Below are positions 1 to 41,662 of a stretch of 41,662 nucleotides of DNA, piece by piece (position 1 is the first letter of the stretch; every line of letters starts with the position of its first letter). The position numbers were made by a program, and so were the translations under genes. Source of the stretch: an uncultured Candidatus Saccharibacteria bacterium (GTDB lineage Bacteria; Patescibacteriota; Minisyncoccia; Portnoybacterales; GWB1-42-6). The notes under the pieces are model-generated. The model did no database searches and was not told the origin of the DNA. It was given only the letters and a program-made list of their open reading frames with translations. The stretch is taken from assembly GCA_964362775.1 (NCBI GenBank), contig CAYIFS010000001.1, positions 6,828 through 48,489 of the forward strand. The letters are read 5' to 3'.

Positions 1-882
1 GTGGCTTATTATTTCAAGAAAAAAATAAAAAATATTCCTTCGGTCTGGGTAATGAACGATATGCCGACCAAAACCTGGTCTTTTCGACGGGATAGCCAGT
101 TTGATTCCAAGCTCAAGATATCTTTTATAAAAAGACTTTTTTATTGGTTAGTTGATAAATATGAAATCAAAAAATTTATAAAACCGCAGGATAAAATAAT
201 AGTTTTGGACAATCGCGACAGGGAATGGGTCAGGGAATATTTCAAAAAAGAAGCGATTGTTGTTAGAAGCGGCTTAGATTTAGAGAGGTTTAATTTTAAA
301 GAGCGGGAATCGTTAACAAATAAAAAGGTTGAAATACTAATGGCCGGAATTTTTTTTCGGCACCGGCGGTTTGAAGACGGAATTATGGCGATGAAAATCC
401 TTAAAGAAAAAAATTACGATGTTAATTTATCAATTGTCGGTGATTATAATATTAATAAAGATTATTTTAAAGAATTAGTCTATTTAGCCAAAAAATCAGG
501 AATGGAAGATTCAGTTGATTTTGCCGGTCGAGTCTCCGATGAAAAACTTTTAAATTTTTATCAACAAAGCGATATTTTTTTATTTCCCAATCATTGGCAA
601 TCATGGGGTTTGGTGGTTTTTGAAGCGATGGCTTGTGGTTTGCCGTCAATTGTTTCCAAGACCGCCGGAGCCAGCGAGGTTTTGACCGACGGCGAAAACG
701 CTTTATTGGTCGAGCCATTCAAGCCGGAAGATATAATTACGGCTGTCGCCAAACTTATAGATAACCCCGATTTATATGTTAAAATCAGCCGCCAGGGCAG
801 GGAACTCGTGGAAAAAAGCATTTCCTGGCCCCTTATGGCGCAAAAGGTATCGGCAATTTTCAAGGAAACGCTTAAAGATTAA
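1..882 (+). CDS. Glycosyltransferase, GT4-like GT-B family (5' end cut by the window edge)
   Basis: The ORF is open to the window start. The C-terminal GT-B half carries a GT4-type donor-binding stretch, FPNHWQSWGLVVFEAMACGLPSIVSKTAGASEVLTDGENALLV. Confidence 0.8.
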   Translation: MAYYFKKKIKNIPSVWVMNDMPTKTWSFRRDSQFDSKLKISFIKRLFYWLVDKYEIKKFIKPQDKIIVLDNRDREWVREYFKKEAIVVRSGLDLERFNFKERESLTNKKVEILMAGIFFRHRRFEDGIMAMKILKEKNYDVNLSIVGDYNINKDYFKELVYLAKKSGMEDSVDFAGRVSDEKLLNFYQQSDIFLFPNHWQSWGLVVFEAMACGLPSIVSKTAGASEVLTDGENALLVEPFKPEDIITAVAKLIDNPDLYVKISRQGRELVEKSISWPLMAQKVSAIFKETLKD

Positions 883-943
883 AAGGGCGAGAAAATTATG
901 ATAGTTTAAGATAAAAATCAGGTTTTAATTTAATTTCAAAAAT

Positions 944-2824
944 ATGTGCGGGATTGTTGGTTTCGCGGGTGAAGGAAAAAGAGAAACATTGGAAAAAATG
1001 AATTCCACCTTGGTCTATCGGGGACCGGACGAAGATGGTTATTTTTTTATTGAGGGAGAATTGGGATTTGGCTTCCGGCGCCTGGCCATTATTGATTTGG
1101 CTGGCGGTAATCAGCCGCTTTTTAATGAAGACCAATCAATAGTTTCAATGCTGAACGGCGAAATTTATAATTTCAAAGAGTTGCGCCAAGATTTGGCCAA
1201 AAGGCATAAGCTTGTCACTCAAGGCGACACGGAAGTCATTCCCCATCTTTATGAGGAAATCGGTGAAAAACTTTTTGAAAAATTGAACGGGATGTTCGCT
1301 ATCGCGATTTTTGACCGGAAAAACAAGAAATTGATTTTGGCGCGGGATCGATTCGGCAAAAAGCCGCTTTTTTACGCGATTTTAAATCAGACTTTGATTT
1401 TCGCTTCCGAGCCTAAGGCGATTTTGGAATATCCCGGGATTAAAAGGGAACTTAATCCGCAGGCCTTAAATTTATATCTAATTCATGAATACGTGCCTTG
1501 CCCTTGGTCGATTTTTAGAGGAATTAAAAAGATTGAGCCAGGCAGTTTTTTAGTTTTTCAAAACGGCCGGATTCAAAAGGATCGGCGTTATTATGAAATT
1601 GAATTTAATCGGCGGGATTTGGAAGTAAAATTTCAAGATCCGGTCAAAGAATTGGATCGACGCTTGGAAGAAGCGGTGCAAAAAAGATTAGTGGCGGATG
1701 TGCCGCTGGGCCTTTTTTTATCTGGCGGCCTTGATTCCAGCACGGTTTGTTATTTTGCCCAGCGTCTGCAAGATCAAAAAATAAAGACTTTTTCTGTCGG
1801 TTTCAAAGACCAATCGTTTGATGAATCAAAATACGCGCGGCAAGTCGCTGAGGTTTTAAAATCGGAACATCACGAGAAAATTCTGGAGGCCGAGGACCTT
1901 TATTCTTTGGCGCCCCAGATCTTTAAAATGTTGGATGAACCGTTGGCTGACGCCGCCATTATTCCGAATTTCTTGCTGGCGCGCTTCGCGCGCCAGTCCG
2001 TAACCGTAGCGCTGGGGGGCGACGGGGGAGATGAAATTTTTATGGGCTACCCCACTTTTCAAGCCCACCGGCTTTTTGATTTTTATCGGTTCGCGCCGGA
2101 TTTTTTAAAAAACAATTTAGTTGAACCGATTATCAATCATCTGCCCGCTTCTTTTGCCAATATTACTTTTGATTATAAGCTTAAGCGTTTTATTCTGGGC
2201 TTAAAATATGGGCCGGAGAGGCGCGATTCAATTTGGATCGGTTCTTTCACGCCGGAAGAGAAGCAAAAACTTTTGACGCCGGAAATTTTGAAAGAAACGG
2301 AAGGCTTTAATGACTTTTCCGTGGTTGACCGTTATATGGGTGAAGTAGCCCATCGGCCGTTTCTGGAAAAAATAGCCTATCTATATCAAAAAACTTATAT
2401 GACTGACGATATTTTGGCGCTTAAGGATCGGGCGAGCATGTTCGTTTCGCTGGAATTGCGCGCGCCCTTGCTTGATGTGAATGTGGTTGATTTCGTGAAT
2501 TCTCTGCCTCAAAATTTAAAACTCCGCGGCTTTAAAACCAAATATTTATTAAAAGAACTGATGCGGGGCCGTTTGCCGCAAAATATCATTGACCGTTCCA
2601 AAAAAGGATTTGGTATTCCGGTCGCTCGTTGGCTTCGAGGAGAATTAAAGAGTTTGATGCTTGAGGTTTTGGATTCCAAAAAGTTGGCCGGGGAAGGAAT
2701 TTTTCAGCCTAAAACCGTGGAACTTTTAATTTCCGAGCATCTTTCCGGCAAAAAAGACAATCGTAAGCTTTTGTGGACCTTAATGGCTTTTGAACTTTGG
2801 CGAAAAAATTGGCTGAAGAATTGA
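944..2824 (+). CDS. asnB: Asparagine synthetase B-family glutamine amidotransferase. In this context it is likely a sugar amidotransferase (WbpS/PseA-like role) rather than housekeeping AsnB.
   Basis: 626-aa ORF. It has N-terminal MCGIVGF (Cys2 Ntn-glutaminase nucleophile), FGFRRLAIID, and the synthetase-domain PP-loop FLSGGLDSS. It is embedded in the glycan cluster. Confidence 0.85.
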   Translation: MCGIVGFAGEGKRETLEKMNSTLVYRGPDEDGYFFIEGELGFGFRRLAIIDLAGGNQPLFNEDQSIVSMLNGEIYNFKELRQDLAKRHKLVTQGDTEVIPHLYEEIGEKLFEKLNGMFAIAIFDRKNKKLILARDRFGKKPLFYAILNQTLIFASEPKAILEYPGIKRELNPQALNLYLIHEYVPCPWSIFRGIKKIEPGSFLVFQNGRIQKDRRYYEIEFNRRDLEVKFQDPVKELDRRLEEAVQKRLVADVPLGLFLSGGLDSSTVCYFAQRLQDQKIKTFSVGFKDQSFDESKYARQVAEVLKSEHHEKILEAEDLYSLAPQIFKMLDEPLADAAIIPNFLLARFARQSVTVALGGDGGDEIFMGYPTFQAHRLFDFYRFAPDFLKNNLVEPIINHLPASFANITFDYKLKRFILGLKYGPERRDSIWIGSFTPEEKQKLLTPEILKETEGFNDFSVVDRYMGEVAHRPFLEKIAYLYQKTYMTDDILALKDRASMFVSLELRAPLLDVNVVDFVNSLPQNLKLRGFKTKYLLKELMRGRLPQNIIDRSKKGFGIPVARWLRGELKSLMLEVLDSKKLAGEGIFQPKTVELLISEHLSGKKDNRKLLWTLMAFELWRKNWLKN

Positions 2825-2872
2825 TTATTTAATATCAGATGGGATACAATCACAATAATCAGGAAAAATGTT

Positions 2873-4288
2873 ATGAATATTCTATTGTTTACGCCTTCCT
2901 ACAGCTTAATGAAAAAAGGATACGGCTCCAAAAGAAAATTGCGGGCCGGGCTTTTTCCGCCGCTCGGTTTGGCCTATTTGGCCAGTCCTCTGATCAAAGA
3001 CGGGCATGATGTCAGAATCATTGACGCTTCTTCTTATGAATATTCAGACGAACAGATTTGGGACATGGTCCAGCAATTTAAGCCGGATATTTTTGGCATT
3101 TCTTCCGTTACCTCTTCGGCCGACGAATCTTACGCTTTGGCTAATTTTTTGAAATCAAAACTTCCCAAGAAACCAATCATTTACGGCGGGCCTCATGCCA
3201 ATTGTTTTCCCGAATTGGTTTTTGAGAACATTAAAGATCTGGATATGTTGGTCTATGGCGAAGGGGAAGTCACTTTCAAAAAAATTGTTGATTTTTATAA
3301 AGAAAACGGTCGTTTGCCCGAAGATTTACCCGGCACCTGTTTGAAAACAAACGGCCAGATATTCAAAAATGTTCCGGCCAAGCCCGTCTTGAAATTGGAC
3401 GATATTTTGCCGCCCGCCTATCAATTATTTGATTACCAAGGAATTTATCGGCCCTTGCCCCTCCAATATAAAAAACTGCCCGTGGCCAATATGATTACTT
3501 CCCGAGGTTGCCCTTACGGCAAATGCACTTTTTGTTTTGAATCGGGCCGGGCTTCTCAAATTTATCGCCGGCAGAGTCCCGAACGGACCGTGGAAGAAAT
3601 TAAAATGTTGGTCAAGGATTTAAGTGTCAAGGAAATCGCTTTTTGGGATGATAATTTTTTGATCAGCGAAGATTGGATTTTTAAGTTTTGCGATCTGTTA
3701 GACAGTGAAGGCATTAAGATTCCTTGGAGTGCCAACGCTCGGGTGGATACCATCAGTGAAAAAATGTTGGAACGGGCGGCCAAATCCGGCCTCTGGAATA
3801 TTTTTTATGGTCTGGAAACCGGCAATCAGGATCTGCTGGATCGGATAAAAAAACGCATCACTTTGGAGAAAGGCCGCCAAGCTTTGGCCTGGACCAATAA
3901 ATACGGCATTGATAGCCGCGGATCTTTCATGTTGGCTTTGCCCGGCGAGACGCCGAAAAAAGGCCGGAATACCATAAAATTTGCCTGCGAGGTTGGTGTC
4001 ACTTACGCCCAGTTTTTGCCGACTCATCCGGAATGGGGCACCGAGCTTTATGATGACGCGATGGCTTCGGGTAGGCTCATTCCTCTCTATAAAGGAAGAA
4101 CTTCGGTAACTTTTATTCCCGAAGGCTATAAAGACGCTAGCGCCGTGAGAAAGATGCAACAGAAAGCTTACTGGATTTTTTATCTGCGACCCGGCTACAT
4201 TTGGAAACACATCAAGCGTTTGAGAAATTGGGAGAACTTAAAACAGTATTTTGACGCGGCCACTTATATTATTGGCATAACAACTTAA
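2873..4288 (+). CDS. B12-binding-domain radical SAM enzyme (class B radical SAM, possible C-/O-methylase)
   Basis: An N-terminal Rossmann-like cobalamin-binding-type region (DVRIIDAS...PDIFGISSVTSS...IIYGGPHA) is followed by the Fe-S cluster loop ITSRGCPYGKCTFC. Its spacing is Cx4Cx2C rather than the canonical Cx3Cx2C. Confidence 0.75.
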   Translation: MNILLFTPSYSLMKKGYGSKRKLRAGLFPPLGLAYLASPLIKDGHDVRIIDASSYEYSDEQIWDMVQQFKPDIFGISSVTSSADESYALANFLKSKLPKKPIIYGGPHANCFPELVFENIKDLDMLVYGEGEVTFKKIVDFYKENGRLPEDLPGTCLKTNGQIFKNVPAKPVLKLDDILPPAYQLFDYQGIYRPLPLQYKKLPVANMITSRGCPYGKCTFCFESGRASQIYRRQSPERTVEEIKMLVKDLSVKEIAFWDDNFLISEDWIFKFCDLLDSEGIKIPWSANARVDTISEKMLERAAKSGLWNIFYGLETGNQDLLDRIKKRITLEKGRQALAWTNKYGIDSRGSFMLALPGETPKKGRNTIKFACEVGVTYAQFLPTHPEWGTELYDDAMASGRLIPLYKGRTSVTFIPEGYKDASAVRKMQQKAYWIFYLRPGYIWKHIKRLRNWENLKQYFDAATYIIGITT

Positions 4289-4299
4289 AGATAAAAAAT

Positions 4300-4866
4300 A
4301 TGAAAAAAATTAATTTTGGCTGCGGCCAATATAAAAAAGAAGGGTTTATTAATATTGATATCAGCCCGGCGACCTATCCTGATATTTTGCACGACTTGGA
4401 AAAAATTCCTTATCCTTTTGAGGATGAAAGCATTGATCTGGTTGAAGCGGATCATGTTTTGGAGCATTTGAACAATCCTCTTTCGGTCATGAAAGAAATT
4501 TGGCGCATTCTAAAGCCCGGTGGCCGAGCGACCATTAAAGTGCCGCATTTTAGCCGGGGATTCAGCCACGCCGACCACAAGCGGGGATTTGATCTGGGTT
4601 TTCCTTATTATTTCAAGCCGGAATTTAAGGGTGGTTATACGGGCGCGCCTTTTGAATTGGAAAAACAACGGATTCGTTGGTTTTCTCAATTAGCCTTGAA
4701 AAAAGCGACTCTTCCGGCCGCGTTTTATTATCCGGCTTGGGTGGCGGGCAAAATATTCGATTTTTTGGCTAACCTCTCGCCTTTTTTCTGTTCGCGCGTT
4801 TGGTGTTTTTGGGTTGGCGGATTTGAAGAAATGGAATTCACTTTTGTCAAAAAATCACTGGAATAG
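4300..4866 (+). CDS. Class I SAM-dependent methyltransferase (Methyltransf_11-like)
   Basis: 188-aa ORF with INFGCGQYKKEGFINIDI (motif I-like), EADHVLEHL and ILKPGG. Confidence 0.7.
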   Translation: MKKINFGCGQYKKEGFINIDISPATYPDILHDLEKIPYPFEDESIDLVEADHVLEHLNNPLSVMKEIWRILKPGGRATIKVPHFSRGFSHADHKRGFDLGFPYYFKPEFKGGYTGAPFELEKQRIRWFSQLALKKATLPAAFYYPAWVAGKIFDFLANLSPFFCSRVWCFWVGGFEEMEFTFVKKSLE

Positions 4867-4883
4867 AGTTTTCGCGTTGGAAC

Positions 4884-4918
4884 AAAAAAACGCCCCCGCA
4901 GCTGCGGGGGCGTTTTTT
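4884..4918. terminator. Bidirectional Rho-independent terminator between convergent genes
   Basis: aaaaaaa-CGCCCCCGCAG/CTGCGGGGGCG-tttttt is a perfect 22-nt GC-rich palindrome. It is flanked by an A-run and a T-run between the + gene ending at 4866 and the - gene ending at 4927. Confidence 0.85.
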
Positions 4919-4926
4919 GAAACTTA

Positions 4927-6033
4927 TTATTTGTCCATCAAATATTTTTCAATAAATTCTTTTTCAAAAGCCGGCAGGCAAAAGGCGGTTTTGGAATAGA
5001 AAGGGTTTTTCAGCATTTTTTCAACAATTTGTTCCAGGCTCTCATTCTTTACGTTGCCGTAGATCACTTGGATTAAAGGACAAGAAACCACATCGCCGTA
5101 GGGCTGGACGCCGATTTTTTCCCGAGCCGCCGGGCAACGAACGGTTGTCAGGCTAGAATACATATCGGTTCGGACCGAGGAAAATTTCATCAGCCACCAA
5201 AAGTACTGTTTTTCTTTGTCGTTCATCAGAATCTCAATTCTGTTTTTCCAAGCGCCGGTGACGCAGGGAGGAGTGATTTGCAAATTGACCTTTTTGGTTT
5301 GGGCTAATTTAACTAGGGCTAGTAGGTCGTGATTTTTTATTTTTTCATGAGTGCTGATGGTGTTTAAAGTAACTCTTATTTTCAGGGGTCTGGCCCACTC
5401 AATTACTTGCATAATTTTTGTGTATCCGTTTTCTCGGCGATTATCATCGTGAATTTCGGGCAGAGCGCTATCCAATCCCATTTCCAACGAGCTTAAACCG
5501 GCTTCCGCCAGTTTTTTTAATGTTTCTTCGGTCATTAATAATCCGTTGCTGCACAGATGCACGTAGCATTTTTTTGATCGCAGATATTTTGTGATCTCTA
5601 AAACGTCGTTTAATTGCAAGAGTGGCTCGCCGCCTGTAAGGCAAAATTGGAAAGCGCCCATGGCCCGTGCCTGGTCAATAATATTTTTAAATTCCGCCAT
5701 TGTAAGGCGTTTTTTTGAGGGATCGTAAGCGAGGCGGCAGGAGCATTGATCGCATTTGGAATTGCAATTGTATTCCACCGCGATTTCCAGAGATCTTAAA
5801 CGCTGCTTGCCCATAAAAAATTTATCAAAATAATTCTTTAATATTTTGGGTATTAAATAAGGATTTTCGGCAATTATTTTCAGAGTCTGCCCGATTCGGT
5901 TAAAAGAGAATCTGAATTGGCAATATTTTCGATAGAAAGCGCTTTGAGTATATAGGGAAAAATTCTTTTCATATTTTTCTATTTCTCCCGGTTTGAAGAA
6001 ATCGGAAATTCGCTGAATTTTTTCAGTTTCCAT
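4927..6033 (-). CDS. Radical SAM protein with a Cys-rich (SPASM/twitch-like) C-terminal extension
   Basis: It has YNCNSKCDQCSC (CxxxCxxC), the GGEPLL SAM-binding motif, and extra C-terminal cysteines (PPCVTG, VRCPAA, VSCPL, FCLPA). About 85 aa of N-terminal extension precede the core. Confidence 0.75.
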   Translation of the reverse strand: METEKIQRISDFFKPGEIEKYEKNFSLYTQSAFYRKYCQFRFSFNRIGQTLKIIAENPYLIPKILKNYFDKFFMGKQRLRSLEIAVEYNCNSKCDQCSCRLAYDPSKKRLTMAEFKNIIDQARAMGAFQFCLTGGEPLLQLNDVLEITKYLRSKKCYVHLCSNGLLMTEETLKKLAEAGLSSLEMGLDSALPEIHDDNRRENGYTKIMQVIEWARPLKIRVTLNTISTHEKIKNHDLLALVKLAQTKKVNLQITPPCVTGAWKNRIEILMNDKEKQYFWWLMKFSSVRTDMYSSLTTVRCPAAREKIGVQPYGDVVSCPLIQVIYGNVKNESLEQIVEKMLKNPFYSKTAFCLPAFEKEFIEKYLMDK

Positions 6034-6045
6034 TTATGGTTTAAT

Positions 6046-6987
6046 TCAATTATTAATTATTTCTTTTTTTACGTAAGTCAAATTTGACGAGTCCTTGTGT
6101 TTGGAAGAGCGATAGACCAGTTCGGCGATCAATCCCATTAAAATCAATTGAAAACCGACAATGACGAAAGAAACGGTCAAAATCGGCAAAGGAGTTTGAA
6201 CGAACATCATACCAAGAAAAAATTTGTAATAAAGCATAATCAGAAAAATTAAAAAGCTCAAAATAAAACAGAATACTCCCGCGGCGCTGAAAAAATGAAG
6301 CACGCGGTTGTGATATTTTTCAAAAAAATAAAAAGCCAAAATATCCACCAAAACGTCAAAGATTCTTTTGGCGCCGTATTTGCTTTTGCCGAATCTCCGC
6401 GGTGTAAAATTGACGGGAATTTCGGCAATTTTGGCGCCTTGCCGCGCCATGTAAGCCAGAAGCAGGCGGTGCATATCACCCGAAAAAGAGATATTATCAA
6501 ACATTTCGCGCCGATAGGCCTTGAGCGTGCAGCCAAAATCATGAATTTTCACGCCGCCGGCGAAAGAGAGGAACTTATTGGCCATGATTGAAGGAAGGCG
6601 CCGCGAGAAGACGGCGCCGGCCCAGCGTTTTTTTCGCCAGCCCGAAACCACATCATAACCCTCGTTGAGTTTTTCCAAAAGCAGAGGAATGTCGTTGGGA
6701 TCGTTTTCCAGGTCTGCGTCAATAGTGATTAGAATATTGCCTTGGGCTTGGCGCACTCCCACCCCCAAAGCCACGGTTTGACCGAAGTTCCTCTTTAAAT
6801 GGATTATTTTGGCTGGCGTTAATTCTTCCAGAACTTGGGGCGTCCGGTCGCTTGACCCGTCATTCACAAAAATAATTTCAAAAGGCAAACCGGTCTTTTG
6901 AAGCGTCTCAACTAATCTCTCATGGAGCTCTTTTAGTGATTTTTCTTCATTGAATACTGGCAGGATTGCCGAGATAAAATTTTGCAT
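6046..6987 (-). CDS. GT2 polyprenyl-phosphate glycosyltransferase (GtrB/ArnC/DPM1-like)
   Basis: It has ISAILPVFNEEKSL, FVNDGSSDRT and DADLENDP motifs. Two hydrophobic C-terminal helices (FFSAAGVFCFILSFLIFLIMLYY, LPILTVSFVIVGFQLILMGLIAELVY) are typical of the GtrB family. Confidence 0.8.
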   Translation of the reverse strand: MQNFISAILPVFNEEKSLKELHERLVETLQKTGLPFEIIFVNDGSSDRTPQVLEELTPAKIIHLKRNFGQTVALGVGVRQAQGNILITIDADLENDPNDIPLLLEKLNEGYDVVSGWRKKRWAGAVFSRRLPSIMANKFLSFAGGVKIHDFGCTLKAYRREMFDNISFSGDMHRLLLAYMARQGAKIAEIPVNFTPRRFGKSKYGAKRIFDVLVDILAFYFFEKYHNRVLHFFSAAGVFCFILSFLIFLIMLYYKFFLGMMFVQTPLPILTVSFVIVGFQLILMGLIAELVYRSSKHKDSSNLTYVKKEIINN

Positions 6988-6997
6988 ACCCAGTATA

Positions 6998-7342
6998 TCA
7001 ACTTCCAGTGCCGAACCCCGTAGAGCTACTTTGTGATTCTACGGGGCCGAACGCCTTTTTATTTTGGCGTTTGTATTCCAGAAGTCGTAATCCTAAAAAT
7101 CTTCGACCTTGAGTGGTTTTTAAATAATTTTCACGGCGTTTGGCATCGTTCATATTTCTACATCCTTCAAAATAAATAAGTTGAAATGGCAATCTGTATG
7201 CCGTCGAAAAATTTAATCCTTTCTTGTGTTCTTCTAACCTTCTTTTGAGATTGTTGGTATAGCCTATGTAGTACTCCTGGTCTTTTAAACTTTTTAGGAC
7301 ATATACATAAAAGAACATACTGGAAGTTGTATTACTGGGCAT
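6998..7342 (-). CDS. GIY-YIG domain protein (small stand-alone nuclease-like ORF)
   Basis: FFYVYVLKSLKDQEYYIGYTNNLKRRLEEHKKG plus RRENYLKTTQGRRF is the GIY-YIG/UPF0213 pattern. An alternative start lies at the internal Met (7318). The low-complexity C-terminal tail is encoded by a hairpin-forming stretch at 7010-7052. Confidence 0.8.
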   Translation of the reverse strand: MPSNTTSSMFFYVYVLKSLKDQEYYIGYTNNLKRRLEEHKKGLNFSTAYRLPFQLIYFEGCRNMNDAKRRENYLKTTQGRRFLGLRLLEYKRQNKKAFGPVESQSSSTGFGTGS

Positions 7343-7348
7343 ATTTTC

Positions 7349-7377
7349 TTGTTTTTTTAGCTTTATTATAGTATATT
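7349..7377 (+). promoter_or_regulatory. Candidate sigma70-type promoter for the 7419 operon (TTGTTT-17-TATATT)
   Basis: The hexamers have 17-nt spacing and lie in the divergent intergenic region 7343-7418. The AT-rich background makes chance matches likely. Confidence 0.3.
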
Positions 7378-7418
7378 ATATAAGATCGCTTTTGGCAATT
7401 TAAACGGAAAATTTTATT

Positions 7419-8759
7419 ATGAAAACGTTTTTTATCACCAGCTTCCATCCCCATATTTCCCGTAATATTCTCTCCACGGATTTTTTGAAAATACTAAAAG
7501 CGCAGAACCAACTGCGTCTGATTATTATAGTCCCTGACTATAAAGTTGATTATTTCAGGGCGAATTTCGGCGCCGATAACGTGATTATTGAAGGTATTAC
7601 TCCTAACCTTACTTCAAAAACCAAAACCGGTGTTTTTTTTAAAAGGCTCGGTTTTTTCTTATTTGACACCAAGACCGCCCGCTCCAAAAAAAAATATGAA
7701 TATCTTTGCCGGGGGAAATATCTAATTTATGCCTTTTCCCAATTTATGGGTTTTTTGAGCCGGTCTTTTTCAATTAGAAAGATAGTTCGTTATCTGGATT
7801 ATTATTTTTCTCCCAAAAATTTATTCAACGAATTATTCAATAAATACAAACCGGAGGCGATTTTTTCTACCGATATCCAAAATGAGAATGATATTGGTTT
7901 GCTCCATGAAGCGAAACGTCGGAAGATGCTGATCTTGGGCATGTTGAGGTCTTGGGACAATACCACTCAGCGAATTTTGCGAATTTTACCAAATAAATTT
8001 TTTGTCGGTTCTCAAGCCTTGAAAGAAGAAGTTTCGCAATTGTATCGCTATCCAGAGAAAAAAATTATCATCACCGGCAATCCCCATTACGATCGCTATT
8101 TAAAGGGCCCTTCTGTTTCCAAAGAACAATTTTTTGCCAAATTTGGTCTTGATCCGACCCAAAAAATGATTCTTTACGCTCCGTTGGGAAATTATTTATT
8201 AAGGAATAATGATGTTGACCAATATATTATGGAAATATTAGGAAAGATTGATGCCCAGATTTTGGTGAGATTTCCTCCGGATGAGTCGGTAACTTTAAAA
8301 AACTTTATCAAACCGGCCAACATGGCTTACGATCAGCCCGGAGTGGTTTTCAATAGCGAGAGATTTGGTGACCGGGAAATAAGTTTGGATGACGATCAGC
8401 GATTAATTGACGCGATTAATTGGTGCGATTTAGCCATTACCGGTCCGACCAGCATTTGTCTTGATGCGGCTTTATTGGATAAACCCGTTATCGCGGTAAA
8501 TTTTTCTCCGGCGCCGAAAAATTTTTGTGAATCGATTTTCGGCTATCATTGCGACCACATTAAAAAACTATTGGGAAGCGGCGGCGTATTCTACGCGACC
8601 GATAAAAACGATTTTTTAAGAGTGATTGAAGAATATTTAAAAAATTCAGAAAAAGATAAAGAGGGAAGAGTTAAAATTAGGGCTCTTTGGTTCTCTCACG
8701 CCGATGGCCGGTCGGCCGAGCGTTTGGCTCGGGAAATCATCGGCGCCGTAAAATCATGA
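7419..8759 (+). CDS. TagB/TagF-like (CDP-glycerol glycerophosphotransferase-family-like) GT-B protein, paralog 1 of 4
   Basis: These motifs are shared with the other three paralogs and resemble the TagF-family GYPRxD, YAPT and DYSS..FD..LDKP blocks:
- MKTFFITSF N-terminus
- EAKRRKMLILGMLRSWDN
- ITGNPHYDRY
- ILYAP
- CDLAITGPTSICLDAALLDKPVIAVNF
- C-terminal DGRSAERLAREII. Confidence 0.55.
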   Translation: MKTFFITSFHPHISRNILSTDFLKILKAQNQLRLIIIVPDYKVDYFRANFGADNVIIEGITPNLTSKTKTGVFFKRLGFFLFDTKTARSKKKYEYLCRGKYLIYAFSQFMGFLSRSFSIRKIVRYLDYYFSPKNLFNELFNKYKPEAIFSTDIQNENDIGLLHEAKRRKMLILGMLRSWDNTTQRILRILPNKFFVGSQALKEEVSQLYRYPEKKIIITGNPHYDRYLKGPSVSKEQFFAKFGLDPTQKMILYAPLGNYLLRNNDVDQYIMEILGKIDAQILVRFPPDESVTLKNFIKPANMAYDQPGVVFNSERFGDREISLDDDQRLIDAINWCDLAITGPTSICLDAALLDKPVIAVNFSPAPKNFCESIFGYHCDHIKKLLGSGGVFYATDKNDFLRVIEEYLKNSEKDKEGRVKIRALWFSHADGRSAERLAREIIGAVKS

Positions 8760-10147
8760 AGACCATTATTATTCCCGTTATTAGCGCCATTGATAAATTA
8801 TTTGCCCGCAGTTTTTTGGAAACGGATGCTTTTTTGGAAATTATCAAAGAACCGAATGTCAGACTGATTTTATTAGTTTCAAAAAATCGGTTGGAATATT
8901 ACCGGAAAGAATTTAAATTTGATAATGTGATTTTTGAAATTTTGCCCGAAGTAAAAAATTTTTGGTCCGAAAGATTTTTCAAATTTTTGGAAGCCGCCAG
9001 CATTCATACACGAACGGTTAAGATCATTCATTGGACCGCCTTAAAAAGAAAAGGAGCCAAGAAAAATATTTTGGCGAGAACTTTTATTTTCTTTTTGAGC
9101 CGTTTGTTGTGGTACGCAGGTCAATTCCGCTTTTGGCGGAATTTAATCAGACGATGTTATTTTTTGATGCCTTCTTGCGTCTTCTCGGAAATTTTTGAGC
9201 GCTTTAATCCCGATCTGATTTTCGGTCCGACTTTGATATTTTCGGAAAATCTTTTTTTGAAAGAAGCTAAAAAAAGGAAAATAAAAATCATCGGTATGGT
9301 TTGGAGCTGGGATAACCTCTATAGCAAATCATTGATTAGGGTCCACCCCGATTACTTATTGGCTCATACTGATTCCATCGCCGGTCAATGCGTCCAACTC
9401 GGCGATTATTCGGAGAAACGGATTTCTGTTATTGGCGTTCCCCAATATGACCGGTATTTCAAAAAAGAGGGAATTGAGGGAAGGGGCGAGTTCATTGAAA
9501 AAATTGATGGCAATCCCGCAAAAAAATTGATTCTGTACGCTTTTTCGGGTAAGGCCGGGCTCGGCATTGAATTTGATATTTTGAAGATTATTCATAAAAT
9601 AATCTCTGAAAAAAAATTAAGCGATAAGGTTCAAATGTTGGTCAGGCCCTATCCGCGTTTTGATTTCTCACAAGAGCAGCTTGATGGATTGAAAAAAAAA
9701 TATGGTTTTTTGGTCCATGGCGCCACTTCTCAATCGGGAAAAGATAAGGACGATTGGGGAATGGATAGGGAAGCAATAAGTTTTTTAACCAATAGTTTGG
9801 CTCATGCCGATATTGTCGTAAATATGTATTCCACTTTTTTCATTGAAGGCGCGATTTTTGACAAACCCTTGATCGGTATCGCTTTTGACGGCGAGCAAAA
9901 ACTTGATTTTTGGAATTCAGCTGTCCGATTCTTTGAATGGGATCATTTGGCGGATTTAAAGCCTTTGAACGGAATTTGGCTGGTTAAAAGCGTCGAGAAA
10001 TTGTCAGTGGCCATTGATAAATATTTAACCAAGCCGGCTTATCAAAAAGAAGGCCGGGAAAAAATTGTTCAACAGCAGTGCCAATTTATTGACGGCAACT
10101 CGGGAAAGCGCCTAGCCCAAAACATTTTAGATTTTTTAAAGGGATGA
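8756..10147 (+). CDS. TagB/TagF-like GT-B protein, paralog 2 of 4
   Basis: The start is chosen at ATG 8756 (MKTIIIPVIS), which forms an ATGA overlap with the upstream stop. Motifs are EAKKRKIKIIGMVWSWDN, VIGVPQYDRY, ADIVVNMYSTFFIEGAIFDKPLIGIAFDG and DGNSGKRLAQNI. Confidence 0.55.
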   Translation: MKTIIIPVISAIDKLFARSFLETDAFLEIIKEPNVRLILLVSKNRLEYYRKEFKFDNVIFEILPEVKNFWSERFFKFLEAASIHTRTVKIIHWTALKRKGAKKNILARTFIFFLSRLLWYAGQFRFWRNLIRRCYFLMPSCVFSEIFERFNPDLIFGPTLIFSENLFLKEAKKRKIKIIGMVWSWDNLYSKSLIRVHPDYLLAHTDSIAGQCVQLGDYSEKRISVIGVPQYDRYFKKEGIEGRGEFIEKIDGNPAKKLILYAFSGKAGLGIEFDILKIIHKIISEKKLSDKVQMLVRPYPRFDFSQEQLDGLKKKYGFLVHGATSQSGKDKDDWGMDREAISFLTNSLAHADIVVNMYSTFFIEGAIFDKPLIGIAFDGEQKLDFWNSAVRFFEWDHLADLKPLNGIWLVKSVEKLSVAIDKYLTKPAYQKEGREKIVQQQCQFIDGNSGKRLAQNILDFLKG

Positions 10148-11562
10148 ATTTTATGGATAATTCAAAGATTAAGACAATATTTATCAGCCTTTCTTCTCCT
10201 GCGGTTTTCAGAAATCTTTTTTTCTTCCCCGGCAGTTTTTTTGAACAGGTCAAAAAAAATCTGAAAGAGAGCGATGATTATAAAATTATCTTATTGATGT
10301 CTTCCCACTATCAAAAAAAATACGGCGTCTTTTTTGAAAAAATTCTTCCGGAATTAAACGGCAAATTAATCATTGAAACGGCGGATATTTCGATAAAAAA
10401 GAATCTTTGGCAAAGGTTTTTTTATTTTTTCTATTCTTATTTGATCTATACCGGCACCACCAAGCTCATGGCGACGATGGGTACGAGGCCCGATGAACCG
10501 CCCGCCGGGGGAAAATGGTATTTGGCCTTTTTAAAAATTCTGATCGCCAGAACTTTTGGGAATTCAAAATTCATAAAGCTAAAAATCGTTCCTTATCTTT
10601 TTTTAAGAATATTCAAAGAAAGGTCGTTTAAAGTTTTTTTTGAAAAATATCAACCGGATCTGATTTTTGCCACTCATCTTTACGGCTGGCCCGACGCCCA
10701 ATTGATCGCGGAGGCAAAGCGGCAAAAAGTCAAAACGATCGGCATGCCGGCCGGTTGGGATCATCTGGATAAGTATTTTTTGCCGTTTCATACGGATATT
10801 TTATTGGCTCAAAGCGAGCAAGTGAAAGAGGTGGCTATTAAATATCAGGCCTATCAATCGGCGGAGATTGTCGTGACCGGCTATCCTCATTTTGATTTTA
10901 TTTCGCGCCAAAATTATTTAATGCCCCGAGAAGAGATTTTAAAGAGCTTGGGTTTTCCGGCGGAAGCAAAAATTGTTCTTTACGTCTCCGGCAGCGCTTA
11001 TTGTCCGGACGAGCCGGATATTATTGAGCGGATTTTAAAATGGGCGGATGAAGGGAAATTCGGTTTTGATGTTCGGGTGGTGATTCGACCATACCAAGGC
11101 GGCCGGAGCAAGGATAAAGAATTTGACCAACAAAAATTTGATCATTTTCATTCTCATCCCCGGGTCGCCTTTTACCAGCGGGAATTTTGGGGCGATTTAG
11201 AAAAGAGTAATTATTTTATGAATATTTTGGCGCACGCCGATGTCGTGATTTCGGTTTACAGCACAATGGTTTTGGAAGCGGCGGTGTTGGATCGGCCTTT
11301 GATGGCGATCGGTTTTGACGGCTATCAAAAAAGACCATTTGCGCGTTCCATTCGGCGCTTTGAAGAATTTGAACATTTTCAGGATGTTTTAAAAACCGGC
11401 GCCTTAAAAACCGCTTATAATTTTGAAGAACTTTTTGGATATCTCAATACTTATTTGAAAGATCCGCGCCTGGACGGCGAAGCGAGAAAATTATTAAGAG
11501 AAAAAGTCTGCGGCCGGCTTGACGGCTTGGCTTCACAAAGAATCAGTCAGATAATTTTTTAA
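10144..11562 (+). CDS. TagB/TagF-like GT-B protein, paralog 3 of 4
   Basis: There is an ATGA overlap with the upstream stop. Motifs are IKTIFISL, EAKRQKVKTIGMPAGWDH, VTGYPHFDF, ADVVISVYSTMVLEAAVLDRPLMAIGFDG and DGLASQRISQII. Confidence 0.55.
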   Translation: MNFMDNSKIKTIFISLSSPAVFRNLFFFPGSFFEQVKKNLKESDDYKIILLMSSHYQKKYGVFFEKILPELNGKLIIETADISIKKNLWQRFFYFFYSYLIYTGTTKLMATMGTRPDEPPAGGKWYLAFLKILIARTFGNSKFIKLKIVPYLFLRIFKERSFKVFFEKYQPDLIFATHLYGWPDAQLIAEAKRQKVKTIGMPAGWDHLDKYFLPFHTDILLAQSEQVKEVAIKYQAYQSAEIVVTGYPHFDFISRQNYLMPREEILKSLGFPAEAKIVLYVSGSAYCPDEPDIIERILKWADEGKFGFDVRVVIRPYQGGRSKDKEFDQQKFDHFHSHPRVAFYQREFWGDLEKSNYFMNILAHADVVISVYSTMVLEAAVLDRPLMAIGFDGYQKRPFARSIRRFEEFEHFQDVLKTGALKTAYNFEELFGYLNTYLKDPRLDGEARKLLREKVCGRLDGLASQRISQIIF

Positions 11563-11588
11563 ATTTATAAATAAAAAGGTTGATTTTT

Positions 11589-12251
11589 ATGAAAGAAAAT
11601 ATTACCTCTGAATATTGGACTCGTTGGCGGAAAATTAATTTTGAATATTTTAAAAAAAATTTAGATGAGGAACCGACTGGCGGTCAGCTGGTTGATTTGG
11701 GTTCCGGAACCAGTCCATTCGCTATTTTAAAAGAAAAATTTTCTTGCCTTAATGTCGATTTTTCGCCTTTTGAGGGGGTGGATTTGGTAGCTGATTTAGA
11801 CGAACCTTTGCCTTTGAAAGATGATTTTTACGATATCGTTTTTATGTCCAATATTTTGGAGCATTTATTTTTTCCGGAGAGAACTCTAAAAGAAAGTTTT
11901 AGGATTTTGAAAAAAGGCGGAAAAATTTTTGGCACTGTCCCATTTTTTCTATCACCACACCAGGAGCCATATGATTTTTATCGCTATACCTATTTAGCCC
12001 TGGAGAGATTATTGAAAGAAGCCGGTTTTAGAGAGATAGATGTAGAGGCGTTGGGGGGGGGGATTGATATCCTTAAAAGTATTTCGGACTTTTTCTTTAA
12101 TCTTTTAATCGCTGGAAAAACAACCGGCATTCAGAAGGTTTTGGCCAGATTTTTGAGAAAAATAAATAAAATATTTCTACCGTTTTTTCGAAATTCCTTT
12201 CCGGCTACCAAAAATTTCGCTTTGGGTTATGGTTTTAAAGCTATTAAATAA
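11589..12251 (+). CDS. Class I SAM-dependent methyltransferase
   Basis: Motifs are LVDLGSGTSPF (motif I), DIVFMSNILEHL and ILKKGGKIFG. ATG 11589 is preferred over the TTG at 11580, and aaaaagg lies about 10 nt upstream. Confidence 0.7.
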   Translation: MKENITSEYWTRWRKINFEYFKKNLDEEPTGGQLVDLGSGTSPFAILKEKFSCLNVDFSPFEGVDLVADLDEPLPLKDDFYDIVFMSNILEHLFFPERTLKESFRILKKGGKIFGTVPFFLSPHQEPYDFYRYTYLALERLLKEAGFREIDVEALGGGIDILKSISDFFFNLLIAGKTTGIQKVLARFLRKINKIFLPFFRNSFPATKNFALGYGFKAIK

Positions 12252-12257
12252 TTTCTT

Positions 12258-13649
12258 ATGGAAGAAAAACCGGTTCAAAAGCCTAAATTTTCTTTTTCCC
12301 ATTCCTTCATTCGAGGCGAGGCGGCTTTGGGTTTTTGGGCATTCGCCAAAAAGGGCGTCGGCGCCGTTAATTCTTTTTTAATCATCAGTTCTCTTTCTAT
12401 TTATCAATTTGGCGTCTATCAGCTGGTTTTGGCGGCTTATTCTTTCGCTTCCGATTTTTTTCACGGCCTTTTTGCCACGGTCACAGGCAACGATCTGATG
12501 AGATATGTCGGCGAAGGACGAGAAGATAAGGCCAAAAAACTTTTTTTTGAATACGCGGCTTTCCGTTTGATCATGGGTCTGATCCCGGCGGTCATTCTAT
12601 TCCTTTTAGCGCCGAAACTTTCTTTTCGTTATGGCCCGGAAGCGATTTTATGGGCGCGGTTGCTAGCGCCGCTTTTCATTTTGGACGCGGTGGCGCCGCT
12701 GGGAATTTTGCTTTTGAAATTGCGTCTGAATTTCAAAATTTTTTCCGCTCAGCCCACGATCCAAAAAATCGCGCATTTGGGAATTTTGGCCTATTTTTTC
12801 TTTTTCGCGCAACTCGGCATCAAGGAAATTTTTATCGCTCAAATTTTGGCGCCCGTTATCGCTTTTTTCATTCTGTTGGGCCCGATAATCAACGCTTGGC
12901 GGGTTTGGCGCGCGACCACGGCTTTTTCTTCCCGGATGCTTTGGCTGGTGGTGAAAACTTATGGCAAGTGGGAAATCCCTCAATTTTGTTTTTCCGACAT
13001 CAACGGCCGTATCCGGCCCTGGCTGATAAAATTATTTTTGAACACCGAATCCGTGGGTATTTTTGGCGTGGCTTATACCTTTGTGAACGCCCTCAAGGAT
13101 TTACTGCCGGTGAGAACCCTGGGACTTCTTGTACCGCGCAAGGTTCGCGATAAAGAATATTTCAATCAGCTTTTTCTCTATGGCACCAAATATTATACTT
13201 TGATGAGTTTGGCGCTGGTTGTTTTGGGAAGCTTTGGCGTACCGATGGCCATTTACATTTTTTTCCATAAATATCTTTCTTCCATCCCTCTGTTTTGGCT
13301 GCTTTTGCCGATTATTGTCATTTTCGCCTTTACTAAAATGATAAATATAATGCTGGTTGCCCAGCGCCGGCAAAAATTTATTTTCTATCAGTCGATTTTG
13401 CAAAACGGATTAAATCTTTTATTTTTAATTTTTGTCTTGCCCTTGGTCGGCCTTTGGGGTTTGCCCCTGGCCGAAGTTTTATCTTCTTTAATTATAACGG
13501 TCGCTAAATATGTTTATTTGAAGCGGACAAAATTTATTGACTCTTTTCCTTTCGTTCGACTGTTTGCCTGGGAAGAGCGGGATAAAATTATTTGGCGGAC
13601 CTTAAAAAATCATTTTTTGGGCTTTTTTCCTAATTTTTTTAAATCTTAA
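12258..13649 (+). CDS. Polysaccharide flippase-like multi-pass membrane protein (Wzx/MOP-type)
   Basis: 463-aa ORF that is very hydrophobic, with many predicted TM segments. It sits in the middle of the glycan operon. No catalytic motifs were seen. Confidence 0.6.
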   Translation: MEEKPVQKPKFSFSHSFIRGEAALGFWAFAKKGVGAVNSFLIISSLSIYQFGVYQLVLAAYSFASDFFHGLFATVTGNDLMRYVGEGREDKAKKLFFEYAAFRLIMGLIPAVILFLLAPKLSFRYGPEAILWARLLAPLFILDAVAPLGILLLKLRLNFKIFSAQPTIQKIAHLGILAYFFFFAQLGIKEIFIAQILAPVIAFFILLGPIINAWRVWRATTAFSSRMLWLVVKTYGKWEIPQFCFSDINGRIRPWLIKLFLNTESVGIFGVAYTFVNALKDLLPVRTLGLLVPRKVRDKEYFNQLFLYGTKYYTLMSLALVVLGSFGVPMAIYIFFHKYLSSIPLFWLLLPIIVIFAFTKMINIMLVAQRRQKFIFYQSILQNGLNLLFLIFVLPLVGLWGLPLAEVLSSLIITVAKYVYLKRTKFIDSFPFVRLFAWEERDKIIWRTLKNHFLGFFPNFFKS

Positions 13650-13651
13650 AT

Positions 13652-14290
13652 ATGGGTGTCTACGACCGACCTTTTTGGTCCAAAAATTTCTACGACCATC
13701 AGGCCCGATGGCTTCATTATTTTAACCAAATAAAAGCCGTGGCTCGGGAAATCAGGGAGCGGGAAGACCATAATGATAATTTTTCCGTTTTGGAAATCGG
13801 GCCTTCTTACGGGTTGGTTTCTTTTTATTTAAGAAAATTCGGCGTCAATGTCAAAACTCTCGATTTCAAGCCCGAATACCAGCCCGATTTTTTGGCTTCG
13901 GTTTTAAAAATGCCCTTGCCCGATAATTCTTTTGACTTGATTTTAGTTTGCGAAGTGCTGGAGCATTTGCCTTTTGAAAATTTCCCCGAGGCTCTTAAAG
14001 AAATCCGCCGCGTCGCGAAAGAAACGGTTTTTCTTTCTTTGCCCGATGGCCGCAGAACGCTTTTGAATTTCCGGTTGAAGTTGCCATTTCTAAAGGAATT
14101 TAAATTTCTCTGGAAAATTCCCGATCTTAAAAAGCATTTTTCCAAAGGCCATTATTTTGAAATCGGCAAACCGGGTTTTTCGTTGGAAAAAATTAAGAAC
14201 ATTATTGAAAAAACCGGGTTTAAGATAAAAGCCGACTGGGTGAAAAGCGACACGCCCAAGAACCATTATTTTGTTTTGGAAAAAATTTAG
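13652..14290 (+). CDS. Class I SAM-dependent methyltransferase
   Basis: Motifs are VLEIGPSYGLVS (motif I-like) and DLILVCEVLEHLP. The size is typical of the Methyltransf_11/23 type. Confidence 0.7.
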   Translation: MGVYDRPFWSKNFYDHQARWLHYFNQIKAVAREIREREDHNDNFSVLEIGPSYGLVSFYLRKFGVNVKTLDFKPEYQPDFLASVLKMPLPDNSFDLILVCEVLEHLPFENFPEALKEIRRVAKETVFLSLPDGRRTLLNFRLKLPFLKEFKFLWKIPDLKKHFSKGHYFEIGKPGFSLEKIKNIIEKTGFKIKADWVKSDTPKNHYFVLEKI

Positions 14291-14312
14291 CCAGGCGGGT
14301 TTTTCCAAAAGC

Positions 14313-14341
14313 TTGAACTAATGGAAGAAAGTTTGTATAAT
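14313..14341 (+). promoter_or_regulatory. Near-consensus sigma70 promoter TTGAAC-17-TATAAT
   Basis: The hexamers are at 14313-14318 and 14336-14341 with an exact 17-nt spacer, inside the 181-nt gap upstream of the 14472 gene. Confidence 0.55.
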
Positions 14342-14372
14342 GACAAGAACTTTAATTTAACAGATTTTTATG

Positions 14373-14418
14373 CCAGGTAGTGAAAATTCGGCAGTTTAAC
14401 CGAAGTATCATTAACTGG
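14373..14418 (+). promoter_or_regulatory. Structured element in the roughly 125-nt leader of the 14472 operon
   Basis: An imperfect extended stem-loop: ccaggtagtga pairs with tcattaactgg (one mismatch, one G-U). This encloses an inner hairpin, ttcgg-cagtttaa-ccgaa. Confidence 0.3.
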
Positions 14419-14471
14419 TAAAATTATATAAAATTATAGAACTCGGTATTTTAATTAAATCCGCTGGATTT

Positions 14472-15287
14472 ATGAATATAGCCGAATTTCTACTACCTGG
14501 TATGAAGAATTCCGATTTGAAGGATTTCTACAATAAAGTTTATTCTAAAGGGGAGAAAAACCACTACACCAAACTTTTGTTCCGGGAAAAAAAGATCACT
14601 CTGGAGAAGCTTTTTATTTTGGCGGAACTCTCTTCTTGGCGAGGCAAGAAGGTTTTGGACGCGGGATGCGGCACCGGAGAGTTGGCGTTTATGATCGCTA
14701 AAAAAGGCGCTAAAAAAGTGATCGGCGTTGATTTTTCTTCCAGCGCCATTGAAACGGCTAATCAAAGTTATCAGCAGTCGAATCTTGAATATCAGTGCCG
14801 GGATTTAAAAAATATCAAAGAACGTTTTGATGTGATTGTTTCGTCCGGGACGTTGGAACACACAGAAGAGCCTTATGAAGTATTAAAAAAATTAAAAAGT
14901 CTGCTTAGCCCTGGCGGCTCCCTTATTATTACTGTGCCGAACTGGATAAATCCCCGCGGCTATATTTTAATGACTTTGAAATATTTATTGAAATCTAAAA
15001 TCACTTTGGCCGATCTGCATTATTTCACGCCCTTTGAATTTGAAAATTGGGCCAAGAAATTAAAAATGAAATTAACTTGGAAAACTTTTGAGCATGATTG
15101 GTCGGGCGGCCAGAAGCTCATTAAGGATATGGAACGGCGTTTGCCCAAAGTCTTGGCCGGTTCGGCTTTCCCCGAGGCGGGGAAAAATGTCAATGATTTT
15201 ATGGCTTGGTTGGAAAATCACGCCAAAACTTTTCCGCCCGACAAAAAATTCGGCGGAGCGGTGGCGATTTATCATTTTAAGAAATAA
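14472..15287 (+). CDS. Class I SAM-dependent methyltransferase
   Basis: It has KVLDAGCGTGELAFMIAKKGAKKVIGVDFS (a canonical motif I plus acidic loop) and FDVIVSSGTLEH. Confidence 0.8.
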   Translation: MNIAEFLLPGMKNSDLKDFYNKVYSKGEKNHYTKLLFREKKITLEKLFILAELSSWRGKKVLDAGCGTGELAFMIAKKGAKKVIGVDFSSSAIETANQSYQQSNLEYQCRDLKNIKERFDVIVSSGTLEHTEEPYEVLKKLKSLLSPGGSLIITVPNWINPRGYILMTLKYLLKSKITLADLHYFTPFEFENWAKKLKMKLTWKTFEHDWSGGQKLIKDMERRLPKVLAGSAFPEAGKNVNDFMAWLENHAKTFPPDKKFGGAVAIYHFKK

Positions 15288-15340
15288 TTTAAAAAATTAG
15301 TTTCTAAATAGAAGTTCTTTGGTAAAGAAAGGAGCAAAAG

Positions 15341-16021
15341 ATGATTAAAGCGATCGTTCTTGACTTTGATGGGACAATAGTTGATTCTAATGAAATCAAG
15401 CGGGAGGCTTATTTTCGTCTTTTTTCGCCTTCCAAAAATGCCCAAAAGATAATCGGCACGATTGACAGAATCAATGGTACTCGCTGGGAGATCATCAGAA
15501 AGATATTGGTTGCCCTAAAGGCGGCGGGCGAAGTTGATTTTTCTGATTTGGAAAAAGAAGTGAAAAACAGGGGTTTGGAATACGGTAAAATGGTCAAGGA
15601 AGAAATTATTGCGGGCGAGGGTATCCCTGGTGCGTTTGAAAGCCTCTGGCAATTGAAAAGAGAAGGGTTCCGGATACATTTGAATTCAGTAACGCCAGAA
15701 GGACCGCTCAAAGAAATCATTGATGTTCTTATAAAAAATGGCGATCTTCCCGAATTGCAGGGGGTTTTTGGCCGGAAAGAGGGAATAAAAGAAGAAATAA
15801 CGGCAAAAATTTTGAATTTTGAACAGATATTGTCGCTTGAAGGATTGAAACCAGATGAAGTTGTTTTTGTCGGAGATAGGGAAATTGACAGAAAAACGGC
15901 GGAAATAATCGGTTGTCATTTTATCGGCGTGGAAAATGAAATAAGCGAATGGACAAAAACTGATTTTCCGCGAGTGACAGACCTGAAGGATTTGCCCCGA
16001 ATGATCGAAGAGATCAGATGA
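15341..16021 (+). CDS. HAD-superfamily phosphatase (likely sugar-phosphate phosphatase)
   Basis: It has AIVLDFDGTIVDS (DxDGT motif I) and VFVGDREIDRKTA (motif IV-like). A good SD sequence, gaaaggag, lies upstream. Confidence 0.75.
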   Translation: MIKAIVLDFDGTIVDSNEIKREAYFRLFSPSKNAQKIIGTIDRINGTRWEIIRKILVALKAAGEVDFSDLEKEVKNRGLEYGKMVKEEIIAGEGIPGAFESLWQLKREGFRIHLNSVTPEGPLKEIIDVLIKNGDLPELQGVFGRKEGIKEEITAKILNFEQILSLEGLKPDEVVFVGDREIDRKTAEIIGCHFIGVENEISEWTKTDFPRVTDLKDLPRMIEEIR

Positions 16022-16038
16022 AACAGCTCATTAATGAC

Positions 16039-16069
16039 AAAAGCTCCGGCGGAAACGCCGGAGCTTTTC
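16039..16069 (+). terminator. Rho-independent terminator
   Basis: AAAAGCTCCGGCG-GAAA-CGCCGGAGCTTTT has a perfect 13-bp stem followed by a T-rich tail. Confidence 0.8.
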
Positions 16070-16098
16070 TTTACAGAAACATTTTTATAAGTTATTAT
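16070..16098 (+). promoter_or_regulatory. Candidate promoter TTTACA-17-TATTAT
   Basis: The hexamers are at 16070-16075 and 16093-16098, directly after the terminator and 26 nt before the 16125 start. Confidence 0.45.
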
Positions 16099-16124
16099 CG
16101 GATTAAAGATTTAAGCGTGATTAT

Positions 16125-16841
16125 ATGGAAATTTTAGCTGTGATTCCGGCCCGCGGCGGGTCAAAATCCATTCCCCGCAAAAATATCAAACTTTTGGCGG
16201 GCAAACCCCTGATCGCCTGGACGATTGAGGCGGCCAAAAAATCAAAATATTTGATACGGGTGATCGTTTCCACTGATGATCCGGAAATCGCGGCCGTGGC
16301 CAAAAAATTCGGCGCCGAGGTACCTTTTTTGCGGCCCGCGGAAATTTCAGGAGATTTGGCCACGGACGTGGAATTTTTGACGCACGCCTTGGATTTTTTA
16401 AAACAGGAGGAAAATTATGAGCCGGATATCATTTTACGCTTGCCGCCAACCTCGCCGTTGCGCCTGGCGGCTCATATTGACGAAGGCATAGAAATTTTAT
16501 TGAAGAATCCCGAAGCCGATGCTTGCCGGCCGATTTGTGAAGCGCCCAAGCATCCTTATAAAATGTGGAAAATAGGGGAAGATGGAAAATATCTTGAGCC
16601 GTTTCTTTCAAAAGAATATACAAAAATGGATGAACCTTACAACGCGCCGCGTCAGATCCTGCCCAAAGTTTTCATTCATACCGGCGCCATGGATGTGATG
16701 AGATTGAAAACTATCCGAGAAATGAAGTCCACTTCCGGCAAAAGACTCGCTTATTTTTTTATGAAGCCGGAAGACGCGGTGAATATTGACCAGCCGATAG
16801 ATTTTGAACTTGCTGAATTTTTAATGAAGAAAAGACAATAA
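16125..16841 (+). CDS. Acylneuraminate cytidylyltransferase-family CMP-sugar synthetase (NeuA/LegF/PseF-like), copy 1
   Basis: It has ILAVIPARGGSKSIPRKNIKLLAGKPLIAWTI and VIVSTDDPEIAAVAKKFGAEVPFLRPAE. It is clearly paralogous to 25121-25840. Confidence 0.8.
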   Translation: MEILAVIPARGGSKSIPRKNIKLLAGKPLIAWTIEAAKKSKYLIRVIVSTDDPEIAAVAKKFGAEVPFLRPAEISGDLATDVEFLTHALDFLKQEENYEPDIILRLPPTSPLRLAAHIDEGIEILLKNPEADACRPICEAPKHPYKMWKIGEDGKYLEPFLSKEYTKMDEPYNAPRQILPKVFIHTGAMDVMRLKTIREMKSTSGKRLAYFFMKPEDAVNIDQPIDFELAEFLMKKRQ

Positions 16842-16845
16842 AAAG

Positions 16846-17913
16846 ATGATTAAGAAAACAAAAAATATCAAAGTAAAAATTCTCGGCGCCGGTTCCATCG
16901 GCAATCATCTGGCCCAGGCGGCGCGGCGTTTGGATTGGGATGTTTGCGTGGTGGACAGGGATGTTGAAGCCCTGCGCCGGATGAGAGAAGAAATTTATCC
17001 ACAACGCTACGGCGCTTGGGATGAAAAAATAAAGCTCTTCGCGGTAGGGTTGGAACCCAAAGGCGGTTTTGACTTAATTTGCGTGGGCACGCCGCCCGAC
17101 GTCAGAATGAGGGTGGCTCTGGAAATCCTAAAAGAAAAACCGCGTATTTTACAATTGGAAAAACCGCTCGGCGTGCCGTCAAAACAGGGTATGGCGGAAC
17201 TTGATAAATTTTTGAAAGAATACAAAAAGCAAAAACAGACCGCGGTTTTGGTGGGTTATGACCATTCGGTCTCCCAATCAATTAAAGAAGTTTTGGAGCT
17301 TTTAAAAAATAAACAAATTGGCGAGATTTTAACGCTTGATGTGGAATTCCGCGAATATTGGGGCGGAATCTTTAAAGCTCATCCTTGGCTGGCCGGACCG
17401 CAGGATTCTTATTTGGGTTTTTGGCAACGGGGCGGCGGCGCCAGCGGCGAACATTCGCACGCTTTGCATCTTTGGTATTTTTTGGCCAAAGAAGCGGGGA
17501 TTGGGAAAGTTGAGAAAATAAACGCTGCCTTGCAGATGGTGCAAAATAAATTAGTGGATTATGACGCTGTTTGCGCTTTAACTTTTAAAACTGATCAGGG
17601 AAAGATCGGCCGCGTGGTTCAGGACGTGATTACTTCGCCCGTGAAAAAAAGAGCTTATCTTCAAGGAAAAGAAGGATTTGTGGAATGGCTTTGCAACGGT
17701 CACCTGGAGGGGGATCTGGTAAGATATTCAATTAAAGGCCAGATCAAGGAGAAAATTTTCAAAAAGAAAAGGCCCGATGATTTTTACATGGAAATGTCGC
17801 ATATCAAAGATATTTTGGAAAAGAAAATTTTGGCTTCAAAATCGCCGCTTTCTTTTGAGAGCGGTTTGGAAGTGATGAGAACGCTGGCCTGGGTTCATCA
17901 GAAAGGAATATAA
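16846..17913 (+). CDS. Gfo/Idh/MocA-like NAD(P)-dependent oxidoreductase
   Basis: It has an N-terminal KVKILGAGSIGNHLAQAA dinucleotide fold and the EKP motif (LQLEKPLG). Confidence 0.6.
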   Translation: MIKKTKNIKVKILGAGSIGNHLAQAARRLDWDVCVVDRDVEALRRMREEIYPQRYGAWDEKIKLFAVGLEPKGGFDLICVGTPPDVRMRVALEILKEKPRILQLEKPLGVPSKQGMAELDKFLKEYKKQKQTAVLVGYDHSVSQSIKEVLELLKNKQIGEILTLDVEFREYWGGIFKAHPWLAGPQDSYLGFWQRGGGASGEHSHALHLWYFLAKEAGIGKVEKINAALQMVQNKLVDYDAVCALTFKTDQGKIGRVVQDVITSPVKKRAYLQGKEGFVEWLCNGHLEGDLVRYSIKGQIKEKIFKKKRPDDFYMEMSHIKDILEKKILASKSPLSFESGLEVMRTLAWVHQKGI

Positions 17914-17920
17914 GCAAAGA

Positions 17921-18010
17921 TTGTCATCCCTTCGGGAGATCACCCATAGGGTGAAAATTAGTTCGCTTGCCTGCCGGCAGGCAAGTTCAGTCATCCCGCC
18001 AAGGCGGGAT
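17921..18010 (+). repeat. Cluster of four short GC-rich hairpins in the 3' region of the 16846 gene
   Basis: The four hairpins are:
- 17926-17940, atccc(uucg)gg(a)gat, with a UUCG tetraloop
- 17941-17953, CACCC-ATA-GGGTG
- 17966-17985, the perfect 20-nt palindrome CTTGCCTGCCGGCAGGCAAG
- 17993-18010, ATCCCGCC-AA-GGCGGGAT
The 8-mer GTCATCCC occurs at both 17923 and 17990. Confidence 0.6.
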
Positions 18011-18034
18011 TCCTCACTGCCAATTATAAGCATT

Positions 18035-18062
18035 AAAAACCCCGCTTCAAGCGGGGTTTTTT
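18035..18062 (+). terminator. Rho-independent terminator
   Basis: aaaaa-CCCCGC-ttcaa-GCGGGG-tttttt. Confidence 0.8.
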
Positions 18063-18079
18063 GGAAGAACGCAAAATGT

Positions 18080-18108
18080 TTGACATTTCCCGTCTTTTAT
18101 AAGAGAAT
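18080..18108 (+). promoter_or_regulatory. Candidate promoter TTGACA-17-GAGAAT
   Basis: A perfect -35 lies at 18080-18085. The -10 at 18103-18108 is weak (4 of 6 matches). Confidence 0.3.
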
Positions 18109-18137
18109 ATAAAAACCTTAAATTAAGCTTAAAAACC

Positions 18138-19676
18138 ATGTTTTGGCCCAACAAAAAGTTCGATTTTAACGGTCTCTTCGTTCTGGATATGGCTAATAAC
18201 CATCAGGGAAGCCTGGAACACGGTTCGCGCATCGTGCGGGAATTTGCCGCGGCGGTGCGGGAAGCCGGCGTCCGGGCCGGGATCAAGTTCCAGTTTCGCG
18301 AATTGAATTCTTTCATTCATCCCGATTTCCGGGAGTCAACCGAGAACAAACATATCCCGAGATTTTTATCAACCGCCTTTTCCAAAGAAGATTTTGCCAT
18401 TTTGGCGGAAGAAGTGAGAAATCAAGGATTAATCACCATCGCTACCCCTTTTGATGAAAAATCAGTGGAGTTGGCGGAAAAACTGGGAATTGAGATTTTG
18501 AAAGTGGCCAGTTGTTCGGCCCTGGATTGGCCGTTGCTTCAGCGCATCGCCGAGTCCGGCAAACCGGTAATTTGTTCCACCGCCAATTTGCCTTTGGCGG
18601 AGGTTGATAAGATTGTCAGCTTCTTTGACCATCGCGGCGTGGATTACGCGCTCGCGCACTGCGTGGCGGTTTATCCGACCCCCAAAGACAAATTAAATCT
18701 TGAACGGATAAAAATTTTCCGCCATCGTTATCCGCATCTTTCAATCGGTTTTTCCACTCACGAAAGCCCGGACGATCTTGACGCGATCAAGGTGGCTTAC
18801 GCCAGCGGGGCGCGCTTTTTCGAGCGCCATATCGGCGTGGAAACGGAAGATATTAAATTAAACGGTTATTCTTCCAGGCCCCACCAAATTCCCGGGTGGT
18901 TTGAAGCCTGGAAAGAAGCGGTTAAAATGCTGAATCTAAAAAACGCGGAAGACGATTTGGAAGAAAAAGAATCTTTGGAATCGCTGATGCGGGGCGTTTA
19001 TTTCCGGGATAATATCATGGCCGGCGAAAAAATCGGCCGGGAACGAGTATTTTTTGCCATGCCCCTTTTGCCGGGTCAGTTGAAATCCGGTCAATGGAAG
19101 GATGATTTGACGGCCGATCGGGATTATTTCGCCGGCCAGCCCGCGCCCGCCTCCATCAAACCCGATATTTTTTCTCAAAGAGATGTTATTTATCAAACCA
19201 TTCGCACGGTCAAAGGCATGCTCAATATGGCTCGAATTTTTCCCAATTATGATTCTTCGGTGGAAATCTCTCACCATTATGGTTTGGAAAATTTCTTTGC
19301 CGTTGGCGCGGTTATTATTGATTGTATCAACCGCGAATACTGCAAAAAACTGATTATCGTCTTGCCCGGCCAAAGCCACCCCTATCATTATCACAAAAAG
19401 AAAGAAGAGACCTTTCAGGTTTTGTCCGGTCAGATGGAAGTGGAGCTGGAAGGAAAAAAACGGATTGTTTATCCGGGCGATACGGTGCTGGTCCCTCGCG
19501 GCATTTGGCACAGTTTTTTTACGAACGAAGGCGTGATCTTTGAAGAGATTTCCACCACCCATTTTAATAACGACTCTTTTTACGCGGATAAATCAATTGA
19601 TAAACTTCCCCGGGAAGCCCGCAAGACCAAATTGATCAATTGGGGCCGTCATCAATTTGATGAATTGAAAAATTGA
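18138..19676 (+). CDS. NeuB-family (N-acetylneuraminate/pseudaminate/legionaminate synthase-like) enzyme with a SAF domain and a fused C-terminal cupin domain
   Basis: The NeuB core has LDMANNHQGSLEHG..REAGVRAGIKFQ, ATPFDEKSVELAEKLGIEILKVASCS, GKPVICST, LAHCVAVYPTP, GFSTHE and GARFFERH. The SAF-like stretch is YFRDNIMAGEKIGRERVFFAMP. The cupin motifs are LPGQSHPYHYHKKKEETFQVLSGQMEV and YPGDTVLVPRGIWHSF. Confidence 0.75.
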   Translation: MFWPNKKFDFNGLFVLDMANNHQGSLEHGSRIVREFAAAVREAGVRAGIKFQFRELNSFIHPDFRESTENKHIPRFLSTAFSKEDFAILAEEVRNQGLITIATPFDEKSVELAEKLGIEILKVASCSALDWPLLQRIAESGKPVICSTANLPLAEVDKIVSFFDHRGVDYALAHCVAVYPTPKDKLNLERIKIFRHRYPHLSIGFSTHESPDDLDAIKVAYASGARFFERHIGVETEDIKLNGYSSRPHQIPGWFEAWKEAVKMLNLKNAEDDLEEKESLESLMRGVYFRDNIMAGEKIGRERVFFAMPLLPGQLKSGQWKDDLTADRDYFAGQPAPASIKPDIFSQRDVIYQTIRTVKGMLNMARIFPNYDSSVEISHHYGLENFFAVGAVIIDCINREYCKKLIIVLPGQSHPYHYHKKKEETFQVLSGQMEVELEGKKRIVYPGDTVLVPRGIWHSFFTNEGVIFEEISTTHFNNDSFYADKSIDKLPREARKTKLINWGRHQFDELKN

Positions 19677-19690
19677 TTTTAATTCTATTT

Positions 19691-19719
19691 AAAAAAGACT
19701 CGGGAAACGGGTCTTTTTT
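19691..19719 (+). terminator. Rho-independent terminator
   Basis: aaaaa-AGACTCG-ggaaa-CGGGTCT-ttttt has a 7-bp stem with one G-U pair. Confidence 0.7.
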
Positions 19720-19734
19720 AATTTCTTCCCGCTA

Positions 19735-19763
19735 TTGAAAAAAATAACTTAATGTGCTATACT
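19735..19763 (+). promoter_or_regulatory. Near-consensus extended -10 promoter TTGAAA-17-(TGc)TATACT
   Basis: The hexamers are at 19735-19740 and 19758-19763, with TG at 19755-19756. The site is 44 nt upstream of the 19807 start. Confidence 0.55.
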
Positions 19764-19806
19764 ATTTTAAATTGAAGAAGCGGGGGAAAATTGGTAAAAT
19801 TAAAAA

Positions 19807-21174
19807 ATGAAAACCGTTTTTATCACAATTTTTTCGGGCAACGGGGCGAAATACATTCTGCGAAGCGATATTTACAGAATTATGATAAAGAACGAAGAAA
19901 TTCGGTTGGTTTTTTTTGTCAAGAATCGAGAACGGGCGGAATATTATCGGCGGGAATTTGATCATCCTCGGATGATCTTTGAAGCGATTACCAATTATCA
20001 ATTTTCTTTTACGGACAAATTATTCGGCTTTTTTAAAAAATATCTTTTGCGCTCCAAAACAATTGACTTGAAAAGATTAAAAAATTATGAAGAATCGGGT
20101 AATTGGCTTCGGTTTTCAGCAAGCTTTTTGGCCAACAGAATTTTCGCTCGGCCCCGAGTGAGAAAAATAATTCGTTTTTTGGATCAATGCTTGATCAAAG
20201 ATTGCCAATTAGTTCCTTGTTTTGAAAAATATAATCCGCAGATGTTGCTTGTTACCGATGTTTTCGACGATCGGGAAGCCGGTTTCATCCGCGAGGCCAA
20301 AAAGAGAAAAATTACTTCCGTGGGTTTGATCCTTTCTTGGGACCGCGTGACCTCCCGTTGGATGATGAGGATCTTGGCCGATAAATACATTGTCCATAAC
20401 GAAATTATGAAAGAAGAGATGGAGTTTTATTGCGACGTGAAAAAAGATAAAGTTTTTATTTCCGGCGCCATCCAGTTCGATTATTTGAAAATGCCGCTTC
20501 GCGCGACACGCGAGGAATTTTATCGCTGGAATAATATTCCATTGGATAATAAAATAATTTTATTCGGTCCGATCGGTCGGTCTTTCGATAGAACGAAGCA
20601 ATTAGATTTTGGATTAATCGAAAAATTGAATTCTTGGATAGATGAAAAAAGATTCGGTGATCATAATTTGACATTGATCGTTCGTTTCCCTCCAAATGAT
20701 TTTGTGGAGATTGATAAGCTGGTTTCTTTCCCTCACACAATTTATCAAATACCCGGAATAAGGTTTTCCCAAAAGCGGGGAGCGGACTGGGATATGACCG
20801 GCGAAGATTTGGAATTATTGAAAGAGACTCTTTATTATTCTTCTTTGGTTGTCTGTTTCTATTCCAGTTTGAGCATCGACGCGGCGTTCGTAGATAAGCC
20901 GATAATCAATATCAATTTCAATATCAAAGATAAAGAAATAATTTCTCGGCCGCATCATTATTATCAGTCCACTCATTACAGCCGGGCCTTGGCCACAGGG
21001 GGACTGAAATTGGTGGAAAGTGAACAGAAACTAATTGAAGTTTTAAAAAATTATCTTGAAAATCCTTCTCTGGATAGAGCCGGAAGAGAAGAATTGGTCA
21101 GAAGCCAATGTTTTAAGGCCGACGGTCAATCGGGCCGGCGCGCCGCCGAACTTTTGCTTTTCTGGTTAAATTAG
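19807..21174 (+). CDS. TagB/TagF-like GT-B protein, paralog 4 of 4
   Basis: It has MKTVFITIF, EAKKRKITSVGLILSWDR, ISGAIQFDYL, SLVVCFYSSLSIDAAFVDKPIININFN and ADGQSGRRAAELLL. The block order matches that of 7419, 8756 and 10144. Confidence 0.55.
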   Translation: MKTVFITIFSGNGAKYILRSDIYRIMIKNEEIRLVFFVKNRERAEYYRREFDHPRMIFEAITNYQFSFTDKLFGFFKKYLLRSKTIDLKRLKNYEESGNWLRFSASFLANRIFARPRVRKIIRFLDQCLIKDCQLVPCFEKYNPQMLLVTDVFDDREAGFIREAKKRKITSVGLILSWDRVTSRWMMRILADKYIVHNEIMKEEMEFYCDVKKDKVFISGAIQFDYLKMPLRATREEFYRWNNIPLDNKIILFGPIGRSFDRTKQLDFGLIEKLNSWIDEKRFGDHNLTLIVRFPPNDFVEIDKLVSFPHTIYQIPGIRFSQKRGADWDMTGEDLELLKETLYYSSLVVCFYSSLSIDAAFVDKPIININFNIKDKEIISRPHHYYQSTHYSRALATGGLKLVESEQKLIEVLKNYLENPSLDRAGREELVRSQCFKADGQSGRRAAELLLFWLN

Positions 21175-21177
21175 CCC

Positions 21178-22902
21178 ATGAATAAAAATCTGAAAAAAAT
21201 CTGCATCGGTCCCAAAAACACCTTGAAAGAGGCGATGGATCTGATGAATTCCAATAAGCCCGAAGTTACGCTTTTGCCGCCGGGAATAATTTTAGTTGTG
21301 AATAAAAATCAAAAACTATTGGGCATTCTTACCGACGGCGACATCCGGCGGGCGCTGGCCAAAGAAATTAAAATTGAAGATTTGGTTGAAAGAGCGATGA
21401 ATAAAAATCCTTTTTTTATTGAAACGGAAAATTTGAAATCTTCAGCCGATATTTTGCTTTTGATCTCCGACCAGATAAGAAAGGGCCAGTGGAGAAAAAA
21501 CTATTTTGAAAGGATAATCGTGGTTGATAAAAAGCGTCGGGTGAAAAATCTCCTTTCTTTGCCTGATCTTTTGCGGAGCGGCGATGTTCGTTTTAAGCAT
21601 ATCGGGATTTTTGGATTGGGATATGTGGGTTTAACTTTGGGGTTGACTTTGGCGGATCTGGGGTTTGAGGTCAAGGGTTTTGATTCAAATCCTCGCGTGG
21701 CCAAAGCGATAAAAAAAGGCCGGCCTCATTTTTTTGAAATGGGACTGGAGCCGTTGTTTAAAGACCACTCGGGAAAAGGTTTTAAGGTTGTGGATAATTT
21801 TCAAGGCGAGAATGCTTGCGATGTTTATTTTATCACGGTCGGAACGCCTCTAAAGAAAAATAAAAAGCCGGATTTGGATCATTTGGGTCAATGCGTTCGG
21901 ACTTTGGGCGGGATATTAAAACGGGGTAATGCCGTAATTGTCAGGTCAACCGTGCCCGTGGGCATCACCAGAAATTTTATTATTCCGCTTTTGGAAAAAC
22001 ATTCCAGTCTGAAAGCCGGCAATGATTTTTTGATTTCTTTCGCGCCGGAAAGGACCGTGGAAGGCCGGGCTTTGGAAGAATTGCGCAAGCTCCCGCAGGT
22101 AATCGGCGGATTCAACCGGGCCAGCGCCGATCTGACAGCCAGCATTTTCAGTTTTATGACGGATTCCATGTTTTTGGTGGATTCATTGGAAGAAGCCGAA
22201 ATCGTAAAGCTGGTAAACAATACTTATCGCGATGTGATCTTCGCTTTCGCCAATGAAGTTTCTTTGATTTGCCAGAAATGGGGAATCAATACTCATCGGG
22301 TAATTGAAGCGGCCAACGCGGGTTATGAAAGAAGCAACGTTCCTCAGCCAAGTCCGGGAGTCGGCGGCTATTGTTTGGAAAAAGACCCCTTTATTTTTAT
22401 TGAAAGCGCCAAAAGAAAATCTTATTCTCCTTTACTGGCCTTAAATGCCAGAGAAATCAGCAATCGAATTTTGAATTCAATTGCCGACAGTATTTTTGAT
22501 TTTTTGAAAAAGAACAAAAAAACAACGAAGAATTCCAAGATCTTTATTTTGGGTTTAGCCTTTAAAGGGCAACCGCTTACTTCGGACACTCGGGGTTCAA
22601 CAAGTTTGCTTTTGGCGCGAAAATTGCAAAAGAAGGGTTATCAAAATATCTGGGGTTTTGATCCTATGGTGGCCAAAGAAGCGGCGGTTCAAAGCAAGAT
22701 AAAATATGCGGCGGATATTAGAAAGGGCTTTGACCGGGCGGACGTGATTTTGATTATGAACAACAATCCGGATTTTGAAAAAATAGAGATGCGTCGTTAT
22801 TTAAATTTTTCTCGCTCGCCGATTTTGTTTTTTGACGCCTGGCATCTTTTCCATAAGGAAGAGATAGAAAAAGTTTCGGGGGTAATTTATAAAACCTTAT
22901 AA
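21178..22902 (+). CDS. CBS-pair domain fused to a UDP-glucose/GDP-mannose dehydrogenase-family NDP-sugar dehydrogenase
   Basis: The N-terminal ~130 aa hold two CBS-like motifs (LLGILTDGDIRRAL; VKNLLSLPDLL). These are followed by IGIFGLGYVGLTLGLTLADLG (NAD fold), FAPERTVEGRAL and the catalytic-Cys motif GVGGYCLEKD. Confidence 0.8.
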   Translation: MNKNLKKICIGPKNTLKEAMDLMNSNKPEVTLLPPGIILVVNKNQKLLGILTDGDIRRALAKEIKIEDLVERAMNKNPFFIETENLKSSADILLLISDQIRKGQWRKNYFERIIVVDKKRRVKNLLSLPDLLRSGDVRFKHIGIFGLGYVGLTLGLTLADLGFEVKGFDSNPRVAKAIKKGRPHFFEMGLEPLFKDHSGKGFKVVDNFQGENACDVYFITVGTPLKKNKKPDLDHLGQCVRTLGGILKRGNAVIVRSTVPVGITRNFIIPLLEKHSSLKAGNDFLISFAPERTVEGRALEELRKLPQVIGGFNRASADLTASIFSFMTDSMFLVDSLEEAEIVKLVNNTYRDVIFAFANEVSLICQKWGINTHRVIEAANAGYERSNVPQPSPGVGGYCLEKDPFIFIESAKRKSYSPLLALNAREISNRILNSIADSIFDFLKKNKKTTKNSKIFILGLAFKGQPLTSDTRGSTSLLLARKLQKKGYQNIWGFDPMVAKEAAVQSKIKYAADIRKGFDRADVILIMNNNPDFEKIEMRRYLNFSRSPILFFDAWHLFHKEEIEKVSGVIYKTL

Positions 22903-22903
22903 G

Positions 22904-24076
22904 ATGAAAGGAAAATTTTTAGTGACCAATTTCGCTTACGGCACGGGGCCCTATTTGCGGACCACGGATTTGGCCATCGCTTTTAACAATGAGCTGGAAA
23001 AGGTTGGCTCAAGAGGGCGCTTGGGAATAATCGTTCCTTGGGTCTATGGCGAAAAACAAAAAAGGGTGATGCGGGAAGAATTTTCCGGCCATTTGAAAAA
23101 ATATCCCGACGAGATTCTTTTGGACGCTCAATTGGGTTCTTTTTTAAAAACTATTTTTTACGGCGATAATAATTATCAGGATGCGTTAAGCCAATGGATA
23201 AATTCGTTTGAGGGTATTTCTCTGAAAACTCGCGATTATTTGTCCGGAAATTTGGATCTGGAGACTTTTTCGGGAAAGAAGAAAAAAATTGCCGGCAAAA
23301 ATATTGTCGTTGAATTAAATCGCTCTCCTCGCGTCTCTTATAAAATCGCGCCTTCCTATCTTACTTCCTTCGGCTATATCGAAGAGATATTGAAAAAATC
23401 GGCCGGGGTCGCCGAAATTGACGTGAAAAAAAATCTTTTGAGGCGGGGCGCGGAAACCGCTAAAAAAGCCGAGGCGGGTCATCAAATCCATTGCATCGCT
23501 TATCCGGGCACATTTTCTTTCAATAAAAATTATCAGCCTCGTTATAAAACCGAGATTTTAGTGCCGCCCATCGCCCCGCCGCCTTTGCCCAATAAAAAGA
23601 AGATCAAGAAAGGGATTTTCGTGACCATCACCGGTATCCCGGGCCTTGAAAGGCTATATCGTCAAGCCAAGGAGCTTGGTTTAAAACTTTACAGCAACGA
23701 CACAGAGGCTGTGCCGGGCAGTATTCGGGCTTTGCCCTGGATCATTCCCAATAAGAACATCGTTTTTCAATTCGCGCGATCGGGCTGGAGCTCGGTTTGG
23801 ATCTCAATGATCAGCGGCACGCCGCTCGTGGTTCCCGATTTTGATTCCAAAGACGACCCGGAAATTTATTTTAACAATCAGGCGATTGAAAAATTGGGCA
23901 TTGGCATAATTTATCGGGGCCAGCCGTTGAAGGAAATTTTAAAGCAAGCGGAAAAAATCAGAAAAAACAGCCAAATTTTAAAAAATAAAATTTTGAAACG
24001 TTGGGGGACTTTGGATGGCAACAAATATTGCGCCAAATTATTCACCGAACATTTTTTGAAAAATTTTTCCAAATGA
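22904..24076 (+). CDS. Hypothetical GT-B protein with a MurG/PseG (GT28)-like C-terminal half
   Basis: FQFARSGWSSVWISMISGTPLVVPDF....EIYFNNQAIEKLGIG resembles the GT28 C-terminal donor-binding block. The N-terminal half was not recognised. Confidence 0.4.
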   Translation: MKGKFLVTNFAYGTGPYLRTTDLAIAFNNELEKVGSRGRLGIIVPWVYGEKQKRVMREEFSGHLKKYPDEILLDAQLGSFLKTIFYGDNNYQDALSQWINSFEGISLKTRDYLSGNLDLETFSGKKKKIAGKNIVVELNRSPRVSYKIAPSYLTSFGYIEEILKKSAGVAEIDVKKNLLRRGAETAKKAEAGHQIHCIAYPGTFSFNKNYQPRYKTEILVPPIAPPPLPNKKKIKKGIFVTITGIPGLERLYRQAKELGLKLYSNDTEAVPGSIRALPWIIPNKNIVFQFARSGWSSVWISMISGTPLVVPDFDSKDDPEIYFNNQAIEKLGIGIIYRGQPLKEILKQAEKIRKNSQILKNKILKRWGTLDGNKYCAKLFTEHFLKNFSK

Positions 24077-24130
24077 TTTAAGATTGATACAACGCGTTAG
24101 ATCAGCGGACTGGATTATTAATTGTTCAAT

Positions 24131-25105
24131 ATGGCTAAAATAATCGTGGAAATTTGCCAAAATCACAATGGCGACAGGGCTCTTCTAAAAGAGATGATTT
24201 GGGCCGCCAAAGAAAACGGCGCCGATATAGTGAAGGGCCAAATCATTTTTTCCGAGGATTTGACGAAAAGAGAGCGCTTTGAGGAAGGTTTTATGGAACC
24301 AAACGGCGTCAGAAAAACCATTAAGAGGCCCTATCAAGACGAATTTGAAAGGCTAAAAAAACTTGATTTAACCGAAGATGATTATATTTTTTTTACGGAA
24401 GAATGCCGACGCGCGGATATCATTCCGATGCTGACGGTTTTTTCCCGGAATCGGGTTTCGTTGGCCTCTCCAGTGCCCTATATCGGGAAAAAATGGGTGA
24501 AAGTAGCGAGTTACGATTGCGGCAGTCTCTCGTTGATTAAAGAACTGGCTGTTAATTTTGATAATTTGATTATTTCCACCGGCGCGAGCTTTGACGAAGA
24601 AATCCAAAAAACCGCGGAAATTTTGAAAAATAAAAACAAGGAATTTGTTTTTTTGCACTGTGTGACCAGCTATCCCAATTCTTTGGAAATGGCCAATTTG
24701 GCTCGGCTTGAATGGTTGAGAAAATTGACGCCGCAAGTCGGTTGGTCCGACCACACGCTCGTTTCGCGCGACGGCCTCAAGGCCTCAAAGGTGGCTTTAG
24801 CGCTGGGCGCGGATTATATTGAGCGGCATTTTACGGTGCTTCCTTCGGATAAAACCAAAGACGGTCCGGTTTCCATCAGCCCGGTTTTGCTTAAAGAATT
24901 GGCCGATTTCGCTAAATTGTCCAAAAAAGAGCAAAGATTGAGAGTGGAAAAAGAAATTCCCGAATGGAGAATTTTGATCGGTTTTCCCCAAAGAGAAATG
25001 ACCCAAATTGAAATGCTGAATCGGGATTATTATCGGGGCCGTTTCGCCAGTTTTAAAAACAACGAATGGATCTTTAATTGGGAGGACAAAGATTTAAACA
25101 TTTAA
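24131..25105 (+). CDS. NeuB-family sugar-PEP condensing synthase, copy 2 (short form)
   Basis: It has AKIIVEICQNHNGDRALLKEMIWAAKENGADIVKGQ, VKVASYDCGS, LHCVTSYP, GWSDHT and ADYIERHFT. ATG 24131 is preferred over TTG 24122. Confidence 0.75.
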   Translation: MAKIIVEICQNHNGDRALLKEMIWAAKENGADIVKGQIIFSEDLTKRERFEEGFMEPNGVRKTIKRPYQDEFERLKKLDLTEDDYIFFTEECRRADIIPMLTVFSRNRVSLASPVPYIGKKWVKVASYDCGSLSLIKELAVNFDNLIISTGASFDEEIQKTAEILKNKNKEFVFLHCVTSYPNSLEMANLARLEWLRKLTPQVGWSDHTLVSRDGLKASKVALALGADYIERHFTVLPSDKTKDGPVSISPVLLKELADFAKLSKKEQRLRVEKEIPEWRILIGFPQREMTQIEMLNRDYYRGRFASFKNNEWIFNWEDKDLNI

Positions 25106-25120
25106 TTTTATTATCAGACG

Positions 25121-25840
25121 ATGATTAATAAAAAAAAGGTTTTGGCCATCATTCCGGCCCGAGGCGGTTCTAAAGGCATTCCGAAAAAAAATATTTTCCC
25201 GCTGGCGGGCAAGCCCTTAATTGCTTACAGTATTGAATCAGTTAAAGCGTCTAAATTGATTGACCGAGTGATAGTTTCCACCGACAGCGAAGAAATAAGA
25301 AAAATCGCCGAAAAGCTTGGCGCGGAAACGCCTTTTTTGCGGCCAGCAGAAATCGCTCAAGATATGACCCCTGATTTGCCGGTTTTTGAGCATTGCTTGG
25401 CTTGGCTGAAAAAAAGAGAAAATTATATCCCCGAAATTATTGTTCATTTAAGGCCCACCGGCCCCTTGCGCACCGGCAAAGAAATTGACGAAGCGATCCG
25501 TCTTTTGGAAAAATATCCCCAGGCCGATAGCGTGCGTTCGGTGGAAAAACCGCCCAAGCCTCCTTATAAAATGTGGAAGCCCGACGGCGTTTTTATCAAA
25601 CCGTTTGTCAGCTATTTGCCGGGAATTAAGGATTTTCATACGGCGCCGAGACAATCTCTTCCTTTGGTTTTTCAAACGACCGCGGATATCGGGGTTTTTC
25701 GTTCAAAGATTGTTCAAGAGAAAAAATCCATTATTGGCGATAAAGTTTTGCCTTTTTTACTGCGACGGCCGACGGTGGATATTGACGACAAAACCGATTT
25801 TTTAATCGCCGAACTATTATTAAAGAAATCTAAAAGTTAA
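25121..25840 (+). CDS. Acylneuraminate cytidylyltransferase-family CMP-sugar synthetase, copy 2
   Basis: It has LAIIPARGGSKGIPKKNIFPLAGKPLIAYSI and VIVSTDSEEIRKIAEKLGAETPFLRPAE, plus KPPYKMWK, which copy 1 shares as KHPYKMWK. Confidence 0.8.
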   Translation: MINKKKVLAIIPARGGSKGIPKKNIFPLAGKPLIAYSIESVKASKLIDRVIVSTDSEEIRKIAEKLGAETPFLRPAEIAQDMTPDLPVFEHCLAWLKKRENYIPEIIVHLRPTGPLRTGKEIDEAIRLLEKYPQADSVRSVEKPPKPPYKMWKPDGVFIKPFVSYLPGIKDFHTAPRQSLPLVFQTTADIGVFRSKIVQEKKSIIGDKVLPFLLRRPTVDIDDKTDFLIAELLLKKSKS

Positions 25841-25845
25841 ATTCC

Positions 25846-27654
25846 ATGAATGTTTTAGGATTAAAAATTAAAAAGCACGACACGGGCGCCGCATTGATAT
25901 CCGATGGCGAGGTCGTGGCGATCGCCGAAGAGCGCCTTTGTCGGATTAAACACTCTTTTGATATTTTTCCAAGGCTCGGTATTGATTATTGCTTGGATAC
26001 CCTGAAAGTCAAGCCGGAAGAAATAGATCTTGTGGTGATAGATCAGGTTGATTTGCGGGAAAAAATTCCGATGAAAGAAATTTTTCTCCAAGAAACCAGA
26101 AACAGATTCAGCCGTGCTTCAATTGAAGTGATCAATCATCATGACGCCCACGCCGCTTCGGCTTTTTTCTGTTCGCCGTTTGAAGAAGCGGCGATTTTGG
26201 TCTACGACGGCTCGGGAGAAAAATTCAAATCGCATTTGGGAACGGCGGCGACCGAAACGGAAACTCTTTATCGGGGCAAGGGAAATAAATTTTTTCAACT
26301 TCAAAAAACAGCTCATTTAAGGGAAGCCAAGGCCTTCCCTTACACTTTTGGCATCGGCAAGCTTTATTCTTTTATCTCCAGTCTTTATCTTAATTTTGGC
26401 GCTTATAATGAAGGTAAAATGATGGGATTGGCGCCTTACGGCAACAATTCCATTCTTAAACAATTTCCTTTTGAAGATTGGTTTGCCGAAAAAGAAGGTC
26501 ATTTGATCTGTAATGCCCGGATAACCTTTCCCGGATCTTCTAAATTGGAAAAGCTGGGCAAGATAAAAAGCATCGGCGAATTTATTAAGATCGCGCGCCA
26601 TTATTTTAAAATCAAAGCCAGGGTTGCGGCTGGTCGGCTTTTTTGGAAACTATATAGATTTTCTCATTTTAAAGAATTATTCTTTGAGCCGTTGATCTTT
26701 CAAAAAGTTTTTCTGCCGCGGCCTCCTCGCGTTCAAGCCGACAAGCTGCCCGACGATTATTATTCCTCCGTGGCTTTTGCCATTCAAAAGGTAATGGAAG
26801 AAATCGCGGTCCGATGGGCTTTAAAAATCAAAAACATGACCGGCGCTCAAAATCTTTGCGTGGCGGGGGGATTGGGTTTGAATATTGACACCAATAAAAA
26901 GTTTTTAGATGAAGCGAGATACGAAGATATTTTTATTCAGCCGGCTTCGTCCGACACCGGCGTGGCGTTGGGTTGCGCGCTTTACGGGTGGCATATGATT
27001 TTAAATCAGCCTCGGTTTTGGCAAATGAAGAACGCCGAATTAGGCAAAAAATATAACGAAGAAGATATTCAACAGGCGCTGGAAGAAAGAAAAGAAGAGA
27101 TTATTGTGAAAAAATCTTCCGCGATCGCTTCCGAAGCCGCCCAGCTGATCGCTCAAGGAAAAATTATCGGCTGGTTTCAGGGAGGAGCCGAATACGGTCC
27201 GCGGGCTTTGGGTCATCGTTCTATCCTTTGTAACGCCGGGGTGAAAGAGATGAAGGATATTTTGAATAATCGAGTAAAACATCGTGAGCCCTGGCGGCCC
27301 TTTGCCGCTTCGGTTTTAAAAGAAGAGGTGGCTCAATGGTTTGAATTGGAGAAAGAGAGTCCTTTTATGCTTTTGGTTGCTTCGGTCAAAAAAGAGAAAC
27401 GGGAGCTTATTCCTTCTGTCGTGCATGTGGACGGCACTTGCCGGATCCAGTCGGTTGATAAAGAAAATAACCGGCCTTATTATGATTTAATCTCCGCTTT
27501 TTATAAATTGACCAAGATGCCGATGGTTTTAAACACTTCTTTTAATCTGGGGGGCGAACCTATTGTGGAAACGCCGCAAGACGCTTTGTCGTGTTTTCTA
27601 AGGACTGAGATGGATTATTTGGTGATAGAAGATTATCTGGTGACAAAAAAATAA
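25846..27654 (+). CDS. NodU/CmcH-family carbamoyltransferase
   Basis: The N-terminus is MNVLGLKIKKHDTGAALISDGEVVAIAEERLCRIKH. The C-terminal part has GPRALGHRSIL, VHVDGTCRIQSV and NTSFNLGGEPIVETPQDAL. Confidence 0.85.
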   Translation: MNVLGLKIKKHDTGAALISDGEVVAIAEERLCRIKHSFDIFPRLGIDYCLDTLKVKPEEIDLVVIDQVDLREKIPMKEIFLQETRNRFSRASIEVINHHDAHAASAFFCSPFEEAAILVYDGSGEKFKSHLGTAATETETLYRGKGNKFFQLQKTAHLREAKAFPYTFGIGKLYSFISSLYLNFGAYNEGKMMGLAPYGNNSILKQFPFEDWFAEKEGHLICNARITFPGSSKLEKLGKIKSIGEFIKIARHYFKIKARVAAGRLFWKLYRFSHFKELFFEPLIFQKVFLPRPPRVQADKLPDDYYSSVAFAIQKVMEEIAVRWALKIKNMTGAQNLCVAGGLGLNIDTNKKFLDEARYEDIFIQPASSDTGVALGCALYGWHMILNQPRFWQMKNAELGKKYNEEDIQQALEERKEEIIVKKSSAIASEAAQLIAQGKIIGWFQGGAEYGPRALGHRSILCNAGVKEMKDILNNRVKHREPWRPFAASVLKEEVAQWFELEKESPFMLLVASVKKEKRELIPSVVHVDGTCRIQSVDKENNRPYYDLISAFYKLTKMPMVLNTSFNLGGEPIVETPQDALSCFLRTEMDYLVIEDYLVTKK

Positions 27655-27656
27655 TG

Positions 27657-27687
27657 AAAATAGCCCCGCCGAAGCGGGGCTATTTTT
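27657..27687. terminator. Bidirectional Rho-independent terminator between convergent genes
   Basis: aaaa-TAGCCCCGC-cgaa-GCGGGGCTA-ttttt. Confidence 0.8.
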
Positions 27688-27707
27688 GTAATAAAGAGAG
27701 GAATGAA

Positions 27708-29054
27708 TTATATTCCTCCGCCGCTTAAAATGGTTTTGATGGTTTTTAGGATGATCGCAAGTTCCAGAATCAATGAGCGATTTTTGATATAATAAAGGTC
27801 AAATTGGAGTTTTTGGAGGGTATCTTCGATTGATGAGCCGTAGGGATATTTTATTTGCGCCCAGCCGGTCAGGCCGGGTTTAATAGTGTGGCGGATTTGG
27901 TAGAAGGGGATCTTTGCTAAAAGCTCATTGGAAAAAGCGAACTCGGGCCGTTCTGGCCTGGGTCCGACAAAAGACATATCGCCGCGCAAAACATTCCAAA
28001 GTTGGGGCAATTCATCAAGGCGAGTTTTGCGCAAAAATTTGCCCACGTGGGTAACGCGCTCGTCATTTTTTTGGGCCCATTGGGCGCCTTCTTTTTCGGC
28101 GTCGCGAACCATCGTCCGAAATTTTATCACTTCAAAAATCCGATTATCTTGGCCGACCCTTTTCTGGCGATAAAAAATCGGACCGGGCTTGTCTATTTTT
28201 ATCAAAAAAGCGACAAGTGGCAGAATCACTAAAGTAAAAAACCCCAGAATTAAAGCGGCCAGAATATCAATAATCCTTTTTAGCATTTCAAAAAAAACTT
28301 TTCGGCCGGTCATCAAGTTTTCCAAAAACCAGACTTCTTCAATCGCCGAAACCGGGATTTTGCCGGTGATTTTTTCATAGAAGCTCGGCAGATCGGCCAG
28401 CATCACTTTTAAGGGGATACATTGATAAAGATTGCGGACAAGTTCCGCGTCTTTCCTGGGATCAACGCTCGTCACCACCACCTGGATCTTTTCCTGAACT
28501 ATAGTATCTATCAAATCATAAAGGATTTTTACTTCCGCGGGATCAACGATTTTTTTGATGCGGTAGCCCAATTGCGGATTATCTTTAATATATTTTATTA
28601 ATTCCTGGCTTTCTCGGCTTTGGCCGATAACCAGGACATTGTTTAAAAGAGCGGATGTTTTCACAAAATGATTATAGAACTGGCGCCAGAAGATAAAAAA
28701 GAGCGCGAAGAGCCCGAGGTCGATGAAAAGATTGGTTTTGGGAGTGATGTTAAAATAAGAAAAGAAATAGAAAAAAGCGATGGCCAAGAAAGCGTTGATT
28801 ACCAAGGCTTTGGCCAGGGTCACGAAGAAATAGATATTGTTGCGCGCGACACTTAGATCGTAGAGGCCGATGATGTAAAAAACGAGCAGCCAGAGAAAAT
28901 AGATGACGGAAAAAGCGGAGAAATGGTCCCCCCAAAAATTTTCCCAATTATCCCCATATCTTAAAAACAGCGTCAAAAAAAGCGCCAGATATAAGATTAG
29001 GATATCGCCGGCCACCAGCATGAAAGTTTTTATTTTATTGACTAGGGCGCTCAT
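27708..29054 (-). CDS. Polyprenyl-phosphate sugar-phosphotransferase (bacterial sugar transferase, WbaP/EpsB-type initiating enzyme)
   Basis: N-terminal TM helices and a Rossmann-like linker precede KRIIDILAALILG, PIFYRQKRVGQDNRIFEVIKFRTM and DELPQLWNVLRGDMSFVGPRP. Confidence 0.85.
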   Translation of the reverse strand: MSALVNKIKTFMLVAGDILILYLALFLTLFLRYGDNWENFWGDHFSAFSVIYFLWLLVFYIIGLYDLSVARNNIYFFVTLAKALVINAFLAIAFFYFFSYFNITPKTNLFIDLGLFALFFIFWRQFYNHFVKTSALLNNVLVIGQSRESQELIKYIKDNPQLGYRIKKIVDPAEVKILYDLIDTIVQEKIQVVVTSVDPRKDAELVRNLYQCIPLKVMLADLPSFYEKITGKIPVSAIEEVWFLENLMTGRKVFFEMLKRIIDILAALILGFFTLVILPLVAFLIKIDKPGPIFYRQKRVGQDNRIFEVIKFRTMVRDAEKEGAQWAQKNDERVTHVGKFLRKTRLDELPQLWNVLRGDMSFVGPRPERPEFAFSNELLAKIPFYQIRHTIKPGLTGWAQIKYPYGSSIEDTLQKLQFDLYYIKNRSLILELAIILKTIKTILSGGGI

Positions 29055-29136
29055 AAGACTTTCTTATTCTACATTTTTTTGGGCCTTTTGGCAATCTTTT
29101 AAAAAAACAAATTTTCTGTTATTATGAAATAATAAA

Positions 29137-30954
29137 ATGTCAAAAAGAACCCAGACAGTATTAAAATTGTTTTTCAGTTTTTTGATCGGAACGGCGTTTC
29201 TGGGTTGGGGGTCTTGGGTTTCGGCTTTTACACTGGGAGAAACCAAGACATTTAAAATTTCCCCGGCTTATGACTCAATGGACCGTTCTCAGATTCGAGC
29301 GACATTGCGTTTTGTAGGCGACAAAGCGGTTTTTTATATTGACGATGATTATTGGGGAAAATTGACCGACTATAAGATCGTGAACGAAGTGGTCAGCGAC
29401 CTGATGGTTGAATTTGATCAGAAGATCTATCCTCAATTGACCAAAATTCTCGGTTCGGAATGGAGCCCGGGGATTGATAATGAATTGCGGGTGGTGGTCT
29501 TGATATTTAAAATGAAAAGTACTGCCGGCGGATATTTTGACAGCACCGATGAATTTCCCAAAAGTGTTTTGCCTCTTTCAAATGAAAATGAGCTCATTTA
29601 TTTAAATAGCTCTTTTTTGAATACGCCCAGAACGAAAATCTATTTAGCTCACGAATTTCAGCATCTGATTACTTTTTATCAAAAAGAAAAATTACGGAAT
29701 GCGGTTGATGATATTTGGTTTAATGAAGCTCGTTCCGAATATGTTTCCACTTTTTTGGGTTATGACGATAATTTTATCGGCAGCAATTTGCAAAAAAGGA
29801 TCGATGAATTTTCTCGCAATTCGTCCGATTCGCTCACTGAATGGCAAAATGAGAATGGGGATTACGGGTCGGTCAATCTTTTTCTCCAGTATTTGATTAG
29901 TCGTTACGGCCAAGGGCTTTTGAATAAAATTATGAAAAATGAATTGGCCGGCGCCTTGAGCATCAATCAGGCGATGGCCGAATCGGGTTTTGACGAAAAA
30001 TTCAATAATGTTTTTTTGAATTGGGTCGTGGCCAATTTCTATAATGATTGTCTTTTGGGCGACGGGCGAAAATATTGTTATTTCAACCCTGCCTTATCAA
30101 ATTTTAAAGTTTCACCAACTTTAACCAATATTTTGCCAAATCAGGGCGGGTTCACTTTTTCTTTTTCCGACAAAATCAAAGATTGGTCCGGGCACTGGTA
30201 TAAAATTTCGGGTGGTGGAACAGATCTTAATCTGAATCTGGAATTTTCCGGAGAAGCAAGCGCCAATTTCCAAATACCGGTGGTGGCGGAAAATTTTAAT
30301 AACGAAAGATCAATCCGTTTTTTGAAAATTGATGAAAAGGGCAAGGCCAAAGAAAATTTTTTGGGTTTCGGTTCTCAAATTAAAAATATTGTTTTAATGC
30401 CTTTCAGCCAAGGCAAAATTTCGGGTTTTTCCGCCAATGAACCCTTTCACTCTTTCTCTTTTTCTGTTTCTTTGGCCTCTTCTTCGGCCCCCGTCTTAAC
30501 GCCCGCGCCCGCTACCAATAATTCGGCGACGCCGATTATTACGCCGGCGCCGGCTCCTGTTAATAATCCCTTGCCTCTCTCATCGGAGATCAAGCCAACG
30601 ACTTACCCGGACGGTTCTTTGCTTCGCGCTAAAAACGATTTTAAGGTTTATGTTATAAAAGGAGAGTTTAAGCGTTGGTTAAAAACATGGGAAATTTTAG
30701 CGTCTTATCCGCATCTTTTGCGACAAGATATCATTGAAACGAATTCCGCGGGATTAGATCAATATAAAAATTCTTGGTTGGTTCGCGCCAATGGCGATTT
30801 CAGGGTCTATGAAATAAACGGCGATGGCACAAAGCATTGGCTTAATATGAGCGCTGAAAATTTTTCAAATTCGGGTCGGGATTGGAAGATGGTATATGAA
30901 ATAAATAAAAAAGAACTGACGTATTACCAGACGGGGGCGAATGTGATAAGATAA
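29137..30954 (+). CDS. Secreted/anchored gluzincin-like zinc metallopeptidase with a Pro/Thr linker and two C-terminal repeats
   Basis: The evidence is:
- an N-terminal hydrophobic signal/anchor (LKLFFSFLIGTAFLGWGSWVSA);
- YLAHEFQHL (HExxH) followed 20 aa later by FNEARSEY (thermolysin-type NEAxSE glutamate);
- the linker SSSAPVLTPAPATNNSATPIITPAPAPVNNPLP;
- the repeats LLRAKNDFKVYVIKGEFKRWL and WLVRANGDFRVYEINGDGTKHWL. Confidence 0.55.
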   Translation: MSKRTQTVLKLFFSFLIGTAFLGWGSWVSAFTLGETKTFKISPAYDSMDRSQIRATLRFVGDKAVFYIDDDYWGKLTDYKIVNEVVSDLMVEFDQKIYPQLTKILGSEWSPGIDNELRVVVLIFKMKSTAGGYFDSTDEFPKSVLPLSNENELIYLNSSFLNTPRTKIYLAHEFQHLITFYQKEKLRNAVDDIWFNEARSEYVSTFLGYDDNFIGSNLQKRIDEFSRNSSDSLTEWQNENGDYGSVNLFLQYLISRYGQGLLNKIMKNELAGALSINQAMAESGFDEKFNNVFLNWVVANFYNDCLLGDGRKYCYFNPALSNFKVSPTLTNILPNQGGFTFSFSDKIKDWSGHWYKISGGGTDLNLNLEFSGEASANFQIPVVAENFNNERSIRFLKIDEKGKAKENFLGFGSQIKNIVLMPFSQGKISGFSANEPFHSFSFSVSLASSSAPVLTPAPATNNSATPIITPAPAPVNNPLPLSSEIKPTTYPDGSLLRAKNDFKVYVIKGEFKRWLKTWEILASYPHLLRQDIIETNSAGLDQYKNSWLVRANGDFRVYEINGDGTKHWLNMSAENFSNSGRDWKMVYEINKKELTYYQTGANVIR

Positions 30955-30966
30955 ATTTTTAATAAA

Positions 30967-31923
30967 ATGTTTTTCTTTAATCAAAAACCGAATATCCAAG
31001 AAAATATTTCTCTGGCCGGCCATACGACTTTCCGCATCGGCGGGCCGGCGCGATATTTTCGCGAGGTTAAAAATAAAGAAGAATTGGTTGAGGCGATAAA
31101 ATGGGCAAAAAAGAAGAACCTGCCGTTTTTTATTTTTGGCGGCGGTAGCAATTTGTTGGCGAGCGACGAGGGATTTAGTGGGCTGGCAATAAAAGTTAGA
31201 AGTGAAAAGTTAGAGGTGAAAAGCCGTGATGATAAAATTAAGCTTGTTGAAACGGAAGCCGGCGTGCCATTGATAAAGGTGGTTTTGGAATCAATCAAAG
31301 ACGGTTATTCGGGACTGGAATGGGGATTTGGAATTCCGGGAACGGTCGGCGGGGCGATCTTTGGCAATGCCGGACGACTGGGGCAAAGTATTTCGCAAGT
31401 CGTGGAAAGCGTGAAAGTTTTTGATCTGGATTCTTTGAAAGAAAGAGAATTTAATCCCAAAGATTGTGATTTCAAATATCGCGGGAGCCGATTTAAAGAA
31501 GGAGGATGGATTATTTTAAGCGCGGTTTTAGAGTTTAAAAAAGCGGAGAAAGAAGAAATTGAGAAAGTTTTAGCCAAGGCCAAAGAAGTCATTAAAAATT
31601 CACCGCCTTGGCCCAGTGTTGGTTGCATTTTTAAGAACTATCAAGTGAAAGGCGAAAATGATATTTTGCTCAAAGATCATTCGGAGCTTGTCTCAAGAGT
31701 GCGGGGCGGAAAAATCGGCGTGGGATTTTTAATTGATCAATGTGGTTTGCGAGGCCGGCAAATTGGCGGCGCCAGAATTTGGGAGGGTCACGCTAATTAC
31801 ATCGTCAATATCGGCGGCGCCAAGGCTCGGGACGTTTTAGAAATCATTGGGATTGTCAAGGGGGCGGTTAAGGAAAAATTCGGAATGGAATTAGAAGAGG
31901 AAATTAGACGATTGAATTGTTGA
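30967..31923 (+). CDS. murB: UDP-N-acetylenolpyruvoylglucosamine reductase
   Basis: It has LAGHTTFRIGGPARYF, FIFGGGSNLL, GIPGTVGGAIFGNAG and the C-terminal MurB domain (SVGCIFKN, GGARIWEGHANYIVN). Confidence 0.9.
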   Translation: MFFFNQKPNIQENISLAGHTTFRIGGPARYFREVKNKEELVEAIKWAKKKNLPFFIFGGGSNLLASDEGFSGLAIKVRSEKLEVKSRDDKIKLVETEAGVPLIKVVLESIKDGYSGLEWGFGIPGTVGGAIFGNAGRLGQSISQVVESVKVFDLDSLKEREFNPKDCDFKYRGSRFKEGGWIILSAVLEFKKAEKEEIEKVLAKAKEVIKNSPPWPSVGCIFKNYQVKGENDILLKDHSELVSRVRGGKIGVGFLIDQCGLRGRQIGGARIWEGHANYIVNIGGAKARDVLEIIGIVKGAVKEKFGMELEEEIRRLNC

Positions 31924-31939
31924 TTTTTTTAATTTACTC

Positions 31940-31968
31940 TTTACATTTAAAAATTAAGGCCTCATAAT
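31940..31968 (+). promoter_or_regulatory. Candidate promoter TTTACA-17-CATAAT
   Basis: The hexamers are at 31940-31945 and 31963-31968, upstream of hpf. Confidence 0.4.
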
Positions 31969-31995
31969 TAAATTAAGAAAGAAAATTTTTCAAAA

Positions 31996-32385
31996 ATGAA
32001 AATCATTTTAAAAAATAAAAATATTTCTCCGGATCTGAAAACGGAAAAATATTTGGAGAAAAAATTGGAAAGCTTGAAAAAATTCTTGAAAAATTTCAAT
32101 CAGGAACTTTTATTGGTGGAAGTGGAACTCGGCAAAGTCACCGGCCGCCAAAGAAAAGGCGATATTTTTCGCGCGGAGATCAATTTGTCCGTCGGGGGTG
32201 GGAAGATTTTTCGGGTGGAATCGGAGCAGTCCGACCTGTATTCGGCGATTGATGAAGTGAGAGACGATCTGGAGCGGGAAATCAAAAAATTTAAAACCAA
32301 GAACGAAACTATTTTCATCCGTGGTAGCCGGAGTTTGAAAAAGAAATTCAATATTTCTCCGTTGGCGCGTTTTCGCACTAAATAA
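31996..32385 (+). CDS. hpf: Ribosome hibernation promoting factor / RaiA family (S30EA)
   Basis: It has YLEKKLESLKKFL, VEVELGK and FRAEINLSVGGGKIFRVESEQSDLYSAIDEVRDDLEREIKKFK. Confidence 0.8.
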   Translation: MKIILKNKNISPDLKTEKYLEKKLESLKKFLKNFNQELLLVEVELGKVTGRQRKGDIFRAEINLSVGGGKIFRVESEQSDLYSAIDEVRDDLEREIKKFKTKNETIFIRGSRSLKKKFNISPLARFRTK

Positions 32386-32417
32386 ATATTGGGGAAAAGC
32401 GAGGGTTCCTCTATTTA

Positions 32418-33791
32418 ATGAAAAAAAAGAAAAAGTTCCGCGAATTCTGGAAGTTGGGCCAAGAAGACTTCAACACCCAATTTTTCAGTATTTCCAAAGA
32501 CCACGAATTGGTGGTTCATGAGGGAAATTATCAGTATAATATTTACGACCTCGTTCAGAAATTCGGGTCGCCTCTGGAAATTGCCTTCCCTTTTATCGTA
32601 GAAAGGCGTTATTTTGATTTGGTCCAGACATTCAACTTTCATATTAAGGCGTTAAAATATAAGGGGCGGTTTTCTTACCATTATCCGATGAAGGTCAACC
32701 AGAATAAAGAATTTGTTCTGCCGTTGATTTCTGAAGGCGCTAATCTTGAAACCGGTTCTTATAATGAGCTTTGGCTGGTGCGCAAACTTTGGGAGCAAGA
32801 TCAATTTCATTCTCGGATTAAAGTTATTTGCAACGGCCCTAAAACGGAAAAATATCTTGGCCTAGTGCAAGAGTTAAGAGAGAAGGGGCTTTCCATTGTT
32901 CCAATTATAGAAGACTTGAACGAATACGAAGCGTTAAAAAAATATTCGGGCGATGTAGGAATCAGGGTTAAACTTGATCTGCGAGTTAAATCCCATTGGG
33001 ATAAAAGGAATGACCGCTATGGTCTGTCGGCGGAGGCGATTTATGAATTGAGCCGGATCCGCAATTTAAAAATACTTCACTACCATATCGGTTCCCAAAC
33101 CATGGATTCTCATGATTTGATTGCGGCGGCGAAGAAGGCCGCGGGGATTTATTTGGAAATTAAAAAATTAAATCCTTCGCTTGATACTTTAGACATCGGC
33201 GGTGGTTACGCAATCCCTTATGAAAAACGGATACAATACAATTTGAATTCGGTCGTCAAAAGGATTGTTTCAATCATTGGCCATGCTTGCGATGAAGCGG
33301 GCGTGGCGCATCCCAACATCGTTTGTGAATGGGGCCGCTATATCATGGCGCCGACTCAAATCACAATATTTAAAATTTTATGCGAGAAGCCGATTGACAA
33401 GGGGTCGGCCAAAAAATGGTATATCATTGATGGCAGCTTCATGAATGATCTGATTGATACCTGGGCCATTCATCAGAAGTGGCACATTACGCCGGTTAAT
33501 AATTTACGGGCAGAAAAATTAACGCGGGTTTGGTTGGCCGGTTCTTCCTGCGATTCGGATGACCGTTATAACGCCGGGGGTACTTATATTCTTTTACCGC
33601 GGCTGGAAAATATGGACAAAGGCGATTACCAATATATCGCGCTTTTTGATACCGGCGCTTATCAAGATTCTTTGGCTTCTCATCATTGTTTATTATCTTC
33701 GCCGGCTAAAATCATTGCCCAAAACGGCGTTTTAACCATCGCCCGGCGCCACGAATCTCCAGAGGAGGTAGGCAAGATGTTCGGCTGGTAA
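32418..33791 (+). CDS. speA: SpeA-like PLP-dependent arginine decarboxylase (short form)
   Basis: The SpeA-type blocks are:
- FPFIVERRYFDL
- YHYPMKVNQNKEFV (PLP-lysine motif YPxKVNQ)
- LETGSYNEL
- HYHIGSQ
- DIGGGYAIPYE
- SSCDSDD. Confidence 0.75.
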   Translation: MKKKKKFREFWKLGQEDFNTQFFSISKDHELVVHEGNYQYNIYDLVQKFGSPLEIAFPFIVERRYFDLVQTFNFHIKALKYKGRFSYHYPMKVNQNKEFVLPLISEGANLETGSYNELWLVRKLWEQDQFHSRIKVICNGPKTEKYLGLVQELREKGLSIVPIIEDLNEYEALKKYSGDVGIRVKLDLRVKSHWDKRNDRYGLSAEAIYELSRIRNLKILHYHIGSQTMDSHDLIAAAKKAAGIYLEIKKLNPSLDTLDIGGGYAIPYEKRIQYNLNSVVKRIVSIIGHACDEAGVAHPNIVCEWGRYIMAPTQITIFKILCEKPIDKGSAKKWYIIDGSFMNDLIDTWAIHQKWHITPVNNLRAEKLTRVWLAGSSCDSDDRYNAGGTYILLPRLENMDKGDYQYIALFDTGAYQDSLASHHCLLSSPAKIIAQNGVLTIARRHESPEEVGKMFGW

Positions 33792-33816
33792 AAACGGGGT
33801 TTTAAAAAACTATTTT

Positions 33817-34962
33817 ATGAAAAGAAAAATTGTCGGCAAAAGGGTTTTGAGCGAACCGATTACGGGTTCCGAATCCACCGCCGAGCTTTTTGAAAAGGCT
33901 TTCGGCACTTATGTCGGCCGCGAAGTGCGCACCGCCTATGAAATTATTAGGCGGATGATTGAAAAAGACCATACGATCGTTTTGACTATGTCCGGCGCCA
34001 TGACGCCGGCGGATTTTGGCGTTTCTTGCATTATCCCGTTGATTAAAGCCGGTTATGTGGATATTATTACGACCACCGGCGCCAATCTTTACCACGATCT
34101 GCAGCGGTTGGAAAGCGATGATTGGTTTGAGGTAAATCCGAATCAGGGCGATATTAAGCTGAAAAAATCCGGTTGGACAAGGATTTATGACACGGCTTTT
34201 CACGAAGACGACTTATGGACCACGGACAATTTAGTGGTGGATCTGGTGCGGCGACCCGATTTTTCCCATCAGATGACCACGCCCGAATTCCATTATCTTT
34301 TAGGACGGCATTTGGCGCGTTTTGGGAAGAGAAGATATAAGCGCGCAGATTTAAACCGTAGTATTTTAGTGCAGGCTTATCGCCAAAAAATTCCGATTTT
34401 TTGCGGGGCGCCGCAGGATAGTTCCATTTTTCTGAATCTGGCATTTTTGAAAAGAAAACTCGGCCATCGTTATAAATTTGGCATAAATTTGGAAGACGAT
34501 ATCAATGAATTCGGCGCGTATCATTATTTTGCCAAGAATAAGTGGTCTAGAAAGCTTTCCATTATTATTTTGGGTGGAGGGGTGCCCAAAAACTATTCGC
34601 TACAGCCGGAACCCTACCTGACCCAAATTTGTAACATTGACGCGGGCGGCTATGATATGGATGTGCAAATTTGCGACAGCCATGTGCAAAACGGCGGACT
34701 TTCTTCCTGTACCGCGGGCGAAGCCTATACCTGGGGAAAGACCTCGGAAGACTGTCTTAAAAATTCGCAGTATGTTTTTGCCGATGTGACGGCGGTTTTT
34801 CCTTTTATTGTTCACGCTTTGTTGCAAGAAGGCGTGAAGCGTCCCGAGCCGCGGCATCTTTTGGATTATAAGGAAGAAGCAATCGCGTTCTTGGATAAGG
34901 CCTTGCGCAAATATACGCTCAAAGCATATTACGAAAAAGGCAAAAAGAATAATCATGGCTGA
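33817..34962 (+). CDS. Deoxyhypusine synthase-like (DHS family) aminobutyl transferase homolog
   Basis: It has LTMSGAMTPADFG, DIITTTGANLYHD, ILGGGVPKN and GEAYTWGK (the E-x-x-S/T-W-G-K block carrying the catalytic lysine). Confidence 0.75.
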   Translation: MKRKIVGKRVLSEPITGSESTAELFEKAFGTYVGREVRTAYEIIRRMIEKDHTIVLTMSGAMTPADFGVSCIIPLIKAGYVDIITTTGANLYHDLQRLESDDWFEVNPNQGDIKLKKSGWTRIYDTAFHEDDLWTTDNLVVDLVRRPDFSHQMTTPEFHYLLGRHLARFGKRRYKRADLNRSILVQAYRQKIPIFCGAPQDSSIFLNLAFLKRKLGHRYKFGINLEDDINEFGAYHYFAKNKWSRKLSIIILGGGVPKNYSLQPEPYLTQICNIDAGGYDMDVQICDSHVQNGGLSSCTAGEAYTWGKTSEDCLKNSQYVFADVTAVFPFIVHALLQEGVKRPEPRHLLDYKEEAIAFLDKALRKYTLKAYYEKGKKNNHG

Positions 34963-35827
34963 AAATTTGAAAAATAATTTTTTAGGCATTTCGCAAGATT
35001 TGGAAAAGGCGCGAATCCTCATTGCGTCTTTTGGCTTTGAAGCGACCACGACTTTCGGGCGCGGCGCGAGCAAGGGCCCGGCCGCGATCATCAAAGCTAG
35101 CAACCAAGTGGAGCTTTTTGACGAAGAACTTTGGCAGGAGACTTACAAAAAAATCGGCATCGCGACTTTGAAAACCGAAAAACCGGCCAAAACAGTTGAC
35201 GGAGCGAAAAAACAAATTGCCAAAATAATTCTGCCGATCTTGGCAGATAAAAAATTTCCCGTGATTTTGGGTGGAGAACACAGTATTACGCCATTCATCA
35301 TTGAGGCGTATAAAAACGCCGGTTATCAGGATTTTTCCATTTTGCAATTTGACGCGCACGCCGATTTGCGCGACGGATATTTGAACCAAAAATATTCGCA
35401 CGCCGCGGCGATGCGGCGTTCCCTCGATTTTGCCGATTTGAATTTGGCGCAAATCGGCGTGCGCAATATCAGCAACGAAGATGATGAACTGATTTTTTGG
35501 GAAAAGAATCGGGACCGCATTAAAACTTTTTTTACCAAGGACAAAAAGAACTGGAAAACCGACGAAATAACCGGCGCGTTGAAAGAAAATGTTTATCTGA
35601 CTTTTGATGTGGACGCTTTTGACTGCAGTCTGATGCCTTCAACCGGCACGCCCGAGCCCGGAGGACTTTTTTGGGACGAAACTCTGGAAATTTTGCGGGC
35701 GGTCTGCCAAAAGAAAAAAATCATCGGCGCGGATTTTGTGGAACTCGCGCCAATTAAAGGTTTTCACGCGCCGGATTTTCTGGCGGCGAAGTTGATCTAT
35801 AAAATGATCGGGTATATAACTAAATAG
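34955..35827 (+). CDS. speB: Agmatinase (arginase/ureohydrolase family)
   Basis: It has GGEHSITPFII, ILQFDAHADLRD, LTFDVDAFDCSLMPSTGTPEPGG and ADFVELAP. The start overlaps the DHS-like stop by 8 nt. Confidence 0.8.
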   Translation: MAENLKNNFLGISQDLEKARILIASFGFEATTTFGRGASKGPAAIIKASNQVELFDEELWQETYKKIGIATLKTEKPAKTVDGAKKQIAKIILPILADKKFPVILGGEHSITPFIIEAYKNAGYQDFSILQFDAHADLRDGYLNQKYSHAAAMRRSLDFADLNLAQIGVRNISNEDDELIFWEKNRDRIKTFFTKDKKNWKTDEITGALKENVYLTFDVDAFDCSLMPSTGTPEPGGLFWDETLEILRAVCQKKKIIGADFVELAPIKGFHAPDFLAAKLIYKMIGYITK

Positions 35828-35854
35828 TAGGTTTATAACTAATAAAACAAAAAT

Positions 35855-36919
35855 ATGAGCTTTGAAAATCCATCTTTTGGCCAAAAATCGGAAAAATCTC
35901 TGGTTGAACAATTGCAAGAACAAATGCGGAATATAACAAAGGAAATGGCGGAAAAATCGCAATATCGGCGCGAGCGTCTTTCCGATTTGAAAGAACAAAT
36001 TGTTTCGCCCGAGGGTGAAAATTTTTTAATTGAACACGTCAAAGACGCCGAAAGTCCGGATGTCAAAAAGATTTTTAAGTTTATGGAGAAGTTTAATCCG
36101 GAGGAATGCGATACGATTGAGATTATTCAAGACGCCATTGAGAATCCGACCGATGCTTACGCTTATCATATTATTAAAGATGAAAAAGGCAAGGTAATTG
36201 CTCATTCGGAAAGTTCATATTTGGAAATTCCGCCGGAAAATCAGGGAGATAAACCAAAAGAAGCGGTTTTATTTATCGGCTGTAACATTGTTGATGATAA
36301 ACATCAGCGAAAGGGATTGGGAACTGAAATTTGCCAAACATTTTTTGAAACCGGCGCCAAAAAAGCTAAAAATCATGAACAAAGTTTGAAAGGTATAATC
36401 GGCGAAGCGGTGGAAACTTCCGAAAAATTCTGGAATCAAGTGGGCATGAAGCGGATGTATTTTGAGGATGGAGAGGGGAATATTCAGGAAGTGCCGTATA
36501 TCTGTCCGCCGATCCAATGGGATGAAAAAACCGGTTTGCCTTTGGACCCGGAAACCGAAGAAATCGGCGATAAAGATATTAAAGAATATTCCGCGCCGGA
36601 ACACTTGATGGTGCGAATGATTGATGGCCGGCAGGAAATCAACGCGAGCGAACTTTTGGCGATGATTGGCCCGGTTTATACTGATAATTACACGCTTTAT
36701 CGGAACGAAGGTGAAGAATATCCGACCGATGAAGCGATTGGATATTCCCGAAAAGCGGTGCGGGGGTTTCGGGATGAACTGGAAGCCGTTTTAAGAAAAG
36801 CCAAGGACGGGAAAATAATTCTGCTTGACGCCAAAGAACGGGAAGAAAAAATTAAGGAACTTCAGGCCAGCGGGAAGAACTTTAATGAATTAGTAATAGA
36901 GGAAAAAGATGGGGAATAG
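35855..36919 (+). CDS. Atypical GNAT-domain protein (unknown substrate)
   Basis: The acetyl-CoA loop is VDDKHQRKGLGTEICQTFFE (Q/R-x-x-G-x-G). The GNAT core is flanked by long charged N- and C-terminal extensions. Confidence 0.5.
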   Translation: MSFENPSFGQKSEKSLVEQLQEQMRNITKEMAEKSQYRRERLSDLKEQIVSPEGENFLIEHVKDAESPDVKKIFKFMEKFNPEECDTIEIIQDAIENPTDAYAYHIIKDEKGKVIAHSESSYLEIPPENQGDKPKEAVLFIGCNIVDDKHQRKGLGTEICQTFFETGAKKAKNHEQSLKGIIGEAVETSEKFWNQVGMKRMYFEDGEGNIQEVPYICPPIQWDEKTGLPLDPETEEIGDKDIKEYSAPEHLMVRMIDGRQEINASELLAMIGPVYTDNYTLYRNEGEEYPTDEAIGYSRKAVRGFRDELEAVLRKAKDGKIILLDAKEREEKIKELQASGKNFNELVIEEKDGE

Positions 36920-38093
36920 TTTTGAACAACCAATTCAGGCCGAATCGCCCGAGCAAAAAAATGCTCGTTTTGCCGAAGGTCTAATTACTGAAAATGAGAT
37001 AAGGGAATGTTGGGAGAGGCCGGATAAGCCGATTTTTGAGCATACGGTTAAAAAAGGGGAAGAAGGAAAAGAACAAGAAATGAAGTTTAGAGTTCAAGTT
37101 CTTAGTGAAAATCTAAAGGATGATTTACTCGCGGAATTAAAAAATTCTTGGGATAAACCTACCTTTGAAGAATTAAAAGAAACTCTGGAATTGTTTTTTG
37201 AGCAAAAGAAGATTGGCCATCCGGCTTTATTGAACGTTGAATATTATGTGACTGTTGATTCTGAAAACAATCCTTTTGTGATAACGGGAATTTATACGGA
37301 CGATATTTATGGCGGAGCCGGTTTCGCCACAAAAGATAAACTTGATTCACAAAATCATTATTTAGCTACTCGGCTGGGTTGGTTTTCGGTTAGTAAAGAT
37401 TATCAAGGAGCCGGAGTCGGAGGTTTTTTATTTGATTGGGTTGAAAAAATGGCTAAGAGCCGAGGGAGTAAATTTATGGTAGCTGAAACAGATGATTTTG
37501 AAAAAGAAGAGACAGCTTTAAAATTATATAAGAACCGGGGATACAAAAATGGTCTTGATATTAAAGATTATTTTGGTCCGGGTCGCGATATGGTTAGTTA
37601 TTTTGCTAAAGTTGAAGACGCCCAGCCTTTTATTATTGAGGAAAAAGTGGCAGCAGAAAACAAAGCCGAGTTGTTTAATTTGGCTAAAAAAATTTATTCC
37701 GCTGAAAGATACAAAGAGTTTGAGGTTTGTCTGAACCTTTTTTTGCAACAAAAAGACGGCGAGGAAACCATTATGGCGTCGCACAGTTTTGTTTTGAGAA
37801 ATCAAGAAGGAAAAATAACGGGATTTTCAATGTTGATGAGCGGAATTTATGAAAACGTGATTTTTTCTTGTTGGGAAGGTGCTGATCCGGATATTGAAGG
37901 CGGCAAAAAGGGATTAGCCGAAGCATTGAGGGGATATGCTTTTTTGCAAGGAAAAGGAATTGTGGCAGTGACGCGAGAGGGAGAGGATAAAGAATTTTTG
38001 GAGTACGGTTTTCAGTCGGCCAACGACGGCATTCCTGAAGTCTTTGAAAAAGGCGACCCGACTAAATTTTTGTTGTATTCTAAAAGATTATAG
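36909..38093 (+). CDS. Atypical GNAT-domain protein, possibly a tandem GNAT fold
   Basis: It has VSKDYQGAGVGGFLFDWVEKMAKSRGSKFMVAET...ALKLYKNRGY, followed by a second, degenerate GNAT-like half (FVLRNQEGKITGF...KGLAEALRGYAFLQGKGIV...EYGF). The start overlaps the upstream stop by 11 nt. Confidence 0.5.
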   Translation: MGNSFEQPIQAESPEQKNARFAEGLITENEIRECWERPDKPIFEHTVKKGEEGKEQEMKFRVQVLSENLKDDLLAELKNSWDKPTFEELKETLELFFEQKKIGHPALLNVEYYVTVDSENNPFVITGIYTDDIYGGAGFATKDKLDSQNHYLATRLGWFSVSKDYQGAGVGGFLFDWVEKMAKSRGSKFMVAETDDFEKEETALKLYKNRGYKNGLDIKDYFGPGRDMVSYFAKVEDAQPFIIEEKVAAENKAELFNLAKKIYSAERYKEFEVCLNLFLQQKDGEETIMASHSFVLRNQEGKITGFSMLMSGIYENVIFSCWEGADPDIEGGKKGLAEALRGYAFLQGKGIVAVTREGEDKEFLEYGFQSANDGIPEVFEKGDPTKFLLYSKRL

Positions 38094-38130
38094 GGAATAC
38101 TAATATTAGATTATAGCTTGTAGCTTTCTC

Positions 38131-38160
38131 GCCATATATCTGCTATCGCAGTTATATGGC
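38131..38160. repeat. 30-nt palindromic element, copy A (GCCATATATCTGC-TATC-GCAGTTATATGGC)
   Basis: It has a 13-bp stem with one mismatch. Read on the opposite strand it matches copy B at 38773-38802 except for one base. Confidence 0.85.
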
Positions 38161-38190
38161 ATTTGATAAAAATTGTGATAGAATTAAATT

Positions 38191-38745
38191 ATGCCAAGAG
38201 GGCTAGGAGAAATTCAACGAAAAATATTGCTTTTGCTTTCAGGCGGTTTGGTTTTGGGATTTTCTAGATCCCCAAAGCAACATTTTCAAATTATTAAAAA
38301 TATTAGCAATGAATGGAAAGAAATTGAAAATAGGGCGCTCAAGAGAGGAATCAGAAGTTTATATGAATCCAAGTTAATTAATAAAAAACAAAATAAAAAT
38401 GGGTCAATAACAATTACTCTTACCCAAGAAGGCAAAAAGAAAATATTAACTTTTCAAATAGATGAAATAGAAATCAAACGGCCTCAAAAATGGGATAAAA
38501 AATGGCGCGTGGTGCTTTTTGATATTCCTGAAAACAGGAAAAAGATAAGAGAAGCCCTAAGATTCCATCTAAAGAAACTGGGATTTTATGAATTTCAAAA
38601 AAGTGTCTTTGTCCACCCTTATAACTGCCAAGACGAGATTGACTACATTATAGAATTTTATGATATAAGAAAATTTGTCAGATTTATTGTTGCTAATTCC
38701 GTGGACAACGCATTACATTTAAAACAATATTTTAAATTAAAATAA
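38191..38745 (+). CDS. PaaX-like winged-helix regulator with a Cas2/VapD-like ferredoxin-fold domain
   Basis: The N-terminus is GEIQRKILLLLSGG (wHTH-like). WDKKWRVVLFDIPENRKKIREALRFHLKKLGFYEFQKSVFVHPYNCQDEI matches the PaaX middle-domain / Cas2-like pattern. Confidence 0.5.
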   Translation: MPRGLGEIQRKILLLLSGGLVLGFSRSPKQHFQIIKNISNEWKEIENRALKRGIRSLYESKLINKKQNKNGSITITLTQEGKKKILTFQIDEIEIKRPQKWDKKWRVVLFDIPENRKKIREALRFHLKKLGFYEFQKSVFVHPYNCQDEIDYIIEFYDIRKFVRFIVANSVDNALHLKQYFKLK

Positions 38746-38772
38746 ATCAAACAAAATAAGCCGACTTTTGAT

Positions 38773-38802
38773 GCCATATATCTGCGATAGCAGATATATG
38801 GC
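38773..38802. repeat. 30-nt palindromic element, copy B (GCCATATATCTGC-GATA-GCAGATATATGGC)
   Basis: It has a perfect 13-bp stem, extendable to 15 bp with the flanking at/at. Its loop GATA is the reverse complement of the copy A loop TATC. Confidence 0.85.
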
Positions 38803-38858
38803 ATAATTTTTGGCTGGTTATTATTTAAGATTAAGTTATAAAAATCGGTTTATAAAAA

Positions 38859-38886
38859 TTGATTTTTTATTGATTAAGCGTAGAAT
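38859..38886 (+). promoter_or_regulatory. Candidate secA promoter TTGATT-16-TAGAAT
   Basis: The hexamers are at 38859-38864 and 38881-38886, 35 nt upstream of the secA ATG. Confidence 0.35.
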
Positions 38887-38920
38887 AAAAATAGACGAAA
38901 GTTAAAGATAGTTTATTATT

Positions 38921-41620
38921 ATGTCATTCTTAACCAAAATTTTCGGCGATCCGAATAAGCGCGCGGTGGCGCGTTATTTGCCGCGGGTGGAAAAAATAAA
39001 CAGCCTGGAAGCGGAATTTGAAAAGCTTTCCGACGAGGAACTGAAAGGAAAAACTCAAGAGTTCAAAGAACGATTGGAAGTGTCTGGCGGCGATTCGGCT
39101 ACTAATAAAGAAACGCTGGACGATATTTTGCCCGAAGCTTTCGCCCTGGTGCGCGAAGCGGCCAAGCGCACCATCGGCCAGCGGCACTTTGACGTGCAGC
39201 TCGTGGGCGGCATGGTTTTGCACGAAGGCAAGATCGCCGAGATGAAAACCGGCGAAGGAAAAACTTTGGCCGCGACGCTCGCGGTCTATTTGAACGCCCT
39301 GGAAGGCCAAGGCGCGCACGTGGTCACGGTGAACGACTATTTGGCCAAGCGCGACGCCAACTGGATGGGCGCGATTTATCACAAGCTCGGGCTTTCGGTG
39401 GGCTGCATCCAGCATGACAAGTCTTTTCTCTTTGAGCCTAAAAAAATAGACCGTGACGAAGTGACGGTGGAAATGGAAAATTTGCGCGAAGTGAAACGCC
39501 GCGAGGCTTACGCCGCGGACATCACTTATGGCACGAACAACGAATTCGGTTTTGATTATTTGCGCGACAATATGGTGGGGAGTCTGGAAGAAATGTCCCA
39601 AAGAGGCCATAATTTTGCCATTGTGGACGAAGTAGATTCAATTTTAATTGACGAAGCGCGCACGCCGCTCATTATTTCCGCGCCGGACGAAGAATCAACC
39701 AAACTTTACGAAACTTTTTCGCGCATCGTGCCGCGCCTGGAAGAGAACGTTGATTTCAACATTGATGAAAAAATGCGCGCGGCCACTTTGACGGAAGAGG
39801 GTATTGAAAAAGTGGAAAAAATTCTGGGACTCGGCAATATCTACACCGAAGGCGGCGTGAGGTATGTCCATCATTTGGAACAGGCCCTGCGGGCGCACGC
39901 GCTTTTCAAGCTGGACCGGCATTACGTGGTCAAGGATGGCGAAATTGTCATTGTGGATGAGTTTACAGGGAGGTTGATGCCCGGCCGAAGGTATAGCGAA
40001 GGATTGCATCAGGCCTTGGAGGCCAAGGAGGGCGTGGACGTGCAGAAAGAGTCGCGGACGCTCGCTTCCATCACTTTTCAAAATTATTTTCGCTTGTACA
40101 AAAAACTGGCCGGTATGACCGGCACCGCCTTGACTTCTTCCGAGGAATTTTCCAAGGTTTACAAATTGGAAGTGGTTTCCGTTCCGACGAATCAGCCGCA
40201 GATGCGCGCGGACGAAGCCGACCAGGTTTTCCGCACCGAAATGGGGAAATTTCAGGCGGTGATCCGCGAGGTAAAAGAACGGCACAAAAAGGGCCAGCCG
40301 GTTTTGATCGGCACGGCCTCCATTGATAAAAACGAATTATTGGATAAACTTTTGACGCGTGAAGGGATTCCGCATGAAGTTTTGAACGCTAAGAACCACG
40401 AACGCGAAGCGCAGATCATCGCGCGCGCGGGCGAGCGCGGCGCGGTGACGGTGGCCACGAACATGGCGGGGAGAGGCGTGGACATAATTCTTGGCGGAAG
40501 GATGGAAAATTATATCTCACCCCAACCCTCTCTTAATTTAGGAGAGGGAGAAGATGAAATTCCCCCTCTTAATTTAAGAGGGGGGGCGAGGGAGTTAAAA
40601 AGCGATTGGCAAGAAAAGCACGAAGAAGTGACAGCGCTGGGCGGTTTGCATATTTTGGGCACGGAACGCCACGAGGCGCGGCGCATTGACGATCAGTTGC
40701 GGGGCCGCGCGGGGCGCCAAGGCGACCCGGGTTCTTCGCAATTTTTTGTTTCTTTGGAAGACGATTTAATGCGGATTTTCGCGCCGGACCGGGTCAAAAG
40801 AATGATGGAAATTTTGAAAGTGCCCGAAGACCAGCCCATAGAAAATAAGATGATCTCGCGCGCCATTGAATCGGCCCAGGCCAAGATAGAAGGTTTCAAT
40901 TTTGATTCGCGCAAACATGTTTTGGAATACGACGATGTGATGAACGCGCAACGGGGAACGATCTATCGCAAACGGCGCGAAATTTTGACTTCGGAAAATT
41001 TGAAAGAGGAAGCCCTGGAAATGATAGAAGCGGAAATTGAGAAGATCGTTAAAATTCACGCGAGCGACGACTACCGCGAGAATTGGAATTTGGAAGAAAT
41101 TCAGGAAGTTTTAAAAACCATTTTGCCTTTGCCGGCGAATTTGCGGCAAGAAATGGAAAATTTTAAGGAGACGGGGGAGTTGGTTGAATATCTGAAAAAA
41201 CTTGCCAGAAACATTTATGAATTTAAAGAAAAAGAAGTCGGGGAGAAAAAAACGCGGGAAATTGAAAAACTCTTGATGTTGCGCACCATGGATATGCTTT
41301 GGATGGACCATTTGGAAGAAATGGAACATTTGCGCGATTCGGTGAGATTGCGAGCCTACGGCCAGAAAGACCCGCTGGTGGAATACAAAAACGAAGGCCA
41401 TCAGCTTTTTGACCGGCTGCTCGGCGCCATCCAGTCAAATTTTACGGGCATGATCTATAAGGTTTCTCTGGACGCCCAGGCTCCGCGCCGCGCGCCCCAA
41501 AACCAGCCGTCAAACCAAAAAGAAGCAGGTCAACCCGTCTCTGCCAAAGCTTCGGTGGGTAGAAATGATCCATGCCCCTGCGGGTCAGGGAAAAAGTATA
41601 AGAAATGTCATGGAAAATAA
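38921..41620 (+). CDS. secA: Preprotein translocase ATPase SecA
   Basis: It has MKTGEGKTLAATL (Walker A), DEVDSILIDEARTPLIIS (DEAD-like), TNMAGRGVDI, LGTERHEARRIDDQLRGRAGRQGDPGSS and the C-terminal zinc finger CPCGSGKKYKKCHG. Confidence 0.97.
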   Translation: MSFLTKIFGDPNKRAVARYLPRVEKINSLEAEFEKLSDEELKGKTQEFKERLEVSGGDSATNKETLDDILPEAFALVREAAKRTIGQRHFDVQLVGGMVLHEGKIAEMKTGEGKTLAATLAVYLNALEGQGAHVVTVNDYLAKRDANWMGAIYHKLGLSVGCIQHDKSFLFEPKKIDRDEVTVEMENLREVKRREAYAADITYGTNNEFGFDYLRDNMVGSLEEMSQRGHNFAIVDEVDSILIDEARTPLIISAPDEESTKLYETFSRIVPRLEENVDFNIDEKMRAATLTEEGIEKVEKILGLGNIYTEGGVRYVHHLEQALRAHALFKLDRHYVVKDGEIVIVDEFTGRLMPGRRYSEGLHQALEAKEGVDVQKESRTLASITFQNYFRLYKKLAGMTGTALTSSEEFSKVYKLEVVSVPTNQPQMRADEADQVFRTEMGKFQAVIREVKERHKKGQPVLIGTASIDKNELLDKLLTREGIPHEVLNAKNHEREAQIIARAGERGAVTVATNMAGRGVDIILGGRMENYISPQPSLNLGEGEDEIPPLNLRGGARELKSDWQEKHEEVTALGGLHILGTERHEARRIDDQLRGRAGRQGDPGSSQFFVSLEDDLMRIFAPDRVKRMMEILKVPEDQPIENKMISRAIESAQAKIEGFNFDSRKHVLEYDDVMNAQRGTIYRKRREILTSENLKEEALEMIEAEIEKIVKIHASDDYRENWNLEEIQEVLKTILPLPANLRQEMENFKETGELVEYLKKLARNIYEFKEKEVGEKKTREIEKLLMLRTMDMLWMDHLEEMEHLRDSVRLRAYGQKDPLVEYKNEGHQLFDRLLGAIQSNFTGMIYKVSLDAQAPRRAPQNQPSNQKEAGQPVSAKASVGRNDPCPCGSGKKYKKCHGK
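40526..40597 (+). repeat. Two tandem 36-nt units, each with a hairpin-forming palindrome, in frame inside secA
   Basis: Unit 1 is CCCTCTC-ttaatttag-GAGAGGG at 40526-40548. Unit 2 is CCCCCTCTTAA-t-TTAAGAGGGGG at 40562-40584. They encode PSLNLGEGEDEI and PPLNLRGGAREL. Confidence 0.8.
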
Positions 41621-41662
41621 AGAAATTATCAAAGAAAGATTGCTGAAAAAGGGTTATTCTAT
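41610..41662 (+). CDS. Possible 5' end of the next CDS (MENKEIIKERLLKKGYS...), cut by the window edge
   Basis: An ATG at 41610 overlaps the secA stop by 11 nt and stays open to the window end. It is too short to identify. Confidence 0.2.
   Translation, partial: MENKEIIKERLLKKGYS

What the first reader, a model, noticed from the sequence alone, without database searches (positions are those of the whole stretch)
1..29054. A ~29-kb island dedicated to a heavily decorated (non)ulosonic-acid surface glycopolymer
24 of 25 consecutive CDS are glycan-assembly genes.
- Assembly: an initiating sugar-phosphotransferase, a Wzx-like flippase, GT4, GtrB-like GT2, a MurG/PseG-like GT-B and four TagF-like paralogs.
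- Precursor supply: 2 NeuB-family synthases, 2 CMP-sugar synthetases, a HAD phosphatase, an oxidoreductase and a CBS-fused NDP-sugar dehydrogenase.
- Tailoring: an AsnB amidotransferase, four SAM methyltransferases, two radical SAM enzymes and a carbamoyltransferase.

This tailoring set predicts methyl, amido/amidino and carbamoyl decorations on a CMP-activated keto-sugar polymer. I could not recognise a Wzy polymerase, Wzz, an ABC exporter, a ligase or a GT-C partner for the GtrB-like enzyme in the window.

Promoter/terminator pairs split the island into modules at about 14313, 16070, 18080 and 19735. For a probably reduced, CPR-like genome this is a very large investment. I know of no characterised locus with this gene combination.
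Basis: partly seen in the sequence, partly recalled or inferred. Interest (0 to 1): 0.7.

Follow-up and report, generated by a model that had tools for sequence, protein, structure and literature searches.

The report
Acidic keto-sugar surface-glycan locus in CPR
An ultra-small groundwater bacterium devotes at least 29 kb to building a heavily decorated acidic surface sugar chain, using two sialic-acid-like pathways that nobody has characterised, although similar loci turn out to be common in its relatives.

Summary
Window 1-29054 carries 25 consecutive genes, and 24 of them fall in glycan-assembly families; the exception is a GIY-YIG nuclease. The locus runs off the left edge of the window.

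- Both NeuB-family and both CMP-transferase genes are real, but they score far below the Neu/Pse/Leg equivalog cut-offs.
- No NeuC, PseBCH or LegBCH genes are present.
- One synthase is a NeuB-cupin fusion. It sits in a conserved module with a phosphatase, an oxidoreductase, a CMP-transferase and a TagF-like gene. Relatives of the fusion were confirmed in 535 stretches of species-representative genomes. I found no published characterisation.
- The second pathway is CBS-dehydrogenase, a GT28-like GT-B, a short NeuB and a CMP-transferase. It is conserved in Parcubacteria.
- The four "TagF-like" paralogs match the Tannerella nonulosonic-acid transferase model better than the TarL/TarF teichoic-acid models, so they are probably CMP-ulosonate transferases.

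This is not a compositional island. It is a hypervariable glycan locus at a conserved position next to MurB/SecA. The closest characterised analogue is the Tannerella forsythia protein O-glycosylation cluster. Relatives carry a Wzy_C-TPR gene at the locus edge; this window has none. The sugar identities, and whether the product is a polymer or an oligosaccharide, remain unproven.

The parts
1..882 (+). GT4 glycosyltransferase; the 5' end is cut by the window edge and the full length is 395 aa on contig L087
   Evidence: PF00534 at 134 bits; L087
944..2824 (+). AsnB-type glutamine amidotransferase; probably amidates a sugar carboxylate
   Evidence: TIGR01536 at 462 bits, above the 267 cut-off; an asnB sits in the T. 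forsythia glycan cluster
2873..4288 (+). B12-binding radical SAM enzyme (candidate C-methyltransferase)
   Evidence: PF02310 + PF04055; best NCBIfam hits are HpnJ and BchE, all below cut-off
4300..4866 (+). Short class-I SAM methyltransferase (MT_a); complete, with an FGCG motif at the N-terminus
4890..4918 (.). GC-rich palindromic hairpin flanked by A and T runs, between convergent genes; acts as a bidirectional terminator
   Evidence: sequence read
4927..6033 (-). Radical SAM/SPASM enzyme; tailoring role unknown
   Evidence: PF04055, PF13186
6046..6987 (-). ArnC/GtrB-like GT2 with two C-terminal TM helices (polyprenyl-phosphate sugar synthase type); its GT-C partner is absent from the window
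   Evidence: PF00535; NF007986 at 168 bits, below cut-off; TM helices; relatives pair it with a PMT_2 GT-C
6998..7342 (-). GIY-YIG nuclease-domain protein; the one gene that is not glycan-related
   Evidence: PF01541
7419..8759 (+). TagF-like GT-B paralog 1; candidate CMP-ulosonate transferase
   Evidence: PF04464 at 54 bits; NF046086 BFO_1060 at 59 bits, below the 200 cut-off
8756..10147 (+). TagF-like paralog 2. The ORF opens at 8687, but the conserved MKT start is at 8756 and overlaps the upstream stop codon
10144..11562 (+). TagF-like paralog 3; its start overlaps the stop of paralog 2
11580..12251 (+). SAM methyltransferase (MT_b)
12258..13649 (+). Wzx-like polytopic flippase (weak family match)
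   Evidence: PF01943 at 21.5 bits, below the 28.2 cut-off; nine hydrophobic peaks; homologues at 24-51% identity (6 of 10 at 37% or more) in related loci
13652..14290 (+). SAM methyltransferase (MT_c)
14472..15287 (+). SAM methyltransferase (MT_d); often next to Wzx in relatives
15341..16021 (+). HAD phosphatase of ulosonate module 1
   Evidence: PF00702/PF13419; found near NeuB-cupin in 59 of 80 loci; natural fusion HAD+NeuB+cupin, P0034
16125..16841 (+). CMP-ulosonate synthetase 1 (CTP_transf_3)
   Evidence: PF02348; PseF model at 148 bits, below the 205.7 cut-off; found in 67 of 80 loci; fusion P0003
16846..17913 (+). Rossmann oxidoreductase, weakly GFO/IDH/MocA-like, of module 1
   Evidence: PF22725 at 27.1 bits against a cut-off of 27; found in 65 of 80 loci; fusion P0097
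17914..18072 (+). Highly structured intergenic region with four hairpins; the last one (18040-18063) plus a U-run is a terminator
   Evidence: MFE -63 kcal/mol, z = -5.55; no Rfam match
18138..19676 (+). NeuB-family PEP-condensing synthase fused to a metal-binding cupin (candidate sugar isomerase); the core of module 1
   Evidence: PF03102 at 127 bits + PF07883; PDB 3g8r at 4e-83; more than 4,000 homologues; 535 confirmed stretches in species-representative genomes
19689..19721 (+). Intrinsic terminator with a 14-bp stem
19807..21174 (+). TagF-like paralog 4; orthologues (33-45% identical) lie next to NeuB-cupin in relatives
   Evidence: AF2 model pLDDT 94.3 with a GT-B fold; family profile hits TarL in its C-terminal domain
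21178..22902 (+). CBS-fused NDP-sugar 6-dehydrogenase; the best-matching named model is UDP-ManNAc dehydrogenase
   Evidence: TIGR03026 at 346 bits, above the 190 cut-off; NF040825 at 236 bits, below the 750 cut-off
22904..24076 (+). GT-B protein (GT28/GT1-like) of a small family whose named members are all CPR. It is either a uronic-acid transferase or a PseG-like UDP-sugar hydrolase
   Evidence: No Pfam hit at 1e-3; AF2 model and Foldseek; 259 cluster representatives; fusion with CBS-dehydrogenase, P0384, and Glyco_tran_28_C hits in distant members
24122..25105 (+). Short NeuB-family synthase 2 with no detectable SAF domain; 27% identical to the NeuB-cupin protein
   Evidence: PF03102 at 151 bits; TIGR03569 at 137 bits, below the 400 cut-off; orthologues at 60-70% identity in L090, L094 and L095
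25121..25840 (+). CMP-ulosonate synthetase 2; 50% identical to synthetase 1
25846..27654 (+). NodU/CmcH-type O-carbamoyltransferase
   Evidence: PF16861 at 240 bits, PF02543
27657..27686 (.). 13-bp-stem hairpin between convergent genes, with T runs on both sides; acts as a bidirectional terminator
27708..29054 (-). WbaP/WcaJ-type polyprenyl-phosphate glycosyl-1-phosphate transferase (the initiating enzyme) with N-terminal TM helices
   Evidence: PF02397 at 234 bits; TIGR03025 at 382 bits, above the 295 cut-off

Best explanation
This is the right-hand 29 kb of a hypervariable, Wzx-dependent surface-glycan locus in a Parcubacteria-type CPR bacterium. The chain it assembles on a polyprenyl carrier is acidic and contains two different CMP-activated 3-deoxy-2-ulosonic acids.

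Shown at family level:
- A WbaP/WcaJ-type phosphotransferase can start a chain on polyprenyl phosphate.
- GT4, GT-B and GT2 enzymes, a Wzx-like flippase, two NeuB-family PEP-condensing synthases and two CTP_transf_3 cytidylyltransferases are all encoded.
- So are four SAM methyltransferases, two radical SAM enzymes, an AsnB amidotransferase and a carbamoyltransferase.

Inferred, module 1 (15341-19676, possibly with 19807-21174):
- The HAD phosphatase, the cupin (a likely aldose-ketose isomerase) and the oxidoreductase convert a central-metabolism sugar phosphate into a free aldose.
- The NeuB domain condenses that aldose with PEP.
- Synthetase 1 activates the product as a CMP-sugar.
- Because no amino- or acetyl-transferase is present, the product is most likely a non-aminated, Kdn-like ulosonic acid.

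Inferred, module 2 (21178-27654):
- The CBS-dehydrogenase makes a UDP-(N-acetyl)hexuronic acid.
- The translationally coupled GT28-like GT-B most likely transfers it into the chain, and AsnB amidates it. This parallels ManNAcA and ManNAcCONH2 in Tannerella.
- The short NeuB and synthetase 2 supply a second CMP-ulosonate, and the carbamoyltransferase decorates it.

Inferred, assembly and export:
- The four TagF-like GT-B paralogs are only 26-29% identical to one another. I read them as CMP-ulosonate transferases with different acceptor or linkage specificities, not as CDP-alditol phosphotransferases.
- The finished lipid-linked unit is flipped by Wzx and handed to a protein or to the wall by an enzyme not encoded in this window. 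In many relatives a Wzy_C+TPR protein sits at the locus edge.
For: Catalytic motifs in the NeuB domains:
- The K-x-Q motif and the two histidine motifs are conserved in both NeuB domains in the printed alignments to 3g8r and PseI 8h2c. That these residues are the metal and PEP ligands is taken from the literature, not tested here.
- The cupin keeps its H-x-H...E...H metal motif across 15 homologues.

Module 1 behaves as one pathway:
- Natural fusions exist: CTP_transf_3+NeuB+cupin (P0003), HAD+NeuB+cupin (P0034) and NeuB+GFO+cupin (P0097).
- Within 10 kb of NeuB-cupin in 80 genomes, the CMP-transferase is found in 67, the oxidoreductase in 65, the HAD in 59 and a TagF-like gene in 36. Among the 44 loci of at least 15 kb, the TagF-like count is 28.
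- In two relatives (L090, L092) a His_Phos_1 phosphatase plus an APH-family kinase lies next to the ulosonate genes where other loci have the HAD. In L092 they follow NeuB-cupin and the oxidoreductase directly. A phosphatase step therefore seems to be a constant.

Module 2 is conserved:
- The GT28-like protein (55-59% identical), short NeuB (60-70%), CMP-transferase (50-66%) and, in L090 and L095, the CBS-dehydrogenase (56%) recur in L090, L094 and L095. L088 has the first three at lower identity plus the dehydrogenase.
- P0384 is a natural fusion of the GT28-like domain with the CBS-dehydrogenase.

TagF-like genes as ulosonate transferases:
- 47 of 48 family members hit the BFO_1060 model, with a best E-value of 6e-21. 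Only 10 hit TarL.
- BFO_1060 is the orthologue of the T. forsythia Pse/Leg-derivative transferase, a TagB-like GT-B (PMC5420450).
- The window has no TagD, TarI or TarJ type gene, but it has two CMP-ulosonate synthetases.
- TagF4 orthologues abut NeuB-cupin in L019, L038 and L064.

Export and final transfer:
- Wzx and the phosphotransferase are membrane proteins.
- A Wzy_C+TPR protein lies at the locus edge in 10 of 25 CPR loci and in 0 of 19 loci from other phyla.

Conserved position: L032, L050 and L078 have the arrangement locus - Wzy_C-TPR - (MurB) - SecA.
Against: - No enzyme was assayed. Every substrate assignment is inferred.
- Both NeuB proteins and both CMP-transferases score well below the curated equivalog cut-offs.
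- The TagF-like proteins are below the BFO_1060 cut-off (35-59 bits against 200). They do not conserve the HP and D/E-D/E-G motifs described for the Tannerella enzymes.
- Foldseek on the TagF4 model returns generic GT-B folds (MshA, UDP-GlcNAc 2-epimerases; TarL at rank 41) and does not discriminate between readings.
- The Wzx match is sub-threshold.
- The window has no polymerase, ligase or oligosaccharyltransferase. The slot where relatives have Wzy_C-TPR holds an unrelated secreted HExxH protein.
- Nothing in the window obviously supplies the aldose for the short NeuB, unless the GT28-like protein is a hydrolase.
- The oxidoreductase has only borderline family support and no PDB relative.
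Confidence: 0.6

Rival explanations
1. Teichulosonic-acid-like wall polymer. The TagF-like paralogs divide labour like TagB and TagF (a primase plus processive polymerases). They build a long poly-ulosonate chain on a lipid-linked primer, and the chain is then attached to peptidoglycan. This would resemble the Kdn teichulosonic acid of Streptomyces.
For: - There are four TagF-like paralogs, three of them tandem and translationally coupled.
- The family profile's only significant PDB sequence hit is the polymerase TarL.
- CPR cells are thought to be monoderm-like (general knowledge, not tested here).
- S. coelicolor has a dedicated, phosphate-free teichulosonic acid cluster, SCO4873-4882 (PMC13011467).
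Against: - The window has a Wzx-like flippase and no ABC exporter or LCP ligase.
- The single-copy TagF-like gene typical of most related loci fits a transferase better than a polymerase system.
- Relatives carry a Wzy_C-TPR gene, not TagGH.
- The many different glycosyltransferases and tailoring enzymes suggest a complex heteroglycan.
Confidence: 0.2
2. The GT28-like protein is a PseG-type UDP-sugar hydrolase, not a transferase. Module 2 would then be a linear pathway: UDP-HexNAc, 6-oxidation by the dehydrogenase, hydrolysis, condensation with PEP by the short NeuB, then CMP activation. The product would be a C-9-carboxylated nonulosonic ('nonulosaric') acid that AsnB could amidate.
For: - The GT28-like gene lies directly beside a short NeuB in the window, L090 and L094. 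In L095 two small ORFs intervene, and in L088/L089 an Epimerase_2 gene separates it from a longer NeuB+SAF. A CTP_transf_3 gene is adjacent or within about 7 kb in all of them.
- This mirrors PseG-PseI-PseF.
- The fusion with the CBS-dehydrogenase (P0384) fits consecutive metabolic steps.
- In L088/L089 the order CTP_transf_3 - dehydrogenase - GT28-like - Epimerase_2 - NeuB makes a complete five-step route.
- The window has no other source of a free aldose for the short NeuB.
- PF04101, the family that contains PseG (general knowledge), is hit by distant members of the GT28-like family.
Against: - The best fold matches are GT1 transferases.
- T. forsythia offers a direct precedent for WecC plus a GT1-type transferase plus AsnB giving ManNAcA and ManNAcCONH2 residues in the chain.
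- The N-terminal glycine loop reads GTGPY. It has no histidine where PseG and MurG have G-x-G-H (the motif is recalled from the literature and no structural superposition was done).
- To my knowledge no natural C-9-carboxy nonulosonic acid is known.
Confidence: 0.25
3. The TagF-like proteins are genuine CDP-alditol phosphotransferases that make a teichoic-acid-type poly(alditol phosphate). The ulosonic acids are only minor substituents or belong to a separate glycan.
For: - All four paralogs pass the PF04464 gathering score (33-54 bits against 22.1).
- TarL, TarF and TarB models appear among the weak NCBIfam hits.
Against: - No CDP-glycerol or CDP-ribitol synthesis genes lie in the 29 kb.
- The TagF-like gene is genomically tied to the NeuB-cupin and CMP-transferase module: 21 of 25 CPR loci, and also loci in other phyla.
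- BFO_1060 is the best NCBIfam model for 47 of 48 members.
Confidence: 0.1
4. The 29 kb is a mosaic of two or more independent glycan systems that merely sit side by side. For example, the minus-strand ArnC-like GT2 and radical SAM block could serve a separate lipid-linked monosaccharide decoration pathway.
For: - Eight transcription units are separated by promoter-like sites and terminators.
- The segment 4927-7342 is on the opposite strand and includes a GIY-YIG gene.
- Relatives pair the ArnC-like GT2 with a PMT_2 GT-C.
- Gene content varies widely between relatives.
Against: - There is only one initiating phosphotransferase and one flippase in the window.
- The same families co-occur repeatedly in relatives. 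L067 shares 11 of them.
Confidence: 0.3

Closest known systems
Tannerella forsythia 27-kb general protein O-glycosylation cluster (wzx, pseBCFHGI, gtfSMILE, mtfJOY, asnB, wecC, wecB; PMC6120980, PMC5420450)
   Same: The parts list is the same in kind: a Wzx flippase, a CMP-nonulosonate pathway, a roughly 445-aa TagB-like GT-B that transfers the NulO, further GT-B and GT2 transferases, several SAM methyltransferases, an AsnB amidotransferase and a UDP-ManNAc-dehydrogenase-type enzyme. The size is similar (27 kb against at least 29 kb). The NCBIfam model built on its NulO transferase (BFO_1060) is the best named match for the four TagF-like paralogs.
   Different: - The window has no pseB/C/H or wecB.
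- Its two NeuB proteins are not PseI or LegI equivalogs.
- It has four TagB-like paralogs where Tannerella has one, and all score below the family cut-off without the HP and D/E-D/E-G motifs.
- It adds two radical SAM enzymes, a carbamoyltransferase and an initiating phosphotransferase.
- The host is a probably monoderm-like CPR bacterium rather than a diderm Bacteroidota.
- Gene order is unrelated.
Canonical Neu/Pse/Leg/Kdn (nab) clusters
   Same: NeuB-family PEP condensation followed by CMP activation by a CTP_transf_3 enzyme. The use of a phosphatase in module 1 recalls the Neu5Ac-9-P and Kdn-9-P routes (general knowledge).
   Different: - No NeuC, PseBCHG or LegBCHG genes are present.
- Scores are 115-148 bits against cut-offs of 205-400.
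- The NeuB-cupin fusion with a GFO-like oxidoreductase has no characterised counterpart in the literature I could search.
Wall teichoic acid TagB/TagF/TarL glycerol- and ribitol-phosphate transferases
   Same: GT-B fold. The Pfam PF04464 match passes its threshold. The C-terminal cytidine-nucleotide-binding region aligns to TarL 8va1.
   Different: - No CDP-alditol supply genes and no ABC exporter are present.
- An invariant Trp-Asp (W178-D179) lies in the N-terminal domain. I suspect this is where TagF and TarL have their catalytic histidine motif, but I could not verify that.
- The genes are genomically tied to CMP-ulosonate synthesis.
Streptomyces coelicolor teichulosonic acid (Kdn polymer) cluster SCO4873-SCO4882 (PMC13011467, citing Ostash et al. 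2014)
   Same: A surface or wall glycopolymer based on an ulosonic acid in a monoderm envelope.
   Different: I could not retrieve the SCO proteins for comparison with these tools. No homology or synteny was tested.
PDB 3G8R, 'probable spore coat polysaccharide biosynthesis protein E' (a structural-genomics entry)
   Same: It matches residues 12-323 of the NeuB-cupin protein at E = 4e-83. It is the same NeuB sub-clade.
   Different: It is 350 aa with no cupin domain. The name given by its depositors is only 'probable', and I found no published function for it.

Membership tests
NeuB / sialic-acid-synthase superfamily (PF03102) | NeuB TIM-barrel domain above the Pfam gathering score | tested here: met
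   18138-19676 scores 126.7 bits and 24122-25105 scores 150.9 bits, against a cut-off of 22.1
NeuB / sialic-acid-synthase superfamily (PF03102) | Conserved K-x-Q motif and two metal-binding histidine motifs (roles taken from the NeuB literature) | tested here: met
   In the printed alignments, KFQ / STHE / ERH line up with 3g8r, and KGQ / SDH / ERH line up with PseI 8h2c. K50, Q52, H208 and H231 are invariant in 15 homologues
Neu5Ac synthase or pseudaminic acid synthase equivalogs (TIGR03569, TIGR03586) | Whole-protein score above the curated equivalog cut-off | tested here: not met
   115.6 and 112.8 bits (NeuB-cupin); 137.2 and 115.9 bits (short NeuB); cut-offs are 399.65 and 340.25
Canonical Neu/Pse/Leg biosynthesis cluster | Presence of upstream enzymes: NeuC 2-epimerase, or a PseB/LegB dehydratase plus a PseC/LegC aminotransferase plus an N-acetyltransferase | tested here: not met
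   Pfam scans of all 25 proteins found no Epimerase_2, Polysacc_synt_2, DegT or acetyltransferase domain inside 1-29054
CMP-ulosonate synthetase (CTP_transf_3; PseF/NeuA/KdsB type) | PF02348 domain above threshold; equivalog assignment | tested here: inconclusive
   PF02348 scores 86 and 85 bits, above the 22.6 cut-off (met). The PseF equivalog model scores 148 and 147 bits, below the 205.7 cut-off (not met)
TagF/TarL CDP-alditol phosphotransferases (PF04464) | Pfam Glyphos_transf domain above the gathering score | tested here: met
   54.2, 32.7, 51.3 and 33.8 bits against 22.1. Only the C-terminal two-thirds of the profile is matched
TagF/TarL CDP-alditol phosphotransferases (PF04464) | Locus supplies a CDP-glycerol or CDP-ribitol donor (TagD, TarI/TarJ) and an ABC exporter | tested here: not met
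   No such domains occur among the 35 window proteins
TagF/TarL CDP-alditol phosphotransferases (PF04464) | Catalytic histidine of the N-terminal domain (TagF H444 from the literature; the PDB entry 8va1 is a TarL H300N mutant) | not testable with these tools
   The invariant residues in the corresponding region are W178-D179. No reference sequence or coordinate superposition was available to confirm that these positions are equivalent
BFO_1060 family NulO glycosyltransferase (NF046086; T. forsythia GtfS) | Score above the curated cut-off of 200 bits | tested here: not met
   34.6-58.7 bits for the four paralogs. It is nonetheless the best model for 47 of 48 family members
BFO_1060 family NulO glycosyltransferase (NF046086; T. 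forsythia GtfS) | Conserved sialyltransferase-like motifs D/E-D/E-G and HP (PMC5420450) | tested here: not met
   HP occurs at non-equivalent positions in the four paralogs. D/E-D/E-G occurs only in paralog 3
BFO_1060 family NulO glycosyltransferase (NF046086; T. forsythia GtfS) | Encoded beside CMP-NulO synthesis genes | tested here: met
   Shown by the window gene order. A TagF-like gene lies within 10 kb of NeuB-cupin in 21 of 25 CPR loci and 7 of 19 loci from other phyla
GT28 / MurG-PseG-type GT-B (PF04101) | Glyco_tran_28_C domain above the gathering score; GT-B fold | tested here: inconclusive
   The window protein scores 13.7 bits, below the 22 cut-off. The distant family member P0479 scores 27.1 bits. 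The AF2 model is a GT-B, best matching GT1 enzymes with TM about 0.55-0.6
Wzx/Wzy-dependent glycan assembly | Initiating polyprenyl-phosphate phosphoglycosyltransferase | tested here: met
   TIGR03025 at 382 bits, above the 295.55 cut-off
Wzx/Wzy-dependent glycan assembly | MOP-family flippase | tested here: inconclusive
   PF01943 at 21.5 bits, below the 28.2 cut-off. The protein is polytopic. Homologues in related loci are called Polysacc_synt
Wzx/Wzy-dependent glycan assembly | Wzy polymerase, ligase or oligosaccharyltransferase | tested here: not met
   None lies in the window. tblastn with four Wzy_C-TPR proteins from relatives finds nothing
Horizontally acquired genomic island | Compositional break, flanking tRNA or integrase, and absence from the same site in relatives | tested here: not met
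   GC is 0.37-0.46 with no step at 29054. There is no tRNA and no integrase. Relatives have a glycan locus at the same MurB/SecA-adjacent position

The most novel reading that the evidence does not exclude
The window encodes two undescribed ulosonic-acid pathways and a new class of transferases for them.
1. The NeuB-cupin / oxidoreductase / phosphatase / CMP-transferase module has relatives confirmed in 535 stretches of species-representative genomes from CPR and several other phyla, and no characterised member. It would make a new, non-aminated ulosonic acid directly from a central-metabolism sugar phosphate.
2. The route WecC-like dehydrogenase, PseG-like hydrolase, short NeuB, CMP-transferase would yield a C-9-carboxylated ('nonulosaric') sialic-acid analogue, which AsnB then amidates.
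3. Both sugars would be installed by an Asp-type branch of TagF-like GT-B enzymes acting as CMP-ulosonate glycosyltransferases on CPR surface proteins or pili.
Probability: 0.2. Interest if true: 0.8.

Novelty: new variant of a known kind. Interest (0 to 1): 0.55.

Why it matters
Almost nothing is known experimentally about the cell-surface chemistry of CPR/Patescibacteria. Their episymbiotic lifestyle nonetheless depends on surface contact, and a recent type IV pilus study calls their glycosylation processes unexplored (PMC11623550).

This locus and its many relatives show four things:
- Parcubacteria-type genomes of roughly 1 Mb keep a large, fast-evolving locus for an acidic, sialic-acid-like glycan at a fixed chromosomal site.
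- There is a compact, portable five-gene module (NeuB-cupin, phosphatase, oxidoreductase, CMP-transferase, TagF-like GT-B). It spans many phyla and is ready for biochemical characterisation.
- There is a second conserved module containing a GT-B family that no Pfam or NCBIfam model matched at E up to 0.001.
- A Wzy_C-TPR protein is the likely final transferase in CPR.

If the TagF-like family does use CMP-ulosonates, then many proteins annotated as 'CDP-glycerol glycerophosphotransferase' are mis-assigned.

Tried and rejected
- Recovering the region upstream of window position 1. Exact-protein look-ups returned only short contigs (L087 at 3.3 kb; L001 and L002 at 7.5-8.8 kb). A 48.5-kb record listed for the identical GT28-like protein P0121 was not shown. 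The left border and any Wzy, ligase or GT-C gene there remain unseen.
- Discriminating TagF-type from sialyltransferase-type by Foldseek on the TagF4 model. It returned only generic GT-B hits.
- Looking for the Tannerella HP and D/E-D/E-G motifs in the four paralogs. They are not conserved.
- Testing whether the 605-aa protein at 29137-30954 replaces the Wzy_C-TPR gene. It is a soluble secreted HExxH protein, it has no TM helices, and it shows no similarity.
- Rfam scan of the whole window. No hits.
- Repeat search for island borders or mobile-element ends. Nothing relevant to the glycan locus turned up.
- PDB sequence searches for the oxidoreductase and the HAD. There were no informative relatives.
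- Literature searches for NulO or sialic acid in CPR/Patescibacteria and for NeuB-cupin enzymes. Nothing relevant was found.
- Considered and rejected: MT_a as a truncated pseudogene. It has the N-terminal GCG motif and full-length homologues.
- Considered and rejected: an alternative genetic code. All ORFs are intact under table 11.

Full report
**What is in the window.**
- The ORF list and the Pfam and NCBIfam scans give 35 genes. The first 25 (1-29054) are the finding.
- On the plus strand come a GT4 cut by the window edge, AsnB (TIGR01536 at 462 bits, above the 267 cut-off), a B12-binding radical SAM enzyme and a short methyltransferase.
- On the minus strand come a radical SAM/SPASM enzyme, an ArnC/GtrB-like GT2 with two C-terminal TM helices, and a GIY-YIG protein.
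- Back on the plus strand come three tandem TagF-like genes, a methyltransferase, a Wzx-like polytopic protein, two methyltransferases, a HAD hydrolase, a CTP_transf_3 cytidylyltransferase and a weakly GFO/IDH/MocA-like oxidoreductase. After these come a NeuB+cupin fusion and a fourth TagF-like gene.
- The run ends with a CBS-fused NDP-sugar dehydrogenase, a 390-aa protein with no family hit, a short NeuB, a second cytidylyltransferase and a carbamoyltransferase.
- A WbaP/WcaJ-type phosphotransferase lies convergent on the minus strand.
- Downstream are housekeeping genes: a secreted HExxH protein, MurB, HPF, an arginine decarboxylase / deoxyhypusine-synthase-like / agmatinase block, a GNAT, a PaaX_M/Cas2-like protein and SecA.

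**Transcription units.**
- Promoter-like sites with 10 of 12 matches lie at 14313, 16070, 18080 and 19735, each in an intergenic gap.
- Hairpin + U-run terminators precede three of them: 16042-16068, 18040-18063 and 19689-19721. None precedes 14313.
- Further hairpins mark the two convergent junctions at 4890-4918 and 27657-27686.
- A divergent promoter pair sits at about 7370-7420.
- The TagF-like genes 1-3 overlap stop-to-start.

**Source organism.**
- Identical proteins occur on contigs from Hainich groundwater well H43 assemblies named for 0.1 and 0.2 um fractions.
- The closest homologues of several proteins come from Uhr-, Sung-, Taylor-, Magasanik- and Paceibacteria-type MAGs. The CPR attribution therefore holds.
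- The best relative among 185,579 species-representative genomes is only 62% identical for the most conserved protein. All 80 loci kept are MAGs.
- No near-identical or cultured counterpart exists in that collection.

**Not an island in the usual sense.**
- GC content shows no step at 29054. There is no tRNA and no integrase.
- In L032, L050 and L078 a mosaic version of the locus lies directly upstream of (MurB)-SecA, as it does here.
- The locus also continues beyond window position 1.
- It behaves like an O-antigen or capsule locus: fixed site, hypervariable content.

**Module 1.**
- The NeuB domain of the fusion matches PDB 3G8R at 4e-83. It keeps the K-x-Q and histidine motifs.
- It reaches only 113-116 bits on the NeuB and PseI equivalog models, whose cut-offs are 340-400.
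- The cupin keeps a His/His/Glu/His metal site. Its weak named matches are sugar isomerases (lyxose/mannose, ribose and Man-6-P isomerases) and quercetin dioxygenase.
- More than 4,000 homologues at 55-65% identity exist. In the species-representative genome collection 535 stretches encode a confirmed relative. The 80 best loci come from CPR and from Thermodesulfobacteriota, Gammaproteobacteria, Bacteroidota, Gemmatimonadota, Verrucomicrobiota, Planctomycetota and Actinomycetota MAGs, by record title.
- Natural fusions join NeuB-cupin to CTP_transf_3 (P0003), to HAD (P0034) and to the GFO-like oxidoreductase (P0097).
- Within 10 kb of the fusion gene in 80 genomes, the cytidylyltransferase occurs in 67, the oxidoreductase in 65, the HAD in 59 and a TagF-like gene in 36. 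Among loci of at least 15 kb the counts are 40, 39, 30 and 28 of 44.
- In two relatives (L090, L092) a histidine phosphatase and an APH-family kinase lie next to the ulosonate genes.
- I conclude that these genes form one pathway that passes through a phosphorylated sugar.
- No amino- or acetyl-transferase lies anywhere in the 29 kb. My best guess is a non-aminated, Kdn-like ulosonic acid made from a central-metabolism ketose phosphate.
- The exact sugar is not determined. I found no paper describing this enzyme architecture.

**Module 2.**
- The 390-aa protein has 410 homologues at 55-80% identity. All the named ones are from CPR and none has a Pfam domain.
- An exhaustive profile search finds only 259 cluster representatives among 1.84 billion.
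- Its AF2 model (pLDDT 94.4) is a GT-B fold that best matches GT1 enzymes.
- Distant family members pass Pfam Glyco_tran_28_C. The window protein is sub-threshold at 13.7 bits.
- One family member, P0384, is a natural fusion with the CBS-dehydrogenase. In the window the two genes are one base apart.
- The protein lies directly beside a short, SAF-less NeuB (60-70% identical to the window's) in L090 and L094. In L095 two small ORFs intervene. A cytidylyltransferase lies adjacent or within about 7 kb, usually with the CBS-dehydrogenase.
- In L088/L089 the order is CTP_transf_3 - dehydrogenase - GT28-like - Epimerase_2 - NeuB.
- Two readings fit. In the first, the dehydrogenase makes a UDP-uronic acid, the GT-B transfers it and AsnB amidates it, as for ManNAcA and ManNAcCONH2 in T. 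forsythia. In the second, the GT-B is a PseG-like hydrolase that feeds a free uronic acid to the short NeuB.

**The 'TagF-like' genes.**
- All four pass PF04464, but only over the C-terminal part of the profile. They are 26-29% identical to one another.
- The best NCBIfam model for 47 of 48 family members is BFO_1060, with a best E-value of 6e-21. TarL is hit by only 10.
- BFO_1060 is the orthologue of the genetically validated T. forsythia Pse/Leg-derivative transferase, a TagB-like GT-B (PMC5420450).
- The family profile's only significant PDB sequence hit is the C-terminal nucleotide-binding region of TarL. Foldseek on a pLDDT 94.3 model is non-discriminating.
- The scores are below the BFO_1060 cut-off, and the HP and D/E-D/E-G motifs are not conserved. 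These proteins are therefore not members of that family as it is defined.
- Invariant residues are W178-D179, H390, R427 and D439.
- The window has no CDP-alditol supply genes but two CMP-ulosonate synthetases. TagF-like genes also track the NeuB-cupin module across phyla. The most likely donors are therefore CMP-ulosonates.
- Four divergent paralogs imply either several ulosonate linkages in one unit or a primase/polymerase split.

**Export and final acceptor.**
- The window provides an initiating phosphotransferase and a Wzx-like flippase, but no polymerase, ligase, oligosaccharyltransferase, ABC exporter or GT-C.
- In 10 of 25 CPR loci, and in 0 of 19 loci from other phyla, a roughly 750-aa Wzy_C+TPR protein sits at the locus edge.
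- In L067, the most similar locus with 11 shared families, it directly follows the divergent phosphotransferase gene. In L003 and L005 it is followed by PilB and PilC.
- Wzy_C is the domain found in O-antigen ligases and in PglL/PilO-type O-oligosaccharyltransferases (general knowledge). Transfer to pilins, S-layer proteins or other surface proteins is therefore a reasonable guess.
- In this window that slot holds an unrelated secreted HExxH protein with a Pro/Ala/Thr/Ser-rich linker. The missing enzyme must be encoded elsewhere, or the mechanism differs here.
- In relatives the ArnC-like GT2 is paired with a PMT_2-type GT-C. That partner is also absent from the window.

**Comparison and verdict.**
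- The closest characterised system is the T. forsythia 27-kb protein O-glycosylation cluster. It is similar in its kinds of parts but not in sequence-level membership or gene order.
- The locus is a new variant of a known kind, namely an ulosonic-acid-containing, Wzx-dependent surface-glycan locus.
- The new points are two uncharacterised precursor modules, one of them widespread well beyond CPR; a small GT-B family with no Pfam or NCBIfam match at E up to 0.001; and a TagF-like branch that probably uses CMP-sugars.
- All functional statements beyond family assignment are inference.

Noticed in passing
window 38131-38162 and 38771-38804: Two copies (91% identical) of a 32-nt palindrome, GCCATATATCTGCnATnGCAGnTATATGGCAT, flank the PaaX_M/Cas2-like gene (38191-38745) on both sides. 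They could be operator sites or paired hairpins.
   Followed up: no
window 17914-18072: The 224-nt gap between the oxidoreductase and NeuB-cupin holds four consecutive GC-rich hairpins. MFE is -63 kcal/mol against -42.5 for shuffles, z = -5.55. The last hairpin is a terminator; the other three are unexplained. There is no Rfam match.
   Followed up: partly
window 29137-30954: A secreted 605-aa protein with a signal peptide, an HEFQH zinc-protease-like motif and a Pro/Ala/Thr/Ser-rich linker (about aa 455-495), followed by a C-terminal segment that looks internally repetitive by eye. It occupies the slot where relatives have the Wzy_C-TPR gene, and it is a plausible O-glycosylation substrate.
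   Followed up: partly
window 32418-35827: A polyamine block: a PLP-dependent Orn/Arg decarboxylase, a deoxyhypusine-synthase-family protein and an agmatinase/arginase-family protein in a row. A DHS-like enzyme in a bacterium suggests homospermidine-type or agmatine-derived polyamine synthesis.
   Followed up: no
L003 17079-21578; L005 17220-22352: In two CPR relatives the glycan locus is followed by the Wzy_C-TPR gene and then the type IV pilus genes PilB and PilC. This hints that the glycan may go onto pilins.
   Followed up: partly
L003 200-3756 and 13286-14218: One relative carries a fused protein with pyruvate-kinase, PUA, ATP-sulfurylase and APS-kinase domains, an inositol-phosphatase-family protein and a sulfotransferase around the NeuB-cupin module. 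Sulfation therefore belongs to the variable tailoring repertoire of these loci.
   Followed up: no
L090 3721-5498; L092 12646-14360: In some loci a His_Phos_1 phosphatase plus an APH-family kinase lies next to the ulosonate genes, where other loci have the HAD phosphatase. In L092 the pair directly follows NeuB-cupin and the oxidoreductase. This supports a phosphorylated intermediate.
   Followed up: partly
window 16540-16570 and 25548-25578: A 31-nt stretch is 94% identical between the two cytidylyltransferase genes, although the proteins are only 50% identical overall. It encodes the conserved PKxPYKMWK peptide. Local gene conversion or strong constraint could explain it.
   Followed up: no
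window 6998-7342: A stand-alone 114-aa GIY-YIG nuclease-domain gene heads the only minus-strand block inside the locus (4927-7342). It might mark a past rearrangement or a mobile insertion.
   Followed up: no

Follow-up and report, generated by a model that had tools for sequence, protein, structure and literature searches.

Four paralogous proteins (P1–P4) encoded in a 41,662-nucleotide stretch of DNA (the window) are probably glycosyltransferases that use CMP-ulosonic (sialic-acid-like) acids and act on a surface glycan. Judged by sequence, they appear to form a separate, uncharacterised branch within the TagB/TagF superfamily, which we name the SWD family. A preliminary description of the window had reported four proteins of about 450–470 aa, and four + strand open reading frames of 446–469 aa were found where it had put them:

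7419..8759, + strand: P1, 446 aa; invariant SWD at residues 178–180, RFPP at 284–287 where TagF has (K/R)xH(P)
8756..10147, + strand: P2, 463 aa from the ATG at 8756; carries RPYP
10144/10153..11562, + strand: P3, 472/469 aa by start choice; carries GWD and RPYQ
19807..21174, + strand: P4, 455 aa; carries RFPP

P2–P4 are 25–30% identical to P1 and are therefore old paralogs, not recent copies. The first three genes had been described as chained by ATGA overlaps. The P1/P2 overlap (8756–8759) is real, with the P2 ATG within the P1 stop codon region (the open reading frame list had used an upstream TTG start at 8687), but the second overlap, where ATGA also occurs at 10144–10147, is uncertain because it depends on whether P3 starts at 10144 or 10153. 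The public gene prediction on this contig has P3 beginning with the ATG at 10153, 5 nt past the P2 stop, and AAGGGA lies approximately 9 nt upstream of this codon. P2 and P3 are tightly packed whichever start applies, and 4-nt overlaps are present in orthologous P1–P2–P3 trios of other loci.

All four proteins score above the Pfam gathering cut-off for PF04464 (Glyphos_transf; 22.1 bits), with 54, 33, 51, and 34 bits for P1–P4, respectively, and profile–profile alignment of the family with seven canonical TagF-like domains using hhalign gave a probability of 99.4% (E 1e-20). Both results agree with the initial view of these proteins as divergent TagB/TagF relatives. TarL and Cps3D, not sialyltransferases, are the only significant sequence relatives of solved structure, and the Pfam sialyltransferase and Capsule_synth (PF05159) models gave no match to P1–P4. 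The family comprises approximately 3,000 clusters at 50% identity, mostly from Patescibacteria plus a proteobacterial branch, and its public annotations read “CDP-glycerol glycerophosphotransferase” or “hypothetical”. The placement of P1–P4 by Pfam in an alditol-phosphate transferase family is a point against a sialic-type reading. Together with the solved relatives and the public annotation, it favors ordinary CDP-glycerol/CDP-ribitol alditol-phosphate transferases, which would make a teichoic-acid-like polymer on a monoderm Patescibacteria envelope with CDP-alditol genes elsewhere in the genome; our view covers ~42 kb of that genome, and tagD could sit outside it. We nevertheless consider this reading quite unlikely, as the TarL, TarF, and TarB equivalog models reach ≤18 bits on P1–P4, and the residue pattern and genomic context described below also argue against it.

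An AF2 model of P1 (pLDDT 93.5) has a GT-B fold. Foldseek matched it to GT-B proteins including TagF (query-normalised TM-score ~0.5), and its top matches were no more to TagF than to UDP-GlcNAc 2-epimerases and GT4/GT1 enzymes; the P1–P4 family also has weak sequence matches to epimerases. These similarities could reflect another GT-B activity, such as transfer from a UDP-, GDP-, or dTDP-sugar or of another CMP/CDP-linked group (phosphonate, phospho-sugar), or a partly non-catalytic scaffold in a glycan assembly complex. The loss of the HP histidine, the large GT4 arrays around trio loci, a cytidylyltransferase–PEP mutase fusion in one related locus, and the tandem and fused copies, which recall multi-domain capsule polymerases, would all be compatible with this. 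It is nonetheless unlikely: the profiles that P1–P4 match best, by a clear margin, are those of cytidine-nucleotide enzymes (PF04464 and BFO_1060), every family-wide invariant residue is kept in P1–P4, and a separate Epimerase_2 NeuC is already present within the proteobacterial clusters.

The sequence blocks previously noted as shared are present in P1–P4, with small deviations. EAK(R/K)(R/Q)K...(S/G)WD, G.(P/I)(H/Q)(Y/F)D, and (L/V)(Y/F)(A/V/G) are common to all four, but P1 reads CDLAITGPTS where the block is AD(I/V)V..YS(T/S), P2 begins with MKTIII instead of MKT(I/V/F)FI, and P3 has DGLASQR at the DG.S(A/G).R block. Comparison with TagF (3L7I), TarL (8VA1), and PF04464 revealed further shared features: the G-x-P-x-x-D linker, the (K/R) of the (K/R)xH strand, a (S/T)(S/T) pair (344–345) and D/E349 that correspond to the ribose-contacting DYSS...E497 region of TarL, and a C-terminal DG..R motif. 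A helical N-domain insertion is also common to these proteins and could mediate monotopic membrane binding. In contrast, the SWD family has P-x-G where TagF/TarL have PT(W/F)R, and does not have the extra polymerase N-terminal domain.

A further difference concerns two histidines that are invariant in the canonical TagF-like family (7/7 aligned domains) and whose roles have been described (PMC10901376). Both are missing from P1–P4, which argues against alditol-phosphate transfer. The first lies in a WH(G/A) motif (TagF H444, TarL H300) and is absent from the whole family, which has the invariant SWD (Ser-Trp-Asp) instead; all 148 Patescibacteria members and all 106 others carry W179-D180 (P1 numbering). 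The N-domain alignment of the family to TagF is unreliable. Within the family alignment, no N-domain position has His at ≥90% in both branches. At the second (TagF H584, TarL H433), P1–P4 have Pro, Tyr, Tyr, and Pro, preceded by an invariant Arg, exactly the RFPP, RPYP, RPYQ, and RFPP that had been aligned there by eye. This loss is limited to part of the family: the proteobacterial branch keeps the histidine as RxHP, and 104/106 non-Patescibacteria members have His-Pro at position 286. The residue there is Pro in 69, Tyr in 41, and His in 17 Patescibacteria members. The family-wide invariants W179, D180, G220, D225, R284, P356, H380, R417, D429, G430, and R435 are all kept in P1–P4, and thus none of the four looks like a dead scaffold.

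P1–P4 are embedded in a sugar island of a groundwater member of the Patescibacteria. The window was scanned with Pfam and NCBIfam models over all 34 open reading frames judged to be real genes (SecA was assigned by eye only):

11580..12251, + strand: SAM-dependent methyltransferase
12258..13649, + strand: Wzx-like flippase, multi-pass membrane protein (weak Polysacc_synt match)
13652–14290 and 14472–15287, + strand: two methyltransferases
15341..16021, + strand: HAD-family phosphatase that may act on sugar phosphates in cassette 1
16125..16841, + strand: cytidylyltransferase 1 (NeuA1), CTP_transf_3; best NCBIfam match PseF, 148 bits, below cut-off
16846..17913, + strand: Gfo/Idh/MocA-like oxidoreductase
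18138..19676, + strand: NeuB-family synthase 1 with a C-terminal cupin (mannose-phosphate/lyxose isomerase-like)
19689..19721, + strand: terminator-like hairpin between unit 1 and P4, 14 pairs and a T run (consensus scan only)
21178..22902, + strand: CBS-domain nucleotide-sugar dehydrogenase; closest NCBIfam models are UDP-ManNAc dehydrogenases
22904..24076, + strand: unannotated 390-aa protein, GT1/UGT-like GT-B fold
24122..25105, + strand: NeuB-family synthase 2
25121..25840, + strand: cytidylyltransferase 2 (NeuA2), CTP_transf_3, PseF-like
25846..27654, + strand: NodU/CmcH-type carbamoyltransferase
27708..29054, − strand: Bac_transf initiating phosphoglycosyl transferase

P1–P3, NeuA1, and the NeuB1–cupin protein are encoded in one directon. 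Promoter-like sites and the terminator-like hairpin lie upstream of P4, which is probably the first gene of a second unit encoding a CMP-sugar cassette; the run that it heads continues with the dehydrogenase, the GT1-like protein, NeuB2, NeuA2, and the carbamoyltransferase. The two NeuA-family cytidylyltransferases named in the preliminary description thus correspond to two CTP_transf_3 (NeuA/PseF-like) genes, accompanied by two NeuB genes. As it had also claimed, CDP-alditol synthesis genes are absent from the window: neither the scans of the 34 open reading frames nor phmmer searches with real TagD, TarI, and TarJ sequences found any. Aminotransferase and dehydratase genes of the Pse/Leg pathways are likewise absent from the island, a point against the sialic-type reading. 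Related loci also have methyltransferase genes scattered between family genes; in one of these loci (L005), the NeuB–cupin fusion recurs and the flippase orthologue matches PF01943 and PF13440.

The same association is seen among relatives. In 79 distinct Patescibacteria loci, a NeuA- or NeuB-like gene lies within 10 kb of the family gene in 45, both do in 31, and one is directly adjacent in 25. A TagD-like gene was found in only 4/79, never adjacent (6–8 kb from the anchoring family gene), and these four encode generic PF01467 proteins, one fused to a PEP mutase; TarI/TarJ were found in 0/79. All four non-Patescibacteria members checked (Rhizobium, Polaromonas, a Rickettsiales MAG, and one metagenome contig) sit in neuBCA-type clusters, where the family gene lies beside neuC and neuA or between them, and neuB is close by. 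In contrast, sampled canonical TagF-like genes on plasmids adjoin tagD or tarIJ. The association is weaker for P1–P2–P3 trio loci, with Neu genes inside 10 kb in 5/16, and the closest P1 orthologues are mostly found among GT4 arrays; the absence of Neu genes from this range at most trio loci is a point in favor of the alditol reading, against which the linkage to neuA/neuB-type genes, not tagD/tarIJ, otherwise stands. CMP- or CDP-linked donors made in this island had been suspected from the outset, and this comparative genomic evidence supports a link of P1–P4 to CMP-activated sugars.

A mechanism is proposed where P1–P4 are cytoplasmic, probably membrane-associated GT-B enzymes whose conserved C-terminal domain would bind a cytidine-nucleotide donor and which would transfer a CMP-activated ulosonic acid (Kdn/NulO-type), supplied by the two NeuB/NeuA cassettes, to a lipid-linked glycan. 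This acceptor would be started by the Bac_transf enzyme and extended by GT4/GT2 enzymes, followed by O-methylation, carbamoylation, and Wzx-like flipping. As with TagF, CMP would be the leaving group, but the acceptor hydroxyl would attack the keto-acid sugar at its anomeric carbon, not the β-phosphate. Among candidates for the catalytic base, D180 of the SWD motif ranks first, in place of TagF H444, as suggested by conservation and strand order rather than by superposition; as P1–P4 have Pro or Tyr where the HP histidine would normally be, the departing CMP phosphate may be stabilised by the invariant R284 and H380. Most likely, the three or four closely packed paralogs serve to attach successive residues or to form different linkages, and they may act as a complex. 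Proteins with two or three SWD-family domains exist and support the idea of cooperation between adjacent paralogs.

Such an activity is not new in kind, as TagB-like Pse/Leg transferases of Tannerella forsythia are already known genetically: the O-glycan loses Pse or Leg when Tanf_01245 or TFUB4_00887 is deleted (PMC5420450). These TagB-like GT-B proteins, which also neighbor nonulosonic-acid pathways, are the nearest precedent for P1–P4. The BFO_1060 family (NF046086), named after a Tannerella homologue of both (PMC5420450), is the best NCBIfam match of P1–P4, but at 35–59 bits against a cut-off of 200 they are not members. Unlike P1–P4, the Tannerella enzymes reportedly retain the HP motif (also discussed in PMC5420450); each is encoded by a single gene in Bacteroidota and modifies a protein O-glycan. 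SpsB of B. subtilis and SpsB-like “spore coat proteins” (COG1887, TagB/SpsB) are likewise TagB-domain GT-B proteins beside Leg or Pse genes. A Peribacillus SpsB-like protein adjoining pseGHI scores 60 bits against the SWD-family HMM; no SWD motif was found in it and, unlike P1–P4, it keeps KPHP and matches Capsule_synth. Adjacency to sugar-pathway genes can mislead, because spsB adjoins the legionaminic-acid pathway although its deletion left Leg on B. subtilis spores (PMC7439481).

The proposed CMP-sugar donor and Asp-base chemistry would resemble those of GT80 PmST1, GT52 NST/Lst, and GT38 polysialyltransferases, although neither the Pfam models nor the solved structures of these enzymes show detectable sequence similarity to P1–P4. 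Inverting GT-B sialyltransferases (PmST1, NST) pair an Asp base with an HP histidine, which is present in the proteobacterial branch of the SWD family but not in P1–P4; its loss would also be unusual for a sialyltransferase. Like SWD-family genes, GT-B sialyltransferase genes occur inside neuBCA clusters, and multi-copy or polymerising forms exist. The β-Kdo transferases KpsC/KpsS (PF05159) are also CMP-ulosonic-acid-dependent and GT-B-like, often with tandem or duplicated domains, but they are retaining enzymes with other motifs, and P1–P4 do not match PF05159. This model is matched instead by genes neighbouring family members in the Rhizobium, Rickettsiales, and L096 loci.

Four TagB/TagF-like paralogs, P1 to P4, are encoded in the window, a 41.7-kb part of a groundwater (Hainich) metagenome contig, and the closest relatives carry Patescibacteria annotation. 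P2, P3 and P4 share 25-30% identity with P1, and the motif blocks that the preliminary description had noted as common to all four are present in each of them with minor deviations. Together with their relatives, these proteins are referred to here as the SWD family after an invariant Ser-Trp-Asp, with residues numbered as in P1.

Open reading frames of SWD family paralogs in the window
7419-8759, + strand: P1
8756-10147 (from the ATG at 8756), + strand: P2
10144 or 10153 to 11562, + strand: P3
19807-21174, + strand: P4

P1, P2 and P3 had been described as chained by ATGA start/stop overlaps. The P1/P2 overlap is real, but that between P2 and P3 is uncertain: an ATGA exists at 10144, although the public gene call of the same contig starts P3 at an ATG at 10153, with AAGGGA approximately 9 nt upstream. 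Overlaps of 4 nt are also seen in orthologous trios of other genomes.

Homology of P1-P4 to TagB/TagF is real, as judged from sequence profiles. All four pass the gathering cut-off of PF04464 (Glyphos_transf; 54.2, 32.9, 51.3 and 33.8 bits for P1-P4 against 22.1), with matches that cover mainly the C-terminal half, and profile-profile comparison of the SWD family with seven canonical TagF-like domains, drawn from annotated plasmid records, gave a probability of 99.4% (E 1e-20), which bears out the earlier suspicion that these proteins are divergent TagB/TagF relatives. At E ≤ 10, the only other Pfam matches were chance-level ones to DUF815, Mito_fiss_Elm1 and Poty_PP, and neither Capsule_synth (KpsC/KpsS) nor the sialyltransferase models (GT38/42/52/80) matched any of the four. 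Sequence profiles identified TarL (8VA1), the TagF-like capsule polymerase Cps3D (8QOY) and, with weaker matches, UDP-sugar 2-epimerases as the only solved relatives, and sialyltransferase or Capsule_synth chains appeared neither in these PDB sequence searches nor among the 50 Foldseek matches listed. Assignment of P1-P4 to a sialyltransferase, Capsule_synth or unrelated family was thus rejected. In NCBIfam, the best match of every paralog was NF046086 (BFO_1060 family glycosyltransferase, the model for the Tannerella NulO transferases; 58.7, 45.2, 50.5 and 34.6 bits for P1-P4), far below its curated cut-off of 200 bits, while the surface carbohydrate biosynthesis protein model TIGR04396 gave at most 18.4 bits against a cut-off of 125 and the TarL, TarF and TarB equivalog models gave 18 bits or less.

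A confident AlphaFold2 model of P1 built with 51 homologues (pLDDT 93.5, pTM 0.90) shows a GT-B fold of two Rossmann domains, into which four helices are inserted at residues ~69-130. The comparison with TagF proposed in the preliminary description placed TagF (TM-score ~0.5) among the Foldseek matches in the PDB, together with GT4/GT1 enzymes and with UDP-GlcNAc 2-epimerases ranked first (query-normalised TM-score 0.58). These top ranks, along with weak NeuC matches, prompted us to consider a NeuC-like epimerase identity, which was rejected because Pfam Epimerase_2 does not match P1-P4, a separate Epimerase_2 gene is already present in proteobacterial clusters, and three to four tandem paralogs fit badly with a single epimerase step.

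In TagF-like enzymes, TagF H444/TarL H300 is the proposed catalytic base, and TarL H433, the histidine of the TagF "RMH" sequence (H584), contacts the α-phosphate of the CDP donor and aids CMP departure (PMC10901376). Each of the seven canonical domains has both histidines, within the motifs WH(G/A) and (K/R)xH. We compared these with two SWD sets: non-redundant proteins of 80 Patescibacteria loci (n=148) and members of a second branch that is mainly proteobacterial (n=106). The only positions at least 90% conserved in both are P145, A165, W179, D180, G220, D225, R284, P356, H380, R417, D429, G430 and R435; no N-domain histidine reaches this level in both sets, and no WH(G/A) motif was seen in P1-P4. 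At the position of the second TagF histidine, P1 (P286) and P4 have Pro and P2 and P3 have Tyr, exactly as had been read by eye, and the preceding invariant Arg is retained. Neither TagF histidine is conserved in P1-P4, as far as can be judged for the first from an N-domain register of low confidence, and all four proteins keep the family-wide invariants (W-D, G..D, R, H380, DG..R).

The W179-D180 pair is invariant in 254/254 sequences, and D180 is the sole family-wide invariant polar residue of the N-domain. Alignments of this domain to TagF (full-length and N-domain-only hhalign, local and global) are of low confidence and conflict with the predicted secondary structure; mapping of TagF H444 by sequence was abandoned since the WHG register sets a TagF strand against a predicted P1 helix or the β4 loop. 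Its conservation and its position after the fifth N-domain strand nevertheless make D180 a candidate for the place of H444. Inverting GT-B sialyltransferases combine an acidic base with an HP histidine. This sialyltransferase-type histidine (the HP motif is treated in PMC5420450) is absent from P1-P4. The second branch has His at 286 and Pro after it (RxHP) in 104/106 proteins, whereas in the Patescibacteria set (n=148) residue 286 is Pro in 69, Tyr in 41, His in 17 and Gln in 11. The ancestral state thus looks like "Asp ... RxHP", with the histidine later lost in most Patescibacteria members, including P1-P4.

The surroundings of the four genes are those of a polysaccharide island.

Gene order and signals of the island
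Upstream part, in order: GT4, asparagine synthase, B12-radical SAM enzyme, methyltransferase, radical SAM/SPASM enzyme, GT2
Next: P1-P2-P3, methyltransferase, Wzx-like protein, two methyltransferases
Then: HAD phosphatase, CTP_transf_3 cytidylyltransferase, Gfo/Idh/MocA oxidoreductase, NeuB-cupin fusion
19689-19721: strong terminator-like hairpin (14-bp stem and T run) directly after the NeuB-cupin gene
19735-19800: two promoter-like sites downstream of the hairpin and before P4
Putative second unit: P4, CBS-nucleotide-sugar dehydrogenase, unannotated GT1-like protein, NeuB, second CTP_transf_3, carbamoyltransferase
Opposite strand, after the carbamoyltransferase: Bac_transf initiating transferase

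The genes from P4 to the carbamoyltransferase probably form a second transcription unit. As had been noticed from the sequence, the window holds no CDP-alditol genes: Pfam, NCBIfam and phmmer with real TagD, TarI and TarJ sequences all failed to find them in it. Aminotransferase and dehydratase genes of the Pse/Leg pathway are also absent from the window.

We consider it rather probable, on the combined basis of sequence, predicted structure and gene neighbourhood, that P1-P4 are glycosyltransferases that use the island's CMP-ulosonic acids on a lipid-linked glycan. The activated sugars made in the island would decorate or extend this glycan through P1-P4, after which it would be methylated, carbamoylated and flipped. 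TagF chemistry and sialyl-type transfer both have CMP as leaving group, so moving the attack from the β-phosphate to the anomeric carbon of a 2-keto acid would be a small step. Loss of β-phosphate contacts was discarded as evidence for a CMP donor, because the role of H433 lies at the α-phosphate and in CMP departure, which both chemistries require.

Several genes of the island have features of their own. The NeuB-family synthase at 18138-19676 (+) carries a C-terminal cupin (mannose-phosphate/lyxose isomerase-like) instead of the usual SAF domain, a fusion also found in one related locus (L005), and this cupin and the HAD phosphatase hint at a pathway of Kdn type that starts from a hexose phosphate. 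The GT1-like gene at 22904-24076 (+) encodes a protein of 390 aa that matches nothing in Pfam or NCBIfam and has 410 homologues, every source-named one of which is from Patescibacteria; its AlphaFold2 model (pLDDT 93.6) has a GT1/UGT-type GT-B fold, and in other loci its gene accompanies those of the CBS-dehydrogenase and of the second NeuB/NeuA pair. It may act as an additional transferase or as a nucleotide-sugar hydrolase like PseG, and was dismissed as a fifth SWD family member given an hhalign probability of 0.2% and its GT1-like fold. Two radical SAM enzymes, one B12-binding (2873-4288, +) and one of the SPASM type (4927-6033, -), adjoin the asparagine synthase homologue inside the island and are unusual candidates for tailoring enzymes in a glycan cluster. 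A small ORF with a GIY-YIG/T5orf172 nuclease domain (6998-7342, -) lies between the GT2 gene and P1 and is kept in three near-identical contigs (L001-L003).

Gene neighbourhoods were then compared in 79 distinct Patescibacteria loci: 76 loci of species-representative genomes, two of metagenome contigs and the window itself. The sample was seeded from P1-like sequences, P1 orthologues only; the neighbourhood is the fetched ±10 kb.

Genes near SWD family members in the 79 loci
NeuA- or NeuB-like gene within ±10 kb: 45/79
NeuA- and NeuB-like genes both within ±10 kb: 31/79
SWD family gene ≤300 bp from a NeuA/NeuB-like gene: 25/79
TagD-like gene within ±10 kb: 4/79
TarI or TarJ within ±10 kb: 0/79

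These counts uphold the suspected link to CMP-sugar genes. The CDP-glycerol or CDP-ribitol supply of TagF-like enzymes is usually encoded close to them, and the sampled canonical TagF-like genes, used as a control, adjoin tagD (Listeria, Roseovarius) or tarI/tarJ (Leuconostoc). The four TagD-like matches are generic PF01467 proteins 6-8 kb from the anchoring SWD gene; in one of them (L046:2522-3895) the cytidylyltransferase domain is fused to a PEP mutase, a hint of CMP-phosphonate chemistry in the vicinity of that SWD family member. Ordinary alditol-phosphate transfer by P1-P4, with tagD elsewhere in the genome, is quite improbable, as it fits badly with the absence of both TagF histidines and with the scarcity of TagD-like genes and lack of TarI/TarJ in the related loci.

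The loci contain one (32 loci), two (22), three (20) or four (5) SWD genes, often interleaved with methyltransferase genes. P1, P2 and P3 have stayed together as a trio in 16 loci, only five of which have Neu genes within reach, and the closest P1 orthologues sit downstream of GT4 arrays. Several single polypeptides contain two complete SWD domains and one contains three (~900 aa and 1546 aa), and one SWD domain is fused to a methyltransferase (P0357-P0360, P0363, P0412 and P0373 in all), which supports cooperation between neighbouring paralogs.

Outside Patescibacteria, tblastn of plasmid records revealed a full-length relative from Rhizobium sp. WL3 (216 bits against the family HMM, motif GSWD). 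Its gene directly follows neuC and a gene for an acylneuraminate cytidylyltransferase, and neuB and kpsF are close by. Among the 115 homologues of this protein, a few bear labels transferred from databases and the others are unnamed or "hypothetical". In Polaromonas sp. YR568, a Rickettsiales MAG and a metagenome contig, the SWD gene lies in a NeuB(+SAF)/Epimerase_2 (NeuC)/CTP_transf_3 (NeuA) cluster in all three cases, and in two of them exactly between neuC and neuA, the usual place of a sialyltransferase gene. A tandem set of four "hypothetical" genes (L092:946-6795; 449-513 aa) lies upstream of neuB on the plasmid of Rhizobium sp. WL3 and appears to be the equivalent, in Proteobacteria, of the tandem paralogs; three have weak BFO_1060, TIGR04396 or Capsule_synth matches, and the sole match of the fourth (513 aa) is to our family HMM at 30 bits.

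There is precedent for nonulosonic-acid transfer by TagB-type proteins in Tannerella forsythia, whose TagB-like proteins are needed to add Pse/Leg derivatives to the S-layer O-glycan (PMC5420450). B. subtilis SpsB, a TagB-domain protein beside the Leg pathway that is dispensable for Leg on spores (PMC7439481), cautions against reading function from adjacency to Leg genes; a Peribacillus SpsB-like "spore coat protein" adjoining pseG/H/I is a more distant SWD relative (60 bits). It is unlikely that P1-P4 have a different GT-B activity or act as scaffolds within a multi-enzyme complex.

TagB-like enzymes tied to nonulosonic acids were already known, as were, more generally, GT-B transferases that use cytidine nucleotides. 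What is new is a large, uncharacterised family that, by sequence, falls outside both TagF-like catalysis and the BFO_1060 family, in whose Patescibacteria branch the HP histidine was lost and the genes multiplied in tandem. An exhaustive profile search gave 3,014 cluster representatives (50% identity) at E ≤ 1e-30, a number that grows to 7,548 at E ≤ 1e-10; a literature search for Patescibacteria and nonulosonic acids gave nothing. Extending the ulosonic-acid reading of P1-P4, we tentatively propose that these are Patescibacteria-wide, unrecognised TagF-derived transferases of ulosonic (sialic-acid-like) acids, which might have replaced both histidines, regarded as essential in TagF-like enzymes and in sialyltransferases, by the SWD Asp, Arg284 and His380 and whose tandem or fused sets might build heavily O-methylated oligo- or poly-ulosonic surface chains.

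There are few bacterial nonulosonic-acid transferases and they are difficult to recognise, as PMC5420450 explicitly points out. Current labels of the SWD family (~3,000 clusters at 50% identity) are teichoic-acid enzymes or hypothetical, and thousands of annotations would be wrong if the family transfers sialic-acid-like sugars. SWD ... RxHP/RxxP ... H ... DG..R would then be a new search signature for such enzymes, and the family an example of phosphotransferase and glycosyltransferase scaffolds exchanging chemistry with the CMP leaving group kept. Acidic, methylated surface glycans would be a common feature of Patescibacteria and could affect host attachment or evasion by these ultra-small episymbionts. 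A direct test of function is possible in Proteobacteria that carry a member and can be cultured, namely Rhizobium sp. WL3, Polaromonas sp. YR568 and Herbaspirillum.

Elsewhere in the window, G+C rises from 0.32 (38001-39000) to 0.52 (39001-41000) across secA, against ~0.41 in the rest, which may reflect gene-specific composition or an assembly join. Downstream of murB, consecutive genes for an arginine decarboxylase, a deoxyhypusine-synthase-family protein and an agmatinase (32418-35827, +) form a compact polyamine module.
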